Part shown: positions 1 to 63,359 of the stretch, piece by piece
How the letters are laid out: each line of letters begins with the position of its first letter
Numbering within the stretch: the stretch's first letter is position 1
DNA from: Arcobacteraceae bacterium
Lineage (GTDB): Bacteria; Campylobacterota; Campylobacteria; Campylobacterales; Arcobacteraceae
Reading direction: 5' to 3'
DNA length: 63,359 bases
Assembly: GCA_029939245.1 (NCBI GenBank)
Contig: JAOZTH010000001.1
Location: forward strand, 1-63,359
Notes under the pieces: model-generated
The model's input: the letters and a program-made list of their open reading frames with translations, nothing else
What the model was told of the DNA's origin: nothing
The model's database searches: none
Made by a program: the position numbers and the translations under genes

Positions 1-251
1 AAGCAGTAGGGAGTTTTAGCCCCTATGTTTAGGGAGTTTGCGAGGGGTCAAAAGTTGAAAAAACAAAGCAGTATAAAAGGTATATTGATATCATCTGTTG
101 TTTTTTGTGTAGCTATCAAATAAAAGCACTTTTAAAAGGCACTTTTAGATGAGGTCGTCCAACTCAATAACAAATCATACTCAATACATTTGCTTAATTT
201 AATAAATCTCAAATATGAGTTTAATCAATCACAAATCTGTTATAAATCCAA

Positions 252-334
252 ATAGTGATACAATATAGTGATACTATAGCTACGAGCTACAAAAAGGCAC
301 GACAAAGCCAAGTGCTACAAAAGGCACGACAAAG
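252..334. repeat. Cluster of short direct repeats in an ORF-free spacer (ATAGTGATA x2 at 252-260 and 265-273; GCTACAAAA(A)GGCACGACAAAG x2 at 286-307 and 314-334)
   Basis: Read directly from the sequence. The ORF track lists no ORF of 60 aa or more before 903. Confidence 0.6.
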
Positions 335-1160
335 ATATGTTTGTAGCTATTTGATATATATATGAATTGATACAGATATATAGATGGGTCCTTTTAGGAA
401 ATCTTTTTTGTCCTATAGGTTTGTGATGGACGGACACAGACACTAGTTGGTTTATTTTTTTTAGGTTAATTTTTAGTTATTGTGTAGATATATTAAAACA
501 GATAAAAAAGCTTTTAAATAGTTTTAGTTTAGTTTGGTTAATTTTTGCTCCACAAATAAATGGAGCGATATTAAGCATACTACACATAGACTATGAAGCA
601 AAGCAAAGGCTCAAGAGGTTAATCACAAATCTGTTAAAAACTTGACAAAATTTACACTATAAAAAGGAAGCAAACAATAAAAAGGCAGATATTGATATTA
701 TACCAATAGTCAAAGATATATTTAATTAATTCCAAAAATGGAATAAATCAAAAATAATAAACCCCAACATTGGGGTAAACTCAAAACACGGACTAGACAG
801 ACGATAAGCACCCTCCAAATAATAAATCCCCAAGAGGGGATAAACCCCAAAAATAAATATATTTTATAGTCAAAGCCACAGATATAGACAGTATCACAGG
901 AAGTGGTCCAAGAGATATCAAAAGCGACTTATAGAGCTATCACAAAGCACGACACAGACAGATTAAGAATAGTTTGCTATAATATGCTATATTTTAGTAT
1001 AATCTCAATATACGACACTCCAAAAAACACAATATCCAATCAATCCAAAAAGTCAAAATATCCAATAAGGGGGACTAATAGGGGACTAAATTATTTTTTA
1101 TCAAACCTTAAACGAGCAGTGAAAAAGGGCTATGAAGTCAATGTTTATGGGGGTTTAGGG

Positions 1161-1237
1161 TGGTTGCGGAGATAGGATTTGAACCTATGACCTACGGGTT
1201 ATGAGCCCGTCGAGCTACCATACTGCTCTACTCCGCG
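1161..1237 (-). tRNA. Initiator tRNA-fMet (anticodon CAU)
   Basis: Reverse complement reads CGCGGAGTAGAGCAGTATGGTAGCTCGACGGGCTCATAACCCGTAGGTCATAGGTTCAAATCCTATCTCCGCAACCA. It has a C1:A72 mismatch, three G:C pairs closing the anticodon stem and a CTCATAA loop. It is near-collinear with E. coli tRNA-fMet as I remember it. Confidence 0.9.
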
Positions 1238-1244
1238 ACAAATG

Positions 1245-1319
1245 TGGATGGGGTAGAGGGATTCGAACCCACGAATAGTAGCACCAAAAGCTACTGCCTT
1301 ACCACTTGGCGATACCCCA
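1245..1319 (-). tRNA. tRNA-Gln (anticodon UUG)
   Basis: Reverse complement reads TGGGGTATCGCCAAGTGGTAAGGCAGTAGCTTTTGGTGCTACTATTCGTGGGTTCGAATCCCTCTACCCCATCCA. It has a cloverleaf with anticodon loop TTTTGGT and the typical tRNA-Gln 5' end UGGGGUAUCGCCAAG. Confidence 0.88.
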
Positions 1320-1392
1320 ACATAAAATTTCAACATTATAGCTAAATAAACTTAATCCAACTCAAAAAACTGTATATTTTGCATATTTTGTC

Positions 1393-1419
1393 TGTGTGGC
1401 AGTGTTGTTTTGCCACACA
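1393..1419 (-). terminator. Hairpin downstream of the RND operon (9-bp stem TGTGTGGCA/TGCCACACA)
   Basis: Perfect inverted repeat 12 nt past the stop of the 1431..3089 ORF. The flanking U-tract is weak. Confidence 0.35.
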
Positions 1420-1430
1420 AAAGGGTCTGT

Positions 1431-3089
1431 TTATAGCTGTTTTGCAAGTTTTTTCAGTGAGTTTTGCACTGACAACGGCACAAAAAAGATCGACACAATA
1501 TAGGCAAATATCGTGCCACCTATGAGAGCTACTCCTAGCCCACCAAACACAGCATCGCTAGCTAGCAAACTACTAGCAAACACTATAGCCAACACTGTTA
1601 GCAATATAGGTTTGGCTCTGGTGGCAGTAGCTCTAGCTATAGCTTCGTCTGGCTTGTAGCCCTCGCCCATAAGCTGCACAGCAAAATCCACGATGAGCAG
1701 TGAGTTTCTGGAGTTGATACCTATCAGCCCTATGAAACCTATGAGTGATGTCGCGGTCAGATAAAATGTATCAGGGGTGATCATATCCATAACCCAATGC
1801 CCTACTATGACACCTATGAGCGATAAAAAACTAGCCAGCACTATAGCTCCAGCTATAGCAAAAGCCTTGTAATACACCACCATGAGGAAAAATATCAACA
1901 CCAATGCCCCTATAAATGCCACACCTAACTCTATAAATGTATCTATAGTTACTTTAAGCTCTCCGTCCCATACCATATCAAATTTTTCGCCAGTTTGTCG
2001 GTCTTGGAAGCTTAAGTTTAGCATATCTGTCTTTGTGACTATATAGTCAGATGAGAGTTGCTCTAGCATATCGTCTCTAGCATCTAGTAGTGGATATATC
2101 TGGCTGTCGTTGTCTGTCGTAGCTAGGACATTTATGATATTTTTGAGATTTTTGGAGTTGATAGTCGGTGCTTGTTTGACCTTTTTGACCTCGATAAACT
2201 TCGACATAGGTATCATAAGCCCCATAGGGTTCATAAGTTTAAGTGCGAAAAGTTTTTTTTGTATATCTTTTTCATCGCCACTATCTAGCAGTCGCTTGTC
2301 GTCAAGTCGCAAAAAAAGTTTGATCTGGTTTTCGGCTCCGCCTTCGTTTATGACACCTATATCACTACCTTCAAATGCTATATATAACATCTTTTTGATC
2401 TGTTCAAACGATATACCACTTTGCAGTATCTTGTTTTTGTCTAGCAGTATAGCATATTTGTGTGTGGTTTCATCAGCATCTATATCTATATCTACTAAAC
2501 TCTTTTGGTCTTTTAAAATTTTTGCTATCTTTTTGGCAAACTCTCGGCGAGTTTCGAAACTATCTCCACCTGTAATTTCTGCAACTATATCTGCTAGTGT
2601 AGGTGGTCCAGATGGTAGCTCTATAAATTTTATGGTGCTGTCATACAGACTACATTTGTCTTGTATGGCAGGTCGTATCCTATGTATCATATTGTAGCTT
2701 CGCTCTGTTCTGTGTGTGGCTTTTTTGATATTTATCATCATCTCTGCTTGGTTTGCAGAGGATTTCAACGCACTACCTTTGACCATACCAGCGAAATCCA
2801 GAGGCTGACCCTCGCCTAGAAATACAGATATAGTATCGACTGCTTCCTCTTCTAACAGCATGTTTGATATACACTTTGTCACCTCTTGGGTCTTGAGTTT
2901 GTTTGAGTTTGTAGGTAGATCTACATATATAGAAAATGTGTCGCTATCTTTGCCGGGCAACATCTTTGCCTTGACTAGTTCGGTCGGTAGCATATATATA
3001 GAGCCCAAAAACAGCAAAAGTGTCAAGAGATATACTAGGTATTTTTTGAGACGGCTTTTTAGGATATTTAGTATTAGATTGTTTAGCAT
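1431..3089 (-). CDS. RND (AcrB/CzcA-like) efflux transporter, C-terminal half (TM7-12 plus second periplasmic loop)
   Basis: 552 aa. An N-terminal TM is followed by a large soluble loop, then a cluster of TMs (…GVAFIGALVLIFFLMVVYY… LIGINSRNSLLIVDF…). The ATG lies 1 nt after the stop of the upstream half. Confidence 0.8.
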   Translation of the reverse strand: MLNNLILNILKSRLKKYLVYLLTLLLFLGSIYMLPTELVKAKMLPGKDSDTFSIYVDLPTNSNKLKTQEVTKCISNMLLEEEAVDTISVFLGEGQPLDFAGMVKGSALKSSANQAEMMINIKKATHRTERSYNMIHRIRPAIQDKCSLYDSTIKFIELPSGPPTLADIVAEITGGDSFETRREFAKKIAKILKDQKSLVDIDIDADETTHKYAILLDKNKILQSGISFEQIKKMLYIAFEGSDIGVINEGGAENQIKLFLRLDDKRLLDSGDEKDIQKKLFALKLMNPMGLMIPMSKFIEVKKVKQAPTINSKNLKNIINVLATTDNDSQIYPLLDARDDMLEQLSSDYIVTKTDMLNLSFQDRQTGEKFDMVWDGELKVTIDTFIELGVAFIGALVLIFFLMVVYYKAFAIAGAIVLASFLSLIGVIVGHWVMDMITPDTFYLTATSLIGFIGLIGINSRNSLLIVDFAVQLMGEGYKPDEAIARATATRAKPILLTVLAIVFASSLLASDAVFGGLGVALIGGTIFAYIVSIFFVPLSVQNSLKKLAKQL

Positions 3090-3090
3090 A

Positions 3091-4638
3091 TTAAAGTTCC
3101 TTTTTTTTCAATATTTTTGCGACCATATACGGAGTGTACATATATGCCACTACTAGTGACACCAGCAATGCTATAGGCACAAACACAGGCAACGGGTGCA
3201 TAAACTGACCCATCATACCACCTACAAAAAACATAGGTATAAATGTCATGACTATAGCTATGGTGGCTATATTTGTAGGGTTGCCTATCTCGTTTGTAGC
3301 ATCTATGGCTATCTTTTCAAGCGAATGTTCCTTGTATTTTGGGTCATTCATATGGCGGTGGATATTTTCTATGACAATGATAGCGGCATCTACTAGAAGT
3401 CCTAGCGACAAAAGCAGAGCAAAAAGTGTGATACGATTTATAGTTTCACCCATCAAAAATCCTACAAAAAGTGTGAGCGAGAGTATCATAGGCACAGTTA
3501 TAGACACTATCATAGCTTCCTTGAATCCTAGAGCAAACACAAGCAACACAGCGATGATCAGGACAGACAAAACTAGATGAAACACTAGTTCGTTTACTGC
3601 ATGATTTGCTGTGTAGCCGTCGTCTCTAGTGATGACGAAGCCTATATTTTCGTCCGATAGCTTCTCTTTGATACTGTTTAGATGGGCGACTATCTTTTCG
3701 TTTATCACTACTGTGTTTGCTCCTTTTAGCTTGGATATAGTCATAGTCACTTGTGATTTATCTACTAGTGAATTTTGTTTGTCGTATATACGGGCTTCTT
3801 GTTTGTGCTGTATGTCATAACCTTTGGATATAGTCGCTATATCTTTGAGCAACACAGGTCGCCCTACATATCTATCTACTATTACATTGCCTAGGTCTCG
3901 CGATGTTTGTAGAGCATTGTCTATACCAAACACTACAAAAGTCCCGTCTTTTTTTTCTGCTTTTATATCTGGTAGCTCAAATGTAAGTCCTTTTAAAGCC
4001 ATAGCTACTTGTCCCAAAGTCACTCTCTTTTTGATAAGTTTGTCACTATCAACTAGTATGTTGTATTGCTCCTTTTTTTCGCCTTTTAGGTCTATCTGTG
4101 CTACATCGTCCATTTTGTTGATATCAAAAGCTAGTCTGTTGACTCTCTTGTATAACTCCACTTCGCTCATATTTTTGTCTTTGCTATAAAATGCCACAGA
4201 ACACACAGGTATATCTACATCTATATCCATAGTTTTGATGATAGGTTGCATAGCAGTTTTTGGCATCTCGTCCATATTTTTCATGACTTGGTCGTATAGT
4301 TTGAGATCCGATGCTCCTTTGTCTTGACCTATCAAGTACTGCACTTGGACTATACCTACAGAGTCTCTGGCTATACTAAATATATTTTCTACGCCTTTTA
4401 TCTGTCGTATCTTTTTCTCTAGTGGCTCTATGATGATCTTTTGTATCTCATCTGCTTTGGCTCCGGGCATAGGCACGATGACCGCGCCACCTGCTACTTT
4501 TATCTGTGGATTTTCTTCTCGTGGCATAAACTCTAGACTAAGATATCCTAGAGATAGTATAAATACCGCCGATATCAACGTGAGAGGATGAGCTATGAAA
4601 AATGATGCTAGTTTGCCTGCTATGTTTTGTTTTGTCAT
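3091..4638 (-). CDS. RND (AcrB/CzcA-like) efflux transporter, N-terminal half (TM1-6); ends just after an A8 tract
   Basis: 515 aa, beginning MTKQNIAGKLASFFIAHPLTLISAVFILSLG. It has a large periplasmic loop and the TM4-like motif LLSLGLLVDAAIIVIENI. Together with 1431..3089 it totals about 1067 aa, the length of a single RND protein. Confidence 0.8.
   Translation of the reverse strand: MTKQNIAGKLASFFIAHPLTLISAVFILSLGYLSLEFMPREENPQIKVAGGAVIVPMPGAKADEIQKIIIEPLEKKIRQIKGVENIFSIARDSVGIVQVQYLIGQDKGASDLKLYDQVMKNMDEMPKTAMQPIIKTMDIDVDIPVCSVAFYSKDKNMSEVELYKRVNRLAFDINKMDDVAQIDLKGEKKEQYNILVDSDKLIKKRVTLGQVAMALKGLTFELPDIKAEKKDGTFVVFGIDNALQTSRDLGNVIVDRYVGRPVLLKDIATISKGYDIQHKQEARIYDKQNSLVDKSQVTMTISKLKGANTVVINEKIVAHLNSIKEKLSDENIGFVITRDDGYTANHAVNELVFHLVLSVLIIAVLLVFALGFKEAMIVSITVPMILSLTLFVGFLMGETINRITLFALLLSLGLLVDAAIIVIENIHRHMNDPKYKEHSLEKIAIDATNEIGNPTNIATIAIVMTFIPMFFVGGMMGQFMHPLPVFVPIALLVSLVVAYMYTPYMVAKILKKKEL
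3101..3108 (-). repeat. A8 (T8 on the + strand) homopolymer at the RND split point
   Basis: Coding strand reads TTG AAA AAA AAG GAA CTT TAA T ATG CTA. Removing one A gives TTG AAA AAA AGG AAC TTT AAT ATG CTA, which is in frame with the downstream half. Confidence 0.9.
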
Positions 4639-6047
4639 CTTGGTTCTCCTAGTGAATTGCCAGAGGATACTTGAAGTTTGGCATATAGTATAGTCTGTTC
4701 GTATTTCGCTTGTATCACCGCCGCTTGGGCTTTGAGTGAGTTTTCAAACTGCATAAGTAGAAACATCATATTTGTCCTAAAGTCAAGATTGTTTTTATAT
4801 ATATTTTCTGTCCTGTTTAAAATATCTTTCGCCATATTTTTCACCTTTGTTTTGTTTGACATCTGAGTTTGATTTGCTCTAAAATCCAGATAATTTTTCT
4901 GCACCTCTAGACCTATACCACTTTTCATATATTCATAATATGTCTTGGTCTTGAGATAATCAATCTGTGCTTTTTGTTTGTTGATACTACTAATTTGTCC
5001 GTCAAATATGGTGTATTTTAGACCCACTGCTCCTAGATAATAGTCTTTTTCTACATCGGCCGTAGGTTCGTCGTCATTTAGTCCGTATTCTATGTGAGCG
5101 CCTACCATAGGATAACTTGAAGCATCGTCGAAGCTGACCTTTTCTTTCATGGTCTGTGTGTTTAGTTGCATAGATTTGTAGTCGTCTCTGTTTGTCATGG
5201 CGTCTTGTTGTAGCTGTAGTAGTGGTGGTGGCTTTTGGTCATAAAATACCAATACTCCCACATCGTCTATAGTTTCATCATCTGTCAAAAATCGTAAATA
5301 TGCTATAGCTATATCAAACTTAGACCGTGCATCGCTTAGCTGACCTTTTATCGTCTGTCTTGCCATCTGTGATTGTTTGACATCTATCACACGGGCTAGT
5401 TGGTTTTTGTATAGTCTTTGACTAGTGCGGACAAATCTGTTTGTGGTTTTGACGCTTTTTTGCAGCATCTTTATAAACTCTTTTGCTGTTACTGCTCCGT
5501 TGTATGCTTTTAAAACCTCTATGCCTATCTTTTTTTTGTCATATTTTAGCTGGTTTGACTTTGCTGATATTTGTAGCTTTGCCATGGTTTTTGCTGACTT
5601 TAGCTTGCCCCCTGTGTATATAGGCACATCATATGTCAGTTTGCCCTCGAAGTTGTTTCTCGCATCTGGATTGTTTAGGCGGTCTGGCTGGTGAGCTAGT
5701 AGGTCGCTTTTGGTCTGTGCTGCTGTAGCTGGGTTCATAAGTCCGCCCATACTGTCTATAAAATCTCCAAACCCAAAGTCGCCAAATGTAGCCTCACGAC
5801 TAGCTAGCTTTGCACCAAATACATATCCAGCATGGTTGGTGCGAGATATATTGTAGGCAAAATCAAGTCGTCCGTAGTCGTAGCCCTCTGCTTCTTTGAG
5901 TGTTTGACGTGCCTTTTGTGTCTCATATGACTTTGCTTTGAGTTCTTTGTTGTTTTTGATAGTCAAGTCCAATGCCTCTGTAAATGTCACCTTTTTGCTA
6001 TACGATACCGTAGTAGCAATCATAAATATCATAATATATTTTATCAT
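4635..6047 (-). CDS. Outer-membrane efflux protein (TolC/OMF family)
   Basis: 470 aa. It has a signal peptide, the opening …VTFTEALDLTIKNNKELKA… typical of OMFs, and two-repeat coiled architecture. It overlaps its neighbours with ATGA-type junctions. Confidence 0.8.
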   Translation of the reverse strand: MIKYIMIFMIATTVSYSKKVTFTEALDLTIKNNKELKAKSYETQKARQTLKEAEGYDYGRLDFAYNISRTNHAGYVFGAKLASREATFGDFGFGDFIDSMGGLMNPATAAQTKSDLLAHQPDRLNNPDARNNFEGKLTYDVPIYTGGKLKSAKTMAKLQISAKSNQLKYDKKKIGIEVLKAYNGAVTAKEFIKMLQKSVKTTNRFVRTSQRLYKNQLARVIDVKQSQMARQTIKGQLSDARSKFDIAIAYLRFLTDDETIDDVGVLVFYDQKPPPLLQLQQDAMTNRDDYKSMQLNTQTMKEKVSFDDASSYPMVGAHIEYGLNDDEPTADVEKDYYLGAVGLKYTIFDGQISSINKQKAQIDYLKTKTYYEYMKSGIGLEVQKNYLDFRANQTQMSNKTKVKNMAKDILNRTENIYKNNLDFRTNMMFLLMQFENSLKAQAAVIQAKYEQTILYAKLQVSSGNSLGEPR

Positions 6048-6640
6048 CTGTTTCCTTTTAGCATTTTTAGTAGCTCTTTTATAAAAGAGGTCAGCATATC
6101 TTTGTGATTGTAACCATCTATATCGCTATACATCACCACTGCCTCGCCTAAAGCAAACAAACCTTTGCTAAACAGGTGGGCATTTTGTGTTATGTTGCCT
6201 TTGTTTTTTTCATCTGTTAAGATATTGTTGAGCCATCTTTGATATTTTATCTGGATATTTTTCAACATCCGTATCATCTCTTTGTTTTGTGTTTTTATAG
6301 TTGTACGAACAAATTTATTATATATCCCTCTTCTGATTTTTGTCATATCATCATCCAATATGCATAAACTAAAAAGTGCCATTATTTTATCTTCCAATGT
6401 TTTGCTTTTATCTATTTTGTGTAGTATCTCTTTGTCATAACTTACCTGTTCGTATTCTATAACACTATATATGATGTCATCTTTTGATTCAAAATAGTTA
6501 TATACAGAACCTTTTGATATATCACATTCAGATGCTAGTTCATCTATGGTGAAGCTTGTGTATCCTCTCTTGATAAATAGGTTTACCGCTTCATGTGTTA
6601 TCCTCTTTTTGGTTTTTTCTCTGTCTACTATTTTTGGCAT
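6044..6640 (-). CDS. TetR/AcrR-family transcriptional regulator
   Basis: 198 aa. N-terminal HTH …RITHEAVNLFIKRGYTSFTIDELASECDISKGSVYNYFESKDDI…. It is the first gene of the efflux operon. Confidence 0.85.
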   Translation of the reverse strand: MPKIVDREKTKKRITHEAVNLFIKRGYTSFTIDELASECDISKGSVYNYFESKDDIIYSVIEYEQVSYDKEILHKIDKSKTLEDKIMALFSLCILDDDMTKIRRGIYNKFVRTTIKTQNKEMIRMLKNIQIKYQRWLNNILTDEKNKGNITQNAHLFSKGLFALGEAVVMYSDIDGYNHKDMLTSFIKELLKMLKGNR

Positions 6641-6745
6641 TGTTTCCTCTATATTTTTATTGACTTTGGGTCATTATAACATTTTATTCTTTATTTAACT
6701 CAAATTTTATATTATTTTGATAAAATTCACAAAAAGGATACAACC

Positions 6746-7774
6746 ATGAACAAAATATCGACCAAGATTATCTACAATCCAGATACGACAGAGACACTAG
6801 GCGAGCGAAGAACATTTGGAGGAGATCCAGATGGTATGCTTAACTTCACCAAGCCCAAATACGAATGGGCGACTAAGTTATGGGATATGATGGAGGCAAA
6901 TACATGGTTTCCAAAAGAGGTACAGATGACCGCAGATGCCAAAGATTACAAAAATCTCACCACAGATGAGAAACGTATGTATGACTTAGTGTTATCACAG
7001 CTGATATTTATGGATAGCCTACAGACAAACAATATCATGGACAATATGAATCCATATATCACCGCTCCAGAGATCAACGCCGTGCTATCACGACAAGCAT
7101 ATGAAGAGGCAAATCATAGCAAATCATATGCCGTGATGGTGGAGTCTATATCTGAAAACACAGACCTCATATACGATATGTGGAAAAAGGATGAGACCTT
7201 GCGAGAAAAAAACAAATACATAGCAGATACATTTGCCGCTTTGGGCGAAGACCCCACAGATGAAAATATAGTCCTAGCTATGTTTGCAAATCAAATTTTG
7301 GAAGGTATATATTTTTATGCTGGGTTTGCGGCCATGTATGCACTGAGTAAATCTGGCAAGATGTTAGGTTCATCGCAGATGATACGGTTTATCCAGCGAG
7401 ACGAGATCACACACCTAGTGCTGTTTCAAAATATGATCAAAAGCACCAAAAAGGAGCGACCAGAGCTGTTTACCAAAGAGCTAGAACAAAAGGTTCGCAA
7501 CCTCATACGAGGAGCGGTGCATATAGAGACCAAGTGGGGCATATATGTGACCAACAACAAAATACTGGGACTTAGCGATGAGATTATCACAAAATATATC
7601 CAATACCTAGCAGACAAACGACTCACAGCAGTAGGATATGAGGCAGAATATGGAGTGCCACACCCTATCAAATGGGTAGATGATTATGCATCGTTTAACG
7701 ACCAAAAAGTAAACTTTTTTGAAGGTAATGTCGTGAACTATTCCAAAGGGTCTTTGAGTTTTGATGACTTCTAG
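6746..7774 (+). CDS. nrdB: Ribonucleotide reductase class I beta subunit
   Basis: 342 aa. Di-iron ligand motifs EEANHSKSY and RDEITHLVLF, with overall R2 layout. Confidence 0.9.
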   Translation: MNKISTKIIYNPDTTETLGERRTFGGDPDGMLNFTKPKYEWATKLWDMMEANTWFPKEVQMTADAKDYKNLTTDEKRMYDLVLSQLIFMDSLQTNNIMDNMNPYITAPEINAVLSRQAYEEANHSKSYAVMVESISENTDLIYDMWKKDETLREKNKYIADTFAALGEDPTDENIVLAMFANQILEGIYFYAGFAAMYALSKSGKMLGSSQMIRFIQRDEITHLVLFQNMIKSTKKERPELFTKELEQKVRNLIRGAVHIETKWGIYVTNNKILGLSDEIITKYIQYLADKRLTAVGYEAEYGVPHPIKWVDDYASFNDQKVNFFEGNVVNYSKGSLSFDDF

Positions 7775-8582
7775 TCTAGTAGCTCTACAGCTTGACCTTG
7801 TGAATGATTTTGACGACAACTTAGCAAACTTAGTAGAGCATATAAACAGATGTGAGCCATATAGCTTCATAGTAGCACCAGAGCTTTGTTTGACAGGATA
7901 TTGCTACAACCAACTGCCACAAGCATCTATGTTTAGCGACCGTGCTATAGAAACTATCAAGCCTATGTCAGCCAACAGGACTATCGCACTGACTATGATA
8001 ACATACGATGAGATACAAAAAGCATATCAAAATACAGCTGTAGTATTTCACAGGGGCGAGATAGTCCATAGGCAGTCAAAAGCAAAGTTATTTACTTTGA
8101 ACGACGAGGCGAGATATTTTGCATCTGGCGACACAGATAGTATCAAGCTGTTTGAGATAGATGGCTTAAAAGTAGGGGTGCTAATATGTTTTGAGTTGCG
8201 GTTTATAGACCTATGGCGACAGCTACGAGGAGCCGATATTATAGCAGTGCCGTCTATGTGGGGTAGCCTACGAAAGCAAAATCTAGAACAACTCTCTCAA
8301 GCCCTAGCCGTGGCAAATCAATGTTATGTGATAGTGGCAAACAGTGCCGTAGATGATATGGCAAAGAGTAGTGCGGTGATATCGCCATTTGGCGATGTGG
8401 TGATAGACGACGACAAGAGCTGTGTATCTGCTAGATTTTTTATCAAAGAGATAGACAAGATGAGACGATATCTAGATGTAGGTTTGCTAGAGGCTAGAGA
8501 CTGGAGACTGGAGACTGGAGAATTGACAACTCACAATCCACATAGAGCAAATATCACCACAATCTCATCTGGTCTAGCATAG
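7761..8582 (+). CDS. Carbon-nitrogen hydrolase (nitrilase superfamily) protein
   Basis: 273 aa. It carries VAPELCLTGY (catalytic Glu region), a Lys region, and VLICFELRF (catalytic Cys). The likely start is TTG 7761 or ATG 7764. Confidence 0.75.
   Translation: MMTSSLVALQLDLVNDFDDNLANLVEHINRCEPYSFIVAPELCLTGYCYNQLPQASMFSDRAIETIKPMSANRTIALTMITYDEIQKAYQNTAVVFHRGEIVHRQSKAKLFTLNDEARYFASGDTDSIKLFEIDGLKVGVLICFELRFIDLWRQLRGADIIAVPSMWGSLRKQNLEQLSQALAVANQCYVIVANSAVDDMAKSSAVISPFGDVVIDDDKSCVSARFFIKEIDKMRRYLDVGLLEARDWRLETGELTTHNPHRANITTISSGLA
8497..8520 (+). repeat. Heptanucleotide tandem repeat (GAGACTG x3.4) inside the 3' end of the CN-hydrolase CDS
   Basis: Read directly: gagactg gagactg gagactg gag. 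Confidence 0.9.
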
Positions 8583-8722
8583 CAGACTTATAGTCTTGCT
8601 GTAGCAAATTTTATATCTAAAATACTTTCAAACCTTAAATTTTTAAATTAGTTTGCAAATATAAATAAAGTTTAAGAAATATATGTTATAATTCACCACA
8701 TTTTAAGAAAAAGGAGAAAATT

Positions 8723-9310
8723 ATGAGAAATTTCATAAATATGAGTGTAATAGCGACATTGTCGTTGTTTTTGTTGAGTGGGTGTGCGGATAAACCAAAA
8801 GAACCTACAAAAGAGGATTTTCGATGTAAGTGGCACGGAGTGTTAGCACCAAAGTGGTCATGTAATCCACAAGCAAACGGCTATATAGCAGAAGTAGGTA
8901 TATCAAAACCAAATGCTGGCAATGATGTGTCATTTCAGAGGAGTGAAGCTCTAGCAGATGGCAGAGACAAACTAGCATCGCAAGTTCGTATCAAAGTGGC
9001 AAATCTATTCAAGCAATACAAAGGTACTACAGGTAGTGGCAAGGCTAGCACGTTTGATAAGGCAACTTCGTCTACATCAAAACAGCTTACAAATGAAACA
9101 TTAAGTGGTTCTAAGTCTATAGAGATGTGGATACACCCAACGACAAAAGAGATGTATCTTTTAGTAGTAGTCAAAACTGCAAAAGTCGGTAACAGTATGA
9201 AACAGGCTATCAAAACTTCGTTTAAAAACGAACAAGCTATGTATCAGAGATTTTTAGCTTCTCAGGCAAATGGTGAGTTAAACAAAGAGCTTGAAAAAGC
9301 AAGTGAATAG
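8723..9310 (+). CDS. LPP20-family lipoprotein
   Basis: 195 aa with lipobox LLSGC. The mature region resembles the Helicobacter Lpp20 / Campylobacter FlgP-type LPP20 domain (…AEVGISKP… SEALADGRDKLASQV…). Confidence 0.65.
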   Translation: MRNFINMSVIATLSLFLLSGCADKPKEPTKEDFRCKWHGVLAPKWSCNPQANGYIAEVGISKPNAGNDVSFQRSEALADGRDKLASQVRIKVANLFKQYKGTTGSGKASTFDKATSSTSKQLTNETLSGSKSIEMWIHPTTKEMYLLVVVKTAKVGNSMKQAIKTSFKNEQAMYQRFLASQANGELNKELEKASE

Positions 9311-9320
9311 AGGACAAAAG

Positions 9321-9488
9321 ATGAAAAATATCATATATAGTATAGTTACTGTGGTGTTTGTGGCAGGATTGTTTAACGGGTGTGCTTCAAAACCACAGCC
9401 AAAGGACAACTCAAGAGACAAGCAGATGTATCAAGAGTTCAAAGCAGATCAAGCCGATAAAGCTCTGGACAACGAGTTAAACAAATAA
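9321..9488 (+). CDS. Small lipoprotein (55 aa)
   Basis: MKNIIYSIVTVVFVAGLFNGC lipobox. I prefer the internal ATG at 9321 to the ORF-track start at 9291, which would overlap the upstream gene. Confidence 0.5.
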   Translation: MKNIIYSIVTVVFVAGLFNGCASKPQPKDNSRDKQMYQEFKADQADKALDNELNK

Positions 9489-9586
9489 TATTATTGCGAC
9501 AAGACAAGGACAAGGCTTTTGTCTTGTCTTGGTCTATTTGTGCCTGTAGCATGATATATAGACGATAAAAATAAGGAGCGAAAAAG

Positions 9587-11005
9587 ATGAAAATATTTAT
9601 AAGTCTATGTTTGGTTATATCTATAGGTTTTGCAACATCGTATGATGATTGGTCAAAAAAGAAAAACAACGAATACAAAACCTACAAGATAAATCAAGAC
9701 AGGGCATTTGCCAATGGACTGAAAAAACAGTGGAAAGAGTATCGGCTCAAACAGGACAAAACAAGATTTAAAAAAACAAAACCAAATAATATACCAGAAA
9801 AATCAAAAGAAACAAAAAAAAGAGAAGCGGATTATAAAAATTCAAAAAAAGTCAACATACGACCCATAAAACAAGTTAGGACAAAAGGACTTGTCAAAAA
9901 AACAGTCAAGCTTCTAAGTAAAGATAAACTTGTAGGTATTAGCTTTTTTGGGACAACATCACAAATAGCCTACAATAACAAATATAACTTTCAGCTACAT
10001 ACAATATCAAAAAACTCTATAGCAGACTTTTGGCAGGAATTTTCACGCAAGGATTATAGACCACTCATAAAACAGTTTGAGTTTCACTTTGGCAATATGC
10101 AGCTAAATGACTGGGCTAAATATAAATTTGTATATAAGATGGGTATGAAATTTTATGGACAAAACAACAAAGCAAATCTGTTTACATGGTTTATGCTGAC
10201 CAAACTAGGGCTGGATGTAAAAGTAGGATACAATAGCAACAATATTTATCTGATGAGTGCCATATCTCACAAGCTATATCAAGTGTCGTATTTCAACATA
10301 AACAGCAAAAGATACTATGTGTTGGTTCCAGGCGGGAGAGCAAAAGGAATATCAAATATACGAACATATAAGTCAAACTATAGTAGAAATTTGAGACAAC
10401 TTAGCTTCAAGATGGATAAACCACTAAAGCTAAATAACTTAAAGATATTGAAAAAGTATTCATTTAAATATTACAACAAAACTCACAATCTAAATACTAT
10501 AGTCAACAAAAACTTGATAGATTTTTATAGTTCATATCCGCAGAGTGATTATAGGATATATTTTGATTCTAAAGTGTCAAATATGACTAGAGGTAGGTTG
10601 CTAGCTGGTTTGAGAAAGATAATAGATGGCAAAAAAGAGGTAGAAGCGGTCAATATTTTACTAAGATTTGTGCAAACTGGGTTTGGCTACAAGACAGACC
10701 AGCAACAGTTTAAATATGAGAAAGTATTGTTTCCTGAGGAGACATTGTATTATAAATATAGTGACTGTGAAGATAGGACGATATTGTTTACATACCTAGT
10801 GAAAAATTTGCTAAACTTAGAGACTATAGGACTAAAATACAAAGACCACATAGCATCTGCTGTGGCATTGAACTCGAAAATAAAAGGAGATGGCTACAAA
10901 GTAAACGGCAAGCTGTATTATGTAGCTGACCCTACATTTGTAAATGCAAATATAGGCGAGACGATGACAAAATACAAAAGCAAGATACCACAAGCTATAT
11001 ATTAA
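9587..11005 (+). CDS. Secreted protein with a possible C-terminal transglutaminase-like Cys-His-Asp core
   Basis: 472 aa with a signal peptide and a Lys-rich region. The C-terminus reads YSDCEDRTILFTYLV…KDHIASAVAL…YYVADPT, matching the C…H…D spacing of transglutaminase-like cysteine proteases. Confidence 0.4.
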   Translation: MKIFISLCLVISIGFATSYDDWSKKKNNEYKTYKINQDRAFANGLKKQWKEYRLKQDKTRFKKTKPNNIPEKSKETKKREADYKNSKKVNIRPIKQVRTKGLVKKTVKLLSKDKLVGISFFGTTSQIAYNNKYNFQLHTISKNSIADFWQEFSRKDYRPLIKQFEFHFGNMQLNDWAKYKFVYKMGMKFYGQNNKANLFTWFMLTKLGLDVKVGYNSNNIYLMSAISHKLYQVSYFNINSKRYYVLVPGGRAKGISNIRTYKSNYSRNLRQLSFKMDKPLKLNNLKILKKYSFKYYNKTHNLNTIVNKNLIDFYSSYPQSDYRIYFDSKVSNMTRGRLLAGLRKIIDGKKEVEAVNILLRFVQTGFGYKTDQQQFKYEKVLFPEETLYYKYSDCEDRTILFTYLVKNLLNLETIGLKYKDHIASAVALNSKIKGDGYKVNGKLYYVADPTFVNANIGETMTKYKSKIPQAIY

Positions 11006-11062
11006 AGATTTAGTATCAAAAAAGCCACAAAAGCACAAATACTGCAAATAAAAGATATATTT

Positions 11063-11659
11063 GTGGCGAAATATGACAAAGCCAAAACAGAGCTTAGCTA
11101 TAAAAACGGCTATGAACTTCTCGTAGCCATTGTCTTATCGGCACAATGCACCGACAAGAGAGTAAATATTATCACTGTCAAACTTTTTGAAAAGTATCCA
11201 GATATAATATCACTCTCAAAGGCAAAAATAGATGATATAAAACAACTTATAAATAGCTGTAGTTTTTTCAACAACAAAGCAAACAATCTTTTAAATATGG
11301 CAATTCAGTTAAAAGAGCGACACAACTACAGCATACCAAATACACAACAAGAACTAGAAGCTCTAGCAGGAGTGGGCGAAAAGACAGCTTGTGTGTATCT
11401 CATAGAACTTTACGATGCAAATATCATGGCAGTAGATACTCATGTGTTTCGTGTATCTCATAGGCTAGGCTTGAGCTATGCAAAGACAGTTTCACAGACA
11501 AAGATAGAACTAGAAAAAAAATTTGAAACAGACCTAAACAAACTTCATCAAGCTATGGTGCTGTTTGGACGATATATTTGCAAGGCTGTTAAGCCAGATT
11601 GTGATAGTTGTATATTGGTTGAGTTTTGTAAGACTAAAAAAAGTTTCAAACCGTCATGA
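11063..11659 (+). CDS. nth: Endonuclease III
   Basis: 198 aa. It has LSAQCTDKRVN, the HhH region GVGEKTA, HVFRVSHRLGL and the 4Fe-4S cluster CKAVKPDCDSCILVEFC. Confidence 0.9.
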   Translation: MAKYDKAKTELSYKNGYELLVAIVLSAQCTDKRVNIITVKLFEKYPDIISLSKAKIDDIKQLINSCSFFNNKANNLLNMAIQLKERHNYSIPNTQQELEALAGVGEKTACVYLIELYDANIMAVDTHVFRVSHRLGLSYAKTVSQTKIELEKKFETDLNKLHQAMVLFGRYICKAVKPDCDSCILVEFCKTKKSFKPS

Positions 11660-12753
11660 ACTGTTTTGACAGTGAGCTAAAAGCGATAAGTAGAGCAAAC
11701 AGATTTCGCCATAGAAAACTATATGACGATACTTTAACGGATTTTGCTTCAAATGATTATCTAGGACTAGCACAAAACAAAACTATAGCAAAAAAGTCGG
11801 CGAACTGTTTTCTAAAACAGCACAACTATGGCTCAAAATCATCTATGATAGTCAACGGCTACCACGATATACACTACAAACTAGAAAAGCTATTGTGCCA
11901 GACAAATGGTTTTGAAAGCGGTATCATAGTAGGCAGTGGATATCTAGCAAATATAAGTTTGTTTGAAAGTATGGCTAGAAGGGGCGATATGCTAGTAGTA
12001 GATGAAAACTACCATGCTAGTGGTATGATGGCTAGCAGATTAAGCCGTGCAAAGGTAGAGATATTTGCTCACAATGACACAGCACAGCTAGAGACAATAC
12101 TGCGACAAAACCACAATAAACATAAAAGAATAATAGTGGCTATAGAAGGGGTGTATTCTATGAGTGGTGATATGGCAAACCCCTATATATATGATATTTG
12201 CGACAGATACGAGGCTATACTTATAGTAGATGAAGCACATAGTAGCGGTGTCGTGGGCGAAAATCTAAACGGATGGTTTGACTACAACAATCTAAAAATA
12301 AGGTCAAACCATATAAAGATGGCGACATTTGGCAAGGCATACGGTAGCTACGGAGCATATATACTAGGTTCGCGACAGTTGATAAGCTATCTAGAAAACA
12401 GAGCAAAACCTATCATATATAGCACTGCTTTGTCGTTGTTTGATACTATATATGCATATTATAGCGTGAAACATATACAAAAAAACAGACAAAAAATAAC
12501 AGATAAAATCAAACAGATACAAGCTACTACCAAAGAGATATTAAGTGTAGATATGCCAGCACTTATATTGCCTATAAATCAAAGCTCAAACACCACCACG
12601 ATACAAACACAAAACAAACTTCAAAAAGCAGGATTTGCCGTAGGAGCTATACGACAACCGACAGTCAAGACACCAATCATAAGAATAATACCAAAGATAA
12701 ATATAAAACTAGCTAAACTTAAAGTAGTTTTGGATATAATCAAAAATATATAA
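11656..12753 (+). CDS. bioF: 8-amino-7-oxononanoate synthase-like PLP-dependent acyltransferase
   Basis: 365 aa. It has DFASNDYLGLA, DEAHSSGVVG and the PLP-lysine context TFGKAYGSYGAY. BioF versus Kbl cannot be settled without a search. Confidence 0.65.
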   Translation: MNCFDSELKAISRANRFRHRKLYDDTLTDFASNDYLGLAQNKTIAKKSANCFLKQHNYGSKSSMIVNGYHDIHYKLEKLLCQTNGFESGIIVGSGYLANISLFESMARRGDMLVVDENYHASGMMASRLSRAKVEIFAHNDTAQLETILRQNHNKHKRIIVAIEGVYSMSGDMANPYIYDICDRYEAILIVDEAHSSGVVGENLNGWFDYNNLKIRSNHIKMATFGKAYGSYGAYILGSRQLISYLENRAKPIIYSTALSLFDTIYAYYSVKHIQKNRQKITDKIKQIQATTKEILSVDMPALILPINQSSNTTTIQTQNKLQKAGFAVGAIRQPTVKTPIIRIIPKINIKLAKLKVVLDIIKNI

Positions 12754-12767
12754 AATATAAGGATATT

Positions 12768-13307
12768 ATGATGACACAAGAGGTAAAACAGTTGTTGATA
12801 GATAGTATAGACACGGTGCCAAACTTTCCCAAACCCGGCATAGTGTTTAAAGACATCACTACTTTGCTAAACAAACCAGAGGTATTTTCACGACTTATGA
12901 ATCATCTAGAAAACAGATACAAAGATATGGAGATAGACTATATAGTGGGACTTGATGCTAGGGGGTTTATATTTGGCAGTGTGTTAGCCGATAGACTAAA
13001 CAAAGGTTTCGTAGCATTGCGAAAAAAGGGCAAACTACCAGGCGAGACTATCAAAGAGCGATACGAACTAGAGTATGGATATGACGAAGTAGAGCTACGG
13101 ACAAACTGCTTTGAAAATAAAAAAGCAAAAGTGCTAGTAGTAGATGACTTGCTAGCAACAGGTGGCACAGCAAAAGCATCTGCCAAACTGATACAACGAC
13201 TAGATGCTACTGTGGTGGAGTTTTGTTTTGTGATAGGTTTGCTGGAACTAAAAGGCAAAGACCAGCTAATAGACACAGCTCCTGTATATACTGTGTTGGA
13301 GTTTTGA
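12768..13307 (+). CDS. apt: Adenine phosphoribosyltransferase
   Basis: 179 aa. It has VPNFPKPGIVFKDITTLL and the PRPP motif VLVVDDLLATGGT. Confidence 0.9.
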   Translation: MMTQEVKQLLIDSIDTVPNFPKPGIVFKDITTLLNKPEVFSRLMNHLENRYKDMEIDYIVGLDARGFIFGSVLADRLNKGFVALRKKGKLPGETIKERYELEYGYDEVELRTNCFENKKAKVLVVDDLLATGGTAKASAKLIQRLDATVVEFCFVIGLLELKGKDQLIDTAPVYTVLEF

Positions 13308-13309
13308 CT

Positions 13310-14653
13310 ATGCTTATCATGGCAGTAGTGTTGGGTTTGTTGCTGGTGGGTTGTGTGATGTTTTTGTATATATTATACAATCAAACTATGGATCAAAAAG
13401 AGATCATACGGTCTATAAAACTACGATATAAAGAAAAGTCAGATATGCTCACAGACAAAGATATACAAAATGCAAAACTAAACGAAAAGCTAGCATACTT
13501 GACAGGAGTTCAAGCTAGATATGATGTAGCAAATGTCAAGTTGATAGACAGCAACAGAGACAACGAAGGACTGAAAACAAAACTAGAACAACAAAAGCTA
13601 TATATGGAAGATAGACAAGAATATATCACAAAAGGCGAAGAGAGGTTGAAAAATCAATTTGCTCAAATATCACAAGAGATCACACAAAAAAACACAGACT
13701 TGCTAGACAAATCAAACCAAAAAAGTATGAAAGATATCATAACTCCTATGCAAACACAGCTGACAGAGTTTAAAAAACGAGTAGAACATATATATGACAA
13801 TGACAGCAAAGATAGAGCAAAGATTGGTTTCGAGCTACAAAGCCTAAAGGAGCTAAACCAAAAAATGTCTCAAGATGCTATAAACTTGACAAGGGCACTG
13901 ACACATGACAACAAAACCCAAGGAAGCTGGGGCGAGGTGGTGCTAGAAAAAGTGCTAGAAAGCTCAGGACTACGAAAAGAAAAAGAATACAAAAGAGAAG
14001 TCAGCCTAAAAGATGACAAAGGCAATCTATATAGACCAGATGTAGTGGTGTATCTACCAGAAGATAGACACATAATCATAGATGCAAAAACTTCGCTCAT
14101 AGCATACAACCAATACATAAATCAACACAACGAAGAAAACAAACAAAGCTATCTAGCAGAGCATATAATCTCTATGAAAACACACATAAAAGGATTGGCA
14201 AGTAGAAAATACGAAAAACTACAAGATATCAATAGTCTGGACTTTGTGTTTATGTTTGTGCCTATAGAGAGTGCATTGCTTTTGGCTTTGGAGCATGATG
14301 TGTCGCTTTTTGATAACGCATTTCATCAAAAGATTATACTAGTCAGTCCATCGACACTGCTCGTAGCTCTAAGAGCGGTGGAAAATAGCTGGCGATATGA
14401 AAAACAAGCAAAAAATATTCACAAGATATATGACAGGGCGGAGATGCTATACAATAGATTTGTCAGTTTTGCTGATGAGATGCTAAAAGTTGGCAAGGGG
14501 CTAGATGATGCAAAACAAAGCTACGATGAGACACTCAAAAAATTAAGCAGTGGTGGAGGTAACTTGGTGCGACAAGCTACATTGTTGAAAAAAGTATCAA
14601 ATATAAAACCAAGAAAAGATATAGACAAAAAAATTTTAGAGGAAAATAGTTGA
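13310..14653 (+). CDS. rmuC: DNA recombination protein RmuC
   Basis: N-terminal TM, a long coiled coil, then GSWGEVVLEKVLE…RPDVVVYLPEDRHIIIDAKTSL. The start is moved to ATG 13310 (MLIMAVV…), 2 nt after the apt stop. The ORF-track start at 13223 would overlap apt by 85 nt. Confidence 0.85.
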   Translation: MLIMAVVLGLLLVGCVMFLYILYNQTMDQKEIIRSIKLRYKEKSDMLTDKDIQNAKLNEKLAYLTGVQARYDVANVKLIDSNRDNEGLKTKLEQQKLYMEDRQEYITKGEERLKNQFAQISQEITQKNTDLLDKSNQKSMKDIITPMQTQLTEFKKRVEHIYDNDSKDRAKIGFELQSLKELNQKMSQDAINLTRALTHDNKTQGSWGEVVLEKVLESSGLRKEKEYKREVSLKDDKGNLYRPDVVVYLPEDRHIIIDAKTSLIAYNQYINQHNEENKQSYLAEHIISMKTHIKGLASRKYEKLQDINSLDFVFMFVPIESALLLALEHDVSLFDNAFHQKIILVSPSTLLVALRAVENSWRYEKQAKNIHKIYDRAEMLYNRFVSFADEMLKVGKGLDDAKQSYDETLKKLSSGGGNLVRQATLLKKVSNIKPRKDIDKKILEENS

Positions 14654-16602
14654 CAAAAGACCAATACGACCAAGCCATAAGCACACTGAAAGTTTGGCAA
14701 GAGGCATACTACAAACTAGACAATCCTGTAGCTACAGATGATGAATGGGACAGTCTGTATAGGCAAATAGAACTATATGAACAAAAAAACCCTAGTGAAA
14801 TTAACCCAAACTCACCTACTAAAACTGTAGGCGACACGGTGCAAAAAAAGTTTGACAAACAGGCACATATATCTCCTATGTGGTCGCTAGAAGATCTGTT
14901 TGATATAGATGAGCTTAGAGCTTGGGTCGCTAGATGTGAAAAAACAGTCAAGCCAGATGTGCTTGTATGTGAGCCCAAATACGATGGAGTGAGTCTAAAT
15001 ATCATATACAAACAGGGCAAACTTTTCAAAGCCATAACCAGAGGCGATGGCAAGATAGGCGAAGATGTGACACAAAATGCCAAAACTATAAACTCTATAC
15101 CAAAGAGCATAAGTTATATGGACGATATAGAGATACGAGGTGAAGTAGTCATAAAAAAAAGTCAGTTTGACAAGATCAACTCTCAAAGAGCAAAAGATGA
15201 CAAACCACTGTTTGCCAATCCTAGAAATATGGCGGCAGGTAGTTTAAAACAACTAAACAGTAGCATAACCAAAGAGAGAAAGCTAGAGTTCGTGCTGTGG
15301 GGTGTGGGGCAAAATAGTCTAAAGTATGACAAAGTATCACAGATTATGGAGTTTGTCTATGCTCTGGGATTTGACAAACCTATACTTAGTAAACATTGTC
15401 ACAATATAGAGGATGTTGAGAAGTTTTATAGGTATATGATAGACCAAAGAGACAAGGTAGATATAGCTTTGGATGGTATGGTCATAAAATATGACTTAGT
15501 ATCATATCAGCAGATATTGGGCTGGACGGTCAAGTATCCCAAGTGGTCGTGTGCCTATAAATTTCCAGCAGTTGAGAAAACTACAAAGCTACTTGATGTA
15601 TCTCTACAAGTAGGTAGAACAGGAGCGGTCACACCAGTAGCTATATTGAAGCCTGTGCCGATAGACGGCTCAACGGTCAGCAAAGCTAGCTTGCACAATT
15701 TTGACGAGATAGATAGGTTGGGTCTCATGATAGGCGATGATGTAGTAGTTTTGAAAAGTGGCGATATAATACCAAAGATAGTCAAAGTCCTAAAAGATAG
15801 GCGGACAGGAGAGCAGACGAACATAAAAAAGCCTACAAACTGTCCAACATGCAGTCAGCCACTACACTACGAGGATATACTGATAAAATGCGTAAATCTA
15901 CAATGCCCAGACAAAATCATAAATAGCATTGCATTTTTTGCTAGCAAAGGGTGTGCCAATATAGACGGACTAGGCGAAAAGATAGTCAAGCTACTATATG
16001 AAAAAAACTTAATATCAAACATACTTGATATATATAAACTCAAAAGAGAAAACTTAGTAGGACTGGAGAGTTTCAAAGACAAAAAGATAGACAACTTGCT
16101 ACAAGCTATAGAAAATAGCAAAAATATGAAGCTGTCAAAGTTTATAAATAGTTTGGGTATCTTAAACATAGGCGAAGTCGCTAGTGTGGATATAGTCAAG
16201 CAGTTTGGCGATAAGTTTGTAGATGTAAGTATAGAACAACTTGTCTCCATAGATGGATTTGGCGATATTATGGCAAATAGTTTTGTGGAATTTATAGATA
16301 TAAACCGCCAGTTGGTCTGCGAGCTTATAGGCACGATATCGCCTGTAGTTGATGAATTTGTAGAAGTTGCTGACAATAGATTTAAAGACAAAACAGTAGT
16401 GCTAACTGGCACGATGGCAAAAAGTAGAAACGAGATAAAACAAAAGCTAGAAAATATGGGAGCGAAAGTAGGTTCGGCGGTTTCTAGTAGCACTGACTTT
16501 TTGATCATAGGCGAAAAAGCAGGAAGCAAGCAAAAAAAGGCTAGAGAGCTAGGTATAGAAGTGCTGACATACGATAGTATTATAGGAGAGATAGATGGAT
16601 AA
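14650..16602 (+). CDS. ligA: NAD-dependent DNA ligase
   Basis: 650 aa. It has the adenylation motif CEPKYDG, an OB fold, the Zn finger CPTCSQPL…C…C, HhH repeats and a C-terminal BRCT domain. The TTG start overlaps the rmuC stop. Confidence 0.92.
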   Translation: MTKDQYDQAISTLKVWQEAYYKLDNPVATDDEWDSLYRQIELYEQKNPSEINPNSPTKTVGDTVQKKFDKQAHISPMWSLEDLFDIDELRAWVARCEKTVKPDVLVCEPKYDGVSLNIIYKQGKLFKAITRGDGKIGEDVTQNAKTINSIPKSISYMDDIEIRGEVVIKKSQFDKINSQRAKDDKPLFANPRNMAAGSLKQLNSSITKERKLEFVLWGVGQNSLKYDKVSQIMEFVYALGFDKPILSKHCHNIEDVEKFYRYMIDQRDKVDIALDGMVIKYDLVSYQQILGWTVKYPKWSCAYKFPAVEKTTKLLDVSLQVGRTGAVTPVAILKPVPIDGSTVSKASLHNFDEIDRLGLMIGDDVVVLKSGDIIPKIVKVLKDRRTGEQTNIKKPTNCPTCSQPLHYEDILIKCVNLQCPDKIINSIAFFASKGCANIDGLGEKIVKLLYEKNLISNILDIYKLKRENLVGLESFKDKKIDNLLQAIENSKNMKLSKFINSLGILNIGEVASVDIVKQFGDKFVDVSIEQLVSIDGFGDIMANSFVEFIDINRQLVCELIGTISPVVDEFVEVADNRFKDKTVVLTGTMAKSRNEIKQKLENMGAKVGSAVSSSTDFLIIGEKAGSKQKKARELGIEVLTYDSIIGEIDG

Positions 16603-17035
16603 AAATATAGATATAAACACTCTAGCATTAGCTACGAACAGATCAAGAGCGATGGCATTTGTGATAGATGACTTGCTTATGACATTTATAGCAATAGTGG
16701 TGCTGTGGGACAGTCTGGCAGGACTTCAAAGCGAAGCTATAATAGTGCTGGTGCAAGAAAATTTATATAAGATAATTTTTATAAAGTTTATATATCATAC
16801 ATCGTTTGTATGGTATTATGGTGCAACTATCGGCAAGTTGGTGATGAAAATACGAGTGATAGACTTCCATACCTATAAAAACATAGGACTACTTAAAAGT
16901 GCTATACGGTCTGTAGGACGGGTTATAAGTGAGTTTTATTTTTATATAGGTTTCACTATAGCATTTTTCACAGCTTCTAGGCAGACATTTCATGATAAAC
17001 TGTCGAAAACTTTGGTCATCAAAAATATAGGATAG
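16595..17035 (+). CDS. RDD-family membrane protein
   Basis: 146 aa. RSRAMAFVIDDLLM is followed by three hydrophobic segments and …FHDKLSKTLVI. Confidence 0.6.
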   Translation: MDKNIDINTLALATNRSRAMAFVIDDLLMTFIAIVVLWDSLAGLQSEAIIVLVQENLYKIIFIKFIYHTSFVWYYGATIGKLVMKIRVIDFHTYKNIGLLKSAIRSVGRVISEFYFYIGFTIAFFTASRQTFHDKLSKTLVIKNIG

Positions 17036-19153
17036 ATGTTGAAGTTTGTCTTTGTTTCGGTTGTATTGTTTTGTGTTGTTGTGTTTGCACAAGGGACAGA
17101 AGATGTCCAGCTACTATCAAAGCAGTTCAAAACAAACGGCTCTAGCATACAAGGCTCAGGCGATGTTGTGATATTTTCGCCTACTTATTATCTTACGGCA
17201 AAAAGTATAGTATACGACAAAGACAAAAAGACTTTGGACCTGCAAGAGGATGTGGCGGTGCTGAGAAACAACAACTTTTTTAGTCTGTCAAATAAAATCT
17301 TCGTGGATTTTCAAAATGACACGACAAGTTTCGGCAATGTTACTATATTTGAAAACCAGACAGGAGTATGGATAAAATCAAACGATGCAAACAAAACAGC
17401 ACAGACCTATTTTCTACAACAATCCAAACTCTCTAGCTGTGATTGTGAATCACCGTTTTGGAGTATAGAGTTTACTTCTGGCGACTATGACACAAAAGAT
17501 AAGTGGGTAAATACATATAACACTAGACTATATATAGGCAAAGTGCCAGTGCTGTATGCTCCGTGGTTTGGGTTTTCTACCGATGATACTAGACGAACTG
17601 GTATGTTGCATCCACGAGTAGGGTTGTCCAACAAAGAGGGATTGCTATATGCTCAGTCACTATTTGTAGCACCAGATAAAAACTGGGATATAGAACTAAC
17701 ACCGCAGATCAGAACCAAAAGAGGCGAGGGTGCCTATGTCCAATACCGCTGGGCAGATAGTCCCTATTCGCTACTCCATATAAAGACAGGGGCATTTAAA
17801 GAAAAAGCCAAATACAAAGCAGACAATGAGATAGAAAACCAAACTCACAAAGGATACAACATAGACTATACTAGAAGCCATCTGTTTAGCTCTGGCAACA
17901 CTCAAGATGGCTTGACGATATCTATAAACGACCTAAACGATATAGGATACGAAAACTTACAAGACCTTGACAACAGTAGCGAAAAGCTAGAAGGCGCGAA
18001 ACTTACATCAAAGCTAAACTATTTTTATAACCAAAACAAACACTTCAGTATGATAGAGTTCAAATACTACAAAGACACGAGAAACAAAGACGAAGACGGC
18101 AACTTGGTGGATCAAACAAAGATATTGCAACAGCTTCCAAAGCTCAAATACCACAACTATCTGTCAAATTGGTTCGGCACTAGATGGACTACGGCTTTTG
18201 ATATAGAGTCAAACAACTATACAAACGATGACGAGACAACACCTACAGCGAAAACAACCGATACAAAACTTTCGTTTGCTTATTCGTTTGATATATTTCA
18301 AGAGTTTTTAAACATAGACCTAAACAAAAACTTTCACAGCAAACTTATAGACTATAGCCAAAAGCCACAAACTTATAAAAATGCTAGATATCTTCAAAGC
18401 GAAAACACTATATCTGTATCTACAAGTCTGCTAAAACCGCTAGATAGCATGTATCATACTGTAGGGCTGAAGGTGGATCTCACTACACCACAAGAGCTTG
18501 ACATAGATGGCGATATATATCTAGATGAGACAGATGATGTAGCGTTAAAGCCGTTTGGTATGGAAAAAACGATAGAAAATATCAACATATTGTTTAACCA
18601 ATCATTTTATGACAAAACAAGTTTGACACATATATTGAACCACAAAATACGACAGCTCATAACGATAGACGAAGAGACAGACAGACAAGACAAAAAGGCT
18701 CTGGAAAATGAGATAATATATTATATGAAAGGCGGATATATCACAAACAAGATAAAATACAGCAACAAGTTAAACGAAGTCATATCTACCATAAGTGAGA
18801 TAAAAGATAGCAATGACTACTTTGCTATGAGTTTAAAACACAGCAAGACAAAAGAAAATGAAAACAACAACTTGGAAAAAGATGAGACTATCATAGTAGA
18901 AACATCGCTAAAATTTAACAGATATTATGAGCTAGGATACAAACAAAACTACAATCTGTTGGATGACTTATCTTCTATCAAGGAGTATTATCTGGATATA
19001 CAAAAAAAATGCTGGGGAGCAACGATAGGTATCAAAGATCAGCTAGTATCGGCACCAACTATAGATAACGATGCCATAAGAGAAAAGATTTTATATATAA
19101 ATTTTTTGCTCAAACCTCTAGGCGGGATAGACAAGGAGTTTTTGTATGACTAA
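17036..19153 (+). CDS. lptD: LPS-assembly outer-membrane protein LptD (OstA family)
   Basis: 705 aa. It has a signal peptide, an OstA_N-like start (…GSGDVVIFSPTYYLTAKSIVYDKDKKTLDLQEDV…) and a large beta-barrel region. Confidence 0.75.
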   Translation: MLKFVFVSVVLFCVVVFAQGTEDVQLLSKQFKTNGSSIQGSGDVVIFSPTYYLTAKSIVYDKDKKTLDLQEDVAVLRNNNFFSLSNKIFVDFQNDTTSFGNVTIFENQTGVWIKSNDANKTAQTYFLQQSKLSSCDCESPFWSIEFTSGDYDTKDKWVNTYNTRLYIGKVPVLYAPWFGFSTDDTRRTGMLHPRVGLSNKEGLLYAQSLFVAPDKNWDIELTPQIRTKRGEGAYVQYRWADSPYSLLHIKTGAFKEKAKYKADNEIENQTHKGYNIDYTRSHLFSSGNTQDGLTISINDLNDIGYENLQDLDNSSEKLEGAKLTSKLNYFYNQNKHFSMIEFKYYKDTRNKDEDGNLVDQTKILQQLPKLKYHNYLSNWFGTRWTTAFDIESNNYTNDDETTPTAKTTDTKLSFAYSFDIFQEFLNIDLNKNFHSKLIDYSQKPQTYKNARYLQSENTISVSTSLLKPLDSMYHTVGLKVDLTTPQELDIDGDIYLDETDDVALKPFGMEKTIENINILFNQSFYDKTSLTHILNHKIRQLITIDEETDRQDKKALENEIIYYMKGGYITNKIKYSNKLNEVISTISEIKDSNDYFAMSLKHSKTKENENNNLEKDETIIVETSLKFNRYYELGYKQNYNLLDDLSSIKEYYLDIQKKCWGATIGIKDQLVSAPTIDNDAIREKILYINFLLKPLGGIDKEFLYD

Positions 19154-19901
19154 AGTAGCAGGAGTGTTTGATAGTGGAGTAGGTGGGCTGACTGTGGTTC
19201 GGTCTATACTGGAGCACAATATATTTGACAAGATAATATATTTTGGTGATACAGCCAGAGTGCCATATGGCAACAAAGACAAAGAGACTATCATAAGATA
19301 TTCACTAGAGGCGGTGGAGTTTTTCGAAGATTTTGATATAGATATCATCATAGTAGCTTGCAATACTGCTAGTGTATATGCTATAGATGATATGCAAAAA
19401 AAGTCAAAAGTGCCAGTGCTTGGTGTCATAGATGCCGGTGTAGATATGGTTTGTCAAAAAGTCAAAGACAAAAACAACAAAATACTAACCATAGGAACAC
19501 AAGGCACGATACAAAGTGCCGTATATGATACAAAACTTCGCAACAATGGCTACAACAATATAGTCAACATAGCCACACCTCTTTTTGTGCCTATTGTAGA
19601 GCTGGAGCTTGAAAACACGGCTATATTGACACAGACTATGAAGCACTATTTTGATGATGTTTGTGATATAAAATATATTATACTTGGTTGCACTCACTTT
19701 CCGCTCATAGCTACAAATATATCAAACTATTTTGAAGATGCACAGACGATACATAGTGGCGAGGCGATAGTAGCGAAGCTTATAAATGATTTTGCATATA
19801 CAAGAGCAAAAAATTTATCAAAGATAGAGTTTTTTGCATCTGATGCTCTACACCAGCTAAAAACAAGGGCAAAGTCGTGGCTTTTAGAAAAATATCTCTA
19901 A
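19146..19901 (+). CDS. murI: Glutamate racemase
   Basis: 251 aa. It has VFDSGVGGLTV, VACNTAS and GCTHFPL. Confidence 0.92.
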   Translation: MTKVAGVFDSGVGGLTVVRSILEHNIFDKIIYFGDTARVPYGNKDKETIIRYSLEAVEFFEDFDIDIIIVACNTASVYAIDDMQKKSKVPVLGVIDAGVDMVCQKVKDKNNKILTIGTQGTIQSAVYDTKLRNNGYNNIVNIATPLFVPIVELELENTAILTQTMKHYFDDVCDIKYIILGCTHFPLIATNISNYFEDAQTIHSGEAIVAKLINDFAYTRAKNLSKIEFFASDALHQLKTRAKSWLLEKYL

Positions 19902-20521
19902 ACGAAGTAAACTCTACTCAAAAATATATAATATCATATATAAAAAAGCACGGCTACGATATGCCTCTGCTAGTCTATACTGACTATCAAACAGATGGTA
20001 TAGGTAGCGGTGAAAATAGCTGGATAGGAGTTCGTGGCAATATGTTTTTCTCGTTTGTCATAAGTGTAGATATGTTGCCTATAGATATGCCGTGGCAGTC
20101 GGCTTCTATATATTTTAGCTCTCTTTTACAGCAAATTTTTAGCTCTCATGGTTCAAAGTGCTATATCAAATGGCCAAATGACTTTTATATAAAAGACAAA
20201 AAATTAGGTGGCACAGTGACCAAAATATCGTCTGGACTGCTCTATTGCGGTATAGGTATCAATATATTTGAGACAAAAAAATGCTTCAGTGTACTTGATA
20301 TAAATATAGATAAAGAGAGTATTGTAGATGAATTTATAACTTTAGTAGCAAAAAGCCAAAGTTGGACAGATAATTTTAAGTTTTTTTCGATACAATTTCA
20401 AAACAATTGTAAGAACTACAAAATCAACATAAATGGACAAAAAATATCGCCACAACCAGATATGCTCCAAGATGATGGTTCGCTTATGATAAACAACAAA
20501 AAGGAGTATAGCACCAGATGA
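19877..20521 (+). CDS. birA: Biotin-[acetyl-CoA-carboxylase] ligase (group I, no HTH)
   Basis: 214 aa. It has QTDGIGSGENSW…FFSF and KWPNDFYIKDKKLGG, and sits upstream of parAB as in Helicobacter and Campylobacter. Confidence 0.75.
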   Translation: MAFRKISLNEVNSTQKYIISYIKKHGYDMPLLVYTDYQTDGIGSGENSWIGVRGNMFFSFVISVDMLPIDMPWQSASIYFSSLLQQIFSSHGSKCYIKWPNDFYIKDKKLGGTVTKISSGLLYCGIGINIFETKKCFSVLDINIDKESIVDEFITLVAKSQSWTDNFKFFSIQFQNNCKNYKININGQKISPQPDMLQDDGSLMINNKKEYSTR

Positions 20522-21306
20522 CAGAGATTTTAACCATAGCAAACCAAAAAGGCGGTGTAGGCAAGACCACGACTGCAGTAAATCTTGCGGCCGCACTAGC
20601 TATAGCAAATAAAAAGATTTTGCTGATAGATGCCGACCCACAGACCAATGCCACCACATCTTTAGGATTTGCTAGAGACAAATACAGCAGAAACTTATAT
20701 CAAGCAATGATAGGAAAACAAAAGTTCAAAGATGCCATACTTAAAACAGAAGTAGAAAATCTAGACTTAGTGCCGTCAAGTATAGGGCTGGTGGGTTTCG
20801 AAAAAAATTATTATACAAACAAAAACAAAAACAAATATATACTCAAAATTCTCATAGATGAGGTTAAAGACAACTACGACTATGTCATCATAGACTCACC
20901 ACCAGCTCTAGGACCGCTGACCATAAATACTTTGACCGCATCTACATCTGTCGTGATACCTATACAGTGTGAGTTTTTTGCTTTGGAGGGTTTGGCTTTG
21001 CTTTTAAATACTATCAAGCTTATCAAACAAACCACAAATCCACAGCTACAGATAAAAGGATTTTTGCCGACCATGTATGCTAAAAACAACAACCTATCCA
21101 AACAAGTCCTAAGCGACCTAATACAGCACTTTGATAGCAAGTTGTTTAAAGTAGACAAAAAATCCTATATCGTAGTGCCTAGAAATATTACACTAGCAGA
21201 GTCGCCTAGCTTTGGAAAATCTGTGATACAATACGACAAAAATTCTGTAGGTTCCAAAGCATATATAAACTTAGCAAATGCAATACTAAAAAAGAGCAAA
21301 AGATGA
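20518..21306 (+). CDS. parA: Chromosome partitioning ATPase ParA/Soj
   Basis: 262 aa with the deviant Walker A NQKGGVGKTTTAVNLA. Confidence 0.92.
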   Translation: MTEILTIANQKGGVGKTTTAVNLAAALAIANKKILLIDADPQTNATTSLGFARDKYSRNLYQAMIGKQKFKDAILKTEVENLDLVPSSIGLVGFEKNYYTNKNKNKYILKILIDEVKDNYDYVIIDSPPALGPLTINTLTASTSVVIPIQCEFFALEGLALLLNTIKLIKQTTNPQLQIKGFLPTMYAKNNNLSKQVLSDLIQHFDSKLFKVDKKSYIVVPRNITLAESPSFGKSVIQYDKNSVGSKAYINLANAILKKSKR

Positions 21307-22157
21307 AAAGAGAAGCACTTGGACGAGGACTGGGCGAGTTGCTAGACGAAGTAGAGTCAGCATATGAAAACGAAAACAGCGAGTTTGTAGATGTCGTAGA
21401 TGAGATAGATGTCGATATAATAGACCCAAATCCAGACCAACCTAGACAGGTGTTTGAGATAGATGCCATAAAAGAGTTGAGCCAATCTATCAAGGCACAC
21501 GGACTTTTGCAACCAATTGTTGTCATACGAGACGATGATAGATATACTCTAGTATCTGGTGAGAGGCGGTTGAGAGCTACCAAACTTTTAGAGACCGACA
21601 CTATAAAGTCAATCATATTAAATATAAACCGAGACAAGCTAAATGAGTTAGCTCTCATAGAAAATATCCAAAGAGAAAATCTAAATATAGTAGAGCTAGC
21701 ACGCTCATATGACAAACTTATCAAACAGCACAATATAACTCATGAGCAGTTGTCGGATAAGCTATCAAAAAGTCGCTCTTCTATCACAAATACTTTGAGA
21801 GTTTTGTCGCTGGGTGGCTATGTACAAGATAAACTTTTAGCAAATAACATAAGCTTTGGACACGCAAAGATGATGACAGTCCTAGATGAAAAACAACAAC
21901 AAATAGCCACAGACAGCATAATAGCACAAAAGTTATCTGTGCAAGAAACTTCCAAGTTAATAGCACAGTTAAAAAACAAAAACGAACCAAAACTACAAGC
22001 ACCAAAATCCAAAATCCTATTTGACAAAGTAAAGCTACAAAATATAGTTCAAATACTCAAAGACAATAATTTTAAAACGACTATAAATCCAAAAGGTATA
22101 AACATAACTATAACAAACAACAAGGATATAGATAAGCTAAACACTCTTTTGTCATGA
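21303..22157 (+). CDS. parB: Chromosome partitioning protein ParB/Spo0J
   Basis: 284 aa with the ParB box GERRLRA and an HTH region. Confidence 0.9.
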   Translation: MKREALGRGLGELLDEVESAYENENSEFVDVVDEIDVDIIDPNPDQPRQVFEIDAIKELSQSIKAHGLLQPIVVIRDDDRYTLVSGERRLRATKLLETDTIKSIILNINRDKLNELALIENIQRENLNIVELARSYDKLIKQHNITHEQLSDKLSKSRSSITNTLRVLSLGGYVQDKLLANNISFGHAKMMTVLDEKQQQIATDSIIAQKLSVQETSKLIAQLKNKNEPKLQAPKSKILFDKVKLQNIVQILKDNNFKTTINPKGINITITNNKDIDKLNTLLS

Positions 22158-25100
22158 TAGATAGCTCCGCCTTTTCTCACCTGCATCTGCACACAGAATA
22201 CTCACTGCTAGATGGTGCCAACAAGATAGATAACCTAATCATCAAAGCCAAAGAGCTAGGCATGAAAAGTGTAGCTATAACCGACCACGGCAATATGTTT
22301 GGAGCTATAGAGTTCTATACCAAACTAAAAAAAGCAGGTATAAAACCTATCATAGGTATAGAGACATATATCCACAACCACGAAAAGCTTGATGACAAAA
22401 CTGGCAAAAAGCGATTTCACTTGTGTCTGCTAGCCAAAAATGATATAGGATACAAAAACTTGATGTATCTAAGCAGTATGGCATATACCGAAGGATTTTA
22501 TTATAATGCCAGAATAAACAAAAAACTTTTAAAATCACACAGCGAGGGTATCGTAGCCATGAGTGCTTGCTTACAAGGTGAAGTTAGCTGGCATCTAAAT
22601 ACCCAAAATCCTAAAAACAAAAAAAATGGTGCCAAAGGTTATGATGAAGCAGTCCGGGTCGCTTTGGAATACAAAGAGATATTTGGTGAGGACTTTTATC
22701 TTGAGATCATGCGACACGGCATAGATGACCAGTATTTTATAGATGATATGATACTCAAGATAGCCAAACAAACCGGCATAGAGATAGTAGCCACAAACGA
22801 CACACACTACACAGAACAAAAAGATGCTATATCGCATGAGGCATTTATGTGTATTGCTATGAACAAACTTTTTGACGACCCCAAAAGGATGAAGCACAGT
22901 GTACATGAGTTTTATCTCAAGTCTCCACAGCAAATACAAAAGTTATATGCAGATATACCACAAGCTATAGCAAATACACAAAAGATAGTAGATAAATGCA
23001 ACCTAAATATAAAACTAGGCAACCCCACACCACCCAACTTTAAGTTCGCTAGGGAGATGGCGACTAAATACGGTATAGAAATACCCCAAAAAAACAAAGA
23101 ATACTCGCTAGACAATGACAAAGTGCTGTTTGAATACTTGTGCAAAAAAGGGCTAGAAAAGATACTCGAAAAAGTTGACGAAAAATCACACAGTATATAC
23201 CGACAAAGAGTAGATGATGAGATACAGATCATCAACAATATGAAGTTTTCGGGATATATGCTCATAGTATGGGAGTTTGTACAGTTTGCCAAACTATGTG
23301 ACCCACCTATACCAGTAGGACCCGGACGAGGTTCGGCGGCTGGTAGTTTGGTAGCCTATGCTCTATCTATAACCAACATAGACCCCATAAAATACGGACT
23401 GATATTTGAAAGATTTCTAAACCCAGACAGAGTCTCTATGCCAGATATCGATATGGATTTTTGTCAAAATAGGCGACAAGAGGTCATAGACTATGTGGTA
23501 GAAAAATATGGTAGGCAAAATGTAGCGCAGATCATCACATTTGGCAAACTGCTAGCAAAAGGAGTTATACGAGATGTGGCTAGAGTGTTGGATTTGCCTC
23601 TAAGCGAAGCGGACAAGATGGCGAAAATGATACCAGACAAGATAGGTATAAGTCTAGCACAAGCACAAAAAGATGAGCCAAAGATAGACGAGTATATACA
23701 GAGCAATCCACTAGCCCAAAAAGTATGGCAACACTCTCTAGCTTTGGAGGGTTTAAACAGAAATGCCAGCACTCATGCGGCTGGTGTAGTGATATCAAAT
23801 GAACCTCTGTATCAAAAGACACCGCTGTTTCGTCCTTCTGGCGATGATATAGCAGTAGCTACTCAATACAACGGCAAATACATAGAAGATGTAGATCTGA
23901 TAAAGTTTGACTTTTTGGGCTTGAAAACTTTGACTGTCATCAATGATACATTGAAACTTATCAAGGACAGACACGGCAAGACGATAGATTTTGACGATGA
24001 AAACATAGAAGACCCAGAAGTGTATGACCTAATATCACGAGGTGAGACTATAGGGTTGTTTCAAGTAGAAGCCAACGGAGTCAAAGAGCTATGCAAAAAG
24101 TTAAAGCCAGATAATTTTGGTGAACTACTGGCTATACTAGCTTTGTATCGTCCCGGTCCCATAGAAGCTGGTATGGTCAGCGACTTCGTGGAGAGGAAAC
24201 ATGGACGACAAAAGGTTAGCTACTTTTATGATGAATTGACAGAAGCTCTAGAACCTATACTTAAAGAGACTTATGGTCTCATAGTGTATCAAGAGCAGGT
24301 CATGAAGATAGTCCAAGTCATAGGTGGGTTTAGTCTAGGTGGAGCGGACTTAGTCAGACGAGCGATGGGTAAAAAAAACGAAGATGAACTAAACAAACTC
24401 AAAAGCCAGTTTGCTGATGGCGGAGTGAAAAACGGCTACTCTGCGGAGCATTGTGAAAAATTGTTCAACAAAATACTCAAGTTTGCTGGCTATGGGTTCA
24501 ACAAATCACACTCAGCAGCATATGCTATGATCACTTTTCAGACTGCGTTTTTGAAGCGGTATTATCCTACAGAGTTTATGGCATCGTTGCTGACATCGGA
24601 AAGTCAAAAGCCAGACAAAGTAGTCAAATATGTAGATGAGCTGAAGCATATGGGCTATAGGTTAGTGCCGCCACACATCAACAAATCACAGCATATATTT
24701 AGTGCAGATATCATAGACAAAAAAGAGGTCGTAGTGTTTGGGCTAGGAGCACTCAAAGGAGCTGGCGGAAAAGTAGTGCAAAGTATCTTAGCTACTAGAA
24801 AAGATGGAGAGTTTGTAGATATGGCAGACTTTGTATCTAGGATAGACGGCTCAAAAGTCAACAAAAGAGTAGTAGAGGCACTCATATGTTCTGGTGCTTT
24901 TGATAGCTTCGGACACACTAGAGCAGCACTGGCCGACCAGATAGAATACATAGTGGCACAAGTATCAAATGCCAACAGAGCTAGAGAGTTGAGTGTCGGC
25001 TCACTGTTTGGCGACGATAAACAGCTACAAACAGTGGAGCTAAACCTGAACGAACTAGATGAATACGACAACACAACTATGCTCCAAAAAGAGCTAGAAA

Positions 25101-25687
25101 CTCTAGGCTTCTATGTATCTGGGCATCCGCTAGATAAATATAGAGCGGTGTTTGATAGTGTGGACTATGTAAAAAGTAGCGAATACAGCGAGCTAAAAGA
25201 CGGACAACAAGTAAAAATAGCAGGCAAGATAGTGCAAATAATACAAAAGATAAGCAAAAAAGGCAATCCGTATTTCGTAGCTACTATCATGGATTTGCAC
25301 GGAAGTTATGACTTCATGATGTTTGAAAAAGACAAGCTAAAGCTGGAAAATGATTTTGATATAAATGAGCCTATGGTGTTTGATATGGTAGTGAAAGTCG
25401 ATCACTTTGGTGTCAAGTTCAACACAAAAAGTTTCAAACAGCTCAAAACCCAAAAAGCAAAAACAAGTAAACCAAAAAGAGATAGCATAACAATACAAAT
25501 AGAAGAAAATACCGATATAGGTATAATCCAAACCATACACAAGATCATCAGCAACCACCAAGGCAGTTTGCCATTTACTCTAGTCATAACAGGAGCAAAA
25601 GAGAGTTTAAGCCTGACTTCTGGATATTTTGTGCATGAAAAAACTTATAAAATGTTTGAAAACACACCAAACATAGAGATGTTGTGA
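22154..25687 (+). CDS. dnaE: DNA polymerase III alpha subunit
   Basis: 1177 aa. It has the PHP domain HLHLHTEYSLLDG, the palm motif PDIDMDF and the fingers region GYGFNKSHSAAYA. Confidence 0.95.
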   Translation: MIDSSAFSHLHLHTEYSLLDGANKIDNLIIKAKELGMKSVAITDHGNMFGAIEFYTKLKKAGIKPIIGIETYIHNHEKLDDKTGKKRFHLCLLAKNDIGYKNLMYLSSMAYTEGFYYNARINKKLLKSHSEGIVAMSACLQGEVSWHLNTQNPKNKKNGAKGYDEAVRVALEYKEIFGEDFYLEIMRHGIDDQYFIDDMILKIAKQTGIEIVATNDTHYTEQKDAISHEAFMCIAMNKLFDDPKRMKHSVHEFYLKSPQQIQKLYADIPQAIANTQKIVDKCNLNIKLGNPTPPNFKFAREMATKYGIEIPQKNKEYSLDNDKVLFEYLCKKGLEKILEKVDEKSHSIYRQRVDDEIQIINNMKFSGYMLIVWEFVQFAKLCDPPIPVGPGRGSAAGSLVAYALSITNIDPIKYGLIFERFLNPDRVSMPDIDMDFCQNRRQEVIDYVVEKYGRQNVAQIITFGKLLAKGVIRDVARVLDLPLSEADKMAKMIPDKIGISLAQAQKDEPKIDEYIQSNPLAQKVWQHSLALEGLNRNASTHAAGVVISNEPLYQKTPLFRPSGDDIAVATQYNGKYIEDVDLIKFDFLGLKTLTVINDTLKLIKDRHGKTIDFDDENIEDPEVYDLISRGETIGLFQVEANGVKELCKKLKPDNFGELLAILALYRPGPIEAGMVSDFVERKHGRQKVSYFYDELTEALEPILKETYGLIVYQEQVMKIVQVIGGFSLGGADLVRRAMGKKNEDELNKLKSQFADGGVKNGYSAEHCEKLFNKILKFAGYGFNKSHSAAYAMITFQTAFLKRYYPTEFMASLLTSESQKPDKVVKYVDELKHMGYRLVPPHINKSQHIFSADIIDKKEVVVFGLGALKGAGGKVVQSILATRKDGEFVDMADFVSRIDGSKVNKRVVEALICSGAFDSFGHTRAALADQIEYIVAQVSNANRARELSVGSLFGDDKQLQTVELNLNELDEYDNTTMLQKELETLGFYVSGHPLDKYRAVFDSVDYVKSSEYSELKDGQQVKIAGKIVQIIQKISKKGNPYFVATIMDLHGSYDFMMFEKDKLKLENDFDINEPMVFDMVVKVDHFGVKFNTKSFKQLKTQKAKTSKPKRDSITIQIEENTDIGIIQTIHKIISNHQGSLPFTLVITGAKESLSLTSGYFVHEKTYKMFENTPNIEML

Positions 25688-26154
25688 AGTATTTTATCCT
25701 TGTCGTCTTGTCGGTCATATATGGTATGGGTGCTGATAAATTTCGTGAAACTATATATCTAGATGCATTTGGCGAACACAAAGTATCGCTGGGGCAAATG
25801 TCTCAAATCAAAGGCGATATAAAGCTAATATATAGCACACCAGTAGCAAAAACTTTGTATTATCAAAAAGATAAGCTAGTGATACAAACAGACACAAACA
25901 AGACCTATATGTATGCCCAGCACCCACAGCTACTAGTAGTGCCGTCTATCATAAAAGCGATAAGTAAAAACAGTTTTGATGACTTAGAGGTGATATTTGA
26001 TATCATAAAAACTTCAACACAGATGAAGCTTGTCGCAAAACAAAGCACAAAAAAGCATATAGAGAAGATAATCATAGATTATGAAAGCAAAAAGTTCAAA
26101 AAATTTGAGATATATATGCGAAATCATGATAGGATTATGATTGAGATACTTTAA
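25684..26154 (+). CDS. Small secreted LolA-like protein (tentative)
   Basis: 156 aa with a signal peptide. The beta-rich pattern resembles LolA-like carriers that are commonly paired with COG4258-type exporters. The motif match is weak. Confidence 0.35.
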   Translation: MKYFILVVLSVIYGMGADKFRETIYLDAFGEHKVSLGQMSQIKGDIKLIYSTPVAKTLYYQKDKLVIQTDTNKTYMYAQHPQLLVVPSIIKAISKNSFDDLEVIFDIIKTSTQMKLVAKQSTKKHIEKIIIDYESKKFKKFEIYMRNHDRIMIEIL

Positions 26155-28195
26155 TCTAGGGCTGTTTTTTGTCATATTGTCTCTGTTTGTCGTGTTTGAT
26201 ATATCTAGTTATATCAAAAGCGATCTAGCAGAATTTTTGACAAAAGAGCAAAAAACTACGATGGATATATACAAAAAATCACGCACAAATGAGAACTTGA
26301 TAGTAGCTATAAAAGGCTACGAACCTGACAAGCTAGAGAGCATAAAAAGGTTAAAACAAAAGCTAGACAACATAAACCACCTGTCTATAAGTAGCTATGA
26401 AAATGAGAACAAAACAGACTATGAAAATATCTATAAACTGTCCATAAACAGTATAAAATACAAAAGCTCCAAAGATATAGATATAGACAAAAAACTTCAA
26501 GATATAAAACAAAATATAAAAAACAGCGACATATATCTCCCACTAGATATGTTTGATCCACTTGAGATATTTGAAAAACCCAAGCCATACAAAACAAATA
26601 TAAACATAACAAATGGAAATATGGGACTAGGAGAGTTTGGCTATCTTGCTGTGTTTGATGTGTCGGCAAATCTATCGTTTGATCAACACTGTGTGCTATA
26701 TGACAAAATACACGATACTATAAAAAACAAAAATATCAAGCATTTTGCTCCGTTTTATTATTTTGTAGAAAACGAAAGATATATAAAAGAAGATGTGAAG
26801 TTTATCGTGCTTTTGTCTACATTTTTGCTCCTGTTTTTGTATATGATAATGTTGCGAAATTTTATCTTGCTAGCAAATCTGTTTGCTACTGTTGTGTCAT
26901 CTGTGATAGTTGGAGCGATAGCTAGCCATATGGTCTTTGGCAATATATCTATCATAAGCTTCGCTCTAGCGGTGTCTTGGACTGCTGTGGCGGTAGATTA
27001 TATGTTTCATCACTATTTTTTTGGATATTATGAGACAAAAAAGAGTTTCAACTTTCATGTGTTTTTTGGATTTGTGACTACTTTTATCGCCTTAGCTGTG
27101 TTGTCGTTCTCTTCGTTTGTGATGATAAAACATATAACTGTATTTTGTATGACTAGTCTAGGTTTTGCTTATGTGTCGTTTGCTTTTATATATCCACATC
27201 TTAGGTTAAAGCAAACAAAATATATAACTATACGCGATATGAAACACAGATATAAGCTGCCATCTATATATATAGTGATATCTAGCTTGGTGTTGTTTGT
27301 AGGGGCATATAGCTTCGTATCGGTTGACAAAACTTTGCAAAACCTAAACTACCACAACACAAAACTCATAAAGACACAAAAGTTTTTTGAAAAAAATCTA
27401 AACACAAAAAACTTAAGCCCAGCTATCATAAAAGCAGACACGATAGATGTAGCTATATCTACGATAAATAGTCTCAAAAAGCAGGATATAAAATTTGTAT
27501 CGTCTTTGTCTTATGTGCTAGATAGACAGACATTACAACTCAGACAAGAAGTTCTGGATGATTTTGGATTTGATGATGTCAAACAAAGGTTAGACACCTT
27601 GTCAAAAAAGCACGGCTTTAGAGATGGATATTTTAAAGATAGTTATGTATATAAGATGGCTAAATACGATGAAAATATATTTAAAGATAGTTTATATAGA
27701 CAAGACGGCATATGGTATCTGCCGGTATTGATACAACAAAAGACAAAAAAGACAAAAAATATAATATCTTTAGATAGTCAAGTGGTATTTAGGCAGACGA
27801 TAGACAAAGCTATAGATGGATTTGTTATATATGCTATATGGCTAGGACTGGGGATATTGCTGTTTTTAGTAGCCGTGACAAGGCGGAGGTTTGGAGATGT
27901 GATATCTTATGTGCTGTTGCCTATGGCGGTCATAGCTATATATGGTGCGGTGTATTCGCTAAATATCTTGCAGCTTTTTATGGGGATTGTTGTCCTGTCT
28001 GTGGCAGTGGATTTTGCTATATACAAAGCAAAAGAACAAAACGAGACAAATATAGCGATAATATATTCGCTTCTCAGCACGATAGCTGGCTTTGGAGTGC
28101 TTGTATTTAGCGATATTGCTTCACTGGTATCCATAGGGATAGTGGCGGTGTTGGGGGTTTTGGCTGTGCTATTTTTGATATTTTTTCAAAAATAG
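26141..28195 (+). CDS. MMPL/RND-superfamily predicted exporter (two 5-6 TM bundles separated by soluble loops)
   Basis: 684 aa. It has an N-terminal TM, a ~200-aa loop, a TM bundle (…FFGFVTTFIALAVLSFSSFVMIKHI…), a second loop and a second bundle (…IYSLLSTIAGFGVLVFSDIASLVSIGIV…). Confidence 0.55.
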   Translation: MRYFNLGLFFVILSLFVVFDISSYIKSDLAEFLTKEQKTTMDIYKKSRTNENLIVAIKGYEPDKLESIKRLKQKLDNINHLSISSYENENKTDYENIYKLSINSIKYKSSKDIDIDKKLQDIKQNIKNSDIYLPLDMFDPLEIFEKPKPYKTNINITNGNMGLGEFGYLAVFDVSANLSFDQHCVLYDKIHDTIKNKNIKHFAPFYYFVENERYIKEDVKFIVLLSTFLLLFLYMIMLRNFILLANLFATVVSSVIVGAIASHMVFGNISIISFALAVSWTAVAVDYMFHHYFFGYYETKKSFNFHVFFGFVTTFIALAVLSFSSFVMIKHITVFCMTSLGFAYVSFAFIYPHLRLKQTKYITIRDMKHRYKLPSIYIVISSLVLFVGAYSFVSVDKTLQNLNYHNTKLIKTQKFFEKNLNTKNLSPAIIKADTIDVAISTINSLKKQDIKFVSSLSYVLDRQTLQLRQEVLDDFGFDDVKQRLDTLSKKHGFRDGYFKDSYVYKMAKYDENIFKDSLYRQDGIWYLPVLIQQKTKKTKNIISLDSQVVFRQTIDKAIDGFVIYAIWLGLGILLFLVAVTRRRFGDVISYVLLPMAVIAIYGAVYSLNILQLFMGIVVLSVAVDFAIYKAKEQNETNIAIIYSLLSTIAGFGVLVFSDIASLVSIGIVAVLGVLAVLFLIFFQK

Positions 28196-28245
28196 GTTAA
28201 GTTTAAATAAAATTTGTTATAATAACAAAATTTTAAAGGAAAATT

Positions 28246-28968
28246 ATGAAAAAGTTATTTAGATTGTTGTTGGCGGTGTCGGTGTTGTTTTTGTTTGCAG
28301 GGACGACTGCTATGGCAAAAAAGAAGTCCTATACAAAGGCACAGGTGCTAAAAAAGTGTAAAAAATATAAAACAAAAAAGAGTATCAAAAAATATAAAAA
28401 ATGTCTAAAAAAATACAAGATAAAAAAGAAAAAAAGATCAACAAGATCAACAAGATCAAAGGAAAAAGAAACAACCACTACATATTATGTCAAAAAAGGA
28501 TTTTATGCTGGAGGCAATCTAGCATATGTGATGCCTGGAGACTATATCGTAAACGACAACAAATTGGGCTTTGATAGTTCTGTAGGATTTGCTGCTTTGG
28601 GCGGATATAAGTTTGGTAAGATAAGGGCAGAGGCAGAATATTTCACACACTCAAGCTCTTTAACCGACATAGATGCTACATTTTCATTTAGCTCAATACT
28701 TATGAGTGGATATTATAGGTTAAATACAAAAAATTTCTCTCCTATATTTGGAGCTGGGCTAGGTAGCACTACTATATCAGACGAGAATAGTTTCACTACT
28801 ACATCTTTTCATATCACTGGTGGAGTTGAGAGTATGATAAGTCAAAAGCTATCTTGGACTGCGTTGCTACGATATATGAAATACGGCGATATAGAGTTTG
28901 ATGATGGTGGCACTGGTAGCTTTGATCCTACTTTTGCCTTGATGGGTGGAGTGAAATATAGCTTTTAA
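28246..28968 (+). CDS. Outer-membrane beta-barrel protein with a Lys-rich N-terminal extension
   Basis: 240 aa. It has a signal peptide, about 60 aa of KKxK-rich sequence, then alternating-hydrophobic beta strands ending …GGVKYSF (terminal Phe). Confidence 0.65.
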   Translation: MKKLFRLLLAVSVLFLFAGTTAMAKKKSYTKAQVLKKCKKYKTKKSIKKYKKCLKKYKIKKKKRSTRSTRSKEKETTTTYYVKKGFYAGGNLAYVMPGDYIVNDNKLGFDSSVGFAALGGYKFGKIRAEAEYFTHSSSLTDIDATFSFSSILMSGYYRLNTKNFSPIFGAGLGSTTISDENSFTTTSFHITGGVESMISQKLSWTALLRYMKYGDIEFDDGGTGSFDPTFALMGGVKYSF

Positions 28969-28971
28969 TAT

Positions 28972-29181
28972 ATGATAAAGATAATCATAGTCGGTGTAGT
29001 CCTATTTTTGGTGTACATGGTGTTTTTCAAAAAGATACGACAAGATGGCAAACCACCACAGGACAAAGACAAAACTATAGAAACTATGTGTGAGTGTTGC
29101 AAATGCAAAGTTTTAATATCTAAAAATGAAGCGATACTAAGTAGTGGCAAGTCATATTGTAGCAAAGAGTGTCTAGCTTGA
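28972..29181 (+). CDS. Small membrane-anchored Cys-rich (TRASH/zinc-ribbon-like) protein
   Basis: 69 aa. One TM is followed by CECCKCKVLISKNEAILSSGKSYCSKECLA. Confidence 0.5.
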   Translation: MIKIIIVGVVLFLVYMVFFKKIRQDGKPPQDKDKTIETMCECCKCKVLISKNEAILSSGKSYCSKECLA

Positions 29182-29543
29182 TAATCTTGGGCGATGATAG
29201 TATAGGATGCAAGCAAATCATGACTATAGAACGGTTTTCACAAGTTGATAATACTTCACCAGATGATATTGTCAAGCTAAACTTTGATATAGAGTTGCTA
29301 GAAAAACTATCTACAAATGATATAGAGTGTCTAGTTGTAGCAAACAGTATATATGAAGTAGTGTATGCAAACACACTAAAAGCCGACTATATTTTAGTGC
29401 CAGAAAATATCACAACACAAGCACAAAATATAGCCGATAACTATATGTTTGATAGCAAAATAATCGTCAGTATATCAAACAAAAAACAACTTGAGGTATA
29501 TGCTATAGAAGGTATAGATGGAGTTGTTTTTGAAACATCTTAA
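29169..29543 (+). CDS. Hypothetical protein
   Basis: 124-aa ORF with a GTG start overlapping the previous stop. No motif recognised, and the start is uncertain. Confidence 0.35.
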   Translation: MSSLIILGDDSIGCKQIMTIERFSQVDNTSPDDIVKLNFDIELLEKLSTNDIECLVVANSIYEVVYANTLKADYILVPENITTQAQNIADNYMFDSKIIVSISNKKQLEVYAIEGIDGVVFETS

Positions 29544-29682
29544 TGAACTTATGATTTTGTAAGTTTTTAGGCTTTTTGTCGCTATAAATCACTATTTTTT
29601 GATCATATTTTTTCCAATTTAGATGAAATATAGGCAAATTTTGCCGAAATTGTCCGTTTTTGTGGTAATTTTATGAAAATTA

Positions 29683-29691
29683 TGATATAAT
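29683..29691 (+). promoter_or_regulatory. Candidate extended -10 (TGaTATAAT) upstream of the giant lipoprotein operon
   Basis: tgatataat lies 18 nt upstream of the ATG at 29709, and the AAAGGAGA RBS sits at 29697-29704. No transcript data. Confidence 0.35.
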
Positions 29692-29708
29692 ACATAAAAG
29701 GAGAAATT

Positions 29709-32700
29709 ATGAAAAATATTTTTAGATTAAAATCCATATGGTTGGCAATACTTTTGTTACTATTTTTATCTGGTTGTGAGATAGGCAATATCAAAACAGC
29801 TACCACTATAGAAGGGCGAGTAGCCAAAGGGGCGGTATCAGGTGCTGTGGTGACGGCATACAAGGCTGGCACAACAGAGAAAATAGGCACTGCTACTACA
29901 GATGTCAATGGATATTATGAGCTATATAGCGATCTATTTTATGATGGAGTAGTATATATAGAATCTGTTGGTGGGACATATACAGATGAGCTTACCAATA
30001 CACCAAACAAAGATGCCGGTCTGTTTAGCTTGACAGCATTGTCAAAAGTAGGAACAAATGATGGATATGTTGTAAACATCACACCATATTCTACCATATC
30101 ACACAAAAAAATGCTAAATGATGGAGAAGATATAACATCTGGAGCTGTTGTGACAAAATACAACAAAGCTATATCAGATATATTTGTAGGCAATAGCTTT
30201 GATATCACTAAAACTACACCAAACTTACACAATGATCCTACAGATGATAGTTTAGATTCTGCAGATGCAGAAGAATACGGCTTTATGTTGAAAGCATTTG
30301 TAGATATGACAGCTTCAAATGAAGCAAATGTAGATGCCAAGATAGATTCCATAGCAGGAGCTATCACTAGTGTAGAAAACATGACTATCACAGATGCTAT
30401 GGCAGATGAGATCATAGCATCGTTTGCAAAACCTGCAGTTCAGACAGAGATGACATCTGGTGAGATAGCGGATATAAACAAAACTATCAACGATGCGAGA
30501 GACATAAAGCTACCAGATATCAGCGGTTCTTTAGCTACGATAACTGGAGAGTATAACACTACTATAGCAACATGGACACCAGTATTGGCTGCTACAGGTG
30601 GGATATTGGATAGATGTGAGATATCTCCCGATATTACTGCAAGCTATGGTCTTGAGTTTAACACTACAACATGTGTAATATCTGGCAAACCTAATAAGCA
30701 AGGTGCAGATACATTTGCTATAACTCCAGTTAATTTCAAAGGAAAAGGAAAATTCTTTCGGTTGAGCTTGGATATAAATGCTTCGGACCAAGCGGCATTT
30801 TCACTTGATGGACCTGTGGTATTTGAAGAAAATGCCACAAACTATATCCAGACAACAGTAGGTGGAAGCTGTGGAGTTGGTGGAACATACAAGTTTGAGT
30901 TAAACGATACTGCAGTAGCTAGCATAGTGGTAGCTACTGGCGAGATAGATTTCAAAGCACCTGGCTCTATAGAGGTCAAGGCGACTCTGAGCTGTGCCCA
31001 ATACAATGATATCAACGCTACTAAAACAATAACAGTCCATGAAGTAGCTCCAAATATAACCAACAGTATAGTAAATATAAGAGGTAAGCTACGAGAAAAT
31101 ATAAGTTGGGAAGTAAATAACACTGGAGGCAGTATAGCTAGTTGTGCTATAACTCCTAGTGTTGGGACATATGGACTTGATTTTAATCTAACCACATGTG
31201 AGATATCTGGTATCCCAACATCTACAGAACTAAGAGCAGCAGGTGCCAATATACAGATAACTGCTACAGGATCTGCAGGTGGCAATAGTGTCAAGACGAT
31301 AAACCTAAAGATAGACAAAGCAACACAAAAACCACCTGTAAGTATAGGTCCAAACCAACCATGCACCACTGGAGAAAGATTTCGGCTAGTTGCCACAGGT
31401 GGCAACAGCACAGTAGTAGGATATGGCTATGTCTCAAGTCATCCACTCATAGCAGCAGTAGATGCTAGTGGTTGGGTAGATTGTCTCACAAATGGTGAAG
31501 CAAATATCACTGCTACAAGGACAGGCGATGTAAATCATATTGACAGCGAGGACAACTATACAGTAAGTGTAGGTCTAGTTCCGCCAAATATCAACAACCC
31601 TCAAACTACTACGGGTATATATGGACAAACAATCAACTGGGAAGTCAACAACACAGGTGGACTTATAGAAAGCTGTGTGATAAGCCCATCTGACTTAACC
31701 ACAAAATATGGTCTAGTATTTAGCCAGACTGATTGTAATATCACAGGTGTACCCACAGCAACAACTGTCGGTGATGTGTCATTTACTATAAAAGCGGTCA
31801 CAGCTACTAGAGGCAACAGCACCAAAAATATACATATAATCATAGACAAGGAAGAGCAAAATCCATATGGATTTGATACAAATCTCACTTTGACGGTAGG
31901 ACAAATAAGTCCAAAACAACTTGACCATATAGGTAATACAACTGTCGCATCAACATATACTAGTGAAGATGAAACTATAGCGATAGTCAATATAAACTCA
32001 GGAGCTATCACCAACACATTGAAAGCTGGCAATGTAACTATAGTCGCTAGAAATGTAGGCGACACAAACTTCAAGTCAATAGATGCAAACTATACATTGA
32101 CAGTCTTGGCAACAGACCCAAATATCACAAGTCCTTTTGATATAGCTACTGACTACAACAAAACAATCAGCACAAACTGGGTGCCAAACAGCTCTACAGG
32201 TGGAGCTATAGAAACCTGTGAGATATTGCCGTTATTTGCAGCAAACAGTGGTATGGAATTTAACACTACTACATGTGAGATAAGCGGAACTCCACTATAT
32301 GTAGACGAAGGTGGAACTCCATATACAATCACAGCGAAAAATAAAGCCGGAGCAGGTAGCGATACAGCGGTGGTAAATATAACTATAGCCAAAGCAACAC
32401 AAGCTGAACTCATCATACCTATAGCACATGTCACAGATACTTTAGCAGATGGTTGGCACAAACAAAATATCACAGGTGGCACTGGCACTGGCAATATCAC
32501 ATTTACAGGCACGATACCAAGTGTAATAGATGTCAACAGAACCACAGGAAATGTCACATATAGTGCCACTATTGCAAACACAGAGATCACAGTCTTGAAA
32601 GCTAGTGATAATTTCTACAAAGAGATATCAAAGAAATATAGGTTAACCGTAGGAGATTTCAAGCCAGAGATTGGTGCATCTGTAGCTACGATAGTAGCAT

Positions 32701-34136
32701 TGTATGGCGAAGCTAACTCAACCATGTGGCAAGCCAAAAACGATGGAGGCGACACAACTGTGCCATATACATCTCTAGATACACTTCCTGGTGGCTTGAC
32801 TATAAGTGCTAGTGGTGTGATAGGTGGCATACCTACAGCAGTGCAGGGTGTTAGCTCATATACTATAGTGGCGAAAAATGATTCTGGCAATGATACCTTT
32901 GATGTGCAAATTATAGTAAACAAAGGAAGTCAAAATCTATTTAGATTTACAGATGGCGACAGACAAGGCAACAAAGGCACAGGCTATACATATGAAGTCA
33001 ACAATACCCAATCAGACGGAGCATTGACATATAGTTCAAGCGATATTAGCAAGGCAGAAGTGACAGATGTGGGAGTAGTGACTATAAAATCAGATGCAAC
33101 TCCTGGCAATGTAACTATAATCGCTCACAATGTTGGCAATACAAACTTCGACAAAGCAGATACAAACTACACTTTACAAGTAGTGGATGTAGCACCAGAT
33201 ATCACAGGAGCTTTAGCTCCGTTGGTAGCAAGTTTCAATGAAGTCGTGAGCTATGAGCTCAATAATACAGGAGGCACCGTGACTGCTTGTGCTGTTTCTA
33301 GTGGAACTTTGCCAGCTACATTGACTATAGCCCCTACGGCAGATGGTAGCACATGTGTGATCACTGGCACAGTGTCAGAGGTAAAAGGATTGTTTAACTA
33401 TACATTCCAAGCACAAAATAGTGCAGGAGACGCTAGCACAAAAGAGCTAGAGATCACTACTATAAAAGCAGATCAAACTGGCTTTACAATATATGGTGAC
33501 CAAGAGATTGCCAAAACTATAACAGACTTTAGACAAGCAGCAACAGGCGGTAATACAACCGTGCCTATAATATACACTTCTAGCAACGACACTATAGCAC
33601 AAGTAGATGCGACCGGTTTGATAATACCTCACATAGCAGGAGACGTCAATATAACTGGCACAAGACCAGGTGGTGCAAGCCCAGCTACCGCAAACTACAA
33701 CGATATAAACGATAGTTATCAGTTAACCATATTGGATACTGTATTTCCTATCGTTGACTATATATTATCTACACCGGGAAACACTACAACAGATGCAAAT
33801 GCTACAGGAAACATAACTATAGTTTGGAGCGAACCAGTCAGAAAAGTAGATGGCAAAAATATTGAGATACGAAGCAAAGGTGCGACAGGACATACAAAAG
33901 GTTTCAGCACTACTTTGCTCACTATAAATGGCGAGACAAATGTGACTTTATCTATGGGGACTGGACATCTGAGTTATGGCGAGGAGTATTATGTCGTCAT
34001 AGAGGCAGGTGGCTTTGAAGATATGGCAGGCAATGACAATGTGGCACATGGAGGAGATGGGACGTGGAATTTCACTGTGCCAACACAGACTGGCGATTGT
34101 GCCTATGATTGTATAGACAATTGTGATAATTATTAA
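29709..34136 (+). CDS. Giant surface lipoprotein 1. Order: CarboxypepD_reg-like N-module, about 6 x (He_PIG-like + Big_2-like) Ig domains, Big_5/SbsA-like domain, Cys-rich tail.
   Basis: 1475 aa with lipobox LLFLSGC, then IEGRVAKGAVSGAVVTAYKAG…TDVNGYYEL. The recurring modules are …W(E/D)VNNTGG.I.SC.I.P…GL.FN.TTC.ISG.P… and …(S/T)S.D.TIA.V…G.V…G.V.ITA…. It ends GDCAYDCIDNCDNY. Confidence 0.85.
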   Translation: MKNIFRLKSIWLAILLLLFLSGCEIGNIKTATTIEGRVAKGAVSGAVVTAYKAGTTEKIGTATTDVNGYYELYSDLFYDGVVYIESVGGTYTDELTNTPNKDAGLFSLTALSKVGTNDGYVVNITPYSTISHKKMLNDGEDITSGAVVTKYNKAISDIFVGNSFDITKTTPNLHNDPTDDSLDSADAEEYGFMLKAFVDMTASNEANVDAKIDSIAGAITSVENMTITDAMADEIIASFAKPAVQTEMTSGEIADINKTINDARDIKLPDISGSLATITGEYNTTIATWTPVLAATGGILDRCEISPDITASYGLEFNTTTCVISGKPNKQGADTFAITPVNFKGKGKFFRLSLDINASDQAAFSLDGPVVFEENATNYIQTTVGGSCGVGGTYKFELNDTAVASIVVATGEIDFKAPGSIEVKATLSCAQYNDINATKTITVHEVAPNITNSIVNIRGKLRENISWEVNNTGGSIASCAITPSVGTYGLDFNLTTCEISGIPTSTELRAAGANIQITATGSAGGNSVKTINLKIDKATQKPPVSIGPNQPCTTGERFRLVATGGNSTVVGYGYVSSHPLIAAVDASGWVDCLTNGEANITATRTGDVNHIDSEDNYTVSVGLVPPNINNPQTTTGIYGQTINWEVNNTGGLIESCVISPSDLTTKYGLVFSQTDCNITGVPTATTVGDVSFTIKAVTATRGNSTKNIHIIIDKEEQNPYGFDTNLTLTVGQISPKQLDHIGNTTVASTYTSEDETIAIVNINSGAITNTLKAGNVTIVARNVGDTNFKSIDANYTLTVLATDPNITSPFDIATDYNKTISTNWVPNSSTGGAIETCEILPLFAANSGMEFNTTTCEISGTPLYVDEGGTPYTITAKNKAGAGSDTAVVNITIAKATQAELIIPIAHVTDTLADGWHKQNITGGTGTGNITFTGTIPSVIDVNRTTGNVTYSATIANTEITVLKASDNFYKEISKKYRLTVGDFKPEIGASVATIVALYGEANSTMWQAKNDGGDTTVPYTSLDTLPGGLTISASGVIGGIPTAVQGVSSYTIVAKNDSGNDTFDVQIIVNKGSQNLFRFTDGDRQGNKGTGYTYEVNNTQSDGALTYSSSDISKAEVTDVGVVTIKSDATPGNVTIIAHNVGNTNFDKADTNYTLQVVDVAPDITGALAPLVASFNEVVSYELNNTGGTVTACAVSSGTLPATLTIAPTADGSTCVITGTVSEVKGLFNYTFQAQNSAGDASTKELEITTIKADQTGFTIYGDQEIAKTITDFRQAATGGNTTVPIIYTSSNDTIAQVDATGLIIPHIAGDVNITGTRPGGASPATANYNDINDSYQLTILDTVFPIVDYILSTPGNTTTDANATGNITIVWSEPVRKVDGKNIEIRSKGATGHTKGFSTTLLTINGETNVTLSMGTGHLSYGEEYYVVIEAGGFEDMAGNDNVAHGGDGTWNFTVPTQTGDCAYDCIDNCDNY

Positions 34137-34146
34137 GGAGAAAAAG

Positions 34147-37100
34147 ATGAAAAAGATAATAAAAAATTTTATACTTGTAGCACCAATGCTATTGGTATTG
34201 TTTACTGGTTGCGGAGAAAAAGGAACCGAAGGAGCTATAACTACTGGCATGGTTATAGAAGGACGAGTAGCAAAAGGCTCTATAGATGGTGCGACAGTAG
34301 AAGCATATAGGACAGATACTGAAGAGTCTATAGGTTCTAGCACTACAGATAGTCAAGGATACTACAAGATAAATACTTCATTGAATTATACCGGAGTAGT
34401 TAGATTGACATCAAATGGTGGTAGCTTTTTGGATGAACAAACAGGAAACAAACTTGATGCTAGTGCTTTTGAGCTTCAAGCGGCATCATACACTCCTGGT
34501 GAAAGTCTCAAGACCATCAATATTACGCCATTTTCCACTGTATCGTATAAAAAACTACTAGCAGATGGCAGAGACAAAACTTCACAAGAAGTTATTACTA
34601 AATACAACAAAGCCATAGCAGAGATATTTGTAGGAAATAAAGATATAGAGATAACAGATTTAAATCCAAACATTTCAAATGACTCAAGCGACAACCACTT
34701 AACTAGTGAAGACCAAAAAAATTATGGTGCGGTGTTGGCTATATTTTCAAATATGATACTAAATGTCCCAGGTTTGGCAACTACAGAGATAGACAATATG
34801 GTAGATAAAATATCAAATATAGAGTATGCGACTATAGACAGGGAATTAGCCACACATATACAGCAATATGTAGCTGGAGTCAATACTACAAATGAAGATA
34901 TAAACAGTAGCAGAGATGATGTCAATGCCAGTATAGAAAAAGCAGTATTCTCTCTAGTGCCAGATATAAGTCGTTCGGAAGTAAATCTTGACTACAATAT
35001 AGACGAAAATAGCACAAAAATATCGTGGATACCTACTACAAAAGAAGAAAATATCACAAGATGTGTCTTGAGCCCTAGTGGTGTAGTTATAGCAGACTAC
35101 AACCTAAGTTTCAACCCTATCACATGTGAAATATCTGGCGAACCAAATGCTACTCATAGTGGTGCCGATATAATCATAGTGCCATCAAATCCTAGAGGCG
35201 ATGGCACACCATTTCGTCTAAATTTCAAGATAGATAGGATAGTTCAAGTTCCGATCGTATTTGACCCTGACAATAAAACTGATTTTAATATCACAGATGC
35301 TAACTTTGATTTTGATATAACAGGCGGAACTTGTGCTCATGTATCTACTACGAGATTTACTTCTAGCGATACAACAATAGCAGAAGTAAATGCCACTACA
35401 GGAGAAGTCAATGTGACTGCAACTGGCACATTTACTCTCACCGCTACAAAAACTTGCAGCGAGGATTATCTAGCAGAAGAGGTATCAAAAGATATGACAG
35501 TGCTACAGATAATACCAAACATAACTACAAGTATGGATATAAATGCAACTCTATCTCAAGTGATGGCTTGGAATGTGAATAATACAGGTGGTTCTATAGA
35601 TAGTTGTGTTATAGATACAAATATAAAAGCGCTTTATAACCTTGATTTCAATCAAACAACATGTGCTATAACAGGAGAGCCAAATGCTACAAATATACCA
35701 GGTGGCATAGATGTCACTATCACTGCTACAAATACACGAAGCATAAGTGCTGAAGTTATCCATCTGCTTATAAACAATGCACCAAATATAAACAATCCAC
35801 AAATCACCACAGGTATATACAATCAACCTGTGGTATGGGATGTGAACAATACAGGCACAAGCACAGGAGCTATAACAAGCTGTGAGATAACGCCAAATAC
35901 ATTAAAAGCAGACTACGATCTCGACTTTAGTCAAACAACATGTCAAATCACAGGTGAAGCAAACAGGACAACTGCAGGCGACAACAGCTACACTATCACA
36001 GCTAAGAACTCATCTGGCAATAGCACTAAAAATATCAATATAGTTATAGACAGATCGCCACAAGACCCGATACTATTTGACCCAGATACAAAAGATGAGT
36101 TCAATCTAACCGATGCGGATTTTGACTTTGATATAACTGGCGGAAACTGTAGTCATGTAGAAACAGTTGTATTTGGTTCAAGCAACACAACTATAGCAGA
36201 TGTCAATATTACTACAGGAGTAGTAGATATAAAAAATATCGGCGACTTTAATCTAACAGCGACAAAAACTTGTAGTGAAAACTATCTACCTACTTCTGTA
36301 TCGAAACCTATGGTTGTCCACAATGTCATACCAGATATAACCAACGACAACAATATCACTACAGAATACAATGCCACTATAGTTGCATGGACTCCATCAA
36401 ATACAGGTGGAGTTATAACTGGATGTAGATTAGACCAAGATATACACAATATGTATGGTCTAGACTTCAACAACACTACATGTGCTATATCAGGCGAGTC
36501 AAATGCAACAATACCAGGCGGTATTAATGTGGGAGTTATAGCTAGCAATGCTATAAACGATAGCAACAGAATTGTGTTGAACTTGATTATAAATAAAGCT
36601 ATTCAAAATCCTATAGTAAATATGACAAACAGCAATGCCAACTGCTTCAAAGGAACATCACCAACAATACACAAAGATGCTACAGGCGGGAGTAGTTTGT
36701 TTGATTATAACTATACATCCAACGATTTAACCACAGCTACAGTTGACCCTGTTACTGGTATAGTCAGCTGTGTAGAGTTTGGCGAGGCAAATATCACTGC
36801 TACAAAAGCTGAAGATGACAATTGGCTTGCAAGTAGCCACTATTATACTATAGTTGTATCAAACAATACTCCAAATATAGACAATCCACAAAATACCACA
36901 GGAGTATACAATGAACCAGTTGTGTGGGATGTCAACAACAGCGGTGCCGATGTAGGACCGATAGAAAGCTGTGAAATATCTCCTAACACTTTGAAAGCTA
37001 CATACAATCTAGACTTTAATCAATCAACATGTCAGATCACTGGTGTACCAAATGCCTCAACTGCAGGAGATAGCACATGGACTATAAAAGCTATGAATAC

Positions 37101-39432
37101 CACAGGAAATAGCACAAAAAATATAAATATAGTTATAGAAAAAACACTTCAAAATCCATTTGGTTTTGACAACAACCTAACAGTACACAAATATGGTATC
37201 GGCTCAAATGCACTTGACCATATAGGCAACGGCACAGGAGCTATAGAATTCAAAAGTTTGGATGAGGATTTTGCGGTAGTTGATATTAACTCAGGAAATA
37301 TAACCCAAGCAAAAGCTATAGGAGCAGTGCTGATACAAGCTATCAAAAAAACCAGCACAAACTTCAAAGAGATCAATGCTACATATACTTTGACTATCAT
37401 AGATGCTGACCCAAATATAACTACACCAAACAATATATCTATAGAATACAACGAAACATTTAGCTGGATGCCAGACAAGATAAACAGCGGAGAGATAGAT
37501 GACTGTGCCATACTGCCTGTATTTGCAGCAAACAGTGGACTAGAGATAAACAACACGACATGTGAGATATCTGGTGCTCCGCTTTTTGTAAATGAAAGTG
37601 GGACAGAACATACTATAACCGCTACAAACAAAGCAGGAGTTGGTGTAGATACTACGATAGTAGATATAGTCGTAGCAAAAGCAGAACAACAAGCACTTAT
37701 AATACCACAGTCATTTATCGGCGATATTATGAGTGATATAGGACACCAGCAAGTCATCACTGGAGGAAGTGGCGATGGAAATATCACATTTAGCAGTGCG
37801 GCATCGCCTACATTTATAGACCTAAACACAACTTCAGGAAATGTAACATACAGAAGCCCATTTGACAACAACAAAACTATCATCATCACAAAAGCTGGAA
37901 ATAACTTCTATGAGCCAAAGCAAGCTAGCTACAAGTTTGTAGTAGGTGATTTTATACCAAACCTATCTGGCTCCACAGCGGCAACAAGTGGAAAATTTGA
38001 TGAACTAAATACAAGTATTTGGCAACCAATAAATACAGGTGGTGATCCTTCTTATGATTACACTACAAATCCAGCTTTACCTGCTGGCTTGACTATACAT
38101 GCAACTACAGGTGTCATAGGCGGTACACCGCAAAGTGCACAAAACTCTACACCATACGAGGTAAATGCTACAAATGCATCTGGCACATCTTTGTTTACGG
38201 TTAACATAACTATAAATAAAATTCCTCAACCAAACTTTAGATTTAATGACGGCAACAGAACCAGCGAATTAGGAACTAGCTTTGAATACAATGTTACAAA
38301 TATAGATGTACCTACTGGCACTCTCACATATACCACAAGCGACCCTACATATGCATTGGTCACAAATACTGGAGAAGTCACTATAAATGACAACGATGTC
38401 AGAGGCAATGTAACTATAACTGCGAGAAATCAAGGTGATGGAAACTACAGTGATACATTAACAACATATATTATAGAAGTTGTTCAAAAAAGACCTGATA
38501 TAGCAAATCCTATGGTCATAGAAGAGCTAAATGCAACATATATGCAGACAATCCCAACCTTTGAGTTTAACAACACAGGCGGGCCAGCTACTAGCTGTAT
38601 AGCAGTCGGTGATAGTTTGCCTGATGGCTTGGAAGTAAATGCTACAGCTGGTGGTAACTGTGTTATCACGGGTACACCAACTGAAGCAAAAGCAGATCAA
38701 ATATATACTATACGAGCTATAGGTGAGTTTAACAACGAGAGCACCAAAGAGATACACGTATTTGTAGACAAGGCACATCAAACTGAGTTTGACATAGTAG
38801 ATGTAGACAAATACCTTGAGTCTACTGTGTTGGATTTCAACAGAACTGGATATGACGGAAATACATCTTTGAATATACAATATACATCAAGCAATACAAC
38901 TATAGCACTAGTAGGAGCGATCACTGGCGTGATAACACCAAAAACAACTGGCAATGTGACTATAACTGCAGTAAAACCAGGAAATGCTAGCTTCTATGAT
39001 GCAAATGCTAGTTATAGGTTGATTGTGGAAGATACTCTAAGACCAGTGGTTGATTATACAATATCCACTCCAACAGATGATGAAGTAGATGTAAACGGCA
39101 CGGCAAACTTGGTCATAGTATGGAATGATAATGTATCTATAAATGATGGCAGAACTATACGAATAAGAAGCGATGGCGATACCAACCTCACAATAACATA
39201 CAGCACAACAGATTTGGTCATGGTAGATGATAGAAATATGACATTGAATTTGGGTAGCTCACACTTAAGTTATGGAGAGGAACATTATGTCTATATAGAA
39301 TCCAACTCTGTTGTTGACAGCGGTGGAAATGTAAACGAAGCAGTAGATGACCAAACTAGCTGGAACTTTACTGTGCCATCTAACAGTGGTCCTTGTGAGT
39401 TAGATTGTGTGGATAATTGTGACAATTATTAG
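34147..39432 (+). CDS. Giant surface lipoprotein 2 (paralog of 29709..34136, with more Ig modules)
   Basis: About 1761 aa from ATG 34147 (RBS AAGGAGA at 34135-34141), with lipobox LVLFTGC. It has the same N-module, the same alternating Ig modules and a Big_5-like domain. It ends GPCELDCVDNCDNY. Confidence 0.85.
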   Translation: MKKIIKNFILVAPMLLVLFTGCGEKGTEGAITTGMVIEGRVAKGSIDGATVEAYRTDTEESIGSSTTDSQGYYKINTSLNYTGVVRLTSNGGSFLDEQTGNKLDASAFELQAASYTPGESLKTINITPFSTVSYKKLLADGRDKTSQEVITKYNKAIAEIFVGNKDIEITDLNPNISNDSSDNHLTSEDQKNYGAVLAIFSNMILNVPGLATTEIDNMVDKISNIEYATIDRELATHIQQYVAGVNTTNEDINSSRDDVNASIEKAVFSLVPDISRSEVNLDYNIDENSTKISWIPTTKEENITRCVLSPSGVVIADYNLSFNPITCEISGEPNATHSGADIIIVPSNPRGDGTPFRLNFKIDRIVQVPIVFDPDNKTDFNITDANFDFDITGGTCAHVSTTRFTSSDTTIAEVNATTGEVNVTATGTFTLTATKTCSEDYLAEEVSKDMTVLQIIPNITTSMDINATLSQVMAWNVNNTGGSIDSCVIDTNIKALYNLDFNQTTCAITGEPNATNIPGGIDVTITATNTRSISAEVIHLLINNAPNINNPQITTGIYNQPVVWDVNNTGTSTGAITSCEITPNTLKADYDLDFSQTTCQITGEANRTTAGDNSYTITAKNSSGNSTKNINIVIDRSPQDPILFDPDTKDEFNLTDADFDFDITGGNCSHVETVVFGSSNTTIADVNITTGVVDIKNIGDFNLTATKTCSENYLPTSVSKPMVVHNVIPDITNDNNITTEYNATIVAWTPSNTGGVITGCRLDQDIHNMYGLDFNNTTCAISGESNATIPGGINVGVIASNAINDSNRIVLNLIINKAIQNPIVNMTNSNANCFKGTSPTIHKDATGGSSLFDYNYTSNDLTTATVDPVTGIVSCVEFGEANITATKAEDDNWLASSHYYTIVVSNNTPNIDNPQNTTGVYNEPVVWDVNNSGADVGPIESCEISPNTLKATYNLDFNQSTCQITGVPNASTAGDSTWTIKAMNTTGNSTKNINIVIEKTLQNPFGFDNNLTVHKYGIGSNALDHIGNGTGAIEFKSLDEDFAVVDINSGNITQAKAIGAVLIQAIKKTSTNFKEINATYTLTIIDADPNITTPNNISIEYNETFSWMPDKINSGEIDDCAILPVFAANSGLEINNTTCEISGAPLFVNESGTEHTITATNKAGVGVDTTIVDIVVAKAEQQALIIPQSFIGDIMSDIGHQQVITGGSGDGNITFSSAASPTFIDLNTTSGNVTYRSPFDNNKTIIITKAGNNFYEPKQASYKFVVGDFIPNLSGSTAATSGKFDELNTSIWQPINTGGDPSYDYTTNPALPAGLTIHATTGVIGGTPQSAQNSTPYEVNATNASGTSLFTVNITINKIPQPNFRFNDGNRTSELGTSFEYNVTNIDVPTGTLTYTTSDPTYALVTNTGEVTINDNDVRGNVTITARNQGDGNYSDTLTTYIIEVVQKRPDIANPMVIEELNATYMQTIPTFEFNNTGGPATSCIAVGDSLPDGLEVNATAGGNCVITGTPTEAKADQIYTIRAIGEFNNESTKEIHVFVDKAHQTEFDIVDVDKYLESTVLDFNRTGYDGNTSLNIQYTSSNTTIALVGAITGVITPKTTGNVTITAVKPGNASFYDANASYRLIVEDTLRPVVDYTISTPTDDEVDVNGTANLVIVWNDNVSINDGRTIRIRSDGDTNLTITYSTTDLVMVDDRNMTLNLGSSHLSYGEEHYVYIESNSVVDSGGNVNEAVDDQTSWNFTVPSNSGPCELDCVDNCDNY

Positions 39433-39464
39433 CTAGATTATAGTAGTCATAAAACAAACAGCAT

Positions 39465-39492
39465 AAACCCCAAAATAAATTTGGGGTTTATT
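39465..39492 (+). terminator. Rho-independent-type terminator after the giant lipoprotein genes
   Basis: Perfect 10-bp stem AAACCCCAAA/TTTGGGGTTT with a 5-nt loop, followed by ATT. Confidence 0.6.
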
Positions 39493-39527
39493 GGCACAGA
39501 ACAGTGAGTTTAACTCAAAAGGAAAAT

Positions 39528-40403
39528 ATGAAAAACTCTGTAGTGTTGCCATTTGTGCTTATGTTTGTGATGTCGTTTTCTATGCTTGTGATAAATTTTG
39601 TAGATGATACTAGCCATATCATAGAGCAAAATCCATACCAAGACATAATCATATCAAATACTGCAATAAACTCTATCAAGACAACTATAGTGACAGCTCT
39701 AGCACCATATAGCAAAGTTCCAGATGAAGAGGTGCTAGCTATGCTAGCAAGTATAACAATAACAGATAATAAAAATATGATGACGATGTCAGTAGATATC
39801 CAAAAAGCCCCCATGCTTATAGATATCAATCATATGTTTGTATATGACAAAATTTTTAAACAATGGAAACTCAAAGAAAGCATAAGAGCTTGGCTGTTGG
39901 ATGCATTGAGCTTGAGGTTTGAATTAAATGAACCATACTACCTCATAATGCTACTTGAAAACACTTTAAATCACAACAGTGAGATAGTTTCAGAAAACTT
40001 TAGATATAATGAAGGAAAAATATATAGTTTGAAACATTTTTACAAAACTGTGGATTATTATAAATATTTTACAAGTGATGATATGATAGATAAAATACAA
40101 TTTGAAAATATGTTTAGTTTTGATGATACAAATGAGACAATGTATTGTGACGATATGACAGAAACTATATCTAAGCTAGTATCAGATGAGTATGATACAG
40201 ATGATTCTGGGATAGATTGCGAGAGTCCTACAGCTAGCGTCAAGAAAAAATTAGATAGTTTAGGTATAATAAGCGGAAATGATAAAACTTCACAAAAGGT
40301 CATAGGGACAGTGAGTTTCACATCAAACAGCAAAGTAAAAGTAGCAAACTTTGCGTATGATTTTACAAAAAAGGAGATAGTAAGTTTTGATATTCGGTTC
40401 TAA
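39528..40403 (+). CDS. Membrane-anchored protein of unknown family; first gene of the T2SS-like operon (possible GspK-type analog)
   Basis: ATG 39528 lies behind the RBS AAAAGGAAAA. An N-terminal hydrophobic segment (NSVVLPFVLMFVMSFSMLVINFV) is followed by about 265 aa that includes an acidic patch. No conserved motif recognised. Confidence 0.5.
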   Translation: MKNSVVLPFVLMFVMSFSMLVINFVDDTSHIIEQNPYQDIIISNTAINSIKTTIVTALAPYSKVPDEEVLAMLASITITDNKNMMTMSVDIQKAPMLIDINHMFVYDKIFKQWKLKESIRAWLLDALSLRFELNEPYYLIMLLENTLNHNSEIVSENFRYNEGKIYSLKHFYKTVDYYKYFTSDDMIDKIQFENMFSFDDTNETMYCDDMTETISKLVSDEYDTDDSGIDCESPTASVKKKLDSLGIISGNDKTSQKVIGTVSFTSNSKVKVANFAYDFTKKEIVSFDIRF

Positions 40404-41229
40404 TACAAACAGCCAAGATCACTTTTTTTTGGATAAAAGCACCAAAGAGTTTGCAACCCACCATGTCAATGTTATTCTTTCTCCTAGTTTTTATTGGACC
40501 AAACTACAAGAACTGCCAGTGCTTACGGTATATGGTGCACGAGAATATTCTACTTCTGTATTTGAAGGTTTATTACCAGAGGGCAACTGGACATATTTTG
40601 TGCAAAAAGAGGACAAAAATCTATATAGATTTTTTGCTTTTGATCAAGATGAGCTTTTGGATTTTATAGAATCTATAGGTGGCGACAAACAATATGTTCG
40701 CTCTTTGTATTTTGCACAAAATGAGTTTTCTGATATATTAGATGAAGAGCAAACAAAATTTGTATCAATAAATGATGATAAATGTATGACAAAAGTTCAA
40801 GACACTTTAGTATTGATCCCCAAAACTATGGTATCAAATAGCGAATATATATACGATGTCATAAACGATGTATCCCTATCAAGCAATAATATAAAAATAG
40901 ATACCAACATAAGTATAAATACAGATATATTTATGGTATTTGTAGTTGTGGGGCTGATATTTTCGCTTGGGTTTATCATAAATATAATAACCTACAATAT
41001 TGAAATTGCAAAACTAGAAAACAAGACAATAGAAAAAATCAAAACTCTCAAGCTACCAGAAACATCGTTTGAGTTAGATGCTATAGCCACACAAAGTTCT
41101 GCAAAGATAAAAGACCAGATAAATATAAGAAAAAATATCAAACAAATAAGCACCATAAAAACGACACAATATGGAAAAATAAAAAAAATAAAAATAACAA
41201 AAGATAAGTTGTCTGTATATGACAAATAA
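40387..41229 (+). CDS. gspL: GspL-like assembly-platform protein (bitopic)
   Basis: 280 aa. The N-terminal cytoplasmic region (VILSPSFYWTKLQELPVL…AREYSTSVFEGLLPEG…YRFFAFDQDEL) resembles the GspL consensus. It has a single central TM (IFMVFVVVGLIFSLGFIINII) and a short C-domain. Confidence 0.45.
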   Translation: MIFGSNTNSQDHFFLDKSTKEFATHHVNVILSPSFYWTKLQELPVLTVYGAREYSTSVFEGLLPEGNWTYFVQKEDKNLYRFFAFDQDELLDFIESIGGDKQYVRSLYFAQNEFSDILDEEQTKFVSINDDKCMTKVQDTLVLIPKTMVSNSEYIYDVINDVSLSSNNIKIDTNISINTDIFMVFVVVGLIFSLGFIINIITYNIEIAKLENKTIEKIKTLKLPETSFELDAIATQSSAKIKDQINIRKNIKQISTIKTTQYGKIKKIKITKDKLSVYDK

Positions 41230-41605
41230 AAATAAAAATTATCTACTCATAGCTTTTGTAGTTGGCTTTGTGTTGCTGTTTGTAACAACAAACAAATATG
41301 AAACTAAAAAAGATGAAGCTATAGCAAGATACACCAAGATGCAAAAAATACTTTCTGATATTGAACAAAATAAAGATAAGTTTACATATGAAAAAACCAA
41401 GGCTATCTTAAACTCTTCTATATTTAAGCAATATATTCAAACACGAACAAAAGACAACTTGACTACTATAGTATTTAATGCTCCTTTGAAAGTGGCAAAT
41501 GCTTTCATACGAAAAATCGCAAATTCGGATTCGTTGCTTGGTGAAATAGAGATACAACAGATTGACAAAAGAGTCAAAATCATAATCAGGATAAAAAATG
41601 GATAA
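41219..41605 (+). CDS. gspM: GspM-like small bitopic protein
   Basis: 128 aa with an N-terminal TM and a C-terminal alpha/beta region (…TTIVFNAPLKVANAFIRKI…VKIIIRIK). Its position after the GspL-like gene supports the call. Confidence 0.4.
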   Translation: MTNKNKNYLLIAFVVGFVLLFVTTNKYETKKDEAIARYTKMQKILSDIEQNKDKFTYEKTKAILNSSIFKQYIQTRTKDNLTTIVFNAPLKVANAFIRKIANSDSLLGEIEIQQIDKRVKIIIRIKNG

Positions 41606-42182
41606 TATAAAAGCTATTTTGTCGCTGGTTGCAAGCAGGATAAAAGGACTGGAAAGTCTACAAATAGGCTCTGGAGTTAAGCTGTTGATATACAGCTTTT
41701 TGACTCTGTTTTTTATAGTTTTTTTATCTCCCAAAAAACAGCTATATTTTTATCTTGAGGAAAAACTACAGACAAATAATATCATAATATACCAAGAAAA
41801 GATAGAATCGCTAAACACAGGAATATGGCTAAAAGATGGGCTAGTCTCTTATGATAAAATATTTATAGGATTGTTTAGCGATATCACTATAAATACATAC
41901 TACTTCAAAACAAATCTTATAGTCCATAGCTTTTTGATAGACAAAGATTTTGAAACCTTTGTGCCATCGCAAGTAGAGAAAATAGAGTTGTCTCATAGTT
42001 TTTTGAGTCCGTTAAATGTGCTTATAGAAGCAAAAGGAGAGTTTGGAGAGCTGACTGGAAGTTATGATTTTATAAGCAGCAAACTCACATTAAATCTAAA
42101 ACCAAGCGATATAATGAAGACAAAAAAAGCATCCCTAAAGCTTATGACAAAAACAAAAGATGGATATATATATGAGAAATAG
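41598..42182 (+). CDS. GspN-like bitopic protein (tentative)
   Basis: 194 aa with one TM (LLIYSFLTLFFIVFLS). Assigned mainly from position between the M-like and C-like genes. Confidence 0.3.
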   Translation: MDNIKAILSLVASRIKGLESLQIGSGVKLLIYSFLTLFFIVFLSPKKQLYFYLEEKLQTNNIIIYQEKIESLNTGIWLKDGLVSYDKIFIGLFSDITINTYYFKTNLIVHSFLIDKDFETFVPSQVEKIELSHSFLSPLNVLIEAKGEFGELTGSYDFISSKLTLNLKPSDIMKTKKASLKLMTKTKDGYIYEK

Positions 42183-42951
42183 AGGTTTGTTGGCAAATAG
42201 CATGTTGATTGTAGCTTTGATATATCTTGTTATGTCTATTCTCAAGATATTTTTACCTATATCATCTGTAGAACTACAAAAAGATATTGATTTTAATTTT
42301 GCATTTAACTACTCTTTACAAAATATCTATAAAGATAAAATAAAGAAAAAAGATAGTCAAAACAGATCTAGTATGAGTTTTGAGCTCATAGGAATATATA
42401 GTGATGGAAACAATAGTGTAGTCATCATAAGCAAAGACAAAAGAACGGAAGTCATAGCTGTAGGTGAAGTGTTTGAAGGCTTTAAGCTAACTGGCACTAC
42501 AAGTATATTGGCAATATGGGACAAAAATGGTATAAGACATGAGCTATCTATAGAAGACACTAGAGACAGAGAGATAAGGAATTCTTATAAAATAGAAAAT
42601 GAAGATCCTCTAGCAACTAGAGATATAAAATACACAGATATACAGTATTATAAAAATAATCCACAGAAACTATGGGATGAAATAAATATAAATAAAACAA
42701 AAAATGGCTATATGATTACTAAGATAAAGAAAAATTCCAAACTTTCTACATTGGGATTGAAAAATGGTGATATCATAAAAGTAGTAAATGGCAAAGAGCT
42801 TATAAATGATAGTGATGCTATAAAACTCTACAAAGATATAAAGAGTGCAGAGTTTGTCACTATCACAGTGCTAAGAGATGATAAATATATAGATATAGAT
42901 TTTAATATAAAAGGAACACAAACGATGACACAGCCACCAAAATTACAATAA
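42160..42951 (+). CDS. gspC: GspC-like protein (TM + HR-like domain + PDZ)
   Basis: 263 aa. An N-terminal TM is followed by FELIGIYSDGNNSVVIISKDKRTEVIAVGEVFEGFKLTG (HR-like) and a PDZ-like region, GYMITKIKKNSKLSTLGLKNGDIIKVVNGKEL. Confidence 0.6.
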   Translation: MDIYMRNRGLLANSMLIVALIYLVMSILKIFLPISSVELQKDIDFNFAFNYSLQNIYKDKIKKKDSQNRSSMSFELIGIYSDGNNSVVIISKDKRTEVIAVGEVFEGFKLTGTTSILAIWDKNGIRHELSIEDTRDREIRNSYKIENEDPLATRDIKYTDIQYYKNNPQKLWDEININKTKNGYMITKIKKNSKLSTLGLKNGDIIKVVNGKELINDSDAIKLYKDIKSAEFVTITVLRDDKYIDIDFNIKGTQTMTQPPKLQ

Positions 42952-43056
42952 GTATAGAAAAAAAAGATAAATAAAGAAAAAAAAGATATAATGAGATAAA
43001 TAAATGAAAAATAAAAATATTTCAGCAAATAATAGCAAAACACAAGAGGAAAATTC

Positions 43057-45255
43057 ATGAACAAGATACTTAAAATTTTGATAACGCTTATGTTGATGAG
43101 TGTATCTTTGTCTAGTAGAGACACAGTAGATATAAACTTCAAGGGTCTAAACATAAGAGATTTTGTAAAAATGGTAGCAAAAATCAAAAATGAAAATATC
43201 CTAATAGGCAACAAACTAAGCGGTAGTATAAACTTTATATCGGTCAAGCCAATACCAAAAAAATCACTCATGGTGTTGCTCAACCATGTATTGGAAACCA
43301 AAGGCTTCACGCTGATTCGTACTGGACATAGATATCTAAAAGTTGTCAAGATTGAAGATGCAGGCAGGTCTGGACTGCCTGTAAATACTACACAAGATAC
43401 TTTTCAAATAGTTACAGAGATTATTGAAGTAGATGGTATGAATGTGGATTTGCTTGTGACTAAACTAAGACACCTAGTAACCAAAAACTCAAAAATAACT
43501 ACTTCAAAAGAGACAAATGCATTGATAGTCACGGATTATCCAGAGAAAATCAAAAGTATAAAAAAGATTATAAACCTACTAGCTAGCAAAAGTCAGCTTA
43601 AAACAAAAGTGATAAGACTAGAACATATAAAAGCAGATGTGATAGGTCCAGATATACAGAAGATCACGAAAAATTTATTTGACCCAAAAATAGCCAAAAA
43701 CAACTTAGATATCATCATCAACAACAAGACAAATACTATAACTCTTGTAGGACGGCAAACACAGATAGACAAAGTAGCCGAGCTTATACACAATGCCGAC
43801 AATCAAGATGACAAATCATCTATAGTCATGGAAGTAATACCTATCAACAATAGTAGTGCCGAAGAGATGATAAAAATTTTGGAAAAATTTTATGCTACAA
43901 AAGGCAAAAATGTAGTATATCAGCCTAGCTTTATGAATGACAAAGAGCTCAACTCCGTCATAGTTCGTGCTAGAAAAAGAGATATAGATGATATACGAGA
44001 TGTTATCTCAAAGCTAGATATACCAAAACCACAAGTGTTTGTAAAGGCAAGGATAATAGAGATATCCGATGAAAAAGCTAGTGATATAGGATTTAAATAT
44101 GGTTTGAGTGGTGGCAAGGTAACTAGCGATGGACTCATGACCATGAGTGCAAATATGGGCGGACAAGCTATTGCGGTAGATAGTACGCTTATGAGTTATA
44201 TAGATATAGATACAAACTTGAAAGATTTTTTTGCACTTGGAGCTACATTGTCGTTGTTGCAAAGAGATGGAGCAGCTGAAGTGCTAAGCGAACCGTCACT
44301 GCTTTGTCTAAATAACAAAGAGTCAGAGATATATGTAGGAAATACCCAATCAGTCGTAACCTCTACAGCACAAGGCACTACTAGCACATCTGATACTACA
44401 AACAGCTACAAAAGAGAAGATATAGGACTAACCCTCAAGATAAAGCCACGACTCTCAAGCGACAATAAAGTCACACTTGAAGTAGAGACTATCATAGAAG
44501 ATGTGCTAGGATCAGACAGCAACGGACAGCCCATAACCACCAAAAGAACAGTCAAAACTACTGCCATAGTAAATGATGCAGAACTAGTCATGCTAGGTGG
44601 TCTAAACAAGACAAAAGAGACCACAAGTGTATCAAAAGTTCCTTTGTTGGGTGATATACCACTACTTGGAGCATTGTTTAGAAGCACAAATAAAACCATG
44701 TCAAAAACATCTTTAGCTATCATGCTAACTCCGTATATTATAGACGAAAACAGAAACATAAGTAAACTAAGAAATGATTTGAATATGTTAGCATTAGCTC
44801 AAGATGACTACACCACTAAAGCTATGGCTATACTTGACAATGGAGATGTGCGAGAAGTTAGACTAGAAAATAGAAAAGCCAAAAATACAAAAAATACAAA
44901 TACAAAACCAAAAAACTTCATAAAACGAACAAGCCCGCAAGCACAGCAAAGGTATTACAATAACCAAAAAACCTACAAAAAGAAAAAAATCAAGACAAAA
45001 AAAACTCAAAAAAAATCATATGGAGGCAAATATAATATATATGTAGGTAAGTATTTTAGCTTTAGTGAGATTAAAGAGATAAGAAATGATAAGACAATAA
45101 ATACAAACACAGATATGAAACTAAACTATGATGGTAAAAATGTATTTGAAGTTAGTGTTGGTCCATATAGGACTATGAAAAAAACTAAAAAAGTATTGAA
45201 GTATATCAAAAAGAAATACAACGATGATGCCTATATAGAAGATAAAACAAAATAG
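43057..45255 (+). CDS. gspD: Secretin (GspD family) with a Lys-rich linker and a C-terminal SPOR-like domain
   Basis: 732 aa. It has a signal peptide, N0 (DINFKGLNIRDFVKMVA…), N1-N3 repeats and a secretin core (VFVKARIIEISDEKASDIGF… VPLLGDIPLLGALFRS). The tail carries YNIYVGKYFSFSEIKEI…FEVSVGPYRTMKKTKKVLKYIKKKYNDDAYI. Confidence 0.9.
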   Translation: MNKILKILITLMLMSVSLSSRDTVDINFKGLNIRDFVKMVAKIKNENILIGNKLSGSINFISVKPIPKKSLMVLLNHVLETKGFTLIRTGHRYLKVVKIEDAGRSGLPVNTTQDTFQIVTEIIEVDGMNVDLLVTKLRHLVTKNSKITTSKETNALIVTDYPEKIKSIKKIINLLASKSQLKTKVIRLEHIKADVIGPDIQKITKNLFDPKIAKNNLDIIINNKTNTITLVGRQTQIDKVAELIHNADNQDDKSSIVMEVIPINNSSAEEMIKILEKFYATKGKNVVYQPSFMNDKELNSVIVRARKRDIDDIRDVISKLDIPKPQVFVKARIIEISDEKASDIGFKYGLSGGKVTSDGLMTMSANMGGQAIAVDSTLMSYIDIDTNLKDFFALGATLSLLQRDGAAEVLSEPSLLCLNNKESEIYVGNTQSVVTSTAQGTTSTSDTTNSYKREDIGLTLKIKPRLSSDNKVTLEVETIIEDVLGSDSNGQPITTKRTVKTTAIVNDAELVMLGGLNKTKETTSVSKVPLLGDIPLLGALFRSTNKTMSKTSLAIMLTPYIIDENRNISKLRNDLNMLALAQDDYTTKAMAILDNGDVREVRLENRKAKNTKNTNTKPKNFIKRTSPQAQQRYYNNQKTYKKKKIKTKKTQKKSYGGKYNIYVGKYFSFSEIKEIRNDKTINTNTDMKLNYDGKNVFEVSVGPYRTMKKTKKVLKYIKKKYNDDAYIEDKTK

Positions 45256-46479
45256 ATGACATACAAATATACGGGTGTTGACAAGCAGTTCAAAAAAGTT
45301 TCTGCCACGATAGAAGCAAACAGTCTAAATGAAGCCAAAAAAACTCTAAAACAAAGTGGAATAATATTTAACTCTATAAAAGTTCAACAACAAAACAGCC
45401 TTGAGTTTATGTCTGTTCTTTGGACAAAAGAGCTAAGCAAAAAAGAGCTATCTACACTCAGTAGAGATCTGAGTTTTTATATCAAATCTGGCATCAATAT
45501 ATCAAGTGCCTTGAAGCTAGCAATATCACAATATAGCGATTCTAAAAAGATTAAAAATTTTTTAAGTGAAGTAAGCAGATATATAGATGAAGGCAAGGAT
45601 TTTGCTACATCGCTAAGTATTCAAAAACAGATAAAGCTTCCTCAGTTTTATGTGCAAAGTATCAAAGCATCACAAAACGGCGGTATGCTAGATAGTGTGT
45701 TGATGGAGTTGTCTACATTTATATCAAATCAAGACAAAATACAAAAGAAAATATCAAATGCCCTAGCATATCCTATGTTTATAGTCATAAGTGCTATACT
45801 TATGGTAGCATTTATGCTAAGCTACGTAGTGCCAAAGGTCGTAGGTATATTTGAACAAAACAAACAAGAGCTACCACTCATCACCAAATACGTGCTAGCT
45901 TCTAGTGATTTTGTAGGTGACTACTATGTGATAATATTGGTGCTAGTGGTTTCTGCTGTATTTACGGTAAAATATCTAAACAAAATATCAGCACATTTTC
46001 GTTATTCTTATGATGGTATAATCCTAAAGTTACCACTCTTTGGTCCTATCATACTTATAAGCGAGTTATCACGTTTTAGCTATATGTGTTCGTTGCTTTT
46101 ACGCTCTGGTATGACTCTAGTAGAGACAGTCAAACTCTCTTCGCAACTTTTAGACAATGTAGTCCTAGCCCGGATATTTGACGATAGTTCTACTTTTGTA
46201 GTCCAAGGTGGCAAACTCTCCTCTTCGTTGATGAACAAAAATATAGATGTGCTTCCTAAAAGTTTCATCCAATCTATTGCTTTGGGCGAAGAGACTAGTA
46301 TGCTGGAAACTGTGCTTTCTACTCAAGCAGTGCGGTTTGACGAAGACAACAGCGACAAGATAACTTTCATGCTCTCGCTTTTGGAACCTATCATGATGCT
46401 CGTAGTTGGCACTATCATCGCTATAATCGTCCTAGCTATGATGTTGCCTATCTTTTCTATAAATATAGGAGGAATGTAG
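45256..46479 (+). CDS. gspF: Type II secretion / type IV pilus platform protein GspF/PilC family
   Basis: 407 aa with the duplicated T2SSF domain architecture and 3 TMs. The ATG directly abuts the secretin stop. Confidence 0.9.
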   Translation: MTYKYTGVDKQFKKVSATIEANSLNEAKKTLKQSGIIFNSIKVQQQNSLEFMSVLWTKELSKKELSTLSRDLSFYIKSGINISSALKLAISQYSDSKKIKNFLSEVSRYIDEGKDFATSLSIQKQIKLPQFYVQSIKASQNGGMLDSVLMELSTFISNQDKIQKKISNALAYPMFIVISAILMVAFMLSYVVPKVVGIFEQNKQELPLITKYVLASSDFVGDYYVIILVLVVSAVFTVKYLNKISAHFRYSYDGIILKLPLFGPIILISELSRFSYMCSLLLRSGMTLVETVKLSSQLLDNVVLARIFDDSSTFVVQGGKLSSSLMNKNIDVLPKSFIQSIALGEETSMLETVLSTQAVRFDEDNSDKITFMLSLLEPIMMLVVGTIIAIIVLAMMLPIFSINIGGM

Positions 46480-46868
46480 TGAATAGATCATTTTTGCTTA
46501 TTGAGGCTATCATGGCTATCGTTATATTGTCATTTTCTCTTGTAGGTTTGTTGCAGTTAAATAGTACAACTATTGATATGTTGGCATTTGTATCTAGTAG
46601 AAGTTCACTATATCAAGATGCATCGTTAGTCAGTCAAACTATCACAAAAGACCACAACAAAAAAATAAAATCAGCCTACGATATAGTATCAAAAAGATAC
46701 AATATAGACAACTTAGATGTCAAACAAGCTTTGTCAAAAGATAAATATACTATAAAAGTAGAAGACTATTCACAGCTTGTGTTTGCCGATATATTTACGA
46801 TAGATATACAAAAGATATCACTCTCAAATAAAAAAAATAAAATACAAATGTATAAACTAAAACCATGA
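46479..46868 (+). CDS. Pseudopilin-like protein (non-canonical leader)
   Basis: 129 aa. MNRS/FLLIEAIMAIVILSF gives a class III-like signal with Glu at +5 but Ser at -1. Confidence 0.55.
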   Translation: MNRSFLLIEAIMAIVILSFSLVGLLQLNSTTIDMLAFVSSRSSLYQDASLVSQTITKDHNKKIKSAYDIVSKRYNIDNLDVKQALSKDKYTIKVEDYSQLVFADIFTIDIQKISLSNKKNKIQMYKLKP

Positions 46869-47389
46869 CTATACATAAGATATCTACATTTACAATCATG
46901 GAGCTTATCGTCTCGGTTATGATCATAGGTATGATATTTGTGTTTTCGTTTCAAGTGTTTAACTATACCAAAACAAACCAAAACAATATAAATAGATCTA
47001 TCAAAAAAAACTCTACAGACAGTATGAAGATAAAGCTAATATATATGGATATGGTCAACACAAAGAAAAAGTTGGAGATAGACAATAAGTTTAATCAAGA
47101 TTTGGATATAATATATCTACAGACAACAAACTCTATGTATAAGCGGGATTATAGCTTTGTAGTCTATAAAGTAGTAGATGCAAAGTTATATAGAGTTGAA
47201 TCAAGCAACAAACTAAGAGACGATAAGTTTGGTATGAAAAAGGATATTGATATGTTATTTGATAAAGTGGAGATATTTAAGGTGTATGAAAACACAACAA
47301 AACAAAACAAAACACAAGTATCAAAAAGTAAGCTGGTGTTTTTAAAAACAGAGACAAATACTATAAGATTTGAGGTAGCAGGTATATGA
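46865..47389 (+). CDS. Pseudopilin-like protein (non-canonical leader)
   Basis: 174 aa. MTIHKIST/FTIMELIVSVMIIGMIF has Glu at +5 but Thr at -1. Confidence 0.55.
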   Translation: MTIHKISTFTIMELIVSVMIIGMIFVFSFQVFNYTKTNQNNINRSIKKNSTDSMKIKLIYMDMVNTKKKLEIDNKFNQDLDIIYLQTTNSMYKRDYSFVVYKVVDAKLYRVESSNKLRDDKFGMKKDIDMLFDKVEIFKVYENTTKQNKTQVSKSKLVFLKTETNTIRFEVAGI

Positions 47390-48900
47390 TAAAAATATCA
47401 CAACTAAACAACATGGACTTCGAACCTGTATGGATAGATAATATAGATATGGCTATAGCCATAAAGTATTTTGCTCTGTTTAGTAAAAAAAATGATGATA
47501 CAATCATAGTGCTGACACCAATTCATATAAAGGAAGCTTTGGAGTTTTTATCAAAAGTAGAACTAAACTATGAGATATATCTAACAGATGAGATAAGTTT
47601 CGAAAGACTGCTTAACAAGTTTCTGGAAATCCGCACAGAAAAATCTATGGCAAAAGAAGAAAATGCCGAGTTGTCTATAGATACAGACGAAGAGGAGCTG
47701 GAGCTAAAAGAGTTTTTACAAACAAACCAAGACCTGTTAAACAGCGAAGATGCGGCTCCTGTCATAAAGCTGGTAAACTCTATATTTTATCAAGCTATCA
47801 AAAAAGATGCCAGTGATATACATATAGAAGTGCACGAAAAAAAGGGCGAAATACGGTTTCGTATAGATGGGGCATTGAACAAATATATGGATCTAGACAA
47901 AAAAATAACTCAACTAGCCATAAGTCGTATCAAGGTAATATCTAGTCTGGATATATCTGAAAAAAGAGTGCCACAAGATGGTAGAACACAAGTGACTATC
48001 GCTAGCAAAAAGCTAGACATAAGAGTCTCTATATTGCCTACATATTATGGCGAGAGAGTGGTCATGCGGATACTCATGGAAAGTAGCGATATACCGTCTA
48101 TGGAGCAGCTGGGATTTAAAAAAGATTTGATGGACAAGGTTTATCCACTTTTGGAGCACTCACATGGTATGATACTAGTAACTGGTCCTACAGGAAGTGG
48201 AAAGTCCACGACTTTGCACTCATTTTTACAGCAAGTAACCTCGCCAAACTTAAATATCATCACCGTAGAAGACCCAGTAGAATACAATGCAGAAAATATC
48301 AACCAAGTCCAGACAAATGCCAAAGTAGATCTCACATTTGCATCGGCTCTTCGGTCGATATTAAGACAAGACCCCGATGTAGTGATGATAGGCGAGATGC
48401 GAGACAAAGAGACAGCACATATAGGAGTGCAAGCCGCTCTAACTGGGCATCTTGTGTTTTCCACTTTGCATACAAACACATCTACAGGAGCTATCACTAG
48501 GCTAGTAGATATGGGAGTGGAAGAGTTTTTGATATCTAGCTCGCTTCTAGGAGTGCTAAGTCAAAGACTAGTTAGAAAGCTATGTGTGCATTGTAAATCT
48601 ATAGACCTTGATGGTGACTTTTATAAAACAAAGTTAAACATAGATACAAAAATACAAACATACAAAGCCGTAGGGTGCAACCAATGCCACTTTACAGGAT
48701 ATAGTGGCAGAGTGGCTATAGGGGAGCTGTTTGTAGTAGATGAAGAGGTCAAAAAATTTATCAAAAAAGATCAAGAGGAGAGTGAATTGCGAAATTTTAT
48801 GAGAAAAAAAGGTATGACAACCATACAAGATAGGCTTGCAGACCTTATAGTAGACGGCACGACATCGTTTACCGAAGCACTGAGGATAGGGATACACTAG
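47386..48900 (+). CDS. gspE: Type II secretion ATPase GspE family
   Basis: 504 aa. It has an N-terminal T2SSE_N-like domain, Walker A GPTGSGKST, Asp/His boxes, and the tetracysteine motif CVHC…CNQC typical of GspE. Confidence 0.9.
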   Translation: MIKISQLNNMDFEPVWIDNIDMAIAIKYFALFSKKNDDTIIVLTPIHIKEALEFLSKVELNYEIYLTDEISFERLLNKFLEIRTEKSMAKEENAELSIDTDEEELELKEFLQTNQDLLNSEDAAPVIKLVNSIFYQAIKKDASDIHIEVHEKKGEIRFRIDGALNKYMDLDKKITQLAISRIKVISSLDISEKRVPQDGRTQVTIASKKLDIRVSILPTYYGERVVMRILMESSDIPSMEQLGFKKDLMDKVYPLLEHSHGMILVTGPTGSGKSTTLHSFLQQVTSPNLNIITVEDPVEYNAENINQVQTNAKVDLTFASALRSILRQDPDVVMIGEMRDKETAHIGVQAALTGHLVFSTLHTNTSTGAITRLVDMGVEEFLISSSLLGVLSQRLVRKLCVHCKSIDLDGDFYKTKLNIDTKIQTYKAVGCNQCHFTGYSGRVAIGELFVVDEEVKKFIKKDQEESELRNFMRKKGMTTIQDRLADLIVDGTTSFTEALRIGIH

Positions 48901-50288
48901 TGGAAACAACACAGATAACACAAACAATATTTAGAGAATACGATATACGAGGCATATATGAGACAGAGCTAGACGAAAAAACAGTCAAACTGATAGGCTA
49001 TTTTCTAGGAGTTTATATTTGTAGGCAAACTAAAGGCGGTGCGGTTGCAGTAGGATATGATGCTAGAGAGCATGGAGTGGTGCTGGGTGGATACTTGACA
49101 AGTGGTCTAAATATGGCAGGCTGTCATGTGTTAGATATGGGTATGGTAGCTACAGGGGTAAATTATTTTGCTGGACACTATGAGTTTGATGGTATCAAGC
49201 CAGATGCCACCGTGATGATCACAGGTAGTCATAATCCACCACAATACAATGGCTTCAAAATAACAGTAGACAACAAACCGTTTTTTGGCGATGATATATA
49301 TACTCTAGGCGAGACAATAGTCAAAAACCAACAGACAGCTATAGCAGACAATACCAAAGCTACCACTATAGATGTCAAGACAAAATACATAGAATATATG
49401 ACAAAAGAGTTTCGCGACTTGAGAGATATGCCACAGAAGTTTGTGTTTGATTGTGGTCACGGGGTAGCAAACACAGTGCTAGAACAGATATTGCAAAAAC
49501 TAAACATAAACTACAAGATACTCTATGGCGATCCAGATGGAACATTTCCAGCACACCACCCAGACCCAAGTGAAGAAAAAAACCTAAGCGACATAAAACA
49601 GGAGCTAAAAGCAGATAGCGTATATGGATTTGCTTATGATGGCGATGCTGACAGAGTGGCATTTTTGACAAAAAAGCAAAATATCAAGCCAGATATGCTA
49701 GCTATAATATTAGCAAAAAGTCTCAAAAATCCTACAGTCATAGGTGAAGTCAAATGCTCATCTGTTATGTATGATACTATAGAAAAAAACGGTGGCAAGA
49801 CTATCATGGCAAAGACAGGACACAGCAACTTAAAAGTAGCTATCAAAAAGCACAAGGCCGACTTTGCTGTAGAAGTGTCGGGACATCTGTTTTTCGCTGA
49901 TAGGTTTTTTGGTTTTGATGATGCTGTCTATGCTACTTTTCGTATCATGGAACTTATAAATCAAGGCATAGATATAGATGGACAAATAGCCAGTTTCGAT
50001 GAGATATACAACACAGACGAGATAAAGATACACACCACAGAGGATACAAAGTTTAAAATCATGGACAACATAGGCGACATACTAGATACAGACAAAAATC
50101 TAAAACCACAGATAAAAAGTATCATAGATATAGACGGCTACCGTATAAACTTTACAGATGGCTGGGCTCTTGTGCGAGCTAGCAACACCACGCCAGTCAT
50201 CGTCACTAGATATGAAAGCACAAAAAAAGAAAATCTAACAATATACCAAGAGTTTGTAGAAAATCTTATAAAAAGAGCAACTTTTTGA
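48900..50288 (+). CDS. Phosphomannomutase/phosphoglucomutase
   Basis: 462 aa. It has the active-site loop TGSHNPPQYNGFK and the Mg site FAYDGDADRV. The GTG start overlaps the gspE stop by 1 nt. Confidence 0.88.
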   Translation: METTQITQTIFREYDIRGIYETELDEKTVKLIGYFLGVYICRQTKGGAVAVGYDAREHGVVLGGYLTSGLNMAGCHVLDMGMVATGVNYFAGHYEFDGIKPDATVMITGSHNPPQYNGFKITVDNKPFFGDDIYTLGETIVKNQQTAIADNTKATTIDVKTKYIEYMTKEFRDLRDMPQKFVFDCGHGVANTVLEQILQKLNINYKILYGDPDGTFPAHHPDPSEEKNLSDIKQELKADSVYGFAYDGDADRVAFLTKKQNIKPDMLAIILAKSLKNPTVIGEVKCSSVMYDTIEKNGGKTIMAKTGHSNLKVAIKKHKADFAVEVSGHLFFADRFFGFDDAVYATFRIMELINQGIDIDGQIASFDEIYNTDEIKIHTTEDTKFKIMDNIGDILDTDKNLKPQIKSIIDIDGYRINFTDGWALVRASNTTPVIVTRYESTKKENLTIYQEFVENLIKRATF

Positions 50289-50320
50289 GTTGGTTTTATA
50301 ATAATCGGTTATAATACGAT

Positions 50321-51052
50321 ATGATAATCAAGATGAACAGCATAGACAAATTTTTTGACGAGTTTCAAGCACTGAAAGATATAAATTTTTCTGTCAAAAA
50401 GGGCGAGATAGTAGTAGTTTGTGGACCTAGTGGTAGTGGCAAAAGCACTTTGATACGATGTATCAACAACCTAGACACTATAGATAGTGGCAACATAATA
50501 GTAGATGGCATAGATATATACAAAAGTAGAAAAAATATGAAATCTATCAAGACAAAAGTAGGTATGGTGTTTCAGCATTTTAACCTGTTTCCACACTTGA
50601 CTATACTAGAAAACATAACTCTAGCACAAACTTTGGTCAAAAAAAGCTCAAAACAAGAAGCTACAAAAGTAGCTGAACAGTTGTTAAACAAAGTCAAGCT
50701 GATAGAAAAAAAAGATTCTTATCCACAAGACCTAAGCGGAGGACAAAAACAGCGTGTAGCTATAGCTAGAAGTCTTGCTATGAAGCCACTTATATTGCTT
50801 TTCGATGAACCTACATCGGCACTTGACCCAGAGACGATAGGCGATGTGCTGTCGGTGATGAAAGACCTAGCAAAAGAAAATTATACTATAGTATGTGTGA
50901 CTCATGAGATGGGTTTCGCTAAGGAGGTAGCAGACAGAATTGTATTTATGGACGAGGGACAAATAGTTGAAGAGAACACTCCGCAGGAGTTTTTCAACAA
51001 CCCAAAAAGCGACAGAGCGAAACTATTTTTAAGTGAAATACTTTCGCATTAG
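50321..51052 (+). CDS. Polar amino-acid ABC transporter ATP-binding protein
   Basis: 243 aa with Walker A GPSGSGKST, signature LSGGQKQRV and Walker B LLFDEPTSALD. Confidence 0.9.
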   Translation: MIIKMNSIDKFFDEFQALKDINFSVKKGEIVVVCGPSGSGKSTLIRCINNLDTIDSGNIIVDGIDIYKSRKNMKSIKTKVGMVFQHFNLFPHLTILENITLAQTLVKKSSKQEATKVAEQLLNKVKLIEKKDSYPQDLSGGQKQRVAIARSLAMKPLILLFDEPTSALDPETIGDVLSVMKDLAKENYTIVCVTHEMGFAKEVADRIVFMDEGQIVEENTPQEFFNNPKSDRAKLFLSEILSH

Positions 51053-51076
51053 ATTAAATAAAAAGGAAAATAAAAT

Positions 51077-51961
51077 ATGAAAAATATAAAATATATATTG
51101 ATAATGGCTACAATGCTGGCATTTGCAGGGTGCAACGATAGCGGACAAAATAGCACAAAAGAAGCAACTACATCAACGACTAGCAATGATAGCGGAACTG
51201 CTAGTTTGCAGTTGTGGAAAGATTCAACTTTGAACAAAATTGTTCAACGAGGCGAGCTAAGAGTTGGTATGGAGCCTGGGTATATGCCATTTGAGATGAA
51301 AGACAAAAAAGGCAACATCATAGGCTACGATGTAGATATGGCAAAAAAGATGGCAAAAGATATGGGCGTCAAACTAAAGATCATCCCTACAGCATGGGAC
51401 GGTATCATAGCAGGACTTATCACAGAAAAATACGACATTATCATGTCTGGTATGACTATCACACAACAGCGAAATTTAAAAATAAACTTCGCAAATCCAT
51501 ATATAGTAGTAGGTCAAACTATATTGATGAACAAAGCTCACGAAGGTAAATACACTTCAGCAAAAGAGCTAGACAATGCGGAGCTAACTATAGCAACTAA
51601 GCTAGGAGTTACTGGTGAGATAGCTACTAGAAAGTTTTTCAAAAAAGCAAAGATAGTTACATTTGAAACTGAATCAGACGCAGTATCAGAAGTGCTGAGT
51701 GGCAAAGCAGATGCTATGGTCTATGACCAGCCATACAATGTCACATTTATGGCAGGAAAAGGTGGCGACAGATTGATACACCTAGATGCACCGCTGACTT
51801 ATGAACCACTCGGATGGGCTATAAGAAAAGGCGACCCTGACTTCTTGAACTGGCTAAACAACTTTTTAAGACAAGCTAAAGATGACAAAGTAGAAGATTT
51901 TGCTGCAAAAACATATAACAAATGGCTCGTAGACAAAAGTTGGCTACAAAGAGTTCAGTAG
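51077..51961 (+). CDS. Amino-acid ABC transporter substrate-binding lipoprotein
   Basis: 294 aa. It has lipobox LAFAGC and family-3 SBP motifs (GYDVDMAKKMAKDMG…AWDGIIAGL…KYDIIMSGMTIT). Confidence 0.85.
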   Translation: MKNIKYILIMATMLAFAGCNDSGQNSTKEATTSTTSNDSGTASLQLWKDSTLNKIVQRGELRVGMEPGYMPFEMKDKKGNIIGYDVDMAKKMAKDMGVKLKIIPTAWDGIIAGLITEKYDIIMSGMTITQQRNLKINFANPYIVVGQTILMNKAHEGKYTSAKELDNAELTIATKLGVTGEIATRKFFKKAKIVTFETESDAVSEVLSGKADAMVYDQPYNVTFMAGKGGDRLIHLDAPLTYEPLGWAIRKGDPDFLNWLNNFLRQAKDDKVEDFAAKTYNKWLVDKSWLQRVQ

Positions 51962-51964
51962 TAT

Positions 51965-52930
51965 ATGAAAAGTAAACCATTTTTAGAAAATAGGATATTT
52001 GGACACTTTGTCGCTGGCTTCTTTTTCGTAGCTGTTGGATGGTTTTTTTATTCAGCGGCCGCAAATATGAACTATGTGTGGAAGTGGACTTCGGTGCCAA
52101 AGTATTTTGTATATGATGAGACTATCACGATACAATCTCCGGCAAACGGTATCCTAGCTTTTGAAAATGGTGCTTTTTTTATAAAACAAAAAGAGGACCT
52201 AATCAAACTTGAGGAGCTAGACAAGAGCTTTAAGTTTGATTATGAAGTGGGCGAAAAAGTGTTTGAGGGCGACTTCATAGCAACCAAAGAGACTACACAT
52301 GCTGGTCCTGTGTTAAACGGACTATACATCACTATCAAAGTATCTGTATTTGCGGCATTGCTCGCTGTGCTTATAGGCATACTTATATCCTCTATGAAGC
52401 TGTCGGCATATGTATTTTTGAGAGATATTGCCACTGTGTATATTACATTGATACGAGGCACTCCATTGCTAGTGCAGATATTTTTGTTTTATTTTATCGT
52501 AGCAAATATATTTGGGCTAGAGCGATTTACTGCTGGAGTGCTCTCTTTGGGTGTATTTTTTGGTGCATATATGGCAGAGGTGCTACGAGGTGCTATACAG
52601 TCTATAGACAAAGGACAAGCCGAGGCAGCGAAGTCGCTAGGACTAGGGCAGTTTGATACAATGCGATATATAGTCATGCCACAAGCTATCAAAAGAGCTT
52701 TGCCTACACTTGTAGGTGAGTTTATAGCACTTGTCAAAGACTCATCACTGATATCAGTCATAAGCATAACTGATCTCACCAAAGTCGGCAAAGAGATAGT
52801 AGCAAATACATTTTCGCCATTTGAGACTTGGATAGTCATAGCTTTGCTGTATCTATGTATCACATCGCTTTTGAGTTTCGTAGGACACAAGATAGAAAAA
52901 CGACTAGAAGCAAAAGGCGGACTTAGCTAG
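51965..52930 (+). CDS. Amino-acid ABC transporter permease (with ~100-aa N-terminal extension)
   Basis: 321 aa with the His/Glu/Gln/Arg-type permease core (…IRGTPLLVQIFLFYF… EAAKSLGLGQFDTMRYIVMPQA…). Confidence 0.85.
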   Translation: MKSKPFLENRIFGHFVAGFFFVAVGWFFYSAAANMNYVWKWTSVPKYFVYDETITIQSPANGILAFENGAFFIKQKEDLIKLEELDKSFKFDYEVGEKVFEGDFIATKETTHAGPVLNGLYITIKVSVFAALLAVLIGILISSMKLSAYVFLRDIATVYITLIRGTPLLVQIFLFYFIVANIFGLERFTAGVLSLGVFFGAYMAEVLRGAIQSIDKGQAEAAKSLGLGQFDTMRYIVMPQAIKRALPTLVGEFIALVKDSSLISVISITDLTKVGKEIVANTFSPFETWIVIALLYLCITSLLSFVGHKIEKRLEAKGGLS

Positions 52931-52938
52931 CCATAGAT

Positions 52939-53868
52939 ATGAACTATATAGAAACGATAAAAACATCTATCCATAGTTCGTGGATAGTTTTGAAGCTAGT
53001 TATCCCTATATATATACTATCCGAAGTGTTCTATTTTTACAATATTTTGGACTATGTGTCGTTTGTGGTGGAGCCATGGACTTCTGTGATAGGTTTGCCA
53101 AAAGAGGCATCGCTAGCTATTATAAGCGGAATGTTTCTAAACCTATATGCCGCCGTGGCATTTGCAGCACCGCTAGATATGACCGCACACCAGTGGAGCA
53201 TATTGGCTGTGTTTTTGGGTATCTGCCACTCACTTGTAGTGGAGGGAGCGATACTCAAACAGATAGGTATATCAAATATATTTTCATATAGCTTTCGTCT
53301 AATCGCAGGGTTTTTTGCCGGTTTTGTAGTTTCTATCATGCCGTCATATTGGTTTGATAGCTATATCACTAGTGGTGATTTTGTTGTAAGCACTCACGAT
53401 GATATATGGTCGCTACTTCAAAGCTCCGCTGTGTCGTCTGTGGTGCTGTCTGTTAAAATAATAGTGCTGATAACCGCTCTCATATTTTTGATGGATTTTA
53501 TAAAATCTAGAGAATTTTTCGAAAAACTGGGCAAAAATATCACAGTAGGATTTAGCCTGATAGTCGGTATAATACTGGGTATCACATATGGAGCTGGAGT
53601 GTTGATCAAAGAGGCAAAGAGAGGCAATATGTCAAAAAAAGAGATATATTTCGTGAGTATATTTCTCATGATATGCCATGCTATAGTAGAGGATACTTTG
53701 CTATTTGTCATATTTGGAGCGGATTTTTTCTTGGTGATAATCATCCGCACAGTGTTTGCTGTGTTGATGGCATACGGCATGATACTGCTACTCACAAGCT
53801 ACAACAAACAAAACAACAAACAAAACAACAAACAAAACAACAAACAAAACAAAAAGGATAAATTATAA
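52939..53868 (+). CDS. Nucleoside-recognition (Gate) domain membrane protein
   Basis: 309 aa and polytopic, with …VIGLPKEASLAIISGMF…. The C-terminus carries an (NKQN)x4 repeat. Confidence 0.55.
   Translation: MNYIETIKTSIHSSWIVLKLVIPIYILSEVFYFYNILDYVSFVVEPWTSVIGLPKEASLAIISGMFLNLYAAVAFAAPLDMTAHQWSILAVFLGICHSLVVEGAILKQIGISNIFSYSFRLIAGFFAGFVVSIMPSYWFDSYITSGDFVVSTHDDIWSLLQSSAVSSVVLSVKIIVLITALIFLMDFIKSREFFEKLGKNITVGFSLIVGIILGITYGAGVLIKEAKRGNMSKKEIYFVSIFLMICHAIVEDTLLFVIFGADFFLVIIIRTVFAVLMAYGMILLLTSYNKQNNKQNNKQNNKQNKKDKL
53803..53850 (+). repeat. 12-bp tandem repeat (AACAAACAAAAC x4) encoding (NKQN)4
   Basis: Read directly from the sequence. Confidence 0.9.
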
Positions 53869-54482
53869 ATACGATAAAATTTGAAAACCAAACCATATCG
53901 CCATCAAAAGTAGTATGTGTAGGCAGAAACTATGTAGAGCATATAAAAGAGCTAAACAACGAAACACCTCATAGTATGGTGGTATTCAACAAGCCAAACA
54001 GTGCCATAACAGATAGATTGTATCATATCAGTAGTGAGACTAGATATGAGTGTGAGATATGTTTCATGATAATAGACGAAAGCATAGCAGGTGTAGCAGT
54101 TGGACTTGACTTGACCAAAGCAGATATCCAAAACAGTATGAAAAAACAGGGACTTCCGTGGGAGAGAGCCAAGTCATTTGACAAAAGTGCGGTGCTAGGT
54201 GATTTTGTGAAGTTCGATAGCGACACAACAGGACTAAAGATGGAGCTATATCTCAACGACAAACTGCGACAATATGCCACATATGATATGATGATATACA
54301 AACCACAGCAGATACTAGACGAGTGCAAAAGTTTTATGAGTTTAAATAATGGCGATATCATCATGAGTGGCACACCTAGTGGAGTAGGGGGTTATGATAT
54401 AGGAGATGTTTTTGTAGCGAAACTATATCACGATGACAACATGATAGTCCAAGCCAGATGGGAAGTTCAGGCAGCTATATGA
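53865..54482 (+). CDS. Fumarylacetoacetate hydrolase (FAH) family protein, YcgM-like; apparent non-AUG start
   Basis: The frame is open from 53862. Upstream of the first ATG (53976) it encodes …IKFENQTISPSKVVCVGRNYVEHIKELNNETPHS, which aligns with the conserved SKVVCVGSNYAKHIKEM block of E. coli YcgM (from memory). There is no in-frame ATG, GTG or TTG in 53862-53975. The exact start is uncertain. Confidence 0.7.
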   Translation: MNTIKFENQTISPSKVVCVGRNYVEHIKELNNETPHSMVVFNKPNSAITDRLYHISSETRYECEICFMIIDESIAGVAVGLDLTKADIQNSMKKQGLPWERAKSFDKSAVLGDFVKFDSDTTGLKMELYLNDKLRQYATYDMMIYKPQQILDECKSFMSLNNGDIIMSGTPSGVGGYDIGDVFVAKLYHDDNMIVQARWEVQAAI

Positions 54483-55084
54483 TAGAGTTATACACAAGCA
54501 GTATGCTAGTAGCCATAGCTACATTTACATTGTCATCGGTGATGACTCCAGGACCAAACAATATCATGCTACTATCGTCTGGACTGACTTTTGGATACAA
54601 AAAAACTATACCACATATGATAGGTATAATCATAGGATTTCCACTCATGGTAGTGCTAGTAGGGTTGGGTATAGGTGTGGTGTTTGAAAGATACCCACAG
54701 CTGTTTGAAGTGGTCAAATATGCAGGAGCATTTTATATGTTTTATCTAGCATATAAGATAGCCACAAATACTACAAAATATGACAAATCCACCAAGAGTA
54801 GGGCATTGACCTTTTGGCAAAGTGCTGTGTTTCAGTGGGTAAATCCCAAGGCATGGGTCATGGCGATAAGCAGCACGACTATATTTGTAAACGATATTGA
54901 GCATAGCTTTTCTCAAGTGTTGATGATAGCTTTTATATATCTACTCAGTGGCATAGTCTCTACAAACAGCTGGGCTTTGGGTGGTGTGGCTATGCAAAAA
55001 CTGCTGACCAACGACAAGTATATAAAGATATTTAACACAACTATGGCAATGCTTTTGTGTTTGAGTGTATTGACTTTTTTGTAA
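54479..55084 (+). CDS. LysE/RhtB-family amino-acid exporter
   Basis: About 201 aa from the ATG at 54479, which forms an ATGA overlap with the FAH stop. It has the TPGPNN motif and 6 TMs. Confidence 0.8.
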   Translation: MIELYTSSMLVAIATFTLSSVMTPGPNNIMLLSSGLTFGYKKTIPHMIGIIIGFPLMVVLVGLGIGVVFERYPQLFEVVKYAGAFYMFYLAYKIATNTTKYDKSTKSRALTFWQSAVFQWVNPKAWVMAISSTTIFVNDIEHSFSQVLMIAFIYLLSGIVSTNSWALGGVAMQKLLTNDKYIKIFNTTMAMLLCLSVLTFL

Positions 55085-55132
55085 TTTTCAGCAAATAACT
55101 TTTGGATTAAGAAAGTTTGGATAAAATACCCA

Positions 55133-55494
55133 AAGGTATGACAGATGATAGCTTGAGAATGTTTCTTGAGAGGAAAGTCCGTGCTACTGTGAAGTATGGT
55201 TCCATCTAACAGATGGCTGGGGAAACCCAAGGGATAAGTGCAACAGAAAACAAACCGCCATTTGGCAAGCCAAACGGTCAGGGTGAAAAGGCGAGGCAAG
55301 AGCTCACCAGTATATGGAACAATCCATATAGCTATGTAAACCCAACCTGTAGCAAGACAAGCATGGTAAACTTCACATAGGATTTATCTCTATTTTAGAG
55401 ACAAATCCATCAGCTTGTCGCTAGAACTCTAAAGCGATTTAGAGAGTAGATAAATTATCGTCAGATACAAAACACGGCTTATAGTCATACCCAC
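55133..55494 (+). ncRNA. rnpB: RNase P RNA (bacterial type A)
   Basis: It has the conserved blocks GAGAGGAAAGTCCG, AGTGCAACAGAAAACAAACCGCC, GGTCAGGGTGAAAAGG and ACAAAACACGGCTTATAG. P1 pairs GGTATGAC (55135-42) with GTCATACC (55484-91). The ends are approximate. Confidence 0.85.
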
Positions 55495-55498
55495 ACAA

Positions 55499-55530
55499 AA
55501 TACCAGCTTCACAGTTAGCTGGTATTTGTG
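55499..55530 (+). terminator. Hairpin terminator after rnpB
   Basis: 10-bp stem AATACCAGCT/AGCTGGTATT with an 8-nt loop, followed by TGTG. Confidence 0.45.
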
Positions 55531-55637
55531 CTACGGACACAGCTTGCGAGCCTATTGTTGTTTTCTTTATGGCAACCTCCCAAAACCCTCTATTGCTGCT
55601 ACTATGTATACATATCTCAAACCAGAGATACCTTTGA

Positions 55638-56747
55638 TCACTTTGGCACCTCTGCTGTCAAATAATCAACCATAAAGCTATCTTGTATCTCATACTTTCC
55701 TTTAGAAACCTTAGTCAGTAAACCTAGATTTTCCAATTGTACATTTCTTAGATATCTTAGGTTTGAATCCAAGCCATCGGCAGTGTTGTTTGCTATGTCA
55801 TACATTAGCTTATATGTGCCTTTGATATTTTTAGTTCTTTCTATTTCTGCTTCTATTAGTCTTTTTGCAGAATCATAAGCTAAGTTATAAGCTCTTGCTA
55901 TATCATCTTTTTTGATTGTATTTCTATTGTCTTCTAAAAGTAAATAATAAATCTTTTGTAGCAACATCACAGTATTGTATGGGTGACAATTTAATCTAGT
56001 AAGGATATCGTCAAAATCCATTGGATTTTGAAATATAATGTTTTTATTTTTCAATAACTTTATAACATCGGTTTTTAAATCTTTTTTATCAAATAGATCA
56101 AGTTCTAAAACTATTCCAAATTTATAAAACGGAGATGAATACTTTTCAAAAATATGATACATAAGCTTTTCTATACTCCCTGCAAAAATATATGTAATAG
56201 TTTTGTGCTTTTGAAATGTAGCTCGAAGTATATTTAGAATTTCTGGATAGTTGTATTTTAAAATATCTTGAAATTCATCTAAAAATATCACTGTTTTGTG
56301 GTTTTGTTTTATATTTATAGTCTCAAATTCATCTAACATTGAACATAAGTGTTCTAATTTTTGTGTATCATGTGAAAGCAACTTGATAGTCGTTTTTATA
56401 TCGTTATAAGACAACTGAACTGTATCTATCTCATCTATCAAATCAGTTACCATCTTTTTGGCCTTTTGTACAAAGTTTTTTATACCATAAATAGCAAAAT
56501 ACTTTTCACTTAAACTTTGAGTTAGCAAGTCAATATTTGGATATCTTTTTATATCACATGATATGGGAGTAGTTTTTTTATCTTTTATGTTTAAAAATAT
56601 ATGCTCTATGAGAGATGTTTTTCCATATCCTCTTGGAGCTTTTAAAGTAAAACTTTGATTGTTGTTTATGTATTCTGTCAATATTTTGATTTTGATTTTT
56701 CTGTCGAAAAAGTATTTACCACTAACAACGGAGCCAACATTAAACAT
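55638..56747 (-). CDS. Orphan AAA+ ATPase (archaeal-type ATPase / COG1672-like) with a C-terminal winged-helix-like region
   Basis: 369 aa. It has FFDRKIKIKIL, Walker A APRGYGKTS, Walker B VIFLDEFQ and …CHPYNTVML…. The C-terminus reads LENLGLLTKVSKGKYEIQDSFMVDYL. The gene looks visibly more AT-rich than its neighbours. Confidence 0.65.
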   Translation of the reverse strand: MFNVGSVVSGKYFFDRKIKIKILTEYINNNQSFTLKAPRGYGKTSLIEHIFLNIKDKKTTPISCDIKRYPNIDLLTQSLSEKYFAIYGIKNFVQKAKKMVTDLIDEIDTVQLSYNDIKTTIKLLSHDTQKLEHLCSMLDEFETINIKQNHKTVIFLDEFQDILKYNYPEILNILRATFQKHKTITYIFAGSIEKLMYHIFEKYSSPFYKFGIVLELDLFDKKDLKTDVIKLLKNKNIIFQNPMDFDDILTRLNCHPYNTVMLLQKIYYLLLEDNRNTIKKDDIARAYNLAYDSAKRLIEAEIERTKNIKGTYKLMYDIANNTADGLDSNLRYLRNVQLENLGLLTKVSKGKYEIQDSFMVDYLTAEVPK

Positions 56748-56795
56748 ATCTAGATTTCCTTTTTTCTTTTATTCTATCAAAAGATATTAATTTAA

Positions 56796-56829
56796 CTCGT
56801 GTGATTTACAATGTTGTGATTTACACGAG
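56796..56829. promoter_or_regulatory. Candidate operator upstream of the ATPase gene: TGTGATTTACA x2, bracketed by inverted CTCGTGT/ACACGAG
   Basis: Read directly. The direct repeats lie at 56800-56810 and 56815-56825, about 50 nt upstream of the ATPase start codon. Confidence 0.3.
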
Positions 56830-56869
56830 TAAGAGTTATGCAAGAGATGCCCTTTAGACAAATATCTGT

Positions 56870-56899
56870 CTTTTGTATTGTTTGAAAACAATACAAAAG
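56870..56899 (-). terminator. Strong hairpin downstream of acs (12-13-bp stem CTTTTGTATTGTT/AACAATACAAAAG)
   Basis: Perfect inverted repeat about 100 nt past the acs stop. A second, looser hairpin (CACCTCTAAA…TTTAGAGGTG, 56903-56963) lies between it and acs. Confidence 0.4.
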
Positions 56900-56999
56900 G
56901 ACACCTCTAAATATCATTTGTCATCTATACATTTTGCTCATTTTCAAGATATTTTTAGAGGTGCCCTTAAGTGTATCTCTAATACAAGTCTTTCGCTAT

Positions 57000-58937
57000 T
57001 TATTTATACAACTCTTCTATCACTCCTACTATGTTTGCATCTTCCAAAGTAGATGTGTCTTGAGTGATAGCCTCACCTTTGACAATACTTCGCAGTATTC
57101 GTCTCATAATTTTTCCCGATCTTGTTTTTGGTAGGTCTGGCACTATGATGATATCATCTAGCAAAGCTATAGCTCCTATGTCGGCTTTGAGTATCTTGTT
57201 TAGCTCCAACTTCAAATCATCTTTTGATATACTGCCCTCATCTTTTAGCACGATGAAAGCAAATATACCCTCACCCTTTATCTCATGTGGTTTGCCTACT
57301 ACAGCAGATGCGGCTACACGGTCGCTATCTTTTATCGATGCTTCTATCTCGGCAGTGCCTATCCTATGACCGCTTACATTTATGACATCATCGGTTCGTC
57401 CAGTTATAGTGATATATCCGCTCTCATCTATCATGGCACCATCTCCAGAGAAATACACAGGCCGACCATCATAGACACAATCACCAAAATATGCTTTGAC
57501 AAATCGCTCATCATCGCCCCATATAGTCCGTATCTGTGACGGCCACGGCTTTGTGATACATAGAAAACCTTTCTCTCCTATAGGTGTAGCCTCGCCATCT
57601 GTCTCTATGATAGCAGCCTGGATACCCGGCAGTGGCAAAGTGGCACATCCTGGTTTGATAGGAGTGCAAGAAGCGATAGGTGAAACCATATGTCCGCCTG
57701 TCTCTGTCTGCCACCAAGTATCTACTATACTGCATCTGCTTTGACCTACAACTTCATAATACCACTTCCAAGCAGGTGGGTCTATAGGCTCGCCTACAGT
57801 TCCTAGCACTCTTAGACTGCTTGTGTCGTATTTTGTAGGTTCGTCTTGTCCTGTCTTGTGTAGCATTCTTATGGCCGTAGGTGCTGTGTAAAATTGATTT
57901 ATACTATGTTGCTCCACCATTTTCCAGCATCGTCCAGCATCTGGATATGTAGGAACTCCCTCAAATACCACAGTAGTAGTGCCGTTTGCCAGTGGTCCAT
58001 ACACTATGTAGGTATGCCCTGTGATCCACCCTATATCGGCTGTACACCAGAAAGTATCCTCTGGGCGGTTGTCAAATACCCAGCCCATAGTTAGTTTCGC
58101 CCACAATATATATCCTGCCATATTGTGTTGCACTCCTTTTGGTTGTCCTGTGCTACCAGAAGTGTATAGCAAAAATAACGGATCTTCACTATCATGCCAC
58201 ACTGTCTCTAGTTTTTCGCTTTGTTTTTGGATAAGCTCATCGTAGAAGCTGTCTTTTGGCTCTGTTTGTATGGTTTCAAAGTTTCGTCTAACTACACAGA
58301 CATTTTGCACTGTCTCACATCCACTTCTCATAGCTTCATCTACAGCTGGTTTTAGCATATATGGCTTGCCTTTTCTATATGCTCCATCAGCTGTGACCAC
58401 CAACTTTGCCTTGGCATCTATGATTCTATCTCTCAAGGCTTGTGATGAAAATCCACCAAATACTATAGAGTGAATAGCACCTATCTTTGCACATGCGAGC
58501 ATAGAATATATCGCTTCAAGTATCATAGGCATATATAGCACAACTCTGTCACCCTTTTTTATACCATATTCACCCATAAATAAATTTGCAGTTTTGTTTA
58601 CATTGATTGCTAGTTGTTTATAAGAAATTTTTATATTTGTGCCATCATCTGCTTCAAACAATATAGCGATATTATCGCCTCGCTCTTTGGCATGTTTGTC
58701 TACACACTCATATGCTACATTCATCTTGCCATCTTTGAACCACTTGTTAAATGGTGCTTTTGATTCGTCCAGCACATCGGTAAATGGCTTTTGCCATGTT
58801 ATATTGTCGCGAGCTAACTCTCCCCAAGTGCCAGCATAGTCGTCGTCAAATTTTTTGACTAGACTTTTATAGTCATCCATATCCTTAAATACAGGGTTTT
58901 GAAATATACCCTTGTTTGGCTCATACATCTTGCTCAT
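57000..58937 (-). CDS. acs: Acetyl-CoA synthetase
   Basis: 645 aa with the AMP-binding motif YTSGSTGQPKGV, …TGDGA… and …PKTRSGKIMRR. Confidence 0.93.
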   Translation of the reverse strand: MSKMYEPNKGIFQNPVFKDMDDYKSLVKKFDDDYAGTWGELARDNITWQKPFTDVLDESKAPFNKWFKDGKMNVAYECVDKHAKERGDNIAILFEADDGTNIKISYKQLAINVNKTANLFMGEYGIKKGDRVVLYMPMILEAIYSMLACAKIGAIHSIVFGGFSSQALRDRIIDAKAKLVVTADGAYRKGKPYMLKPAVDEAMRSGCETVQNVCVVRRNFETIQTEPKDSFYDELIQKQSEKLETVWHDSEDPLFLLYTSGSTGQPKGVQHNMAGYILWAKLTMGWVFDNRPEDTFWCTADIGWITGHTYIVYGPLANGTTTVVFEGVPTYPDAGRCWKMVEQHSINQFYTAPTAIRMLHKTGQDEPTKYDTSSLRVLGTVGEPIDPPAWKWYYEVVGQSRCSIVDTWWQTETGGHMVSPIASCTPIKPGCATLPLPGIQAAIIETDGEATPIGEKGFLCITKPWPSQIRTIWGDDERFVKAYFGDCVYDGRPVYFSGDGAMIDESGYITITGRTDDVINVSGHRIGTAEIEASIKDSDRVAASAVVGKPHEIKGEGIFAFIVLKDEGSISKDDLKLELNKILKADIGAIALLDDIIIVPDLPKTRSGKIMRRILRSIVKGEAITQDTSTLEDANIVGVIEELYK

Positions 58938-59361
58938 ATTTTCTCCTTATCGACAATCTTATTTGTTCAAATTTTTTATAAACCTTGCTATCTGTAGCAA
59001 GATTATCAAATATACCATAAGATTGTCTTATGTATTGTGGGTATAATATCGGTTTTGGCTTAAAGTTATCTTTTTTTGGCTTATTTGTGACAAAATAGTT
59101 TATATCTTTGATATTAGGAAAACCTATTTGAGATAATATCGTCAATATCATATCGGTATTATGTTTAAATTCTTGTTTGTACATAGGGTGATTTAGCACA
59201 AAAAACAGTACATCGTTTTTTGTATAAAAAAACTCAACTCCATCTTTGAGTGTAGGTGGCAATATCGACAATAGCTTATCAAGTTTGCTTTGAGTTCGAA
59301 GCTTACTATAAGCCTTTTCGTCTTGAAACTTTGCTATGACATACGATATTGGTCTAGTCAT
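58921..59361 (-). CDS. DUF721-like (possible DciA-type) protein
   Basis: 146 aa. …KLLSILPPTLKDGVEFFYTKNDVLFFVLNHPMYKQEFKHNTDMILTIL… fits the DUF721 pattern loosely. Confidence 0.35.
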   Translation of the reverse strand: MTRPISYVIAKFQDEKAYSKLRTQSKLDKLLSILPPTLKDGVEFFYTKNDVLFFVLNHPMYKQEFKHNTDMILTILSQIGFPNIKDINYFVTNKPKKDNFKPKPILYPQYIRQSYGIFDNLATDSKVYKKFEQIRLSIRRKYEQDV

Positions 59362-60281
59362 CAGTTGATATAGGTCAGACTGTCTATATACTTTTCATTT
59401 TTGCCTGCGACTAAGTCAAAGTAGGCACTTTGGAGTTTTTTGGTTATATCTCCTGCTTTGCCGTTTCCTATAACTCTGCTATCTACATCTCGCACAGGCG
59501 TTATCTCGGCAGCAGTGCCTGTGAGAAAACACTCGTCGCATATATATACCTCTTCACGAGTTATCTTCTGTCTTTTGACCTCTAGCCCCATATCAGTAGC
59601 TAGGTCTATGACTGTCTTTTGTGTGATGGAGTTGAGCGAATTGTCATTTGGTGGCGATATGAGACAGCCATCGCAAACCATGAAAAAGCAAGCCCCACTA
59701 GCTTCTGCTATGTAGCCTTGGTCGTCTCTCATGAGCGCTTCATCATATCCACAATCTATCGCTTCATGTTTTGCCATCTGTGAGTTGAGATAGTTTGCCG
59801 ATGCCTTTGCTTTGCCTAGTCCAGATGTATTTGAGTTTCTAGTCATAGATGATATCTTTAGTCGTATGCCGTTTTTCATACCCTCTTCGCCCAAGTATGC
59901 TCCCCACTTCCATGCACTTATACTCACTTTTACAGGAGCTTCTTTGTGATATATACCCATGACACCATATCCTAGATAGACCAAAGGTCGTATGTATGCT
60001 CCGTCATATAGCTTGTTGTCTTGTAGTAGCTTGATCTGTGCTTGGTTTAGCTCATCTATAGTATATGGCACATCTATCAGTGTCATCTTAGCAGAATCAA
60101 ACAGCCGGCGGGTGTGTTCGTGTAGCTTAAATATAGCACATCTGCCATCGTGAGTTTTGTATGCTTTGGTGCCTTCAAACACTCCGTTGCCGTAGTGCAA
60201 AGTATGCGAAAGCACATGTATATTTGCCTCATCCCACGGCACCATATCGCCATCCATCCATATATATTTTGATTTGTCCAT
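59361..60281 (-). CDS. ilvE: Branched-chain amino-acid aminotransferase
   Basis: 306 aa. It has IWMDGDMVPWDEANIHVLSHTLHYGNGVFEGTKAY and a fold-type IV PLP enzyme layout. Confidence 0.9.
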   Translation of the reverse strand: MDKSKYIWMDGDMVPWDEANIHVLSHTLHYGNGVFEGTKAYKTHDGRCAIFKLHEHTRRLFDSAKMTLIDVPYTIDELNQAQIKLLQDNKLYDGAYIRPLVYLGYGVMGIYHKEAPVKVSISAWKWGAYLGEEGMKNGIRLKISSMTRNSNTSGLGKAKASANYLNSQMAKHEAIDCGYDEALMRDDQGYIAEASGACFFMVCDGCLISPPNDNSLNSITQKTVIDLATDMGLEVKRQKITREEVYICDECFLTGTAAEITPVRDVDSRVIGNGKAGDITKKLQSAYFDLVAGKNEKYIDSLTYIN

Positions 60282-60392
60282 AATTATCCTATTTTTTAGT
60301 ATTATATCAAATTAAAATAAATTTTGGTATTGTAGTCGAGATATATCATACGATTTGGGCTATGATAGATGGTATGACTACATCATAACCAA

Positions 60393-60422
60393 AGCAAAGA
60401 GACGGTAGGCTGTCTCTTTGCT
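60393..60422 (-). terminator. Hairpin terminator after the 60432..61043 gene
   Basis: 11-bp stem AGCAAAGAGAC/GTCTCTTTGCT with an 8-nt loop. On the minus strand it is followed by TTTGGTT. Confidence 0.5.
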
Positions 60423-60431
60423 GTGAAAAAA

Positions 60432-61043
60432 TTAGTGAGCTGTGTTTAAGTTTTCTAGTATCTCTACTTTTGCAGATTTTATCGTAGTTTCTTTTTTTAA
60501 GTTATCTGTTATAGAAAATATATCTACGATATTGTCAGGTGCAAAAATAGCATAACTCAAACTTTTGATATTTGAAAGCAGTTTGATAGGATAATTTGCT
60601 CTCAAACTATCTATATCGCTAGAGTCGGTATATTTGACTATGATCGTCCCCATGACTATGCCGGCATTTTTGGTTCTGGTGTTATACACTACCATCTTGT
60701 CGTTTGATGTGGGAGCTATAGTAGCAGATGTAGATGCTGTGCTTGAGGCTGTCTTGTTTGGGACTATGTCCTCTTTGACATATATCTCTAGATTGCCTTT
60801 TTTGCCTAAGCTTTTTATACTTGAACCGCTTTTTGCAGTGTTTGTCTTGCTACTTTGTGTTTTTTGAGTTTTTGCAAATACTCCGGGCATTAGTTTAAAT
60901 CTATCTTTGCCACTTTCAAACTCAACTCCTGTAGCATATTTGGCAAATACACTACTCTTTTCTTTTGTTTTGGTCTTGATAGCAAACACCACCGATACGG
61001 TAGCGACCAACAAAACCAAGATCATTATTTTTTTATTTATCAT
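60432..61043 (-). CDS. Secreted protein with a C-terminal subtilase-propeptide (I9)-like region; candidate trans-acting chaperone/inhibitor for the upstream S8 protease
   Basis: 203 aa. It has a signal/anchor segment, a Ser/Thr-rich linker, then GTIIVKYTDSSDIDSLRANYPIKLLSNIKSLSYAIFAPDNIVDIFSITDNLKKETTIKSAKVEILEN. An RBS (AAGGAAAA) follows the protease stop after a 34-nt gap. Confidence 0.45.
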   Translation of the reverse strand: MINKKIMILVLLVATVSVVFAIKTKTKEKSSVFAKYATGVEFESGKDRFKLMPGVFAKTQKTQSSKTNTAKSGSSIKSLGKKGNLEIYVKEDIVPNKTASSTASTSATIAPTSNDKMVVYNTRTKNAGIVMGTIIVKYTDSSDIDSLRANYPIKLLSNIKSLSYAIFAPDNIVDIFSITDNLKKETTIKSAKVEILENLNTAH

Positions 61044-61077
61044 ATTATTTTCCTTAAATTATATCTATATCTTTGTC

Positions 61078-63359
61078 TCAACGACCAAAGAATTTTATCT
61101 TCCAGCTTTTCAGCACACCAGTATCAGTATCACCTGTATCTACGACTTTGATAGTCCAGTCTCCGATACTGTCTTCACCATAAAAGGCATTTGACAGCAT
61201 TCTCATATCTTCTAAATTATCAGAATCACCAAAACCACTTTTGATAGTGAAAAGCACACTTCTAGTGCCACTAGGAGATATTAGCTCGATACCCAAATCG
61301 CCCGTGTGGGTATGAGATATATCTACTTCTAGCCAAACTGCCTCTATGGTAAGATCGACAGACACACTGCTCGTATCGCTAGCACCTGTGGCACTGTTGT
61401 CTGGTATAGCTGTATTTATAGTACCGCTACTAGTCCAATCGCCTTTTATAAATGCAGGCAAACTAGTGTGGACTTTTGCCAAAGCTATGGCTCCATCTAC
61501 ATTTACCTTGCCAAATCCATAGGCATTGTGAAACTTAAATCCAGCACTATTTGTGATCCAACCAGGCTGGGCTACATAGTTACCAGCCCCTGTAGTGTAG
61601 TCGATAGCCTGTCTTGAGCTATCTACTTGCACGGCTGACGATGCTAGTATATGCTTGACATCTCTCCATGTCAAAGCAGGATTTGCCTCCAATATCAATG
61701 CAACTACTCCAGATAGTATTGGTGTAGCCGATGATGTGCCATTGAAAGTAGAAATATAGTTACAATCTTGATTGTAGTTTTGGTTGATAGCGTGAGTAGT
61801 ATCATGAAAAGGTGTTGCTTTTCTACCAGACACTCCACCTATATCATATGTTCTATTTGTATATCCTTTTGAGCAGCTAGATTGATCTGTTGTTATCATG
61901 GTTGGACCAGATGTAGATTTTGATTCACCATACTGTAGATAGTTAGAACCAAACTCACCGCCATAAGAACCAATCCACACACCAGAACCCCAAGTAGTAT
62001 AAGACGATACTTTATCGTGAGCATTTATGGCACTTACCATAATATTTGCTGGGTGAGTATCGTGTGGTTCCATATTTGAGTTTTCACATGAAATATTGAT
62101 ATCGTTTGCTGCACTACAGTTTGCGTCTTTATATTTTCCAAAGCCATTTCCTGTAGATTTAACATATATTGCGCCCTTGCCATCTCTTAGCTTTTCTACA
62201 CCATTCCAATAAATTCCATCATGAAATTCACTCGCAGATCTAGCAGATGTATAAGTGATACCATAGCTTTGATTGAAAATATCAACATCCGCTGACATAG
62301 GGTCGCTACCTAACGAATATGCATAATAAGATAAATATGGATATCCGCCAAGTAGGTTAAAGCCTCTTATGCTTGACTTTGGAGCTACACCTCTGCCGCC
62401 CTTGCCATTCCAACCAACTGCAGCAATAAGTCCTGCCACACTTGTGCCATGATCTCCATCTGTTGTGCTACTAGTCGGATCGTTGTCTTGACATGAGGTA
62501 CTAAAGGATTCGCCATCAAAGTCGCAAGATTTACCAGGTTCAATATTATCCGCCAAATCCTCATGGGCTATCTCTAGCCCACTGTCTACGATAGCTATTT
62601 TTACACCAGCACCAGTCAGCCCTTCGCCGATAGTCAAATCTTGATTTATATCAGAACCGGTCGTGCCATTTTTTTCCGAAAAAGCACTTTGTCCTGTGTT
62701 TTTAAGATACCACTGATGCACAAAAAGTGGGTCTATGGCTATATCTACAGTGATAGTCGCATTTTTCTCTTCGCCATCGACAGTAGCTTTCACTACGAAA
62801 CTATCGCTTGTAGCACCTGCTGTATCGGTGTATTGATATGTGAAATTTTTGTCAGATATGATAGTCGCTGTCCCTTTGGTAGGCGGAGTTACTATGGCGA
62901 AACTATATCCTGTAGTATCTGCAGTAGTATCAAAAACTTCTCGTAGTAGCATGCCTTGTTTGACCTCTATGGTTTTGTCACTTATAGCTACCAATATATC
63001 TACTATATTTATAACCACTGTTTGATTTGCTTCATCCAAAGTAGCACCTATATCTGTAGAAGTTTCTTTGGCAGTCGCTAAAAATGTGTATGAGGTTTTG
63101 GTCTCATAATCTGGAGCTGTTTTAAAGGTCACTACACCAGTAGAGCCGTTTATGTCAAAGTCAGCACTATCGCCATCGCTGATAGTATATGTGATATTTT
63201 TGTCATCGCCACTTTGCGATGCTAGTAGTGTCACAGCTGAGTTTTGATTTTCATCTATATTGACAGTAGCAGACGAAGTGAACTTAAAGCTCGTATCGGT
63301 AGAGCCTCCGCCTCCGCCATCACTACCTCCGCCTTTGCCACCACAGCCGACTAAAATTA
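61078..63359 (-). CDS. Kexin-like subtilase (S8) lipoprotein with N-terminal cadherin-like repeats and a C-terminal proprotein-convertase P-domain (5' end beyond the window)
   Basis: The frame stays open to the window edge, and upstream of the ORF-track GTG it reads …ILVGCGGKGGGSDGGGGGSTDT… (lipobox LVGC). A cadherin-like repeat is present (ENQNSAVTLLASQSGDDKNITYTISDGDSADFDINGSTGVVTF). The mature-start motif is DPLFVHQWYLKNTGQ. The catalytic residues are D (IAIVDSGLE), H (DHGTSVAG) and S (GTSSATP). The P-domain reads HTHTGDLGIELISPSGTRSVLF…GDWTIKVVD…W. Confidence 0.88.
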   Translation of the reverse strand, partial: ILVGCGGKGGGSDGGGGGSTDTSFKFTSSATVNIDENQNSAVTLLASQSGDDKNITYTISDGDSADFDINGSTGVVTFKTAPDYETKTSYTFLATAKETSTDIGATLDEANQTVVINIVDILVAISDKTIEVKQGMLLREVFDTTADTTGYSFAIVTPPTKGTATIISDKNFTYQYTDTAGATSDSFVVKATVDGEEKNATITVDIAIDPLFVHQWYLKNTGQSAFSEKNGTTGSDINQDLTIGEGLTGAGVKIAIVDSGLEIAHEDLADNIEPGKSCDFDGESFSTSCQDNDPTSSTTDGDHGTSVAGLIAAVGWNGKGGRGVAPKSSIRGFNLLGGYPYLSYYAYSLGSDPMSADVDIFNQSYGITYTSARSASEFHDGIYWNGVEKLRDGKGAIYVKSTGNGFGKYKDANCSAANDINISCENSNMEPHDTHPANIMVSAINAHDKVSSYTTWGSGVWIGSYGGEFGSNYLQYGESKSTSGPTMITTDQSSCSKGYTNRTYDIGGVSGRKATPFHDTTHAINQNYNQDCNYISTFNGTSSATPILSGVVALILEANPALTWRDVKHILASSAVQVDSSRQAIDYTTGAGNYVAQPGWITNSAGFKFHNAYGFGKVNVDGAIALAKVHTSLPAFIKGDWTSSGTINTAIPDNSATGASDTSSVSVDLTIEAVWLEVDISHTHTGDLGIELISPSGTRSVLFTIKSGFGDSDNLEDMRMLSNAFYGEDSIGDWTIKVVDTGDTDTGVLKSWKIKFFGR

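Follow-up and report, generated by a model that had tools for sequence, protein, structure and literature searches.

We analysed a 63,359-nucleotide stretch of DNA from an uncultured marine Arcobacteraceae bacterium (hereafter the window), in which the genes of two giant lipoproteins, A and B, lie immediately upstream of a type II secretion (T2SS) operon of the kind usual in Campylobacterota. We favour, with a probability of roughly one in two, the reading that A and B are giant glycolipoproteins displayed on the cell surface via this adjoining T2SS. The chromosomal locus would then be a variant of the giant-surface-lipoprotein/T2SS theme known from SslE, PulA and InvL. As their lipoboxes suggest, A and B would be exported by Sec and lipidated. 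In the periplasm they may fold, form disulfides and become N-glycosylated, as the cysteine pairs and sequons described below would allow. The T2SS would then push them through its secretin, a step to which adjacency and precedent point, and their acyl chains would hold them on the surface as adhesin- or coat-like glycoproteins, in the manner of PulA, SslE and InvL. The T2SS likely also serves other giant paralogs and soluble substrates, and is probably not dedicated to A and B.

Two giant Ig-repeat lipoproteins

Lipoprotein A (29709-34136, + strand) is 1475 aa long with lipobox LFLSG/C23. Lipoprotein B (34147-39432, + strand) is 1761 aa long when counted from its ATG, with lipobox LFTG/C22; the mechanical ORF of B starts at a GTG at 34123. 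A promoter-like extended -10 element (TGATATAAT, 29683-29691, + strand) and a ribosome-binding site (AAGGAG, 29698-29703, + strand), both recognised by consensus match only, lie 5' of A. The two proteins are 43% identical across about 1200 aa, and both ORFs were recovered as the earlier note had claimed in describing a pair of paralogous lipobox genes. The alternation of He_PIG-like and Big_2-like domains that it had seen was also recovered: Pfam detected He_PIG (E 7e-24 in A and 2e-23 in B) and Big_2 (E 1e-6 and 2e-15), and in-house jackhmmer searches found strictly alternating units, 6 He_PIG and 6 Big_2 in A, 8 and 7 in B. Every Ig unit contains a cysteine pair, with a spacing of 19-22 residues in He_PIG and of about 41 in Big_2. 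Both proteins are acidic and rich in Thr and Asn.

Lipoprotein A has an N-terminal module (residues ~24-267), a Big_5-type domain (~1344-1460) and a cysteine tail (C1464-x3-C-x3-C-DNY). All three are also present in B, the motif ...C..DC.DNCDNY being found in both proteins. The CarboxypepD_reg-like and Big_5-like domains proposed earlier gave no direct Pfam match in A or B at E<=0.1, but were reached through homologues: 20 of the 68 relatives of the N-terminal module match CarboxypepD_reg, and residues 1344-1473 of A align with the Pfam Big_5 region of the relative P0167 (E 1.5e-23). The module, of about 200 aa, is conserved and consists of a CarboxypepD_reg-type beta-sandwich and a helical part. 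In P0167 the cysteine motif is internal, which rules out the tail as a C-terminal sorting tag.

PglB-type sequons (D/E-x-N-x-S/T) are about tenfold above expectation in A and B, an observation that is new here. Lipoprotein A contains 26 against 2.3 expected from shuffles and B 44 against 4.4, and the density per 1000 aa is 17.6 in A and 25 in B versus 1.3 in the other window proteins. This excess fits the preference of Campylobacter PglB for an acidic residue at position -2 (PMC4894442). No pglB gene was found in the 63-kb window. A is also the fastest-evolving gene of the region: its orthologue in a sister metagenome-assembled genome (MAG) is 59% identical, that of B 78%, the T2SS proteins 78-95% and DnaE 96%. 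Cysteine pairs, composition, divergence and sequons together give A and B the features that exported, folded proteins of the cell surface should have. The N-terminal module defines, from sequence comparison, a large, uncurated lipoprotein family that is new here and whose passengers are adhesin-like (Cadherin, LRR, Big_x, F5/8-C). A G/S/N/D-rich stretch after the cysteine is present in 84% of these lipoproteins versus 28% in a crude control, and resembles the sorting motif of PMC12802150.

Gene neighbourhood of the lipoproteins and the T2SS

A comparison of neighbourhoods, which the earlier note had proposed as a check, gave a divided answer. On the positive side, A/B-T2SS adjacency is conserved in the window and its close relatives L001 and L005, and only there. 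In L008, the gene directly downstream of the T2SS operon encodes a lipoprotein that shares the N-terminal module but has an unrelated passenger (Cadherin/Big_13), and in L076 such a lipoprotein directly follows a generic T2SS operon. On the negative side, the same operon has no such lipoprotein neighbour in two more distant lineages, L003/L004 and L006/L007, and no T2SS genes lie within 10 kb of the module lipoproteins of L015, L098 and L099. Among 80 generic Campylobacterota T2SS loci, a single one has a module lipoprotein, roughly the background rate. The sister MAG has two more giant paralogs, flanked by rseP and napA, and the 20.6 kb retrieved of that contig contain no T2SS genes. The description of A and B as dedicated cargo was not supported, given the operons that lack such neighbours and the paralogs far from a T2SS. 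A T2SS-cargo link for A and B thus appears plausible, and is only partly backed by the comparison with relatives. To our knowledge, T2SS substrates share no universal signal, so that cargo status is not confirmable by a sequence test.

The neighbourhood might also be without functional meaning. The T2SS would then be a general system for soluble exoproteins, such as the S8 subtilase encoded at 61078-63234; the variable region 5' of the operon would have happened to receive A and B in this sub-lineage, and the small outer-membrane barrel whose gene lies upstream might take part in their route. We consider this a real possibility, though a somewhat doubtful one. The region 5' of the operon indeed differs in every lineage (restriction-modification and toxin-antitoxin genes in L003, PBP2 in L006/7, gspG in L008), module lipoproteins usually lie away from T2SS genes, and the giant paralogs of the sister genome are at another site. 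A and B also lack the published sorting motif of T2SS lipoproteins, and in both L098 and the window the lipoprotein gene is preceded by a TenI-like gene, which hints at an ancestral setting unrelated to the T2SS. However, there are three independent adjacencies (window clade, L008 and L076), with different passengers and on different sides of the operon. Adjacency occurs in 2 of the 4 lineages of the clade whose secretin carries a SPOR domain, against a chance expectation of well under 0.1. Moreover, disulfide-bonded, probably glycosylated proteins of 150-190 kDa need a translocon for folded proteins across the outer membrane; no such machine other than the T2SS is evident here.

Surface display via the T2SS was also weighed against a location of A and B in the periplasm, as membrane-tethered glycoproteins (envelope spacers or scaffolds, for example) for which a secretion step would be unneeded. 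Many Campylobacter N-glycoproteins are periplasmic or lipoproteins, A and B have no recognisable surface-export signal, and their N-terminal module has no known function. We nevertheless hold this to be unlikely, since 14-17 tandem Ig-like domains would reach far beyond the periplasm, the very fast divergence of A, compared with the neighbouring genes, is what exposed proteins typically show, and the passengers of the module family are adhesin-like.

A Campylobacterota-type T2SS operon

Downstream of B, ten overlapping or abutting genes occupy positions 39528-48900 of the + strand, to which all coordinates in this section refer. ORF calls agree with the order given earlier: X, L, M, N, C, secretin, F, two pseudopilin-like genes and E. 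Profile HMMs supported GspC, GspD, GspF and GspE. The GspC-like protein (263 aa, 42160-42951, likely start ATG 42172) has a TM helix, an HR region and a PDZ domain (PDZ_2, 28 bits, cutoff 27); TIGR01713 (GspC) scored a sub-threshold 50.6 bits over residues 58-248, and orthologues have a longer low-complexity C-tail, which is truncated here. The secretin GspD (732 aa, 43057-45255) comprises N0, three Secretin_N domains, the secretin domain, a Lys-rich linker and a C-terminal SPOR domain. It scored 352.3 bits with the GspD equivalog TIGR02517 (cutoff 351.35) versus 108 with HofQ and 207 with PilQ. The SPOR fusion pointed out earlier (residues ~657-726) reaches a sub-threshold 16 bits in the window (threshold 21), and exceeds the threshold in two orthologues, with 33.5 and 31.9 bits. 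The inner-membrane platform protein GspF (407 aa, 45256-46479) matched T2SSF twice (E 3e-43), with GspF as top NCBIfam model (300 bits). The secretion ATPase GspE (504 aa, 47386-48900; T2SSE E 2e-135) is full length, including the N-terminal region, and its top ATPase model was TIGR02533 GspE (558.9 bits versus 485 for PilB and 270 for ComGA). Two minor pseudopilin-like proteins, of 129 aa (46479-46868, MNRS/FLLIEA) and 174 aa (46865-47389, ...IST/FTIMEL), have class-III-like N-termini (S/FLLIE and T/FTIME); hhalign matched the second to the N-terminal helices of GspG and GspJ (E 3-5e-4). As stated earlier, GspG- and GspO-like genes are missing, none being found anywhere in the 63-kb window, and the major pseudopilin and prepilin peptidase must be encoded elsewhere.

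Four genes remain: L, M, N and X. The 280-aa product of 40387-41229 had no sequence match; it has an actin-like domain in the cytoplasm, a single TM helix and a short stretch in the periplasm. Its AF2 model (pLDDT 80-92 over residues 10-170) gave as best Foldseek matches the cytoplasmic domains of GspL/EpsL/PulL (4pht_X, E 7e-6; 1yf5; 5tkw), with FtsA and PilM ranking below, and this predicted fold supports its assignment as GspL. The earlier M and N assignments found no detectable homologue. We infer a GspM-like protein (128 aa, N-terminal TM helix, 41219-41605) from synteny, position and topology, and a GspN-like one (194 aa, apparently rich in beta structure, with one TM helix, 41598-42182) from position and topology. 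No homologue of known function was detectable for these two or for X. X (39528-40403) is a 291-aa bitopic protein whose N-terminal hydrophobic helix lacks E5. It had no match in Pfam, NCBIfam or PDB, and its AF2 model was unusable (pLDDT 37.7). All relatives keep X as the first gene of the operon. Its sole match is to E. coli GspK through the N-terminal helix (hhalign E 0.0065), which makes a GspK-like minor pseudopilin possible.

On profile and fold evidence, the operon is a real T2SS. That it encodes instead a machine for Cts-like DNA uptake or for type IV pili, as the role of T2SS-like Cts proteins in Campylobacter transformation and the absence of the major pseudopilin and peptidase from the window might suggest, is very improbable given the GspC-like HR/PDZ and GspL-fold proteins, a full-length GspD with N0-N3, D, E and F scores far higher with Gsp than with PilQ/HofQ/ComG models, the failure to find PilM/N/O/P, PilT or ComE genes nearby, and the major pseudopilin of the T2SSG family that L008 and Sulfurospirillum arcachonense encode beside the operon.

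The ten-gene order is conserved in six lineages, and X-L-M-N-C-D also occurs in L010 and S. arcachonense (WP_024955740-44 plus GspD/E/F), where the accessory proteins are annotated as 'hypothetical', as here. The order, which had been called scrambled and lineage-specific, is atypical against that of Klebsiella and E. coli; but it is common to Sulfurospirillum and many metagenomic Campylobacterota and, judged by these loci, is the norm for the T2SS of this phylum. What the window subclade adds is the C-terminal SPOR domain and the order D-F-pseudopilin-pseudopilin-E. The generic system continues D-E-F, its secretin is ~600-670 aa long and lacks SPOR (720-753 aa in the window clade), and it often has gspG and pseudopilins divergently upstream. 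In Legionella LspD the SPOR domain is N-terminal, whereas here it follows the Lys-rich linker, at the site where other secretins have a pilotin-binding S-domain.

Comparison with known systems

The closest layout is that of E. coli SslE (YghJ), a ~1500-aa lipoprotein whose gene lies, as here, immediately 5' of a T2SS operon in like orientation (yghJ/sslE-pppA-yghG-gspC...M). SslE is secreted and surface-anchored by its own T2SS (PMC5012682; PMC3707838). Unlike the Ig-repeat proteins A and B, SslE is a single M60 metalloprotease without N-glycosylation, and the T2SS-beta operon differs in having a prepilin peptidase, a pilotin and the classical C-to-M order. The adjacency of A and B, in turn, is not conserved past close relatives. 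Klebsiella PulA and the Acinetobacter baumannii adhesin InvL are surface lipoproteins with a lipobox, exported through GspD and held by acyl chains (PMC7857515; PMC12802150). Both are GspN-dependent, and the window operon has a gene at the GspN position, although their GspN is recognisably AsmA-like whereas the N-like ORF has no detectable similarity. InvL and PulA carry a GGG or ND(N/D) motif directly after the lipidated cysteine. Experiments showed this motif to be required for surface lipoproteins that depend on T2SS/GspN (PMC12802150); A (CEIGNIKT) and B (CGEKGTEG) lack it. InvL and PulA are also much smaller than A and B, and have no tandem repeats. Another likeness is to Leptospira LigA/LigB, surface adhesins with a lipobox and a long Big_2-type Ig array. 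These belong to another phylum and lack the He_PIG alternation, the N-terminal module, the PglB sequon enrichment and the T2SS adjacency.

Intergenic hairpin and upstream gene

A hairpin with a 12-bp stem (39463-39491, + strand) lies between B and the operon, 36 nt from the start of X. The earlier note had described a terminator with a 10-bp stem at 39465-39492; the hairpin stands, but a canonical intrinsic terminator was ruled out by the missing U-tract on the + strand. It is a conserved element: L001 shows it with a single compensatory pair, L005 in the form of another stem. Its role could be that of a weak terminator, of an attenuator or of a stem that stabilises the RNA; the missing U-tract and the short distance to X are compatible with read-through. 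Upstream of A, 28246-28968 (+ strand) encodes a small outer-membrane beta-barrel protein (OMP_b-brl, E 3e-9) with a Lys-rich N-terminal region. L008 has a protein of like layout between its T2SS and its lipoprotein, with weak similarity to that of the window (E 0.001). Speculatively, the small barrel may be accessory to the lipoprotein/T2SS system.

Two giant Ig-repeat lipoproteins rich in N-glycosylation sequons

Two paralogous genes, A (29709-34136, 1475 aa) and B (34147-39432, 1761 aa), encode giant lipoproteins, in agreement with the description in the earlier note. Each starts with a lipoprotein signal peptide (LFLSG/C in A, LFTG/C in B), and the two proteins are 43% identical. Pfam detected He_PIG and Big_2 domains in both, and an in-house iterative HMM recovered the alternation described before, with six He_PIG and six Big_2 units in A and eight and seven in B; an NCBIfam scan returned no family for either protein. 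The Big_5-type Ig domain placed before the tail is also present, by transitive homology: residues 1344-1473 of A align (E 1.5e-23) with residues 913-1038 of P0167, a relative in which this segment is recognized as Pfam Big_5. Both proteins end in C-x3-C-x3-C-D-N-Y. We considered this tail as a C-terminal sorting signal of the GlyGly-CTERM/PEP-CTERM type and rejected it, because the motif C-x3-C-x3-C-D is internal in P0167, where it directly follows Big_5 and precedes a PEBP domain. The motif thus caps Big_5 rather than tagging the protein for sorting.

A homologue search with full-length A listed, among its matches, A, B, the corresponding pair of the sister MAG and generic He_PIG proteins. 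This search was insensitive, as it missed two more giant paralogs encoded between rseP and napA on another contig of the sister MAG (L013, JAOZMC010000027.1, 1583-16639). One of these exceeds 2600 aa and is broken by an assembly gap, the other has 2235 aa, and both share with A and B the N-terminal module, the repeats and the C-x3-C-x3-C tail.

Sequons of the D/E-x-N-x-S/T type number 26 in A and 44 in B, against 2.3 and 4.4 after shuffling of residues, an excess of roughly tenfold; other proteins of the window average 1.3 per 1000 aa. An acidic residue occupies position -2 at more than half of all N-x-S/T sites of A and B, and the Campylobacter oligosaccharyltransferase PglB is known to prefer such a residue (PMC4894442). 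In the He_PIG units many sequons fall within a recurring W-[ED]-V-N-N-T-G-G, and the excess is also kept in A and B of the related locus L001 and in the lipoprotein of locus L008 (L008:17207-21268). Judged by the presence of an extended sequon in a Sec-exported protein, A and B would both qualify as putative PglB glycoproteins. The larger window ORFs included in a scan gave no match to an STT3/PglB family. If the sites are modified, few bacterial proteins would be as densely N-glycosylated as A and B.

The presence of a separate cysteine pair in each Ig unit of A and B implies that folding is oxidative and takes place in the periplasm. Orthologues of A are 59% and those of B 78% identical, as compared with 71-95% for the secretion proteins, 90% for PGM and 96% for DnaE. 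Cysteine pairs, sequon excess and rapid divergence would all fit exposed, glycosylated surface proteins, short of proof.

Ten genes downstream of B very probably encode a divergent type II secretion system

Ten genes, all on the plus strand and overlapping or abutting as reported before, occupy positions 39528-48900. Their order is X, GspL, M-like, N-like, GspC, GspD-SPOR, GspF, two pseudopilin-like genes and GspE. The secretin GspD matched type_II_gspD_N0, three Secretin_N domains and Secretin in Pfam, and passed the TIGR02517 cutoff (352.3 bits for 351.35). GspE (T2SSE, E 2e-135) and GspF (T2SSF, E 3e-43) had the GspE and GspF models as their best NCBIfam matches (558.9 and 300 bits), below the strict equivalog cutoffs and above the PilB, PilC and ComG models. 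GspC, the secretin-cargo adaptor specific to type II secretion systems (T2SS), is represented by a protein with a transmembrane segment, an HR region and a PDZ domain. The match is weak but consistent with this assignment: PDZ_2 scored 28 bits for a cutoff of 27, GspC_delta 63.5 bits, and TIGR01713 a sub-threshold 50.6 bits over residues 58-248.

The divergence that the earlier note had attributed to the L, M and N components was borne out at the level of sequence, as none of the three gave a sequence match; the L component could be assigned by its predicted fold. An AF2 model of the GspL-like protein, built from a 7-sequence alignment, reached a pLDDT of 80-92 for residues 10-170, and Foldseek ranked GspL (4pht_X, E 7e-6), EpsL (1yf5) and PulL (5tkw) above FtsA and PilM, with E values of 7e-6 to 2e-4 and TM scores of 0.38-0.46 for the three. 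The predicted fold thus supports a GspL identity. The cytoplasmic actin-like domain of GspL binds GspE. The M-like and N-like proteins fit GspM and GspN in position and single-TM topology; Pfam, NCBIfam and PDB searches, and hhalign against E. coli GspM, gave no match for either. The two small ORFs have class-III-like N-termini with E5 and resemble minor pseudopilins. X, likewise a single-TM protein named from its position, has a GspK-like N-terminal helix without E5 (hhalign E 0.0065, for that helix alone); its AF2 model, from a 4-sequence alignment, was unusable (pLDDT 37.7). When the X, L, M, N and pseudopilin alignments were compared by hhalign with single E. coli K-12 GspC, G, H, I, J, K, L and M sequences, only N-terminal helices matched, and profile searches of PDB sequences with X and the M-like and N-like proteins returned nothing.

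GspG and GspO are missing, as had been noticed: neither gene occurs in the 63-kb window, in which no ORF apart from the two for minor pseudopilins has a prepilin-like N-terminus. Both genes presumably lie elsewhere in the genome, since relatives encode T2SSG beside the operon. GspC has 263 aa and its orthologues 301-317 aa, a low-complexity charged C-tail having been shortened by stop codons, and a 105-bp A-rich gap (42952-43056) separates gspC from gspD, two genes that overlap in relatives. The fusion of the secretin to a SPOR domain was confirmed: a Lys-rich linker leads to a C-terminal SPOR that falls below the cutoff of 21 bits in the window protein (16 bits) and exceeds it in two orthologues (33.5 and 31.9 bits). 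A SPOR domain has been predicted earlier on the Legionella T2SS secretin (PMC6617341), where it is N-terminal, whereas here it is C-terminal. This position suggests a pilotin-free assembly anchored to peptidoglycan.

The operon could instead correspond to the Cts transformation system, and HofQ, ComGA and ComGB models, used as stand-ins for Cts, scored far below the Gsp models on its proteins. We rejected this reading because Cts works without GspC and GspL, and proteins of both types are present here. The operon very probably encodes a bona fide T2SS, in a variant specific to Campylobacterota.

Gene order among Campylobacterota

Only four relatives of X were found among 5.8 billion proteins. 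Searches with the secretin delineated a small clade of long secretins (720-753 aa, 57-88% identical), below which identity fell to about 42%, the level of generic Campylobacterota GspD. All members of the long-secretin clade have the same 10-gene order. The X-L-M-N-C-D block, followed by E, was also found in Sulfurospirillum arcachonense (L009) and at locus L010. In S. arcachonense F comes after E, and gspG and three short ORFs lie divergently upstream; at L010 the genes after E are two short pseudopilin-like ORFs, with no F seen over 10 kb. The order, which the earlier note had taken as scrambled and lineage-specific, is therefore the normal Campylobacterota layout, as the block is common to generic systems. 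What is specific to the clade is the D-F-pseudopilin-pseudopilin-E order and the SPOR fusion. The S. arcachonense X, L, M, N and C proteins are labelled 'hypothetical protein' in RefSeq, owing to the strong divergence of these Campylobacterota components; the GspL assignment offers a route to annotating such operons, independently of the question of cargo.

The S. arcachonense operon is itself flanked by genes for signal-peptide proteins, upstream a 677-aa Ig-like and a 575-aa protein (2488-6250) and downstream a 2017-aa RHS-repeat protein (15184-21237). These are possible local substrates of that T2SS.

Association of the lipoproteins with the secretion operon

The earlier note had proposed that A and B are the dedicated cargo of this machine, displayed on the cell surface. 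Comparison of neighbourhoods upheld the association in part. A B-type gene lies directly upstream of X in the window, in L001 and, in fragmented form, in L005. In L008, a member of the long-secretin T2SS clade (secretin 57% identical), the operon is followed by a gene for a Lys-rich small outer-membrane barrel and then by that of a 1353-aa lipoprotein. The latter has a Cadherin/Big_13 passenger but shares homology with A and B over its N-terminal 120-200 aa (HMM E 3e-40). The generic T2SS locus L076 encodes, directly after its D, E and pseudopilin genes, a lipoprotein of 794 aa that carries the N-terminal module of A and B. On the other side, unrelated genes flank the operon in L003 and L004 (X 68% identical) and in L006 and L007 (secretin 62% identical), and such a lipoprotein was found at only one of 80 generic metagenomic T2SS loci (about 370 kb of flanks), being absent from the other 79. 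The L013 paralogs are away from T2SS genes, and no T2SS gene was found within 10 kb of the module-bearing lipoproteins of L015, L098 and L099.

An exclusive assignment is thus unlikely, given operons without such a neighbour and paralogs far from T2SS genes. In the SPOR-secretin clade adjacency was seen in two of four lineages, well above chance by a rough estimate, with the generic set near background, so that the link is suggestive. That A and B are among the substrates of the adjoining T2SS is the best single explanation, and we give it about even odds; the organism is uncultured and the comparative signal modest.

That a T2SS can have a lipoprotein encoded nearby as its substrate is known already from PulA, SslE and InvL. 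The closest known arrangement is the E. coli yghJ(sslE)-pppA-yghG-T2SS locus, and the closest known mechanism the export of PulA and InvL with GspN. The present locus differs from these in its giant, sequon-rich Ig-repeat cargo candidates, in L, M, N and X components that are not recognizable by sequence, in its C-terminal SPOR secretin, in having gspG and gspO outside the window, and in the absence of the published sorting motif from A and B. If the link is real, this would be the first T2SS shown to display giant, heavily N-glycosylated Ig-repeat lipoproteins and would offer the first insight into the function of the Campylobacterota T2SS; one pathway would then combine three periplasmic processes, namely lipidation, PglB glycosylation and T2SS export.

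An N-terminal module shared by a wider lipoprotein family

From 1.84 billion proteins, a profile of residues 24-300 of A and B retrieved at least 475 representatives at E<=1e-3, of which 49 reached E<=1e-10; a scan of the genome collection with a 10-sequence alignment of the module gave four loci. The module, a region of about 200 aa behind the lipobox, consists of a CarboxypepD_reg-type beta-sandwich and a helical part, with motifs GG.Y.DE.TG and NITP.T.IA. It begins nearly always at residues 21-50, in proteins of 126-2681 aa. Pfam recognized only its CarboxypepD_reg part, in 20 of 68 cases, and NCBIfam holds no model for it. Passengers include Big_12, He_PIG, Cadherin, LRR, PEBP and F5/8-C domains. 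The hosts are Campylobacterota, Vibrionaceae, Deltaproteobacteria and other groups, and named members include Photobacterium LRR lipoproteins and a protein from one Deltaproteobacteria MAG. Whatever the answer on cargo, this is a sizeable uncurated lipoprotein family worth describing.

At least 109 of the 148 module proteins examined are clear lipoproteins. Among these 109, Gly stands at P2' in 67%, and 84% have four or more G/S/N/D residues in P2'-P8', compared with 28% in a crude control. Roberts et al. found that A. baumannii lipoproteins need a post-Cys motif, GGG or ND(N/D), to be displayed on the surface by way of GspN and GspD, and like motifs occur in Burkholderia and Shewanella cargos (PMC12802150). 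The G/S/N/D-rich stretch of the module family is of the same kind. The motif in its published form is absent from A (CEIGNIKT) and B (CGEKGTEG), and the sorting rules may differ between phyla. The module might serve as a general T2SS handle for surface lipoprotein display, perhaps through the protein at the GspN position, a reading that we regard as improbable. If true, the window would be its case for heavily N-glycosylated giant adhesins.

Transcription and genomic setting

An extended -10-like element, TGATATAAT (29683-29691), and a good ribosome-binding site precede A. A conserved hairpin (39463-39491) separates B from the operon; L001 shows a single compensatory pair in it, and L005 forms another stem. 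The hairpin lacks a U-tract, just 36 nt remain between it and X with no obvious -10 among them, and in L003, where the giant genes are absent, X has an upstream TGTATAAT of its own. These features make partial read-through from B into the operon plausible on sequence grounds. At the other end, a phosphoglucomutase/phosphomannomutase gene (48900-50288) starts on the last base of gspE, a junction kept in L001 and L003; it may be co-transcribed with the T2SS genes and could supply sugar precursors.

The window (GC about 36%) is a stretch of housekeeping chromosome, with ribonucleotide reductase, RmuC, LigA, LptD, ParAB and DnaE in its 5' part and, on the downstream flank of the operon, PGM/PMM, an amino-acid ABC transporter and acetyl-CoA synthetase. 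Its nearest public relative is contig JAOZMC010000002.1 ('MAG: Arcobacteraceae bacterium isolate GMC3_bin_14'; DnaE 96% identical).

Several further genes lie 5' of A. One of them (28246-28968) encodes a small outer-membrane beta-barrel protein whose N-terminal region is strongly enriched in Lys, and L008 has a counterpart (L008:16150-17217). Each adjoins a lipoprotein with the N-terminal module, and their mutual similarity is weak (E 0.001); barrel and lipoprotein could be partners, or their proximity a coincidence. Between dnaE and the barrel gene, positions 25684-28195 encode a protein of 156 aa with a signal peptide, which looks LolA-like by eye, and an MMPL/RND-like membrane protein of 684 aa, a pair kept in the sister MAG (88-89% identical) and without a Pfam or NCBIfam match. 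We rejected the idea that they are lipoprotein-specific export genes, position being the sole argument for it. The interval directly 5' of A (28972-29543) encodes a membrane protein of 69 aa that is Cys-rich at its C-terminus and has a TenI-like ORF of 124 aa (29169-29543). The latter was rejected as part of the system, as it looks like a TenI-type remnant and is absent among the called genes of the protein collection. A TMP-TENI gene likewise lies 5' of a module-bearing lipoprotein at L098:8798-10011, and the two neighbours may be the trace of an older neighbourhood.

On the minus strand, a 718-aa S8 subtilase with a proprotein-convertase P-domain (61078-63234) is a plausible candidate for a soluble T2SS substrate within the window. 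Two neighbouring minus-strand ORFs that differ in frame encode the N-terminal (3091-4638) and C-terminal (1431-3089) halves of an AcrB-family RND pump (1431-4638); the split could stem from a sequencing error, a frameshift or a pseudogene. A KAP-family P-loop NTPase gene (55638-56747, minus strand) lies among the housekeeping genes.

Follow-up and report, generated by a model that had tools for sequence, protein, structure and literature searches.

The window analysed here is a complete contig of 63,359 nucleotides from an uncultured organism of a deep-sea hydrothermal vent, which is known from metagenomes only and whose nearest named relatives are Arcobacteraceae, with a DnaE identity of only 62–66%. 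A near-identical contig, reached via ParA, is present in assembly GCA_029940435.1.

Two Giant Lipoproteins and Their Modules

Two giant genes on the forward strand, encoding protein 1 (1475 aa, 29709..34136) and protein 2 (1761 aa, 34147..39432), are the first of a co-directional block that runs into a type II secretion system (T2SS). The start of protein 2 is most likely the ATG at 34147 and not the GTG at 34123, and the resulting length of 1761 aa is that of the database gene call P0001. Protein 1 begins with a signal peptide and lipobox (LSGC), followed by about 250 residues free of sequons; beyond this region, He_PIG-like and Big_2-like beta-sandwich modules alternate, and the C-terminus consists of an Ig-like domain and a Cys-rich tail, ...GDCAYDCIDNCDNY. 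Protein 2 is a paralogue of protein 1 (46% identity) with a similar architecture, more numerous modules, a lipobox FTGC, and the tail ...GPCELDCVDNCDNY. The Cys-rich C-terminal tail is conserved in all four orthologues.

The lipobox was assigned by the pattern [LVI][ASTVI][GAS]C after an N-terminal signal peptide. The lipobox region ends with ...LLLLFLSGC in protein 1 and ...LLVLFTGC in protein 2, and with FSGC and LVGC in the orthologues P0002 and P0003. By this pattern-based assignment, both proteins are predicted to be bacterial lipoproteins that reach the periplasmic side of the inner membrane.

The two kinds of module named in the original prediction were both recognized by Pfam above the gathering score. 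He_PIG (PF05345) was found in four stretches of each protein, with scores of 84.6 and 83 bits (cut-off 24), and Big_2 (PF02368) scored 28.9 and 56.8 bits (cut-off 22.8); a search of both proteins against NCBIfam gave no match. The AlphaFold model of one module pair (pLDDT 91.3) consists of two beta-sandwiches, in agreement with membership in these families, and its nearest PDB structures are cadherin EC pairs and the cadherin-like modules of SraP (Foldseek TMq 0.64 against the SraP modules). Between the modules, the linker motif [D/A]-P-N-I-T-x-P is found repeatedly. The repeats have not led to an artefact of assembly, since independent per-run assemblies reproduce the 9.9-kb lipoprotein region, with no differences in run X1 and with 12 SNPs and no indels in run X2.

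Gene Neighbourhood

Between the lipoprotein genes and gspC lie four forward-strand ORFs of 299, 280, 128, and 194 aa (39504..42182), which have no family match, NCBIfam included. The related locus L001 has these genes in an equivalent position, and they may encode divergent parts of the T2SS inner-membrane platform. The remaining genes of the block are also on the forward strand. The GspC-like protein (42160..42951) has a C-terminal PDZ domain (PDZ_2), and in NCBIfam it is most similar to GspC models, with scores under the cut-off in every case. It is followed by the type II secretin GspD (43057..45255), with N0, three Secretin_N, and Secretin domains, and by a GspF-like platform protein (45256..46479), for which the T2SSF domain was found in the 407-aa orthologue from L001. 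Two small ORFs of 129 and 174 aa (46479..47389) have no family match and are read as putative pseudopilins from their type IV pilin-like hydrophobic N-termini. The GspE-like secretion ATPase (47386..48900), with T2SSE in the 504-aa orthologue from L001, precedes the last gene of the block, which encodes a sugar-phosphate mutase of the phosphoglucomutase/phosphomannomutase family (48900..50288). With regard to the assembly and flipping of lipid-linked oligosaccharides (pglA, C, D, E, F, H, I, J, K or equivalents), the window offers only this mutase, and its homologues immediately adjoin pglB in the Campylobacterales loci L080 and L043. The order of the lipoproteins, the four ORFs, gspC-D-F, the pseudopilin candidates, and gspE is kept in L001, and on the basis of this gene order proteins 1 and 2 are candidate cargo of the T2SS.

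Excess of the Extended Sequon

The acceptor motif of PglB substrates is D/E-X-N-X-S/T, where X is not Pro (PMC9816155, PMC6478998, PMC6025236). Under this definition, protein 1 has 26 computed sites and protein 2 has 44, which exceeds the earlier estimate by hand of about 25 and about 35–40; every sequon string quoted with that estimate is present in the computed list. The number expected by chance from 5000 residue shuffles was 2.3 ± 1.5 (maximum 10) for protein 1 and 4.1 ± 2.0 (maximum 12) for protein 2, so that the observed sites lie about tenfold above chance (z = 16 and z = 20, respectively). The N-X-S/T sites without an acidic residue at −2 number 23 in protein 1 and 41 in protein 2 (where 44 of the 85 N-X-S/T sites have the acidic residue), approximately as the shuffles predict, which indicates that the excess of N-X-S/T is confined to the acidic, PglB-type class. 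The residue at −2 is D or E in 52% of the N-X-S/T sites in proteins 1 and 2, compared with 10% (12 of 115) in the other 46 ORFs of the window, the subtilase described below being left out, where the value equals composition. All three comparisons, with shuffled sequences, with plain N-X-S/T, and with the other proteins of the window, bear out the expectation that the extended sequon is far more frequent than composition would give.

The excess is also specific to direction and register. Each protein has just two copies of the mirror motif S/T-X-N-X-D/E. With the acidic residue at −1, the count is 4 in each protein, and with it at −3, the count is 1 in protein 1 and 10 in protein 2. The association between D/E at −2 and S/T at +2 of Asn is significant by Fisher's test (p = 5e-8 for protein 1 and 3e-11 for protein 2), and Thr predominates over Ser at +2, with ratios of 24:2 and 35:9. 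From residue 250 to the C-terminus, the density of sequons is about 2–2.5 per 100 residues.

The distribution of the sequons over the modules was determined from 20 aligned module pairs. Three recurrent positions are filled in 9, 9, and 12 modules, and the statement that each He_PIG-like module carries two conserved sequons was therefore too strong. Of the 88 sequons that the alignment contains, these three columns hold 30, which means that a part of the count is due to duplication, and the rest are spread across about 30 more columns, approximately 36 altogether. The sites lie in loops and strands alike; in the modelled module pair, two of the six are within beta-strands.

The recurrent columns bear on the explanation that the motif is a structural by-product, that is, a signature of the fold or of Ca2+/metal binding that was amplified by module duplication and is not glycosylated. 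The polar alternation of a beta-sandwich (i, i+2, i+4) or the Asp/Asn-rich Ca2+ motifs of cadherin-like domains could produce such a signature, and the nearest solved structures include Ca2+-dependent cadherin EC pairs; the repeated linker motif likewise has an appearance of this kind, and because of its Pro at −1 it was not counted as a sequon. Against this explanation, the mirror motif, which has an equal polarity pattern and composition, is 13–22 times rarer than the sequon, and the sequons extend over some 36 columns in both loops and strands. The results for other proteins and for the orthologues, given in the following two sections, bear further on this point.

Background Level and Other Sequon-Rich Proteins

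The background was determined from 1,286 ORFs in 158 pglB loci of Campylobacterales, where the mean is about 0.10 sites per 100 aa and the 99th percentile is 0.74. Proteins 1 and 2, with 1.8 and 2.5 sites per 100 aa, have 17–25 times this background. Only one of the 1,286 ORFs has at least 10 sites. It encodes a secreted protein of 1,322 aa in locus L069, which is unrelated to proteins 1 and 2, lies 2 kb from pglB, and has 30 sites compared with 3.1 ± 1.7 in shuffles, while the mirror motif occurs once; no Pfam family matches it, and no T2SS is located nearby.

A third sequon-rich lipoprotein is encoded at the end of the window on the reverse strand (61078..63359). It is an S8 protease of the subtilisin type that has a cadherin-like region at its N-terminus, a P-domain, and the lipobox ..ILVGC, and its reading frame is open to the contig end. 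An acidic residue is found at −2 in 8 of its 11 N-X-S/T sites. Its presence on the same contig is of interest with regard to the shielding from proteases considered below.

These proteins also bear on whether the motif is read by a machinery other than PglB, such as a different enzyme acting on Asn, a chaperone of the lectin type, or a T2SS receptor for secretion or sorting. The four ORFs without a family that separate the lipoprotein genes from those of the T2SS, and the unexplained Cys-rich tail conserved in all four orthologues, could belong to such a machinery. However, the unrelated sequon-rich protein in L069 adjoins pglB with no T2SS near it, and the sites in proteins 1 and 2 match the PglB rule in all respects tested, in that the residue at −2 is acidic, Pro is absent from −1 and +1, and Thr outnumbers Ser. 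To our knowledge, no machinery other than PglB reads D/E-X-N-X-S/T, and we regard this explanation as highly improbable.

Retention and Turnover of Sequons in Orthologues

Proteins 1 and 2 have orthologues in a related genome. That of protein 2, P0002 (78% identity), keeps 37 of the 44 sites, whereas about 21 would be expected from independent conservation of the residue classes (p = 5e-7). The key positions of the sequons are 86% identical between protein 2 and P0002, and 91–98% conserved by residue class, compared with 76% for the flanking X positions, which change at the background rate. P0003, with 60% identity to protein 1, keeps 15 of 26 sites compared with about 7 expected (p = 8e-4); five sites are newly gained, and some are shifted by two residues. 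The single key positions of protein 1 and P0003 are no more conserved than the background. The total number of sites stays within 20–26 in the family of protein 1 and 41–44 in that of protein 2 across both species.

Distant He_PIG/Big_2 homologues (P0004–P0008) carry only 0–1 extended sequons, and judged from these sequences the dense loading is specific to the lineage of proteins 1 and 2. The same homologues speak against the structural by-product, as do the sliding of sequons by two residues between orthologues, their appearance at new positions, and the equal bias in two other folds, those of the subtilase and of the L069 protein without a Pfam family. With the rarity of the mirror motif and the spread over columns, these results led us to reject the cadherin-type Ca2+ motif as the explanation, and we consider a by-product of the fold very unlikely in general. 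The mirror motif, the retention and turnover in orthologues, and the background of 1,286 ORFs agree with the view of the original prediction that the acidic residue at −2 reflects selection instead of an N/T-rich composition.

Location of pglB

Neither pglB nor any other pgl gene was found on the complete 63-kb contig. Two ORFs of the window, of 705 and 684 aa, were considered as PglB because of their size and were rejected, as they have no STT3 match.

Among 160 pglB loci, L058 is the only one that has the tetranucleotide signature of the window (r = 0.95; all others ≤0.88). Its PglB is intact, with all three PglB Pfam domains present, and it keeps WWDYG, DxD, TIxE, and MxxI, as well as the Arg that corresponds to R331 of C. 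lari. An enzyme in which this Arg is conserved need not follow the −2 rule (PMC4894442). The genes that flank pglB in L058 are alaS and pldA, with no other pgl gene beside it, so that the remaining pgl genes would be located elsewhere in the genome.

The metagenome runs X1 and X2 contain 99% and 97%, respectively, of the words that make up the window, and each also yields one contig of 7,061 bp that is colinear with alaS-pglB-pldA-pheA and about 81% identical to L058. The depth of this contig in the runs X1 to X4 is 32, 18, 5.9, and 5.4, and that of the window contigs is 27, 12–14.5, about 10, and about 5. The pglB contig is thus linked to the window by depth, with values that differ by 18–40%, and by tetranucleotide signature, and not by physical linkage. 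Overall, this evidence, which is indirect, favours a host genome that carries pglB elsewhere than on the contig.

A profile search of genome contigs with the PglB alignment returned at least 80 loci, and the JAOZMC and JAPOGY assemblies were not among the matches listed. A metagenome search with the L058 PglB recovered the same contig at 100% identity and everything else at ≤53%. A protein database search with the C. jejuni PglB, whose sequence was checked against PDB entries 5ogl, 3rce, and 3aag, showed only Campylobacter sequences among the at least 120 matches listed. The search for representative PglBs returned 150 diverse sequences, and one of the ten that were named is from an 'Arcobacter sp.' MAG. 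In cultured Arcobacteraceae, pgl genes are often absent. Two reports describe PglBs of vent Campylobacterota as active and an acidic residue at −2 as preferred by most PglBs (PMC6025236, PMC4894442).

The absence of pglB from the contig, and of the related assemblies from the pglB matches listed, would be expected if the sequons were of PglB type by origin and now largely unoccupied or disused, either because pglB was lost or because only a few loop sites are modified. Several sequons in predicted strands, and the background-level conservation of the key positions between protein 1 and P0003, can be read in the same way. However, a relic would decay to the background of 10–16% D/E, whereas the number of sites is upheld in both species by gain and retention, and the key positions of protein 2 and P0002 are more conserved than the X positions. 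In addition, the depth of the pglB contig co-varies with that of the window in four metagenomes, and the strand sites are not excluded from modification because Sec substrates meet PglB unfolded. Disuse of the sequons is accordingly an explanation that we regard as unlikely, although it deserves more weight than a by-product of the fold.

Proposed Mechanism and Significance

The reading that we favour, and hold to be reasonably probable, is that proteins 1 and 2 are lipoproteins of a vent member of the Campylobacterales which head a T2SS block, are selected for dense PglB sequons, and are glycosylated. The cadherin-like (He_PIG) and Big_2 beta-sandwiches, which alternate, would together form a rod. 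Both proteins would leave the cytoplasm unfolded through Sec and receive their lipid on the periplasmic side of the inner membrane, where a PglB encoded elsewhere in the genome would transfer a lipid-linked glycan to many of the sequon Asn residues. Sequons in strands are poorly modified by known PglB in a folded protein; the loop sites could thus be modified after folding as well, and the strand sites only before it. The glycan-coated rod would then be moved to the cell surface, probably via the adjacent T2SS, where the coat may shield it from proteases, stabilize the protein, or form an adhesive or contact surface. The occurrence of pglB in the host genome, the occupancy of the sites, the extent of glycosylation, the route to and display at the surface, and the role of the coat are what we infer. 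Since the sequons are about ten times as numerous as by chance and as in any known PglB target, it is probable that no other bacterial protein predicted so far is as heavily N-glycosylated as proteins 1 and 2.

More tentatively, hyper-N-glycosylated giant envelope proteins may constitute a distinct class in some PglB-bearing Campylobacterales, a possibility to which we give rather less than even weight. Such a class would have at least two origins on unrelated folds, the He_PIG/Big_2 lipoproteins and the L069 protein, and its members in the vent lineage would be cargo of a divergent T2SS dedicated to them, which would make the locus the first pairing of PglB glycoproteins with a T2SS. Selection would act on the density of sequons and not on fixed sites, as in viral glycan shields, so that sequons are kept, slid, and replaced, and the products would be N-linked 'mucin-like' coats of bacteria.

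Bacterial glycoengineering has PglB-type N-glycosylation as its model system, and the biological purpose of this modification is under debate. If the favoured reading is true, bacteria can use N-glycans as a dense coat, and protection from proteases, heat, or phages at vents becomes testable. The modules would then provide a natural catalogue of the sequon contexts that one fold tolerates, and PglB biology would reach a deep uncultured branch near Arcobacteraceae. Proteins 1 and 2 also offer ready-made multi-sequon scaffolds for glycoconjugates, and scanning for sequon density is an inexpensive means of detecting PglB 'super-substrates' in metagenomes.

Comparison with Known Systems

Proteins 1 and 2 resemble the known PglB substrates CmeA/AcrA, CgpA, and PEB3 of Campylobacter and HgpA of H. 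pullorum, which are Sec-exported and periplasmic or membrane-anchored, many of them being lipoproteins. The glycoproteomes comprise 46 glycopeptides from 35 proteins in C. hepaticus and 53 glycoproteins in C. jejuni (PMC9816155, PMC6478998). Unlike the known substrates, with about 1–3 sites each, the present proteins have 26 and 44 sites with predicted glycosylation. They share tandem beta-sandwiches with giant cadherin-like, He_PIG, and Big_2 adhesins, including SraP and the distant homologues described above, and differ from these repeat adhesin homologues in sequon load.

PulA of Klebsiella, SslE of E. coli, and MtrC/OmcA of Shewanella are lipoproteins brought to the surface by a T2SS, to which their genes are adjacent or on which they depend. 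Proteins 1 and 2 are similarly encoded beside a T2SS, on which their dependence is suggested by gene order alone. We know of none of these lipoproteins that is N-glycosylated or sequon-rich.

Archaeal S-layer proteins and other AglB substrates are likewise surface proteins with many N-glycans, here predicted, which are thought to be stabilizing in extreme environments (PMC2952790). They differ in being archaeal, in that N-X-S/T suffices for AglB, and in having neither He_PIG/Big_2 lipoprotein rods nor a link to a T2SS.

HMW1 of H. influenzae, with about 31 glycosylated sites, leaves the cell by two-partner secretion and is modified by HMW1C, which, unlike the enzyme proposed here, is cytoplasmic and adds single hexoses at plain N-X-S/T. 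As a giant surface protein with dozens of N-glycan sites, which are predicted in the present case, HMW1 is similar to proteins 1 and 2 (PMC6025236). The acidic residue at −2 points to a periplasmic enzyme of the PglB type rather than one of the HMW1C type.

Sequon Excess in the Two Lipoproteins

The two giant lipoproteins are encoded by adjacent ORFs in the same direction, protein 1 at 29709-34136 (+ strand; 1475 aa; N-terminus MKNIFRLKSIWLAILLLLFLSGC) and protein 2 at 34147-39432 (+ strand; 1761 aa; MKKIIKNFILVAPMLLVLFTGC), where ATG 34147 was preferred as the start of protein 2 because the resulting length equals that of the database gene call P0001. Both carry a lipoprotein signal peptide with a lipobox, and they are paralogues with 46% identity.

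The sequon pattern of both proteins is confirmed and highly non-random. The original prediction regarded them as saturated with the extended sequon D/E-X-N-X-S/T (X not Pro), and the computed counts bear this out. Protein 1 has 26 such sites versus 2.3±1.5 (maximum 10) in 5000 residue shuffles, and protein 2 has 44 versus 4.1±2.0 (maximum 12), far above what composition gives. The totals of N-X-S/T are 49 (shuffles, 22.6) and 85 (shuffles, 36.4); the sites without D/E-X in front, 23 and 41, are at about the chance level, which indicates that the surplus belongs wholly to the acidic class. The mirror motif S/T-X-N-X-D/E occurs only twice in each protein, 13-22 times more rarely than the sequon despite the equal composition and i/i+2/i+4 polarity pattern. 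D/E is found at −1 in 4 cases in each protein, and at −3 in 1 and 10 cases in proteins 1 and 2, respectively. Asn residues preceded by D/E at −2 tend to have S/T in the +2 position (Fisher p = 5e-8 for protein 1 and 3e-11 for protein 2), where Thr is favored over Ser beyond composition (24:2 and 35:9). A site with Pro at −1 is not accepted by PglB, the oligosaccharyltransferase of the STT3 family. Such sites fall into two types, the linker D-P-N-I-T and E-P-N-A-T directly after C-x-I-S-G, and at one of them an S/P swap between orthologues turns the sequon on or off.

Placement of the Sequons and Module Structure

The first approximately 250 residues of both proteins (29709-30460 and 34147-34900) contain 2 and 6 plain N-X-S/T, respectively, and no extended sequon; from residue 253-257 on, sequons are evenly spread at 2-3 per 100 aa. 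It seems that the membrane-proximal part is kept glycan-free. After this region, He_PIG-like and Big_2-like modules alternate and are followed by a C-terminal Ig-like domain; in Pfam, four stretches per protein matched He_PIG at 83-85 bits, and Big_2 was also matched. All four orthologues share a Cys-rich C-terminal end, G-[D/P]-C-x-x-D-C-[I/V]-D-N-C-D-N-Y-stop (34080-34133 and 39376-39429), which to our knowledge matches no sorting signal; possible roles are a knot held by metal or disulfides and a tag by which the neighboring secretion system recognizes the proteins.

The occupancy of recurrent sites was scored over 20 aligned module pairs. Three sites recur in the He_PIG-like modules: x-[D/E]-Y-N-x-T in the first hairpin (9 modules), W-[D/E]-V-N-N-[T/S]-G-G (9 modules), and L-[D/E]-[F/I]-N-x-[T/S]-T-C immediately preceding C-x-I-S-G-x-P (12 modules). 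Together, the aligned modules contain 88 sequons, scattered over approximately 36 columns, and the earlier description of two conserved sequons per He_PIG-like module is therefore too tidy; this scatter also indicates that the total is not merely three ancestral motifs multiplied by duplication. One module pair (residues 723-906 of protein 2) was modelled using AlphaFold with the 20 module pairs as the input alignment. The model has a mean pLDDT of 91.3 and consists of two beta-sandwiches, which among solved structures come closest to EC pairs of cadherins and to the cadherin-like modules of SraP, a staphylococcal adhesin. The model places four of the six sequon Asn residues in loops or turns and two inside strands.

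The repeats are not an assembly artefact, because the 9.9-kb region was recovered whole in independent per-run assemblies of two metagenomes, with 0 differences in one and, in the other, 12 SNPs, of which 9 are synonymous and all lie outside the sequons, and no indels.

Comparison with Other Proteins and Orthologues

The other 47 ORFs of the window (16,630 aa) contain 20 extended sequons, 8 of which are in an S8 subtilase alone. When the subtilase is left out, D/E stands at −2 in 12 of 115 N-X-S/T (10%), in agreement with composition (11.7% D+E), so that the predicted distinction from the remaining proteins is upheld. A second background was taken from the flanks of 158 pglB loci of other Campylobacterales (1,286 ORFs, 504,834 aa), where the mean is approximately 0.10 sequons per 100 aa, the 99th percentile is 0.74, and D/E is at −2 in 16%; the values for proteins 1 and 2 are 1.76 and 2.50.

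Just one other ORF among the 1,286 has at least 10 sites. It encodes a secreted protein of 1,322 aa in a Campylobacterales MAG (locus L069, 1920-5888, − strand), with 30 extended sequons among 41 N-X-S/T versus 3.1±1.7 in shuffles, and a single mirror motif. Neither Pfam nor NCBIfam gives a match for this protein, which also resembles neither protein 1 nor protein 2; pglB (7950-10136) is 2 kb away, and a GT4 glycosyltransferase is encoded nearby (12037-13083). The subtilase (61078-63359, − strand), cut by the contig end, has a cadherin-like N-terminal region and a P-domain, and D/E is at −2 in 8 of its 11 N-X-S/T, six of these within the first 190 residues. The reading frame runs on without a stop to the contig end; ahead of the listed GTG it shows a lipobox (..ILVGC GGKGGG), which makes the subtilase a third lipoprotein. 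These two proteins indicate that dense sequon loading recurs on unrelated folds and, where the gene surroundings can be seen, beside pglB. On a Sulfurimonas contig (L044, the same as L158), a lipoprotein of 674 aa (signal ...LLFIVGC; minus strand, 11185-13207 in reverse-complement coordinates) that is encoded near pglB has 6 extended sequons, or 0.89 per 100 aa, above the background 99th percentile.

The syntenic locus L001 (GCA_029934475.1) encodes orthologues of both proteins: P0002 (41 sequons) shares 78% identity with protein 2, and P0003 (20 sequons) shares 60% with protein 1. Between protein 2 and P0002, 37 of the 44 sites are retained at the aligned position versus approximately 21 expected from class conservation outside sequons (D/E 0.77, N 0.77, S/T 0.80; p = 5e-7); identity reaches 86% at the key positions, and the X positions, at 76%, are close to the background of 77%. 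Between protein 1 and P0003, 15 of 26 sites are retained (approximately 7 expected, p = 8e-4), P0003 gains five sites absent from protein 1, and some sites are shifted by two residues, as in GEVNVTA versus IDINTTG. Judged from these alignments, the turnover looks like selection for having sequons and not for particular residues. The distant He_PIG/Big_2 homologues P0004-P0008 have 0-1 extended sequons despite 20-34 N-X-S/T each.

Lineage and the Search for pglB

The window, which makes up one whole contig, is present in hydrothermal-vent metagenomes. Its RNR-beta clusters at ≥90% with MAG proteins labelled Campylobacteraceae, Epsilonproteobacteria or Campylobacterota bacterium, and its DnaE shares no more than 62-66% identity with the closest named sequences (Arcobacteraceae, Arcobacter sp., Campylobacterales MAGs), which indicates a deep uncultured branch of Campylobacterales. 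In a related contig (L002, 1-2789; GCA_029940435.1, JAPOGY010000113.1), ParA is identical to that of the window, the parA-dnaE interval has a 150-aa opposite-strand ORF in place of parB, and DnaE is 1130 aa versus 1177; this mismatch may be an assembly or gene-calling difference. Ordinary housekeeping RNAs of the window are an RNase P RNA (class A, 238 bits; 55133-55497, + strand) and adjacent tRNA-Met and tRNA-Gln (1161-1319, − strand).

No STT3/PglB homologue was found among the ORFs of the 63,359-bp window. A C. jejuni PglB query was checked against the PDB, diverse PglBs were aligned, and one genome per species was scanned, which gave at least 80 pglB loci from Sulfurimonas, Sulfurospirillum, Sulfuricurvum, Nitratifractor and several Arcobacteraceae MAGs; among the loci listed, none is from the two related assemblies. 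Of 160 pglB loci compared, only L058/L084, from the Guaymas Basin 'Epsilonproteobacteria bacterium B24_G6', have a window-like tetranucleotide signature (r = 0.95; all others ≤0.88), and the true relatives L001-L003 give 0.95-0.99. The L058 pglB stands alone between alaS and pldA-pheA. Its product has all three PglB Pfam domains, keeps DGYxFAEGARD, YYDTD, QTIxE, WWDYGY and MxxI, and retains the Arg equivalent to C. lari R331, the residue contacting the −2 acid.

Four metagenome runs (X1-X4) hold the window, and X1 and X2 each have one 7,061-bp contig colinear with alaS-pglB-pldA-pheA of L058 at approximately 81% nucleotide identity. The depths of this pglB variant in X1-X4 are 32.1, 18.2, 5.85 and 5.39, and those of the window's own contigs are 27.1, 12.1-14.5, ~9-18 and ~5, so that the two lie 18-40% apart. 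In X4, three pglB variants (L058 7000-11500) have depths of ~5, 62-71 and 260-350, and three window-related populations (window 18000-30000) have depths of ~5, 25-57 and 200-270; the two higher depth levels of the variants parallel those of the populations, and several co-existing species of the lineage appear to have their own pglB each. That pglB is core to the lineage and present in the window's population is supported indirectly, through coverage covariation and not through physical linkage.

Secretion Neighborhood

On the same strand 3' of protein 2 follow four ORFs (299, 280, 128 and 194 aa; 39504-42182, + strand), a GspC-like PDZ protein, the GspD secretin, GspF, two pseudopilin-like ORFs, GspE and a PGM/PMM-family mutase, and the gene order of this T2SS block is identical in L001. 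The four ORFs, kept there in order and size, have no match in Pfam or NCBIfam; a very divergent T2SS could have its missing GspL/M/K-like components here, or the four could encode accessory factors of the lipoproteins. Because other bacteria have lipoproteins that are encoded next to a T2SS and reach the surface through it, surface display of proteins 1 and 2 through the adjacent system would, by analogy, be reasonable. The mutase (48900-50288, + strand), which ends the block, has homologues at approximately 50-60% identity (tblastx) in two pglB loci: in L080 (10182-11510) it directly adjoins pglB (8001-10166), and in L043 (4428-5777) it lies approximately 2 kb from pglB (8001-10100). This hints that the mutase may help to supply the sugar precursors of the glycan.

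Interpretation and Known Systems

The best explanation is that proteins 1 and 2 are giant Sec-exported lipoprotein rods of a T2SS locus, selected for dense PglB-type N-glycosylation; site occupancy, the glycan structure, the route to the surface and the function of this glycosylation are what we infer. Full-text searches found no literature joining vent Campylobacterota with sequon-rich proteins. The D/E-X-N-X-S/T rule is established for Campylobacter PglB, as is the existence of active PglBs in vent bacteria; across PglB orthologues, an acidic −2 residue is preferred by most but not all (PMC9816155, PMC6025236, PMC4894442). For the −2 rule, the conserved Arg alone is insufficient (PMC4894442). 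N-glycans have been tied to proteome stability in C. jejuni (PMC6478998).

Known PglB substrates have very few sites each, in contrast to the 26 and 44 sites of proteins 1 and 2: in C. hepaticus, 46 glycopeptides came from 35 proteins, the upper end being three sequons, and for C. jejuni 53 glycoproteins are reported (PMC9816155, PMC6478998). We rate both proteins as predicted PglB glycoproteins whose site load is approximately tenfold the usual one, a feature that recurs convergently. Functionally, they come closest to archaeal S-layer glycoproteins and to HMW1 of Haemophilus, which likewise bears many N-glycans but is modified by a cytoplasmic enzyme at plain N-X-S/T.

Follow-up and report, generated by a model that had tools for sequence, protein, structure and literature searches.

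A lineage-restricted three-cysteine motif following the Big_5 domain of giant Arcobacteraceae lipoproteins, and its possible role as a cross-linking knot

The window analysed here is a stretch of 63,359 nucleotides from an Arcobacteraceae bacterium (assembly GCA_029939245.1, contig JAOZTH010000001.1, positions 1 to 63,359). On its forward strand, two adjacent genes encode giant lipoproteins of the same architecture: lipoprotein 1 (29709..34136, 1475 aa, lipobox LFLSGC) and lipoprotein 2 (34147..39432, 1761 aa, lipobox LFTGC). Lipoprotein 1 is composed of an N-terminal CarboxypepD_reg-like sandwich, He_PIG/Big_2 repeats, a terminal Big_5 domain and a tail with three cysteines (Cys3 tail). The true start of lipoprotein 2 is the ATG at 34147, preceded by a GGAG Shine-Dalgarno sequence and lying 10 nt past the lipoprotein 1 stop, and not the GTG at 34123. 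Lipoboxes were called by sequence inspection; the bacterial lipoprotein pattern [LVI][ASTVI][GAS]C was represented by L-S-G-C (residue 23) and F-T-G-C (residue 22), respectively, and by A-T-G-C (residue 22) in a third giant lipoprotein (see below). The last domain of both proteins passed the Pfam gathering threshold of the Ig-like Big_5 family (PF13205, 23.6 bits), scoring 42.1 bits (E 1.5e-10) at 33768..34076 in lipoprotein 1 and 29.3 bits (E 1.5e-6) at 39064..39372 in lipoprotein 2. In either case, the Big_5 match stops at W-N-F-T, and the first cysteine of the tail is located seven residues on.

A small OMP β-barrel is encoded upstream of the lipoprotein genes (28246..28968, forward strand) and carries a Lys-rich N-terminal extension with two cysteines (KKCKKYKTKKSIKKYKKC), which is 100% conserved in a second species. 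On the other side, also on the forward strand, there are genes for a GspD-type secretin with N0, three Secretin_N and Secretin domains (43057..45255; Secretin 148.8, Secretin_N 86.9 and N0 55.7 bits), a GspF-type platform protein (45256..46479; T2SSF 147.1 bits) and a GspE-type ATPase (47386..48900; T2SSE 451.5 bits), that is, the combination of GspD with N domains, GspE and GspF by which a T2SS is recognised. A preliminary description of the locus had placed a T2SS-like operon here; secretin, GspF and GspE were confirmed, but GspC was recovered only below threshold. The GspC-like protein in question (42160..42951, forward strand) scored 63.5 bits against a cutoff of 150 with one GspC model and 50.6 against 101.6 with TIGR01713, while its C-terminal PDZ domain reached 28.0 bits with PDZ_2 against a cutoff of 27. 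As to the pseudopilins GspG-K and to GspL/M, two ORFs had prepilin-like N-termini as judged by eye, but with an N_methyl E-value of 5.8, and four further ORFs had no family matches. A 299-aa ORF at 39504 was considered as an M6 protease and rejected (16 bits against a cutoff of 110).

Translation of both gene ends bore out the earlier claim that the two giant lipoproteins share a Cys-rich tail. Positions 33900-34145 read ...TQTGDCAYDCIDNCDNY at the end of lipoprotein 1, and positions 39196-39441 read ...SNSGPCELDCVDNCDNY at the end of lipoprotein 2. The first tail, GDCAYDCIDNCDNY, occupies 34092..34136 on the forward strand (14 residues at 34092-34133, TAA stop at 34134-34136); the second, GPCELDCVDNCDNY, occupies 39388..39432 on the same strand (14 residues at 39388-39429, TAG stop at 39430-39432). 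Each contains one copy of what we call the Cys3 motif, G-x-C-x3-C-[VI]-D-N-C. Its placement right after the last Big_5-type domain, also proposed earlier, agrees with the Pfam matches in both proteins. The tails are net acidic, rich in Asp, Asn and Gly and devoid of any hydrophobic stretch, and in terminal copies three to four residues separate the last cysteine from the protein end. The back-translated pattern C-x2-D-C-x-D-N-C-D-N-Y-stop occurred twice in the window, compared with 0.00 in 100 dinucleotide-preserving shuffles of it. Tails 1 and 2 are identical at 10 of 14 positions, whereas the identity of the paralogues is 44% at full length and 49% in the last 135 aa, so that the tail was indeed kept while the rest of the C-terminus diverged. 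Across four proteins (two paralogues from each of two species), as few as five of the 1777 nine-residue windows match the last nine residues in conservation.

The tail is retained in the orthologues of the second species, the Arcobacteraceae MAG GMC3_bin_14 (60-78% protein identity), and is also present in a third, metagenomic genome, represented by a 1.1-kb fragment in which the genes follow one another in the same way; the motif is thus not absent from orthologues, the first of the refuting observations named in the preliminary description. The pattern search that it had likewise called for traced the tail to one Arcobacteraceae MAG but to no wider circle: across 185,579 species genomes, C-x3-C-x-[DN][DN]-C-D-N-Y-stop gave four matches, two of them being these orthologues and the other two chance matches outside any ORF. 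All seven matches of C-x-D-N-C-D-N-Y-stop in metagenome contigs were due to chance (TGG in place of a stop, or ORFs of 10-20 codons), and viral contigs contained no match to the core motif. A word-index protein search with the 131-aa C-terminus yielded no more than a 73-aa fragment; as it missed the query's own protein, the method is not reliable when a short query is run against long proteins. A profile search returned 1597 proteins with Big_5 domains, and a cysteine after the W-x-F strand was seen in no other Big_5 protein inspected. The motif-bearing domain is itself a bona fide Big_5 member; what is peculiar is the Cys3 appendage, which, as judged from these searches, is specific to one narrow Arcobacteraceae lineage. 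Literature searches on the accessions and on Arcobacteraceae T2SS lipoproteins found nothing relevant.

The profile search also revealed a third giant lipoprotein of the same lineage, this one with cadherin repeats. Its locus has no T2SS genes, and any such gene is at least 6-10 kb away. This protein carries the motif twice, internally (…GPCQITCIDNCHVVD…) and at its terminus (…CVDNCENPH*). The internal copies, GPCQMTCVDNCDIT... and GPCQITCIDNCHVV... (P0091/P0160), run on into a linker and then a He_PIG domain, which indicates that the motif is attached to its domain and does not depend on a terminus. Altogether, nine copies were observed: five C-terminal ones ending in -DNY, two C-terminal ones ending in -NPH and two internal ones between Big_5 and He_PIG, the latter being found once per species, both in the cadherin lipoprotein. 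Both locus types have two motifs, borne either by two adjacent genes with one copy each or by one gene with two, and this is so in every genome with the full locus recovered; the parity concerns two locus types from 2-3 closely related genomes and may simply mirror duplication history. In the nine-copy alignment of the 135-aa module, six of the 13 invariant columns (G, C, C, D, N, C) belong to the motif, and the identity of the Ig domains goes down to 32-34%. The terminus described earlier as an invariant DNCDNY holds in the two paralogue families, but not in the wider family, where D, E or H follows the third cysteine, proteins end in -NY or -NPH, and one copy lies inside the protein. Since the cadherin lipoprotein has internal and -NPH copies, the conserved unit includes neither a final Tyr nor a position at the protein end; on the basis of the alignment, it is G-x-C-x3-C-[VI]-D-N-C, placed behind the W-x-F strand of Big_5.

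The motif is invariably found with one Big_5 subtype, together with which it was evidently duplicated, and the family is tiny and young. Such a picture would suit a passive cap, in which an intramotif disulfide loop (e.g., C-[VI]-D-N-C) would guard the last Big_5 strand from fraying or proteolysis, while the shared tail would reflect common descent of the module without any role in interaction. We consider this improbable, given that one conserved cysteine would be left unexplained and that conservation is higher in the motif than in the domain it would guard. Moreover, W-x-F-x-[VILT], the usual end of Big_5, has approximately 1195 matches in 278 collected proteins, none of which needs such a cap outside the lineage.

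C-terminal sorting signals have a tripartite architecture (10.1101/2023.06.07.544157); some of them carry an invariant Cys, and two, GlyGly-CTERM and MYXO-CTERM, are tied to T2SS-dependent surface display (10.1101/2023.06.07.544157; PMC11980579; PMC12889589). Like these signals (GlyGly-, MYXO-, JDVT-, Synerg-, CGP- and PEP-CTERM, LPXTG), the Cys3 motif is a short conserved element at the C-terminus of large surface proteins. However, of the three parts, i.e., motif, hydrophobic TM segment and Arg/Lys cluster, the last two are absent from proteins ending in ...C-D-N-Y* or ...C-[DE]-N-P-H*, and one copy is internal. NCBIfam returned no family for the full proteins (E<=0.01) or for their last 23-62 residues (E<=10), and Pfam returned nothing for the isolated tails even at E<=10. 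The folded C-terminal domain of T9SS cargo (a β-sandwich of ~80-100 aa, Por_Secre_tail) had no Pfam or NCBIfam match here either, the last domain being Big_5, and no cognate sortase, exosortase, rhombosortase or CPBP/myxosortase was found with Pfam among the ORFs of 17036-56747. The missing family matches and the lack of a TM helix or an arginine cluster uphold the earlier view that the tail corresponds to none of the established C-terminal sorting tags. As regards a novel signal of this kind, which would be the most exciting reading, the practical outcome was negative.

Keeping in mind that the lipoprotein genes lie directly upstream of gspC(PDZ)-D-F-E and that this synteny is conserved in two species, it is tempting to suppose that the adjacent machine reads the terminal Big_5 domain together with the Cys tail, which would mark the lipoproteins for translocation across the outer membrane. 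The lipoproteins themselves are putative surface proteins that may even be exported through the T2SS. The candidate reader would be the GspC-like protein, whose PDZ domain might, for instance, bind the tail or the free carboxyl group at its -DNY end. VesB secretion requires the EpsC PDZ domain, with the signal residing within the C-terminal Ig-fold of VesB, and the OutC PDZ domain is bound by a loop of the PelI Fn3 domain (PMC12369372); furthermore, T2SS cargo can include lipoproteins (PMC12802150). Our locus resembles the VesB/EpsC-PDZ and PelI/OutC-PDZ systems in having a C-terminal Ig-type domain on the cargo beside a T2SS with a PDZ-containing GspC (PMC12369372). Nevertheless, the determinants in VesB and PelI are structural features of the Ig fold rather than a Cys-rich linear tail, and the Cys3 motif also occurs outside the T2SS locus. 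The suggestion of the preliminary description that the tail is a C-terminal secretion or retention signal of the adjacent machine is weakened by the same fact: the motif is internal as well as -NPH-ended on a lipoprotein encoded away from the operon. The protein ends do not fit the pattern of a canonical PDZ C-terminal ligand, a free carboxylate on a conserved and usually hydrophobic last residue, this residue being Y in two paralogue families and H in the third, with two of nine copies internal. In addition, a strong hairpin (39463-39491) parts the lipoprotein genes from the T2SS genes, and no further stop-anchored copies were present in the MAG, so the tail is not a tag common to a broad secretome. 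Overall, recognition by the T2SS seems to us distinctly unlikely, though if it did occur, the motif would give a rare linear point of access to the old question of how the T2SS recognises its cargo. Because the motif also occurs inside a protein, a knot that cross-links or binds a metal seems a better description of it than a C-terminal tag for secretion.

The distribution of cysteines is informative in this respect. The 18 cysteines of lipoprotein 1 comprise the lipobox Cys, seven intradomain pairs and three in the tail, and the 24 of lipoprotein 2 comprise the lipobox Cys, ten pairs and three in the tail; P0160, a cadherin lipoprotein, has only nine, i.e., the lipobox Cys, one pair and two three-Cys motifs. 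In four of the lipoproteins (P0002-P0005), all cysteines outside the lipobox and the tail fall into conserved intradomain pairs, and therefore the three-Cys element cannot satisfy its own thiols. We infer disulfide or metal chemistry, and pairing, for the Cys3 motif, and we tentatively put forward as the best explanation that the tail is an extracytoplasmic knot that works in pairs and cross-links through disulfides or a metal. Among the roles raised in the preliminary description, a metal/Ca knot and an intermolecular disulfide are those that we favour, while nothing spoke for thioester attachment, there being neither a Gln partner nor a TED-like domain. Two Cys3 motifs would be joined by disulfides (3+3 Cys) or by a shared thiolate-bound metal. 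Tail 1 might pair with tail 2 of the tandem genes and, in the cadherin lipoprotein, the internal copy with the terminal one. Pairing of a tail with some other protein that bears cysteines, e.g., the neighbouring OMP through its extension, is less likely, and the candidacy of this OMP is speculative. In each case, the distal ends of very long surface proteins would be stapled together.

Alternatively, each motif might form a self-contained metal/Ca knot, chelating an ion gained after export (Zn, Cu, Cd or Ca). The three thiolates, the invariant Asp/Asn and flanking Asp/Glu/His would serve as ligands, rigidifying or functionalising the Big_5 end. The invariant D-N between the second and third cysteines and the D, E or H after the third (-NPH in the third lipoprotein) suit such a site as well as they suit pairing. 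AF2 on the nine-sequence module gave a Big_5 β-sandwich core with pLDDT of 70-82 and an unstructured tail with pLDDT <50 and no predicted helix, a low confidence that is to be expected of a ligand-dependent fold. For the two-motif segment of 350 aa, mean pLDDT was 45, and the model was unusable. Foldseek against the PDB returned generic Ig folds only (E>=0.016), and a sequence search of the PDB with the tail returned ferredoxin I only, a weak, non-significant likeness to its Cys segment (E=1). However, the fourth ligand is not conserved, and the scan of the neighbourhood revealed no genes for metal handling. In proteins that Gram-negative bacteria export, cysteines are usually oxidised, and export to an oxidising compartment is what we would expect for these lipoproteins. 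All things considered, a self-contained metal site is unlikely. The signal peptides are of the Sec/lipobox type without twin-arginine, which argues against a cofactor loaded in the cytoplasm; an Fe-S cluster in the motif is unlikely because export is Sec/lipobox rather than Tat. Radical-SAM thioether chemistry was discarded, no such enzyme having been seen nearby.

The helix-pinning disulfides of the twin CX3C motifs in small Tim proteins and of plant alpha-hairpinins belong to motifs that sit on helices. In both, cysteines i and i+4 pair with an equally spaced set on a second segment (PMC11591084), as those of the Cys3 tail might, but the tail differs in being Asp/Asn/Gly-rich and in lacking a helix in the AF2 model. 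Our favoured functional model for the pairing knot is, by analogy only, the Cys-rich domain of minicollagens, likewise a short terminal element on elongated extracellular proteins; in minicollagens, the terminal C-x3-C-x3-C... domains connect molecules to one another by disulfides (PMC4863159). Minicollagens, however, are cnidarian and have six cysteines forming three internal disulfides before reshuffling, whereas here there is no sequence homology, and each copy has three cysteines (C-x3-C-x3-C) instead of the CX3CX3CX3CX3CC pattern.

A more far-reaching version, which we regard as a long shot, is that the Cys3 motif serves specifically to assemble, by covalent bonds, the surface lipoproteins that the T2SS delivers. 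Once exported, the two tandem lipoproteins would form a six-Cys disulfide/metal knot between their acidic tails, or else these tails would knot with the perfectly conserved Lys-rich two-Cys OMP extension; in a variant, this knot would also be read by the GspC PDZ domain and would then be the first linear, transplantable determinant of T2SS cargo. The covalently stapled adhesin complex that would arise in this way would, to our knowledge, be a principle of surface anchoring and assembly not described for Gram-negative bacteria. If the pairing knot exists, it would show covalent coupling of the far ends of surface lipoproteins of 1,500-1,900 residues and would provide a compact tag (about 12 residues) to engineer disulfide or metal coupling of exported proteins. 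Its general importance is limited, since the motif is lineage-restricted and known solely from uncultured Arcobacteraceae MAGs.

Finally, we would like to comment on the origin of the similarity between the two tails. The orthologues of tail 2, and likewise the paralogues, vary at synonymous sites with their residues unchanged; because the codon differences are synonymous and the residues fixed, the tail is under selection at the protein level. Recent gene conversion was rejected as the source of the shared tail, as synonymous sites and four residues distinguish the tails of the two paralogues. Overlap with gene 2 was likewise rejected as an explanation of the pattern at the protein level, because no gene overlaps tail 2, but such overlap may be the source of the extra nucleotide-level identity in tail 1.

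Translation of the window confirms two adjacent forward-strand ORFs with Cys-rich C-termini: lipoprotein 1 (29709-34136; 1475 aa; lipobox LFLSGC), which ends in ...WNFTVPTQTGDCAYDCIDNCDNY before the stop codon at 34134-34136, and lipoprotein 2 (34147-39432; 1761 aa; lipobox LFTGC), which ends in ...WNFTVPSNSGPCELDCVDNCDNY before the stop codon at 39430-39432. The ATG of gene 2 lies 10 nt past the stop of gene 1 and is preceded by GGAG. According to Pfam, both proteins carry He_PIG and Big_2 repeats, and the Ig-like domain Big_5 scored above threshold in both when the last ~130 residues were analysed alone; it ends in W-N-F-T, with the first tail Cys 7 residues further on. A degenerate DNA pattern for C-x2-D-C-x-D-N-C-D-N-Y-stop matched the window at exactly the two tails and matched none of 100 dinucleotide-preserving shuffles. 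Since translations, pattern match, lipoboxes and Big_5 position all agree with it, the preliminary description of a Cys-rich tail common to both giant lipoproteins, placed after the last Big_5-type domain, was correct.

A scan of 185,579 species (one genome per species) for C-x3-C-x-[DN][DN]-C-D-N-Y-stop returned four matches, two of them sharing one contig of the Arcobacteraceae MAG GMC3_bin_14; those in Patescibacteria and Thermoplasmata lie outside ORFs and are due to chance. The GMC3_bin_14 contig is distinct from the window (DNA 81-86% identical over alignable parts) but keeps its gene order; the two lipoproteins encoded there share 60% and 78% identity with those of the window and end in GDCAYDCVDNCDNY and GPCKLDCVDNCDNY. 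A third genome is represented by a 1.1-kb JGI metagenome contig with the end of gene 1 (GPCGLDCVDNCDNY, then stop) followed by the start of a gene 2-like lipoprotein, while the window's organism has a near-identical strain in GCA_029940435.1. The C-terminal motif, which had been proposed as a search pattern, is hence present in orthologues from a second species and a third, metagenomic genome. The shorter C-x-D-N-C-D-N-Y-stop gave only chance matches in JGI metagenome contigs, and a full-length protein search found no further family members, the next matches covering only He_PIG repeats of proteins with unrelated C-termini.

In a four-protein alignment, the tail ranks with the best-conserved parts: only 5 of 1777 9-residue stretches equal the last nine residues in conservation, with DNCDNY among the longest invariant runs. 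Codons differ at synonymous sites between the paralogue tails and between the tail 2 orthologues, so that the identity of the tails reflects purifying selection on the peptide; the same differences rule out recent gene conversion. The tail 1 orthologues (34092-34136 and GMC3_bin_14 contig L002 7860-7904) use the same codons at 13/13 shared residues, including the rare GGC, GCC and GAC, where the gene as a whole has 58% codon identity; no comparable excess is seen between the tail 2 orthologues (10/13 versus 70%). This suggests, at the level of codon comparison, an extra nucleotide-level constraint on tail 1, immediately 5' of the Shine-Dalgarno and ATG that serve gene 2 (34137-34149).

HMMER, run exhaustively on 1.84 billion representative proteins with a profile built from the C-terminal 62 residues, retrieved 1597 Big_5-containing proteins. 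Among the best 150, which reach down to ~95 bits, so that any distant single-domain carriers would score below them, the tail cysteines occurred only in the known family members and in a new protein, P0091, encoded on another contig of the same MAG. The complete ORF is that of a third giant lipoprotein (lipobox VATGC), which keeps the N-terminal sandwich module, with the box G-S-V-G-K-G instead of E-G-R-V-A-K-G, and in which cadherin repeats replace most He_PIG repeats. This gene is broken by an N run (L012, about 9900-10000), an assembly gap within the cadherin repeats, because of which database gene calls split the protein and P0091 comprises its C-terminal 1181 aa only. The orthologue in the window's species (P0160/P0279; 1859 aa) is 80% identical, and the two species preserve synteny at this locus. 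Each third lipoprotein (P0091, P0160) bears the Cys3 motif twice: the internal copies (...WNFDLPVSAGPCQMTCVDNCDITDSEEV... and ...GPCQITCIDNCHVVDIDKV...) follow an internal Big_5 and precede He_PIG and a second Big_5, and the other copies are C-terminal (...GDCNIDCVDNCDNPH and ...GNCQNDCVDNCENPH, each followed by a stop).

When the nine modules (Big_5 plus Cys3 motif) of the three lipoproteins were aligned, 13 columns in ~135 were invariant, six of them within the motif (G, C, C, D, N, C), with Ig domain identity down to 32-34%. Conservation thus centres on the unit G-x-C-x3-C-[VI]-D-N-C, which keeps a constant W+11 distance to the W-x-F strand; beyond the third Cys the sequence varies (D/E/H, then -NY-stop, -NPH-stop or a linker). 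The usual Big_5 end, W-x-F-x-[VILT], was used as a search pattern in 278 collected proteins, and only the nine modules among ~1195 matches have cysteines after it. Overall, we conclude that the tail is a real, selected, lineage-specific appendage of a Big_5 subtype, common to three paralogous lipoproteins of two or three closely related uncultured Arcobacteraceae. Lineage restriction is well supported for the exact tail and provisional for the core motif, because both large DNA scans required the -DNY-stop end, placing internal and -NPH variants outside their reach, and because the profile matches considered were the best 150 of 1597. A position-independent core pattern had no match in viral contigs.

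Known C-terminal sorting signals, including Cys-containing ones, consist of a motif, a TM helix and an Arg cluster (10.1101/2023.06.07.544157). In contrast, the window tails are acidic, end with the motif, have nothing beyond it and matched no curated model even at E<=10. A tripartite sorting signal was therefore rejected, and the dissimilarity to known tags noticed earlier holds. The proposal of a C-terminal secretion or retention signal fared worse: given the internal copy and the -NPH ending, neither a free carboxyl terminus nor a terminal Tyr is a conserved requirement, which, judged from sequence, weakens the case for the Cys3 motif as a PDZ ligand of the canonical type or as a linear secretion tag at the C-terminus. 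Nor is it a general C-terminal tag for a broad secretome, since a scan of the whole GMC3_bin_14 MAG found no further stop-anchored copies.

Recognition by the adjacent T2SS-like machine is a related reading, as the lipoprotein genes adjoin that operon. On their 3' side lie genes for a GspC-like protein (PDZ domain; GspC equivalog scores sub-threshold), a GspD secretin (N0 and three Secretin_N domains), GspF and GspE. Six ORFs of the operon (39504-42182, 46479-47389) match no family significantly: the N-termini of two (46479, 46865) are prepilin-like (...FLLIEA..., ...FTIMEL...), and four small ones each have one TM segment, N-terminal or central, in the manner of GspL/M/N. No major pseudopilin GspG is recognisable in the window. 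The reading is reasonable by precedent, given that VesB secretion depends on the EpsC PDZ acting via the C-terminal Ig-fold of VesB (PMC12369372) and that lipoproteins can be T2SS cargo (PMC12802150). However, the motif also occurs internally, the third lipoprotein is encoded off-locus, where inspection of 6-10 kb revealed no T2SS genes, and a hairpin separates lipoprotein 2 from the T2SS genes, so we consider such recognition improbable. This hairpin (39463-39491; ATAAACCCCAAA-ataaa-TTTGGGGTTTAT) has a perfect 12-bp stem, begins 31 nt past the lipoprotein 2 stop, 5' of the first operon ORF, and may be a terminator or attenuator dividing the two transcription units.

The cysteines themselves offer another view. 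In lipoproteins 1 and 2 of both species, all Cys outside lipobox and tail fall into conserved intradomain pairs (7 and 10, respectively), and the nine Cys of P0160 are the lipobox Cys, one pair and two Cys3 motifs. The carriers, exported by Sec and lipobox, are evidently built for an oxidising compartment, where a three-Cys element cannot satisfy itself; moreover, the motif comes in twos at both locus types, either as one copy in each of two neighbouring genes or as two copies within a single gene. For these reasons we tentatively favour an extracytoplasmic knot in which disulfides (3+3 Cys) or an ion bound by the thiolates of both would link two Cys3 motifs and staple the distal Big_5 ends of the long lipoproteins. 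The terminal C-x3-C-x3-C... domains of cnidarian minicollagens act through intermolecular disulfide exchange (PMC4863159); the likeness is a functional analogy only. A self-contained metal or Ca site would fit the invariant D-N and the D/E/H after the third Cys, but the scanned neighbourhood holds no metal-handling genes and an Fe-S version is unlikely given Sec export, which leaves such a site doubtful. A passive stabilising cap is hard to credit too, as it leaves one conserved Cys unexplained. Of the ideas raised in the preliminary description, a metal or Ca knot or an intermolecular disulfide is thus tentatively preferred; AF2 models (Ig core pLDDT 70-82, tail <50) speak neither for nor against the cross-link. 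Resembling no curated sorting signal, the element would be best described as a Cys-rich knot, cross-linking or metal-binding, carried by an Ig-like domain.

On the 5' side of the lipoproteins lies the gene of a small OMP beta-barrel (28246-28968; orthologue L002 1990-2730). The N-terminus of its product is extended by a Lys-rich segment of ~55 aa that contains two Cys (KKKSYTKAQVLKKCKKYKTKKSIKKYKKCLKKYKIK). This stretch matches the second species with 100% identity, whereas the barrel has diverged; strongly positive and cysteine-bearing, it is complementary to the acidic Cys3 tails. At the third-lipoprotein locus, a small OMP beta-barrel gene (L012 6728-7705, L014 5034-6011) lies immediately 5' and overlaps the lipoprotein start; the N-terminal extension of its product is basic and contains four conserved Cys. 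As an OMP precedes the lipoprotein at both locus types, the two form a recurring pair. Directly 5' of the first OMP and the lipoproteins, two overlapping genes, for a secreted protein of 156 aa and a multi-TM protein of 684 aa (25684-28195), keep synteny in the second species; neither product has a Pfam match even at E<=10, and the larger shows two TM-helix blocks in a layout RND/MMPL-like by eye. Further 3', a perfect 12-nt tandem repeat (53801-53852; ACAACAAACAAA x 4.3) lies at the 3' end of ORF 52939-53868, giving its product, a Gate-domain membrane protein, a short repeated peptide at the C-terminus.
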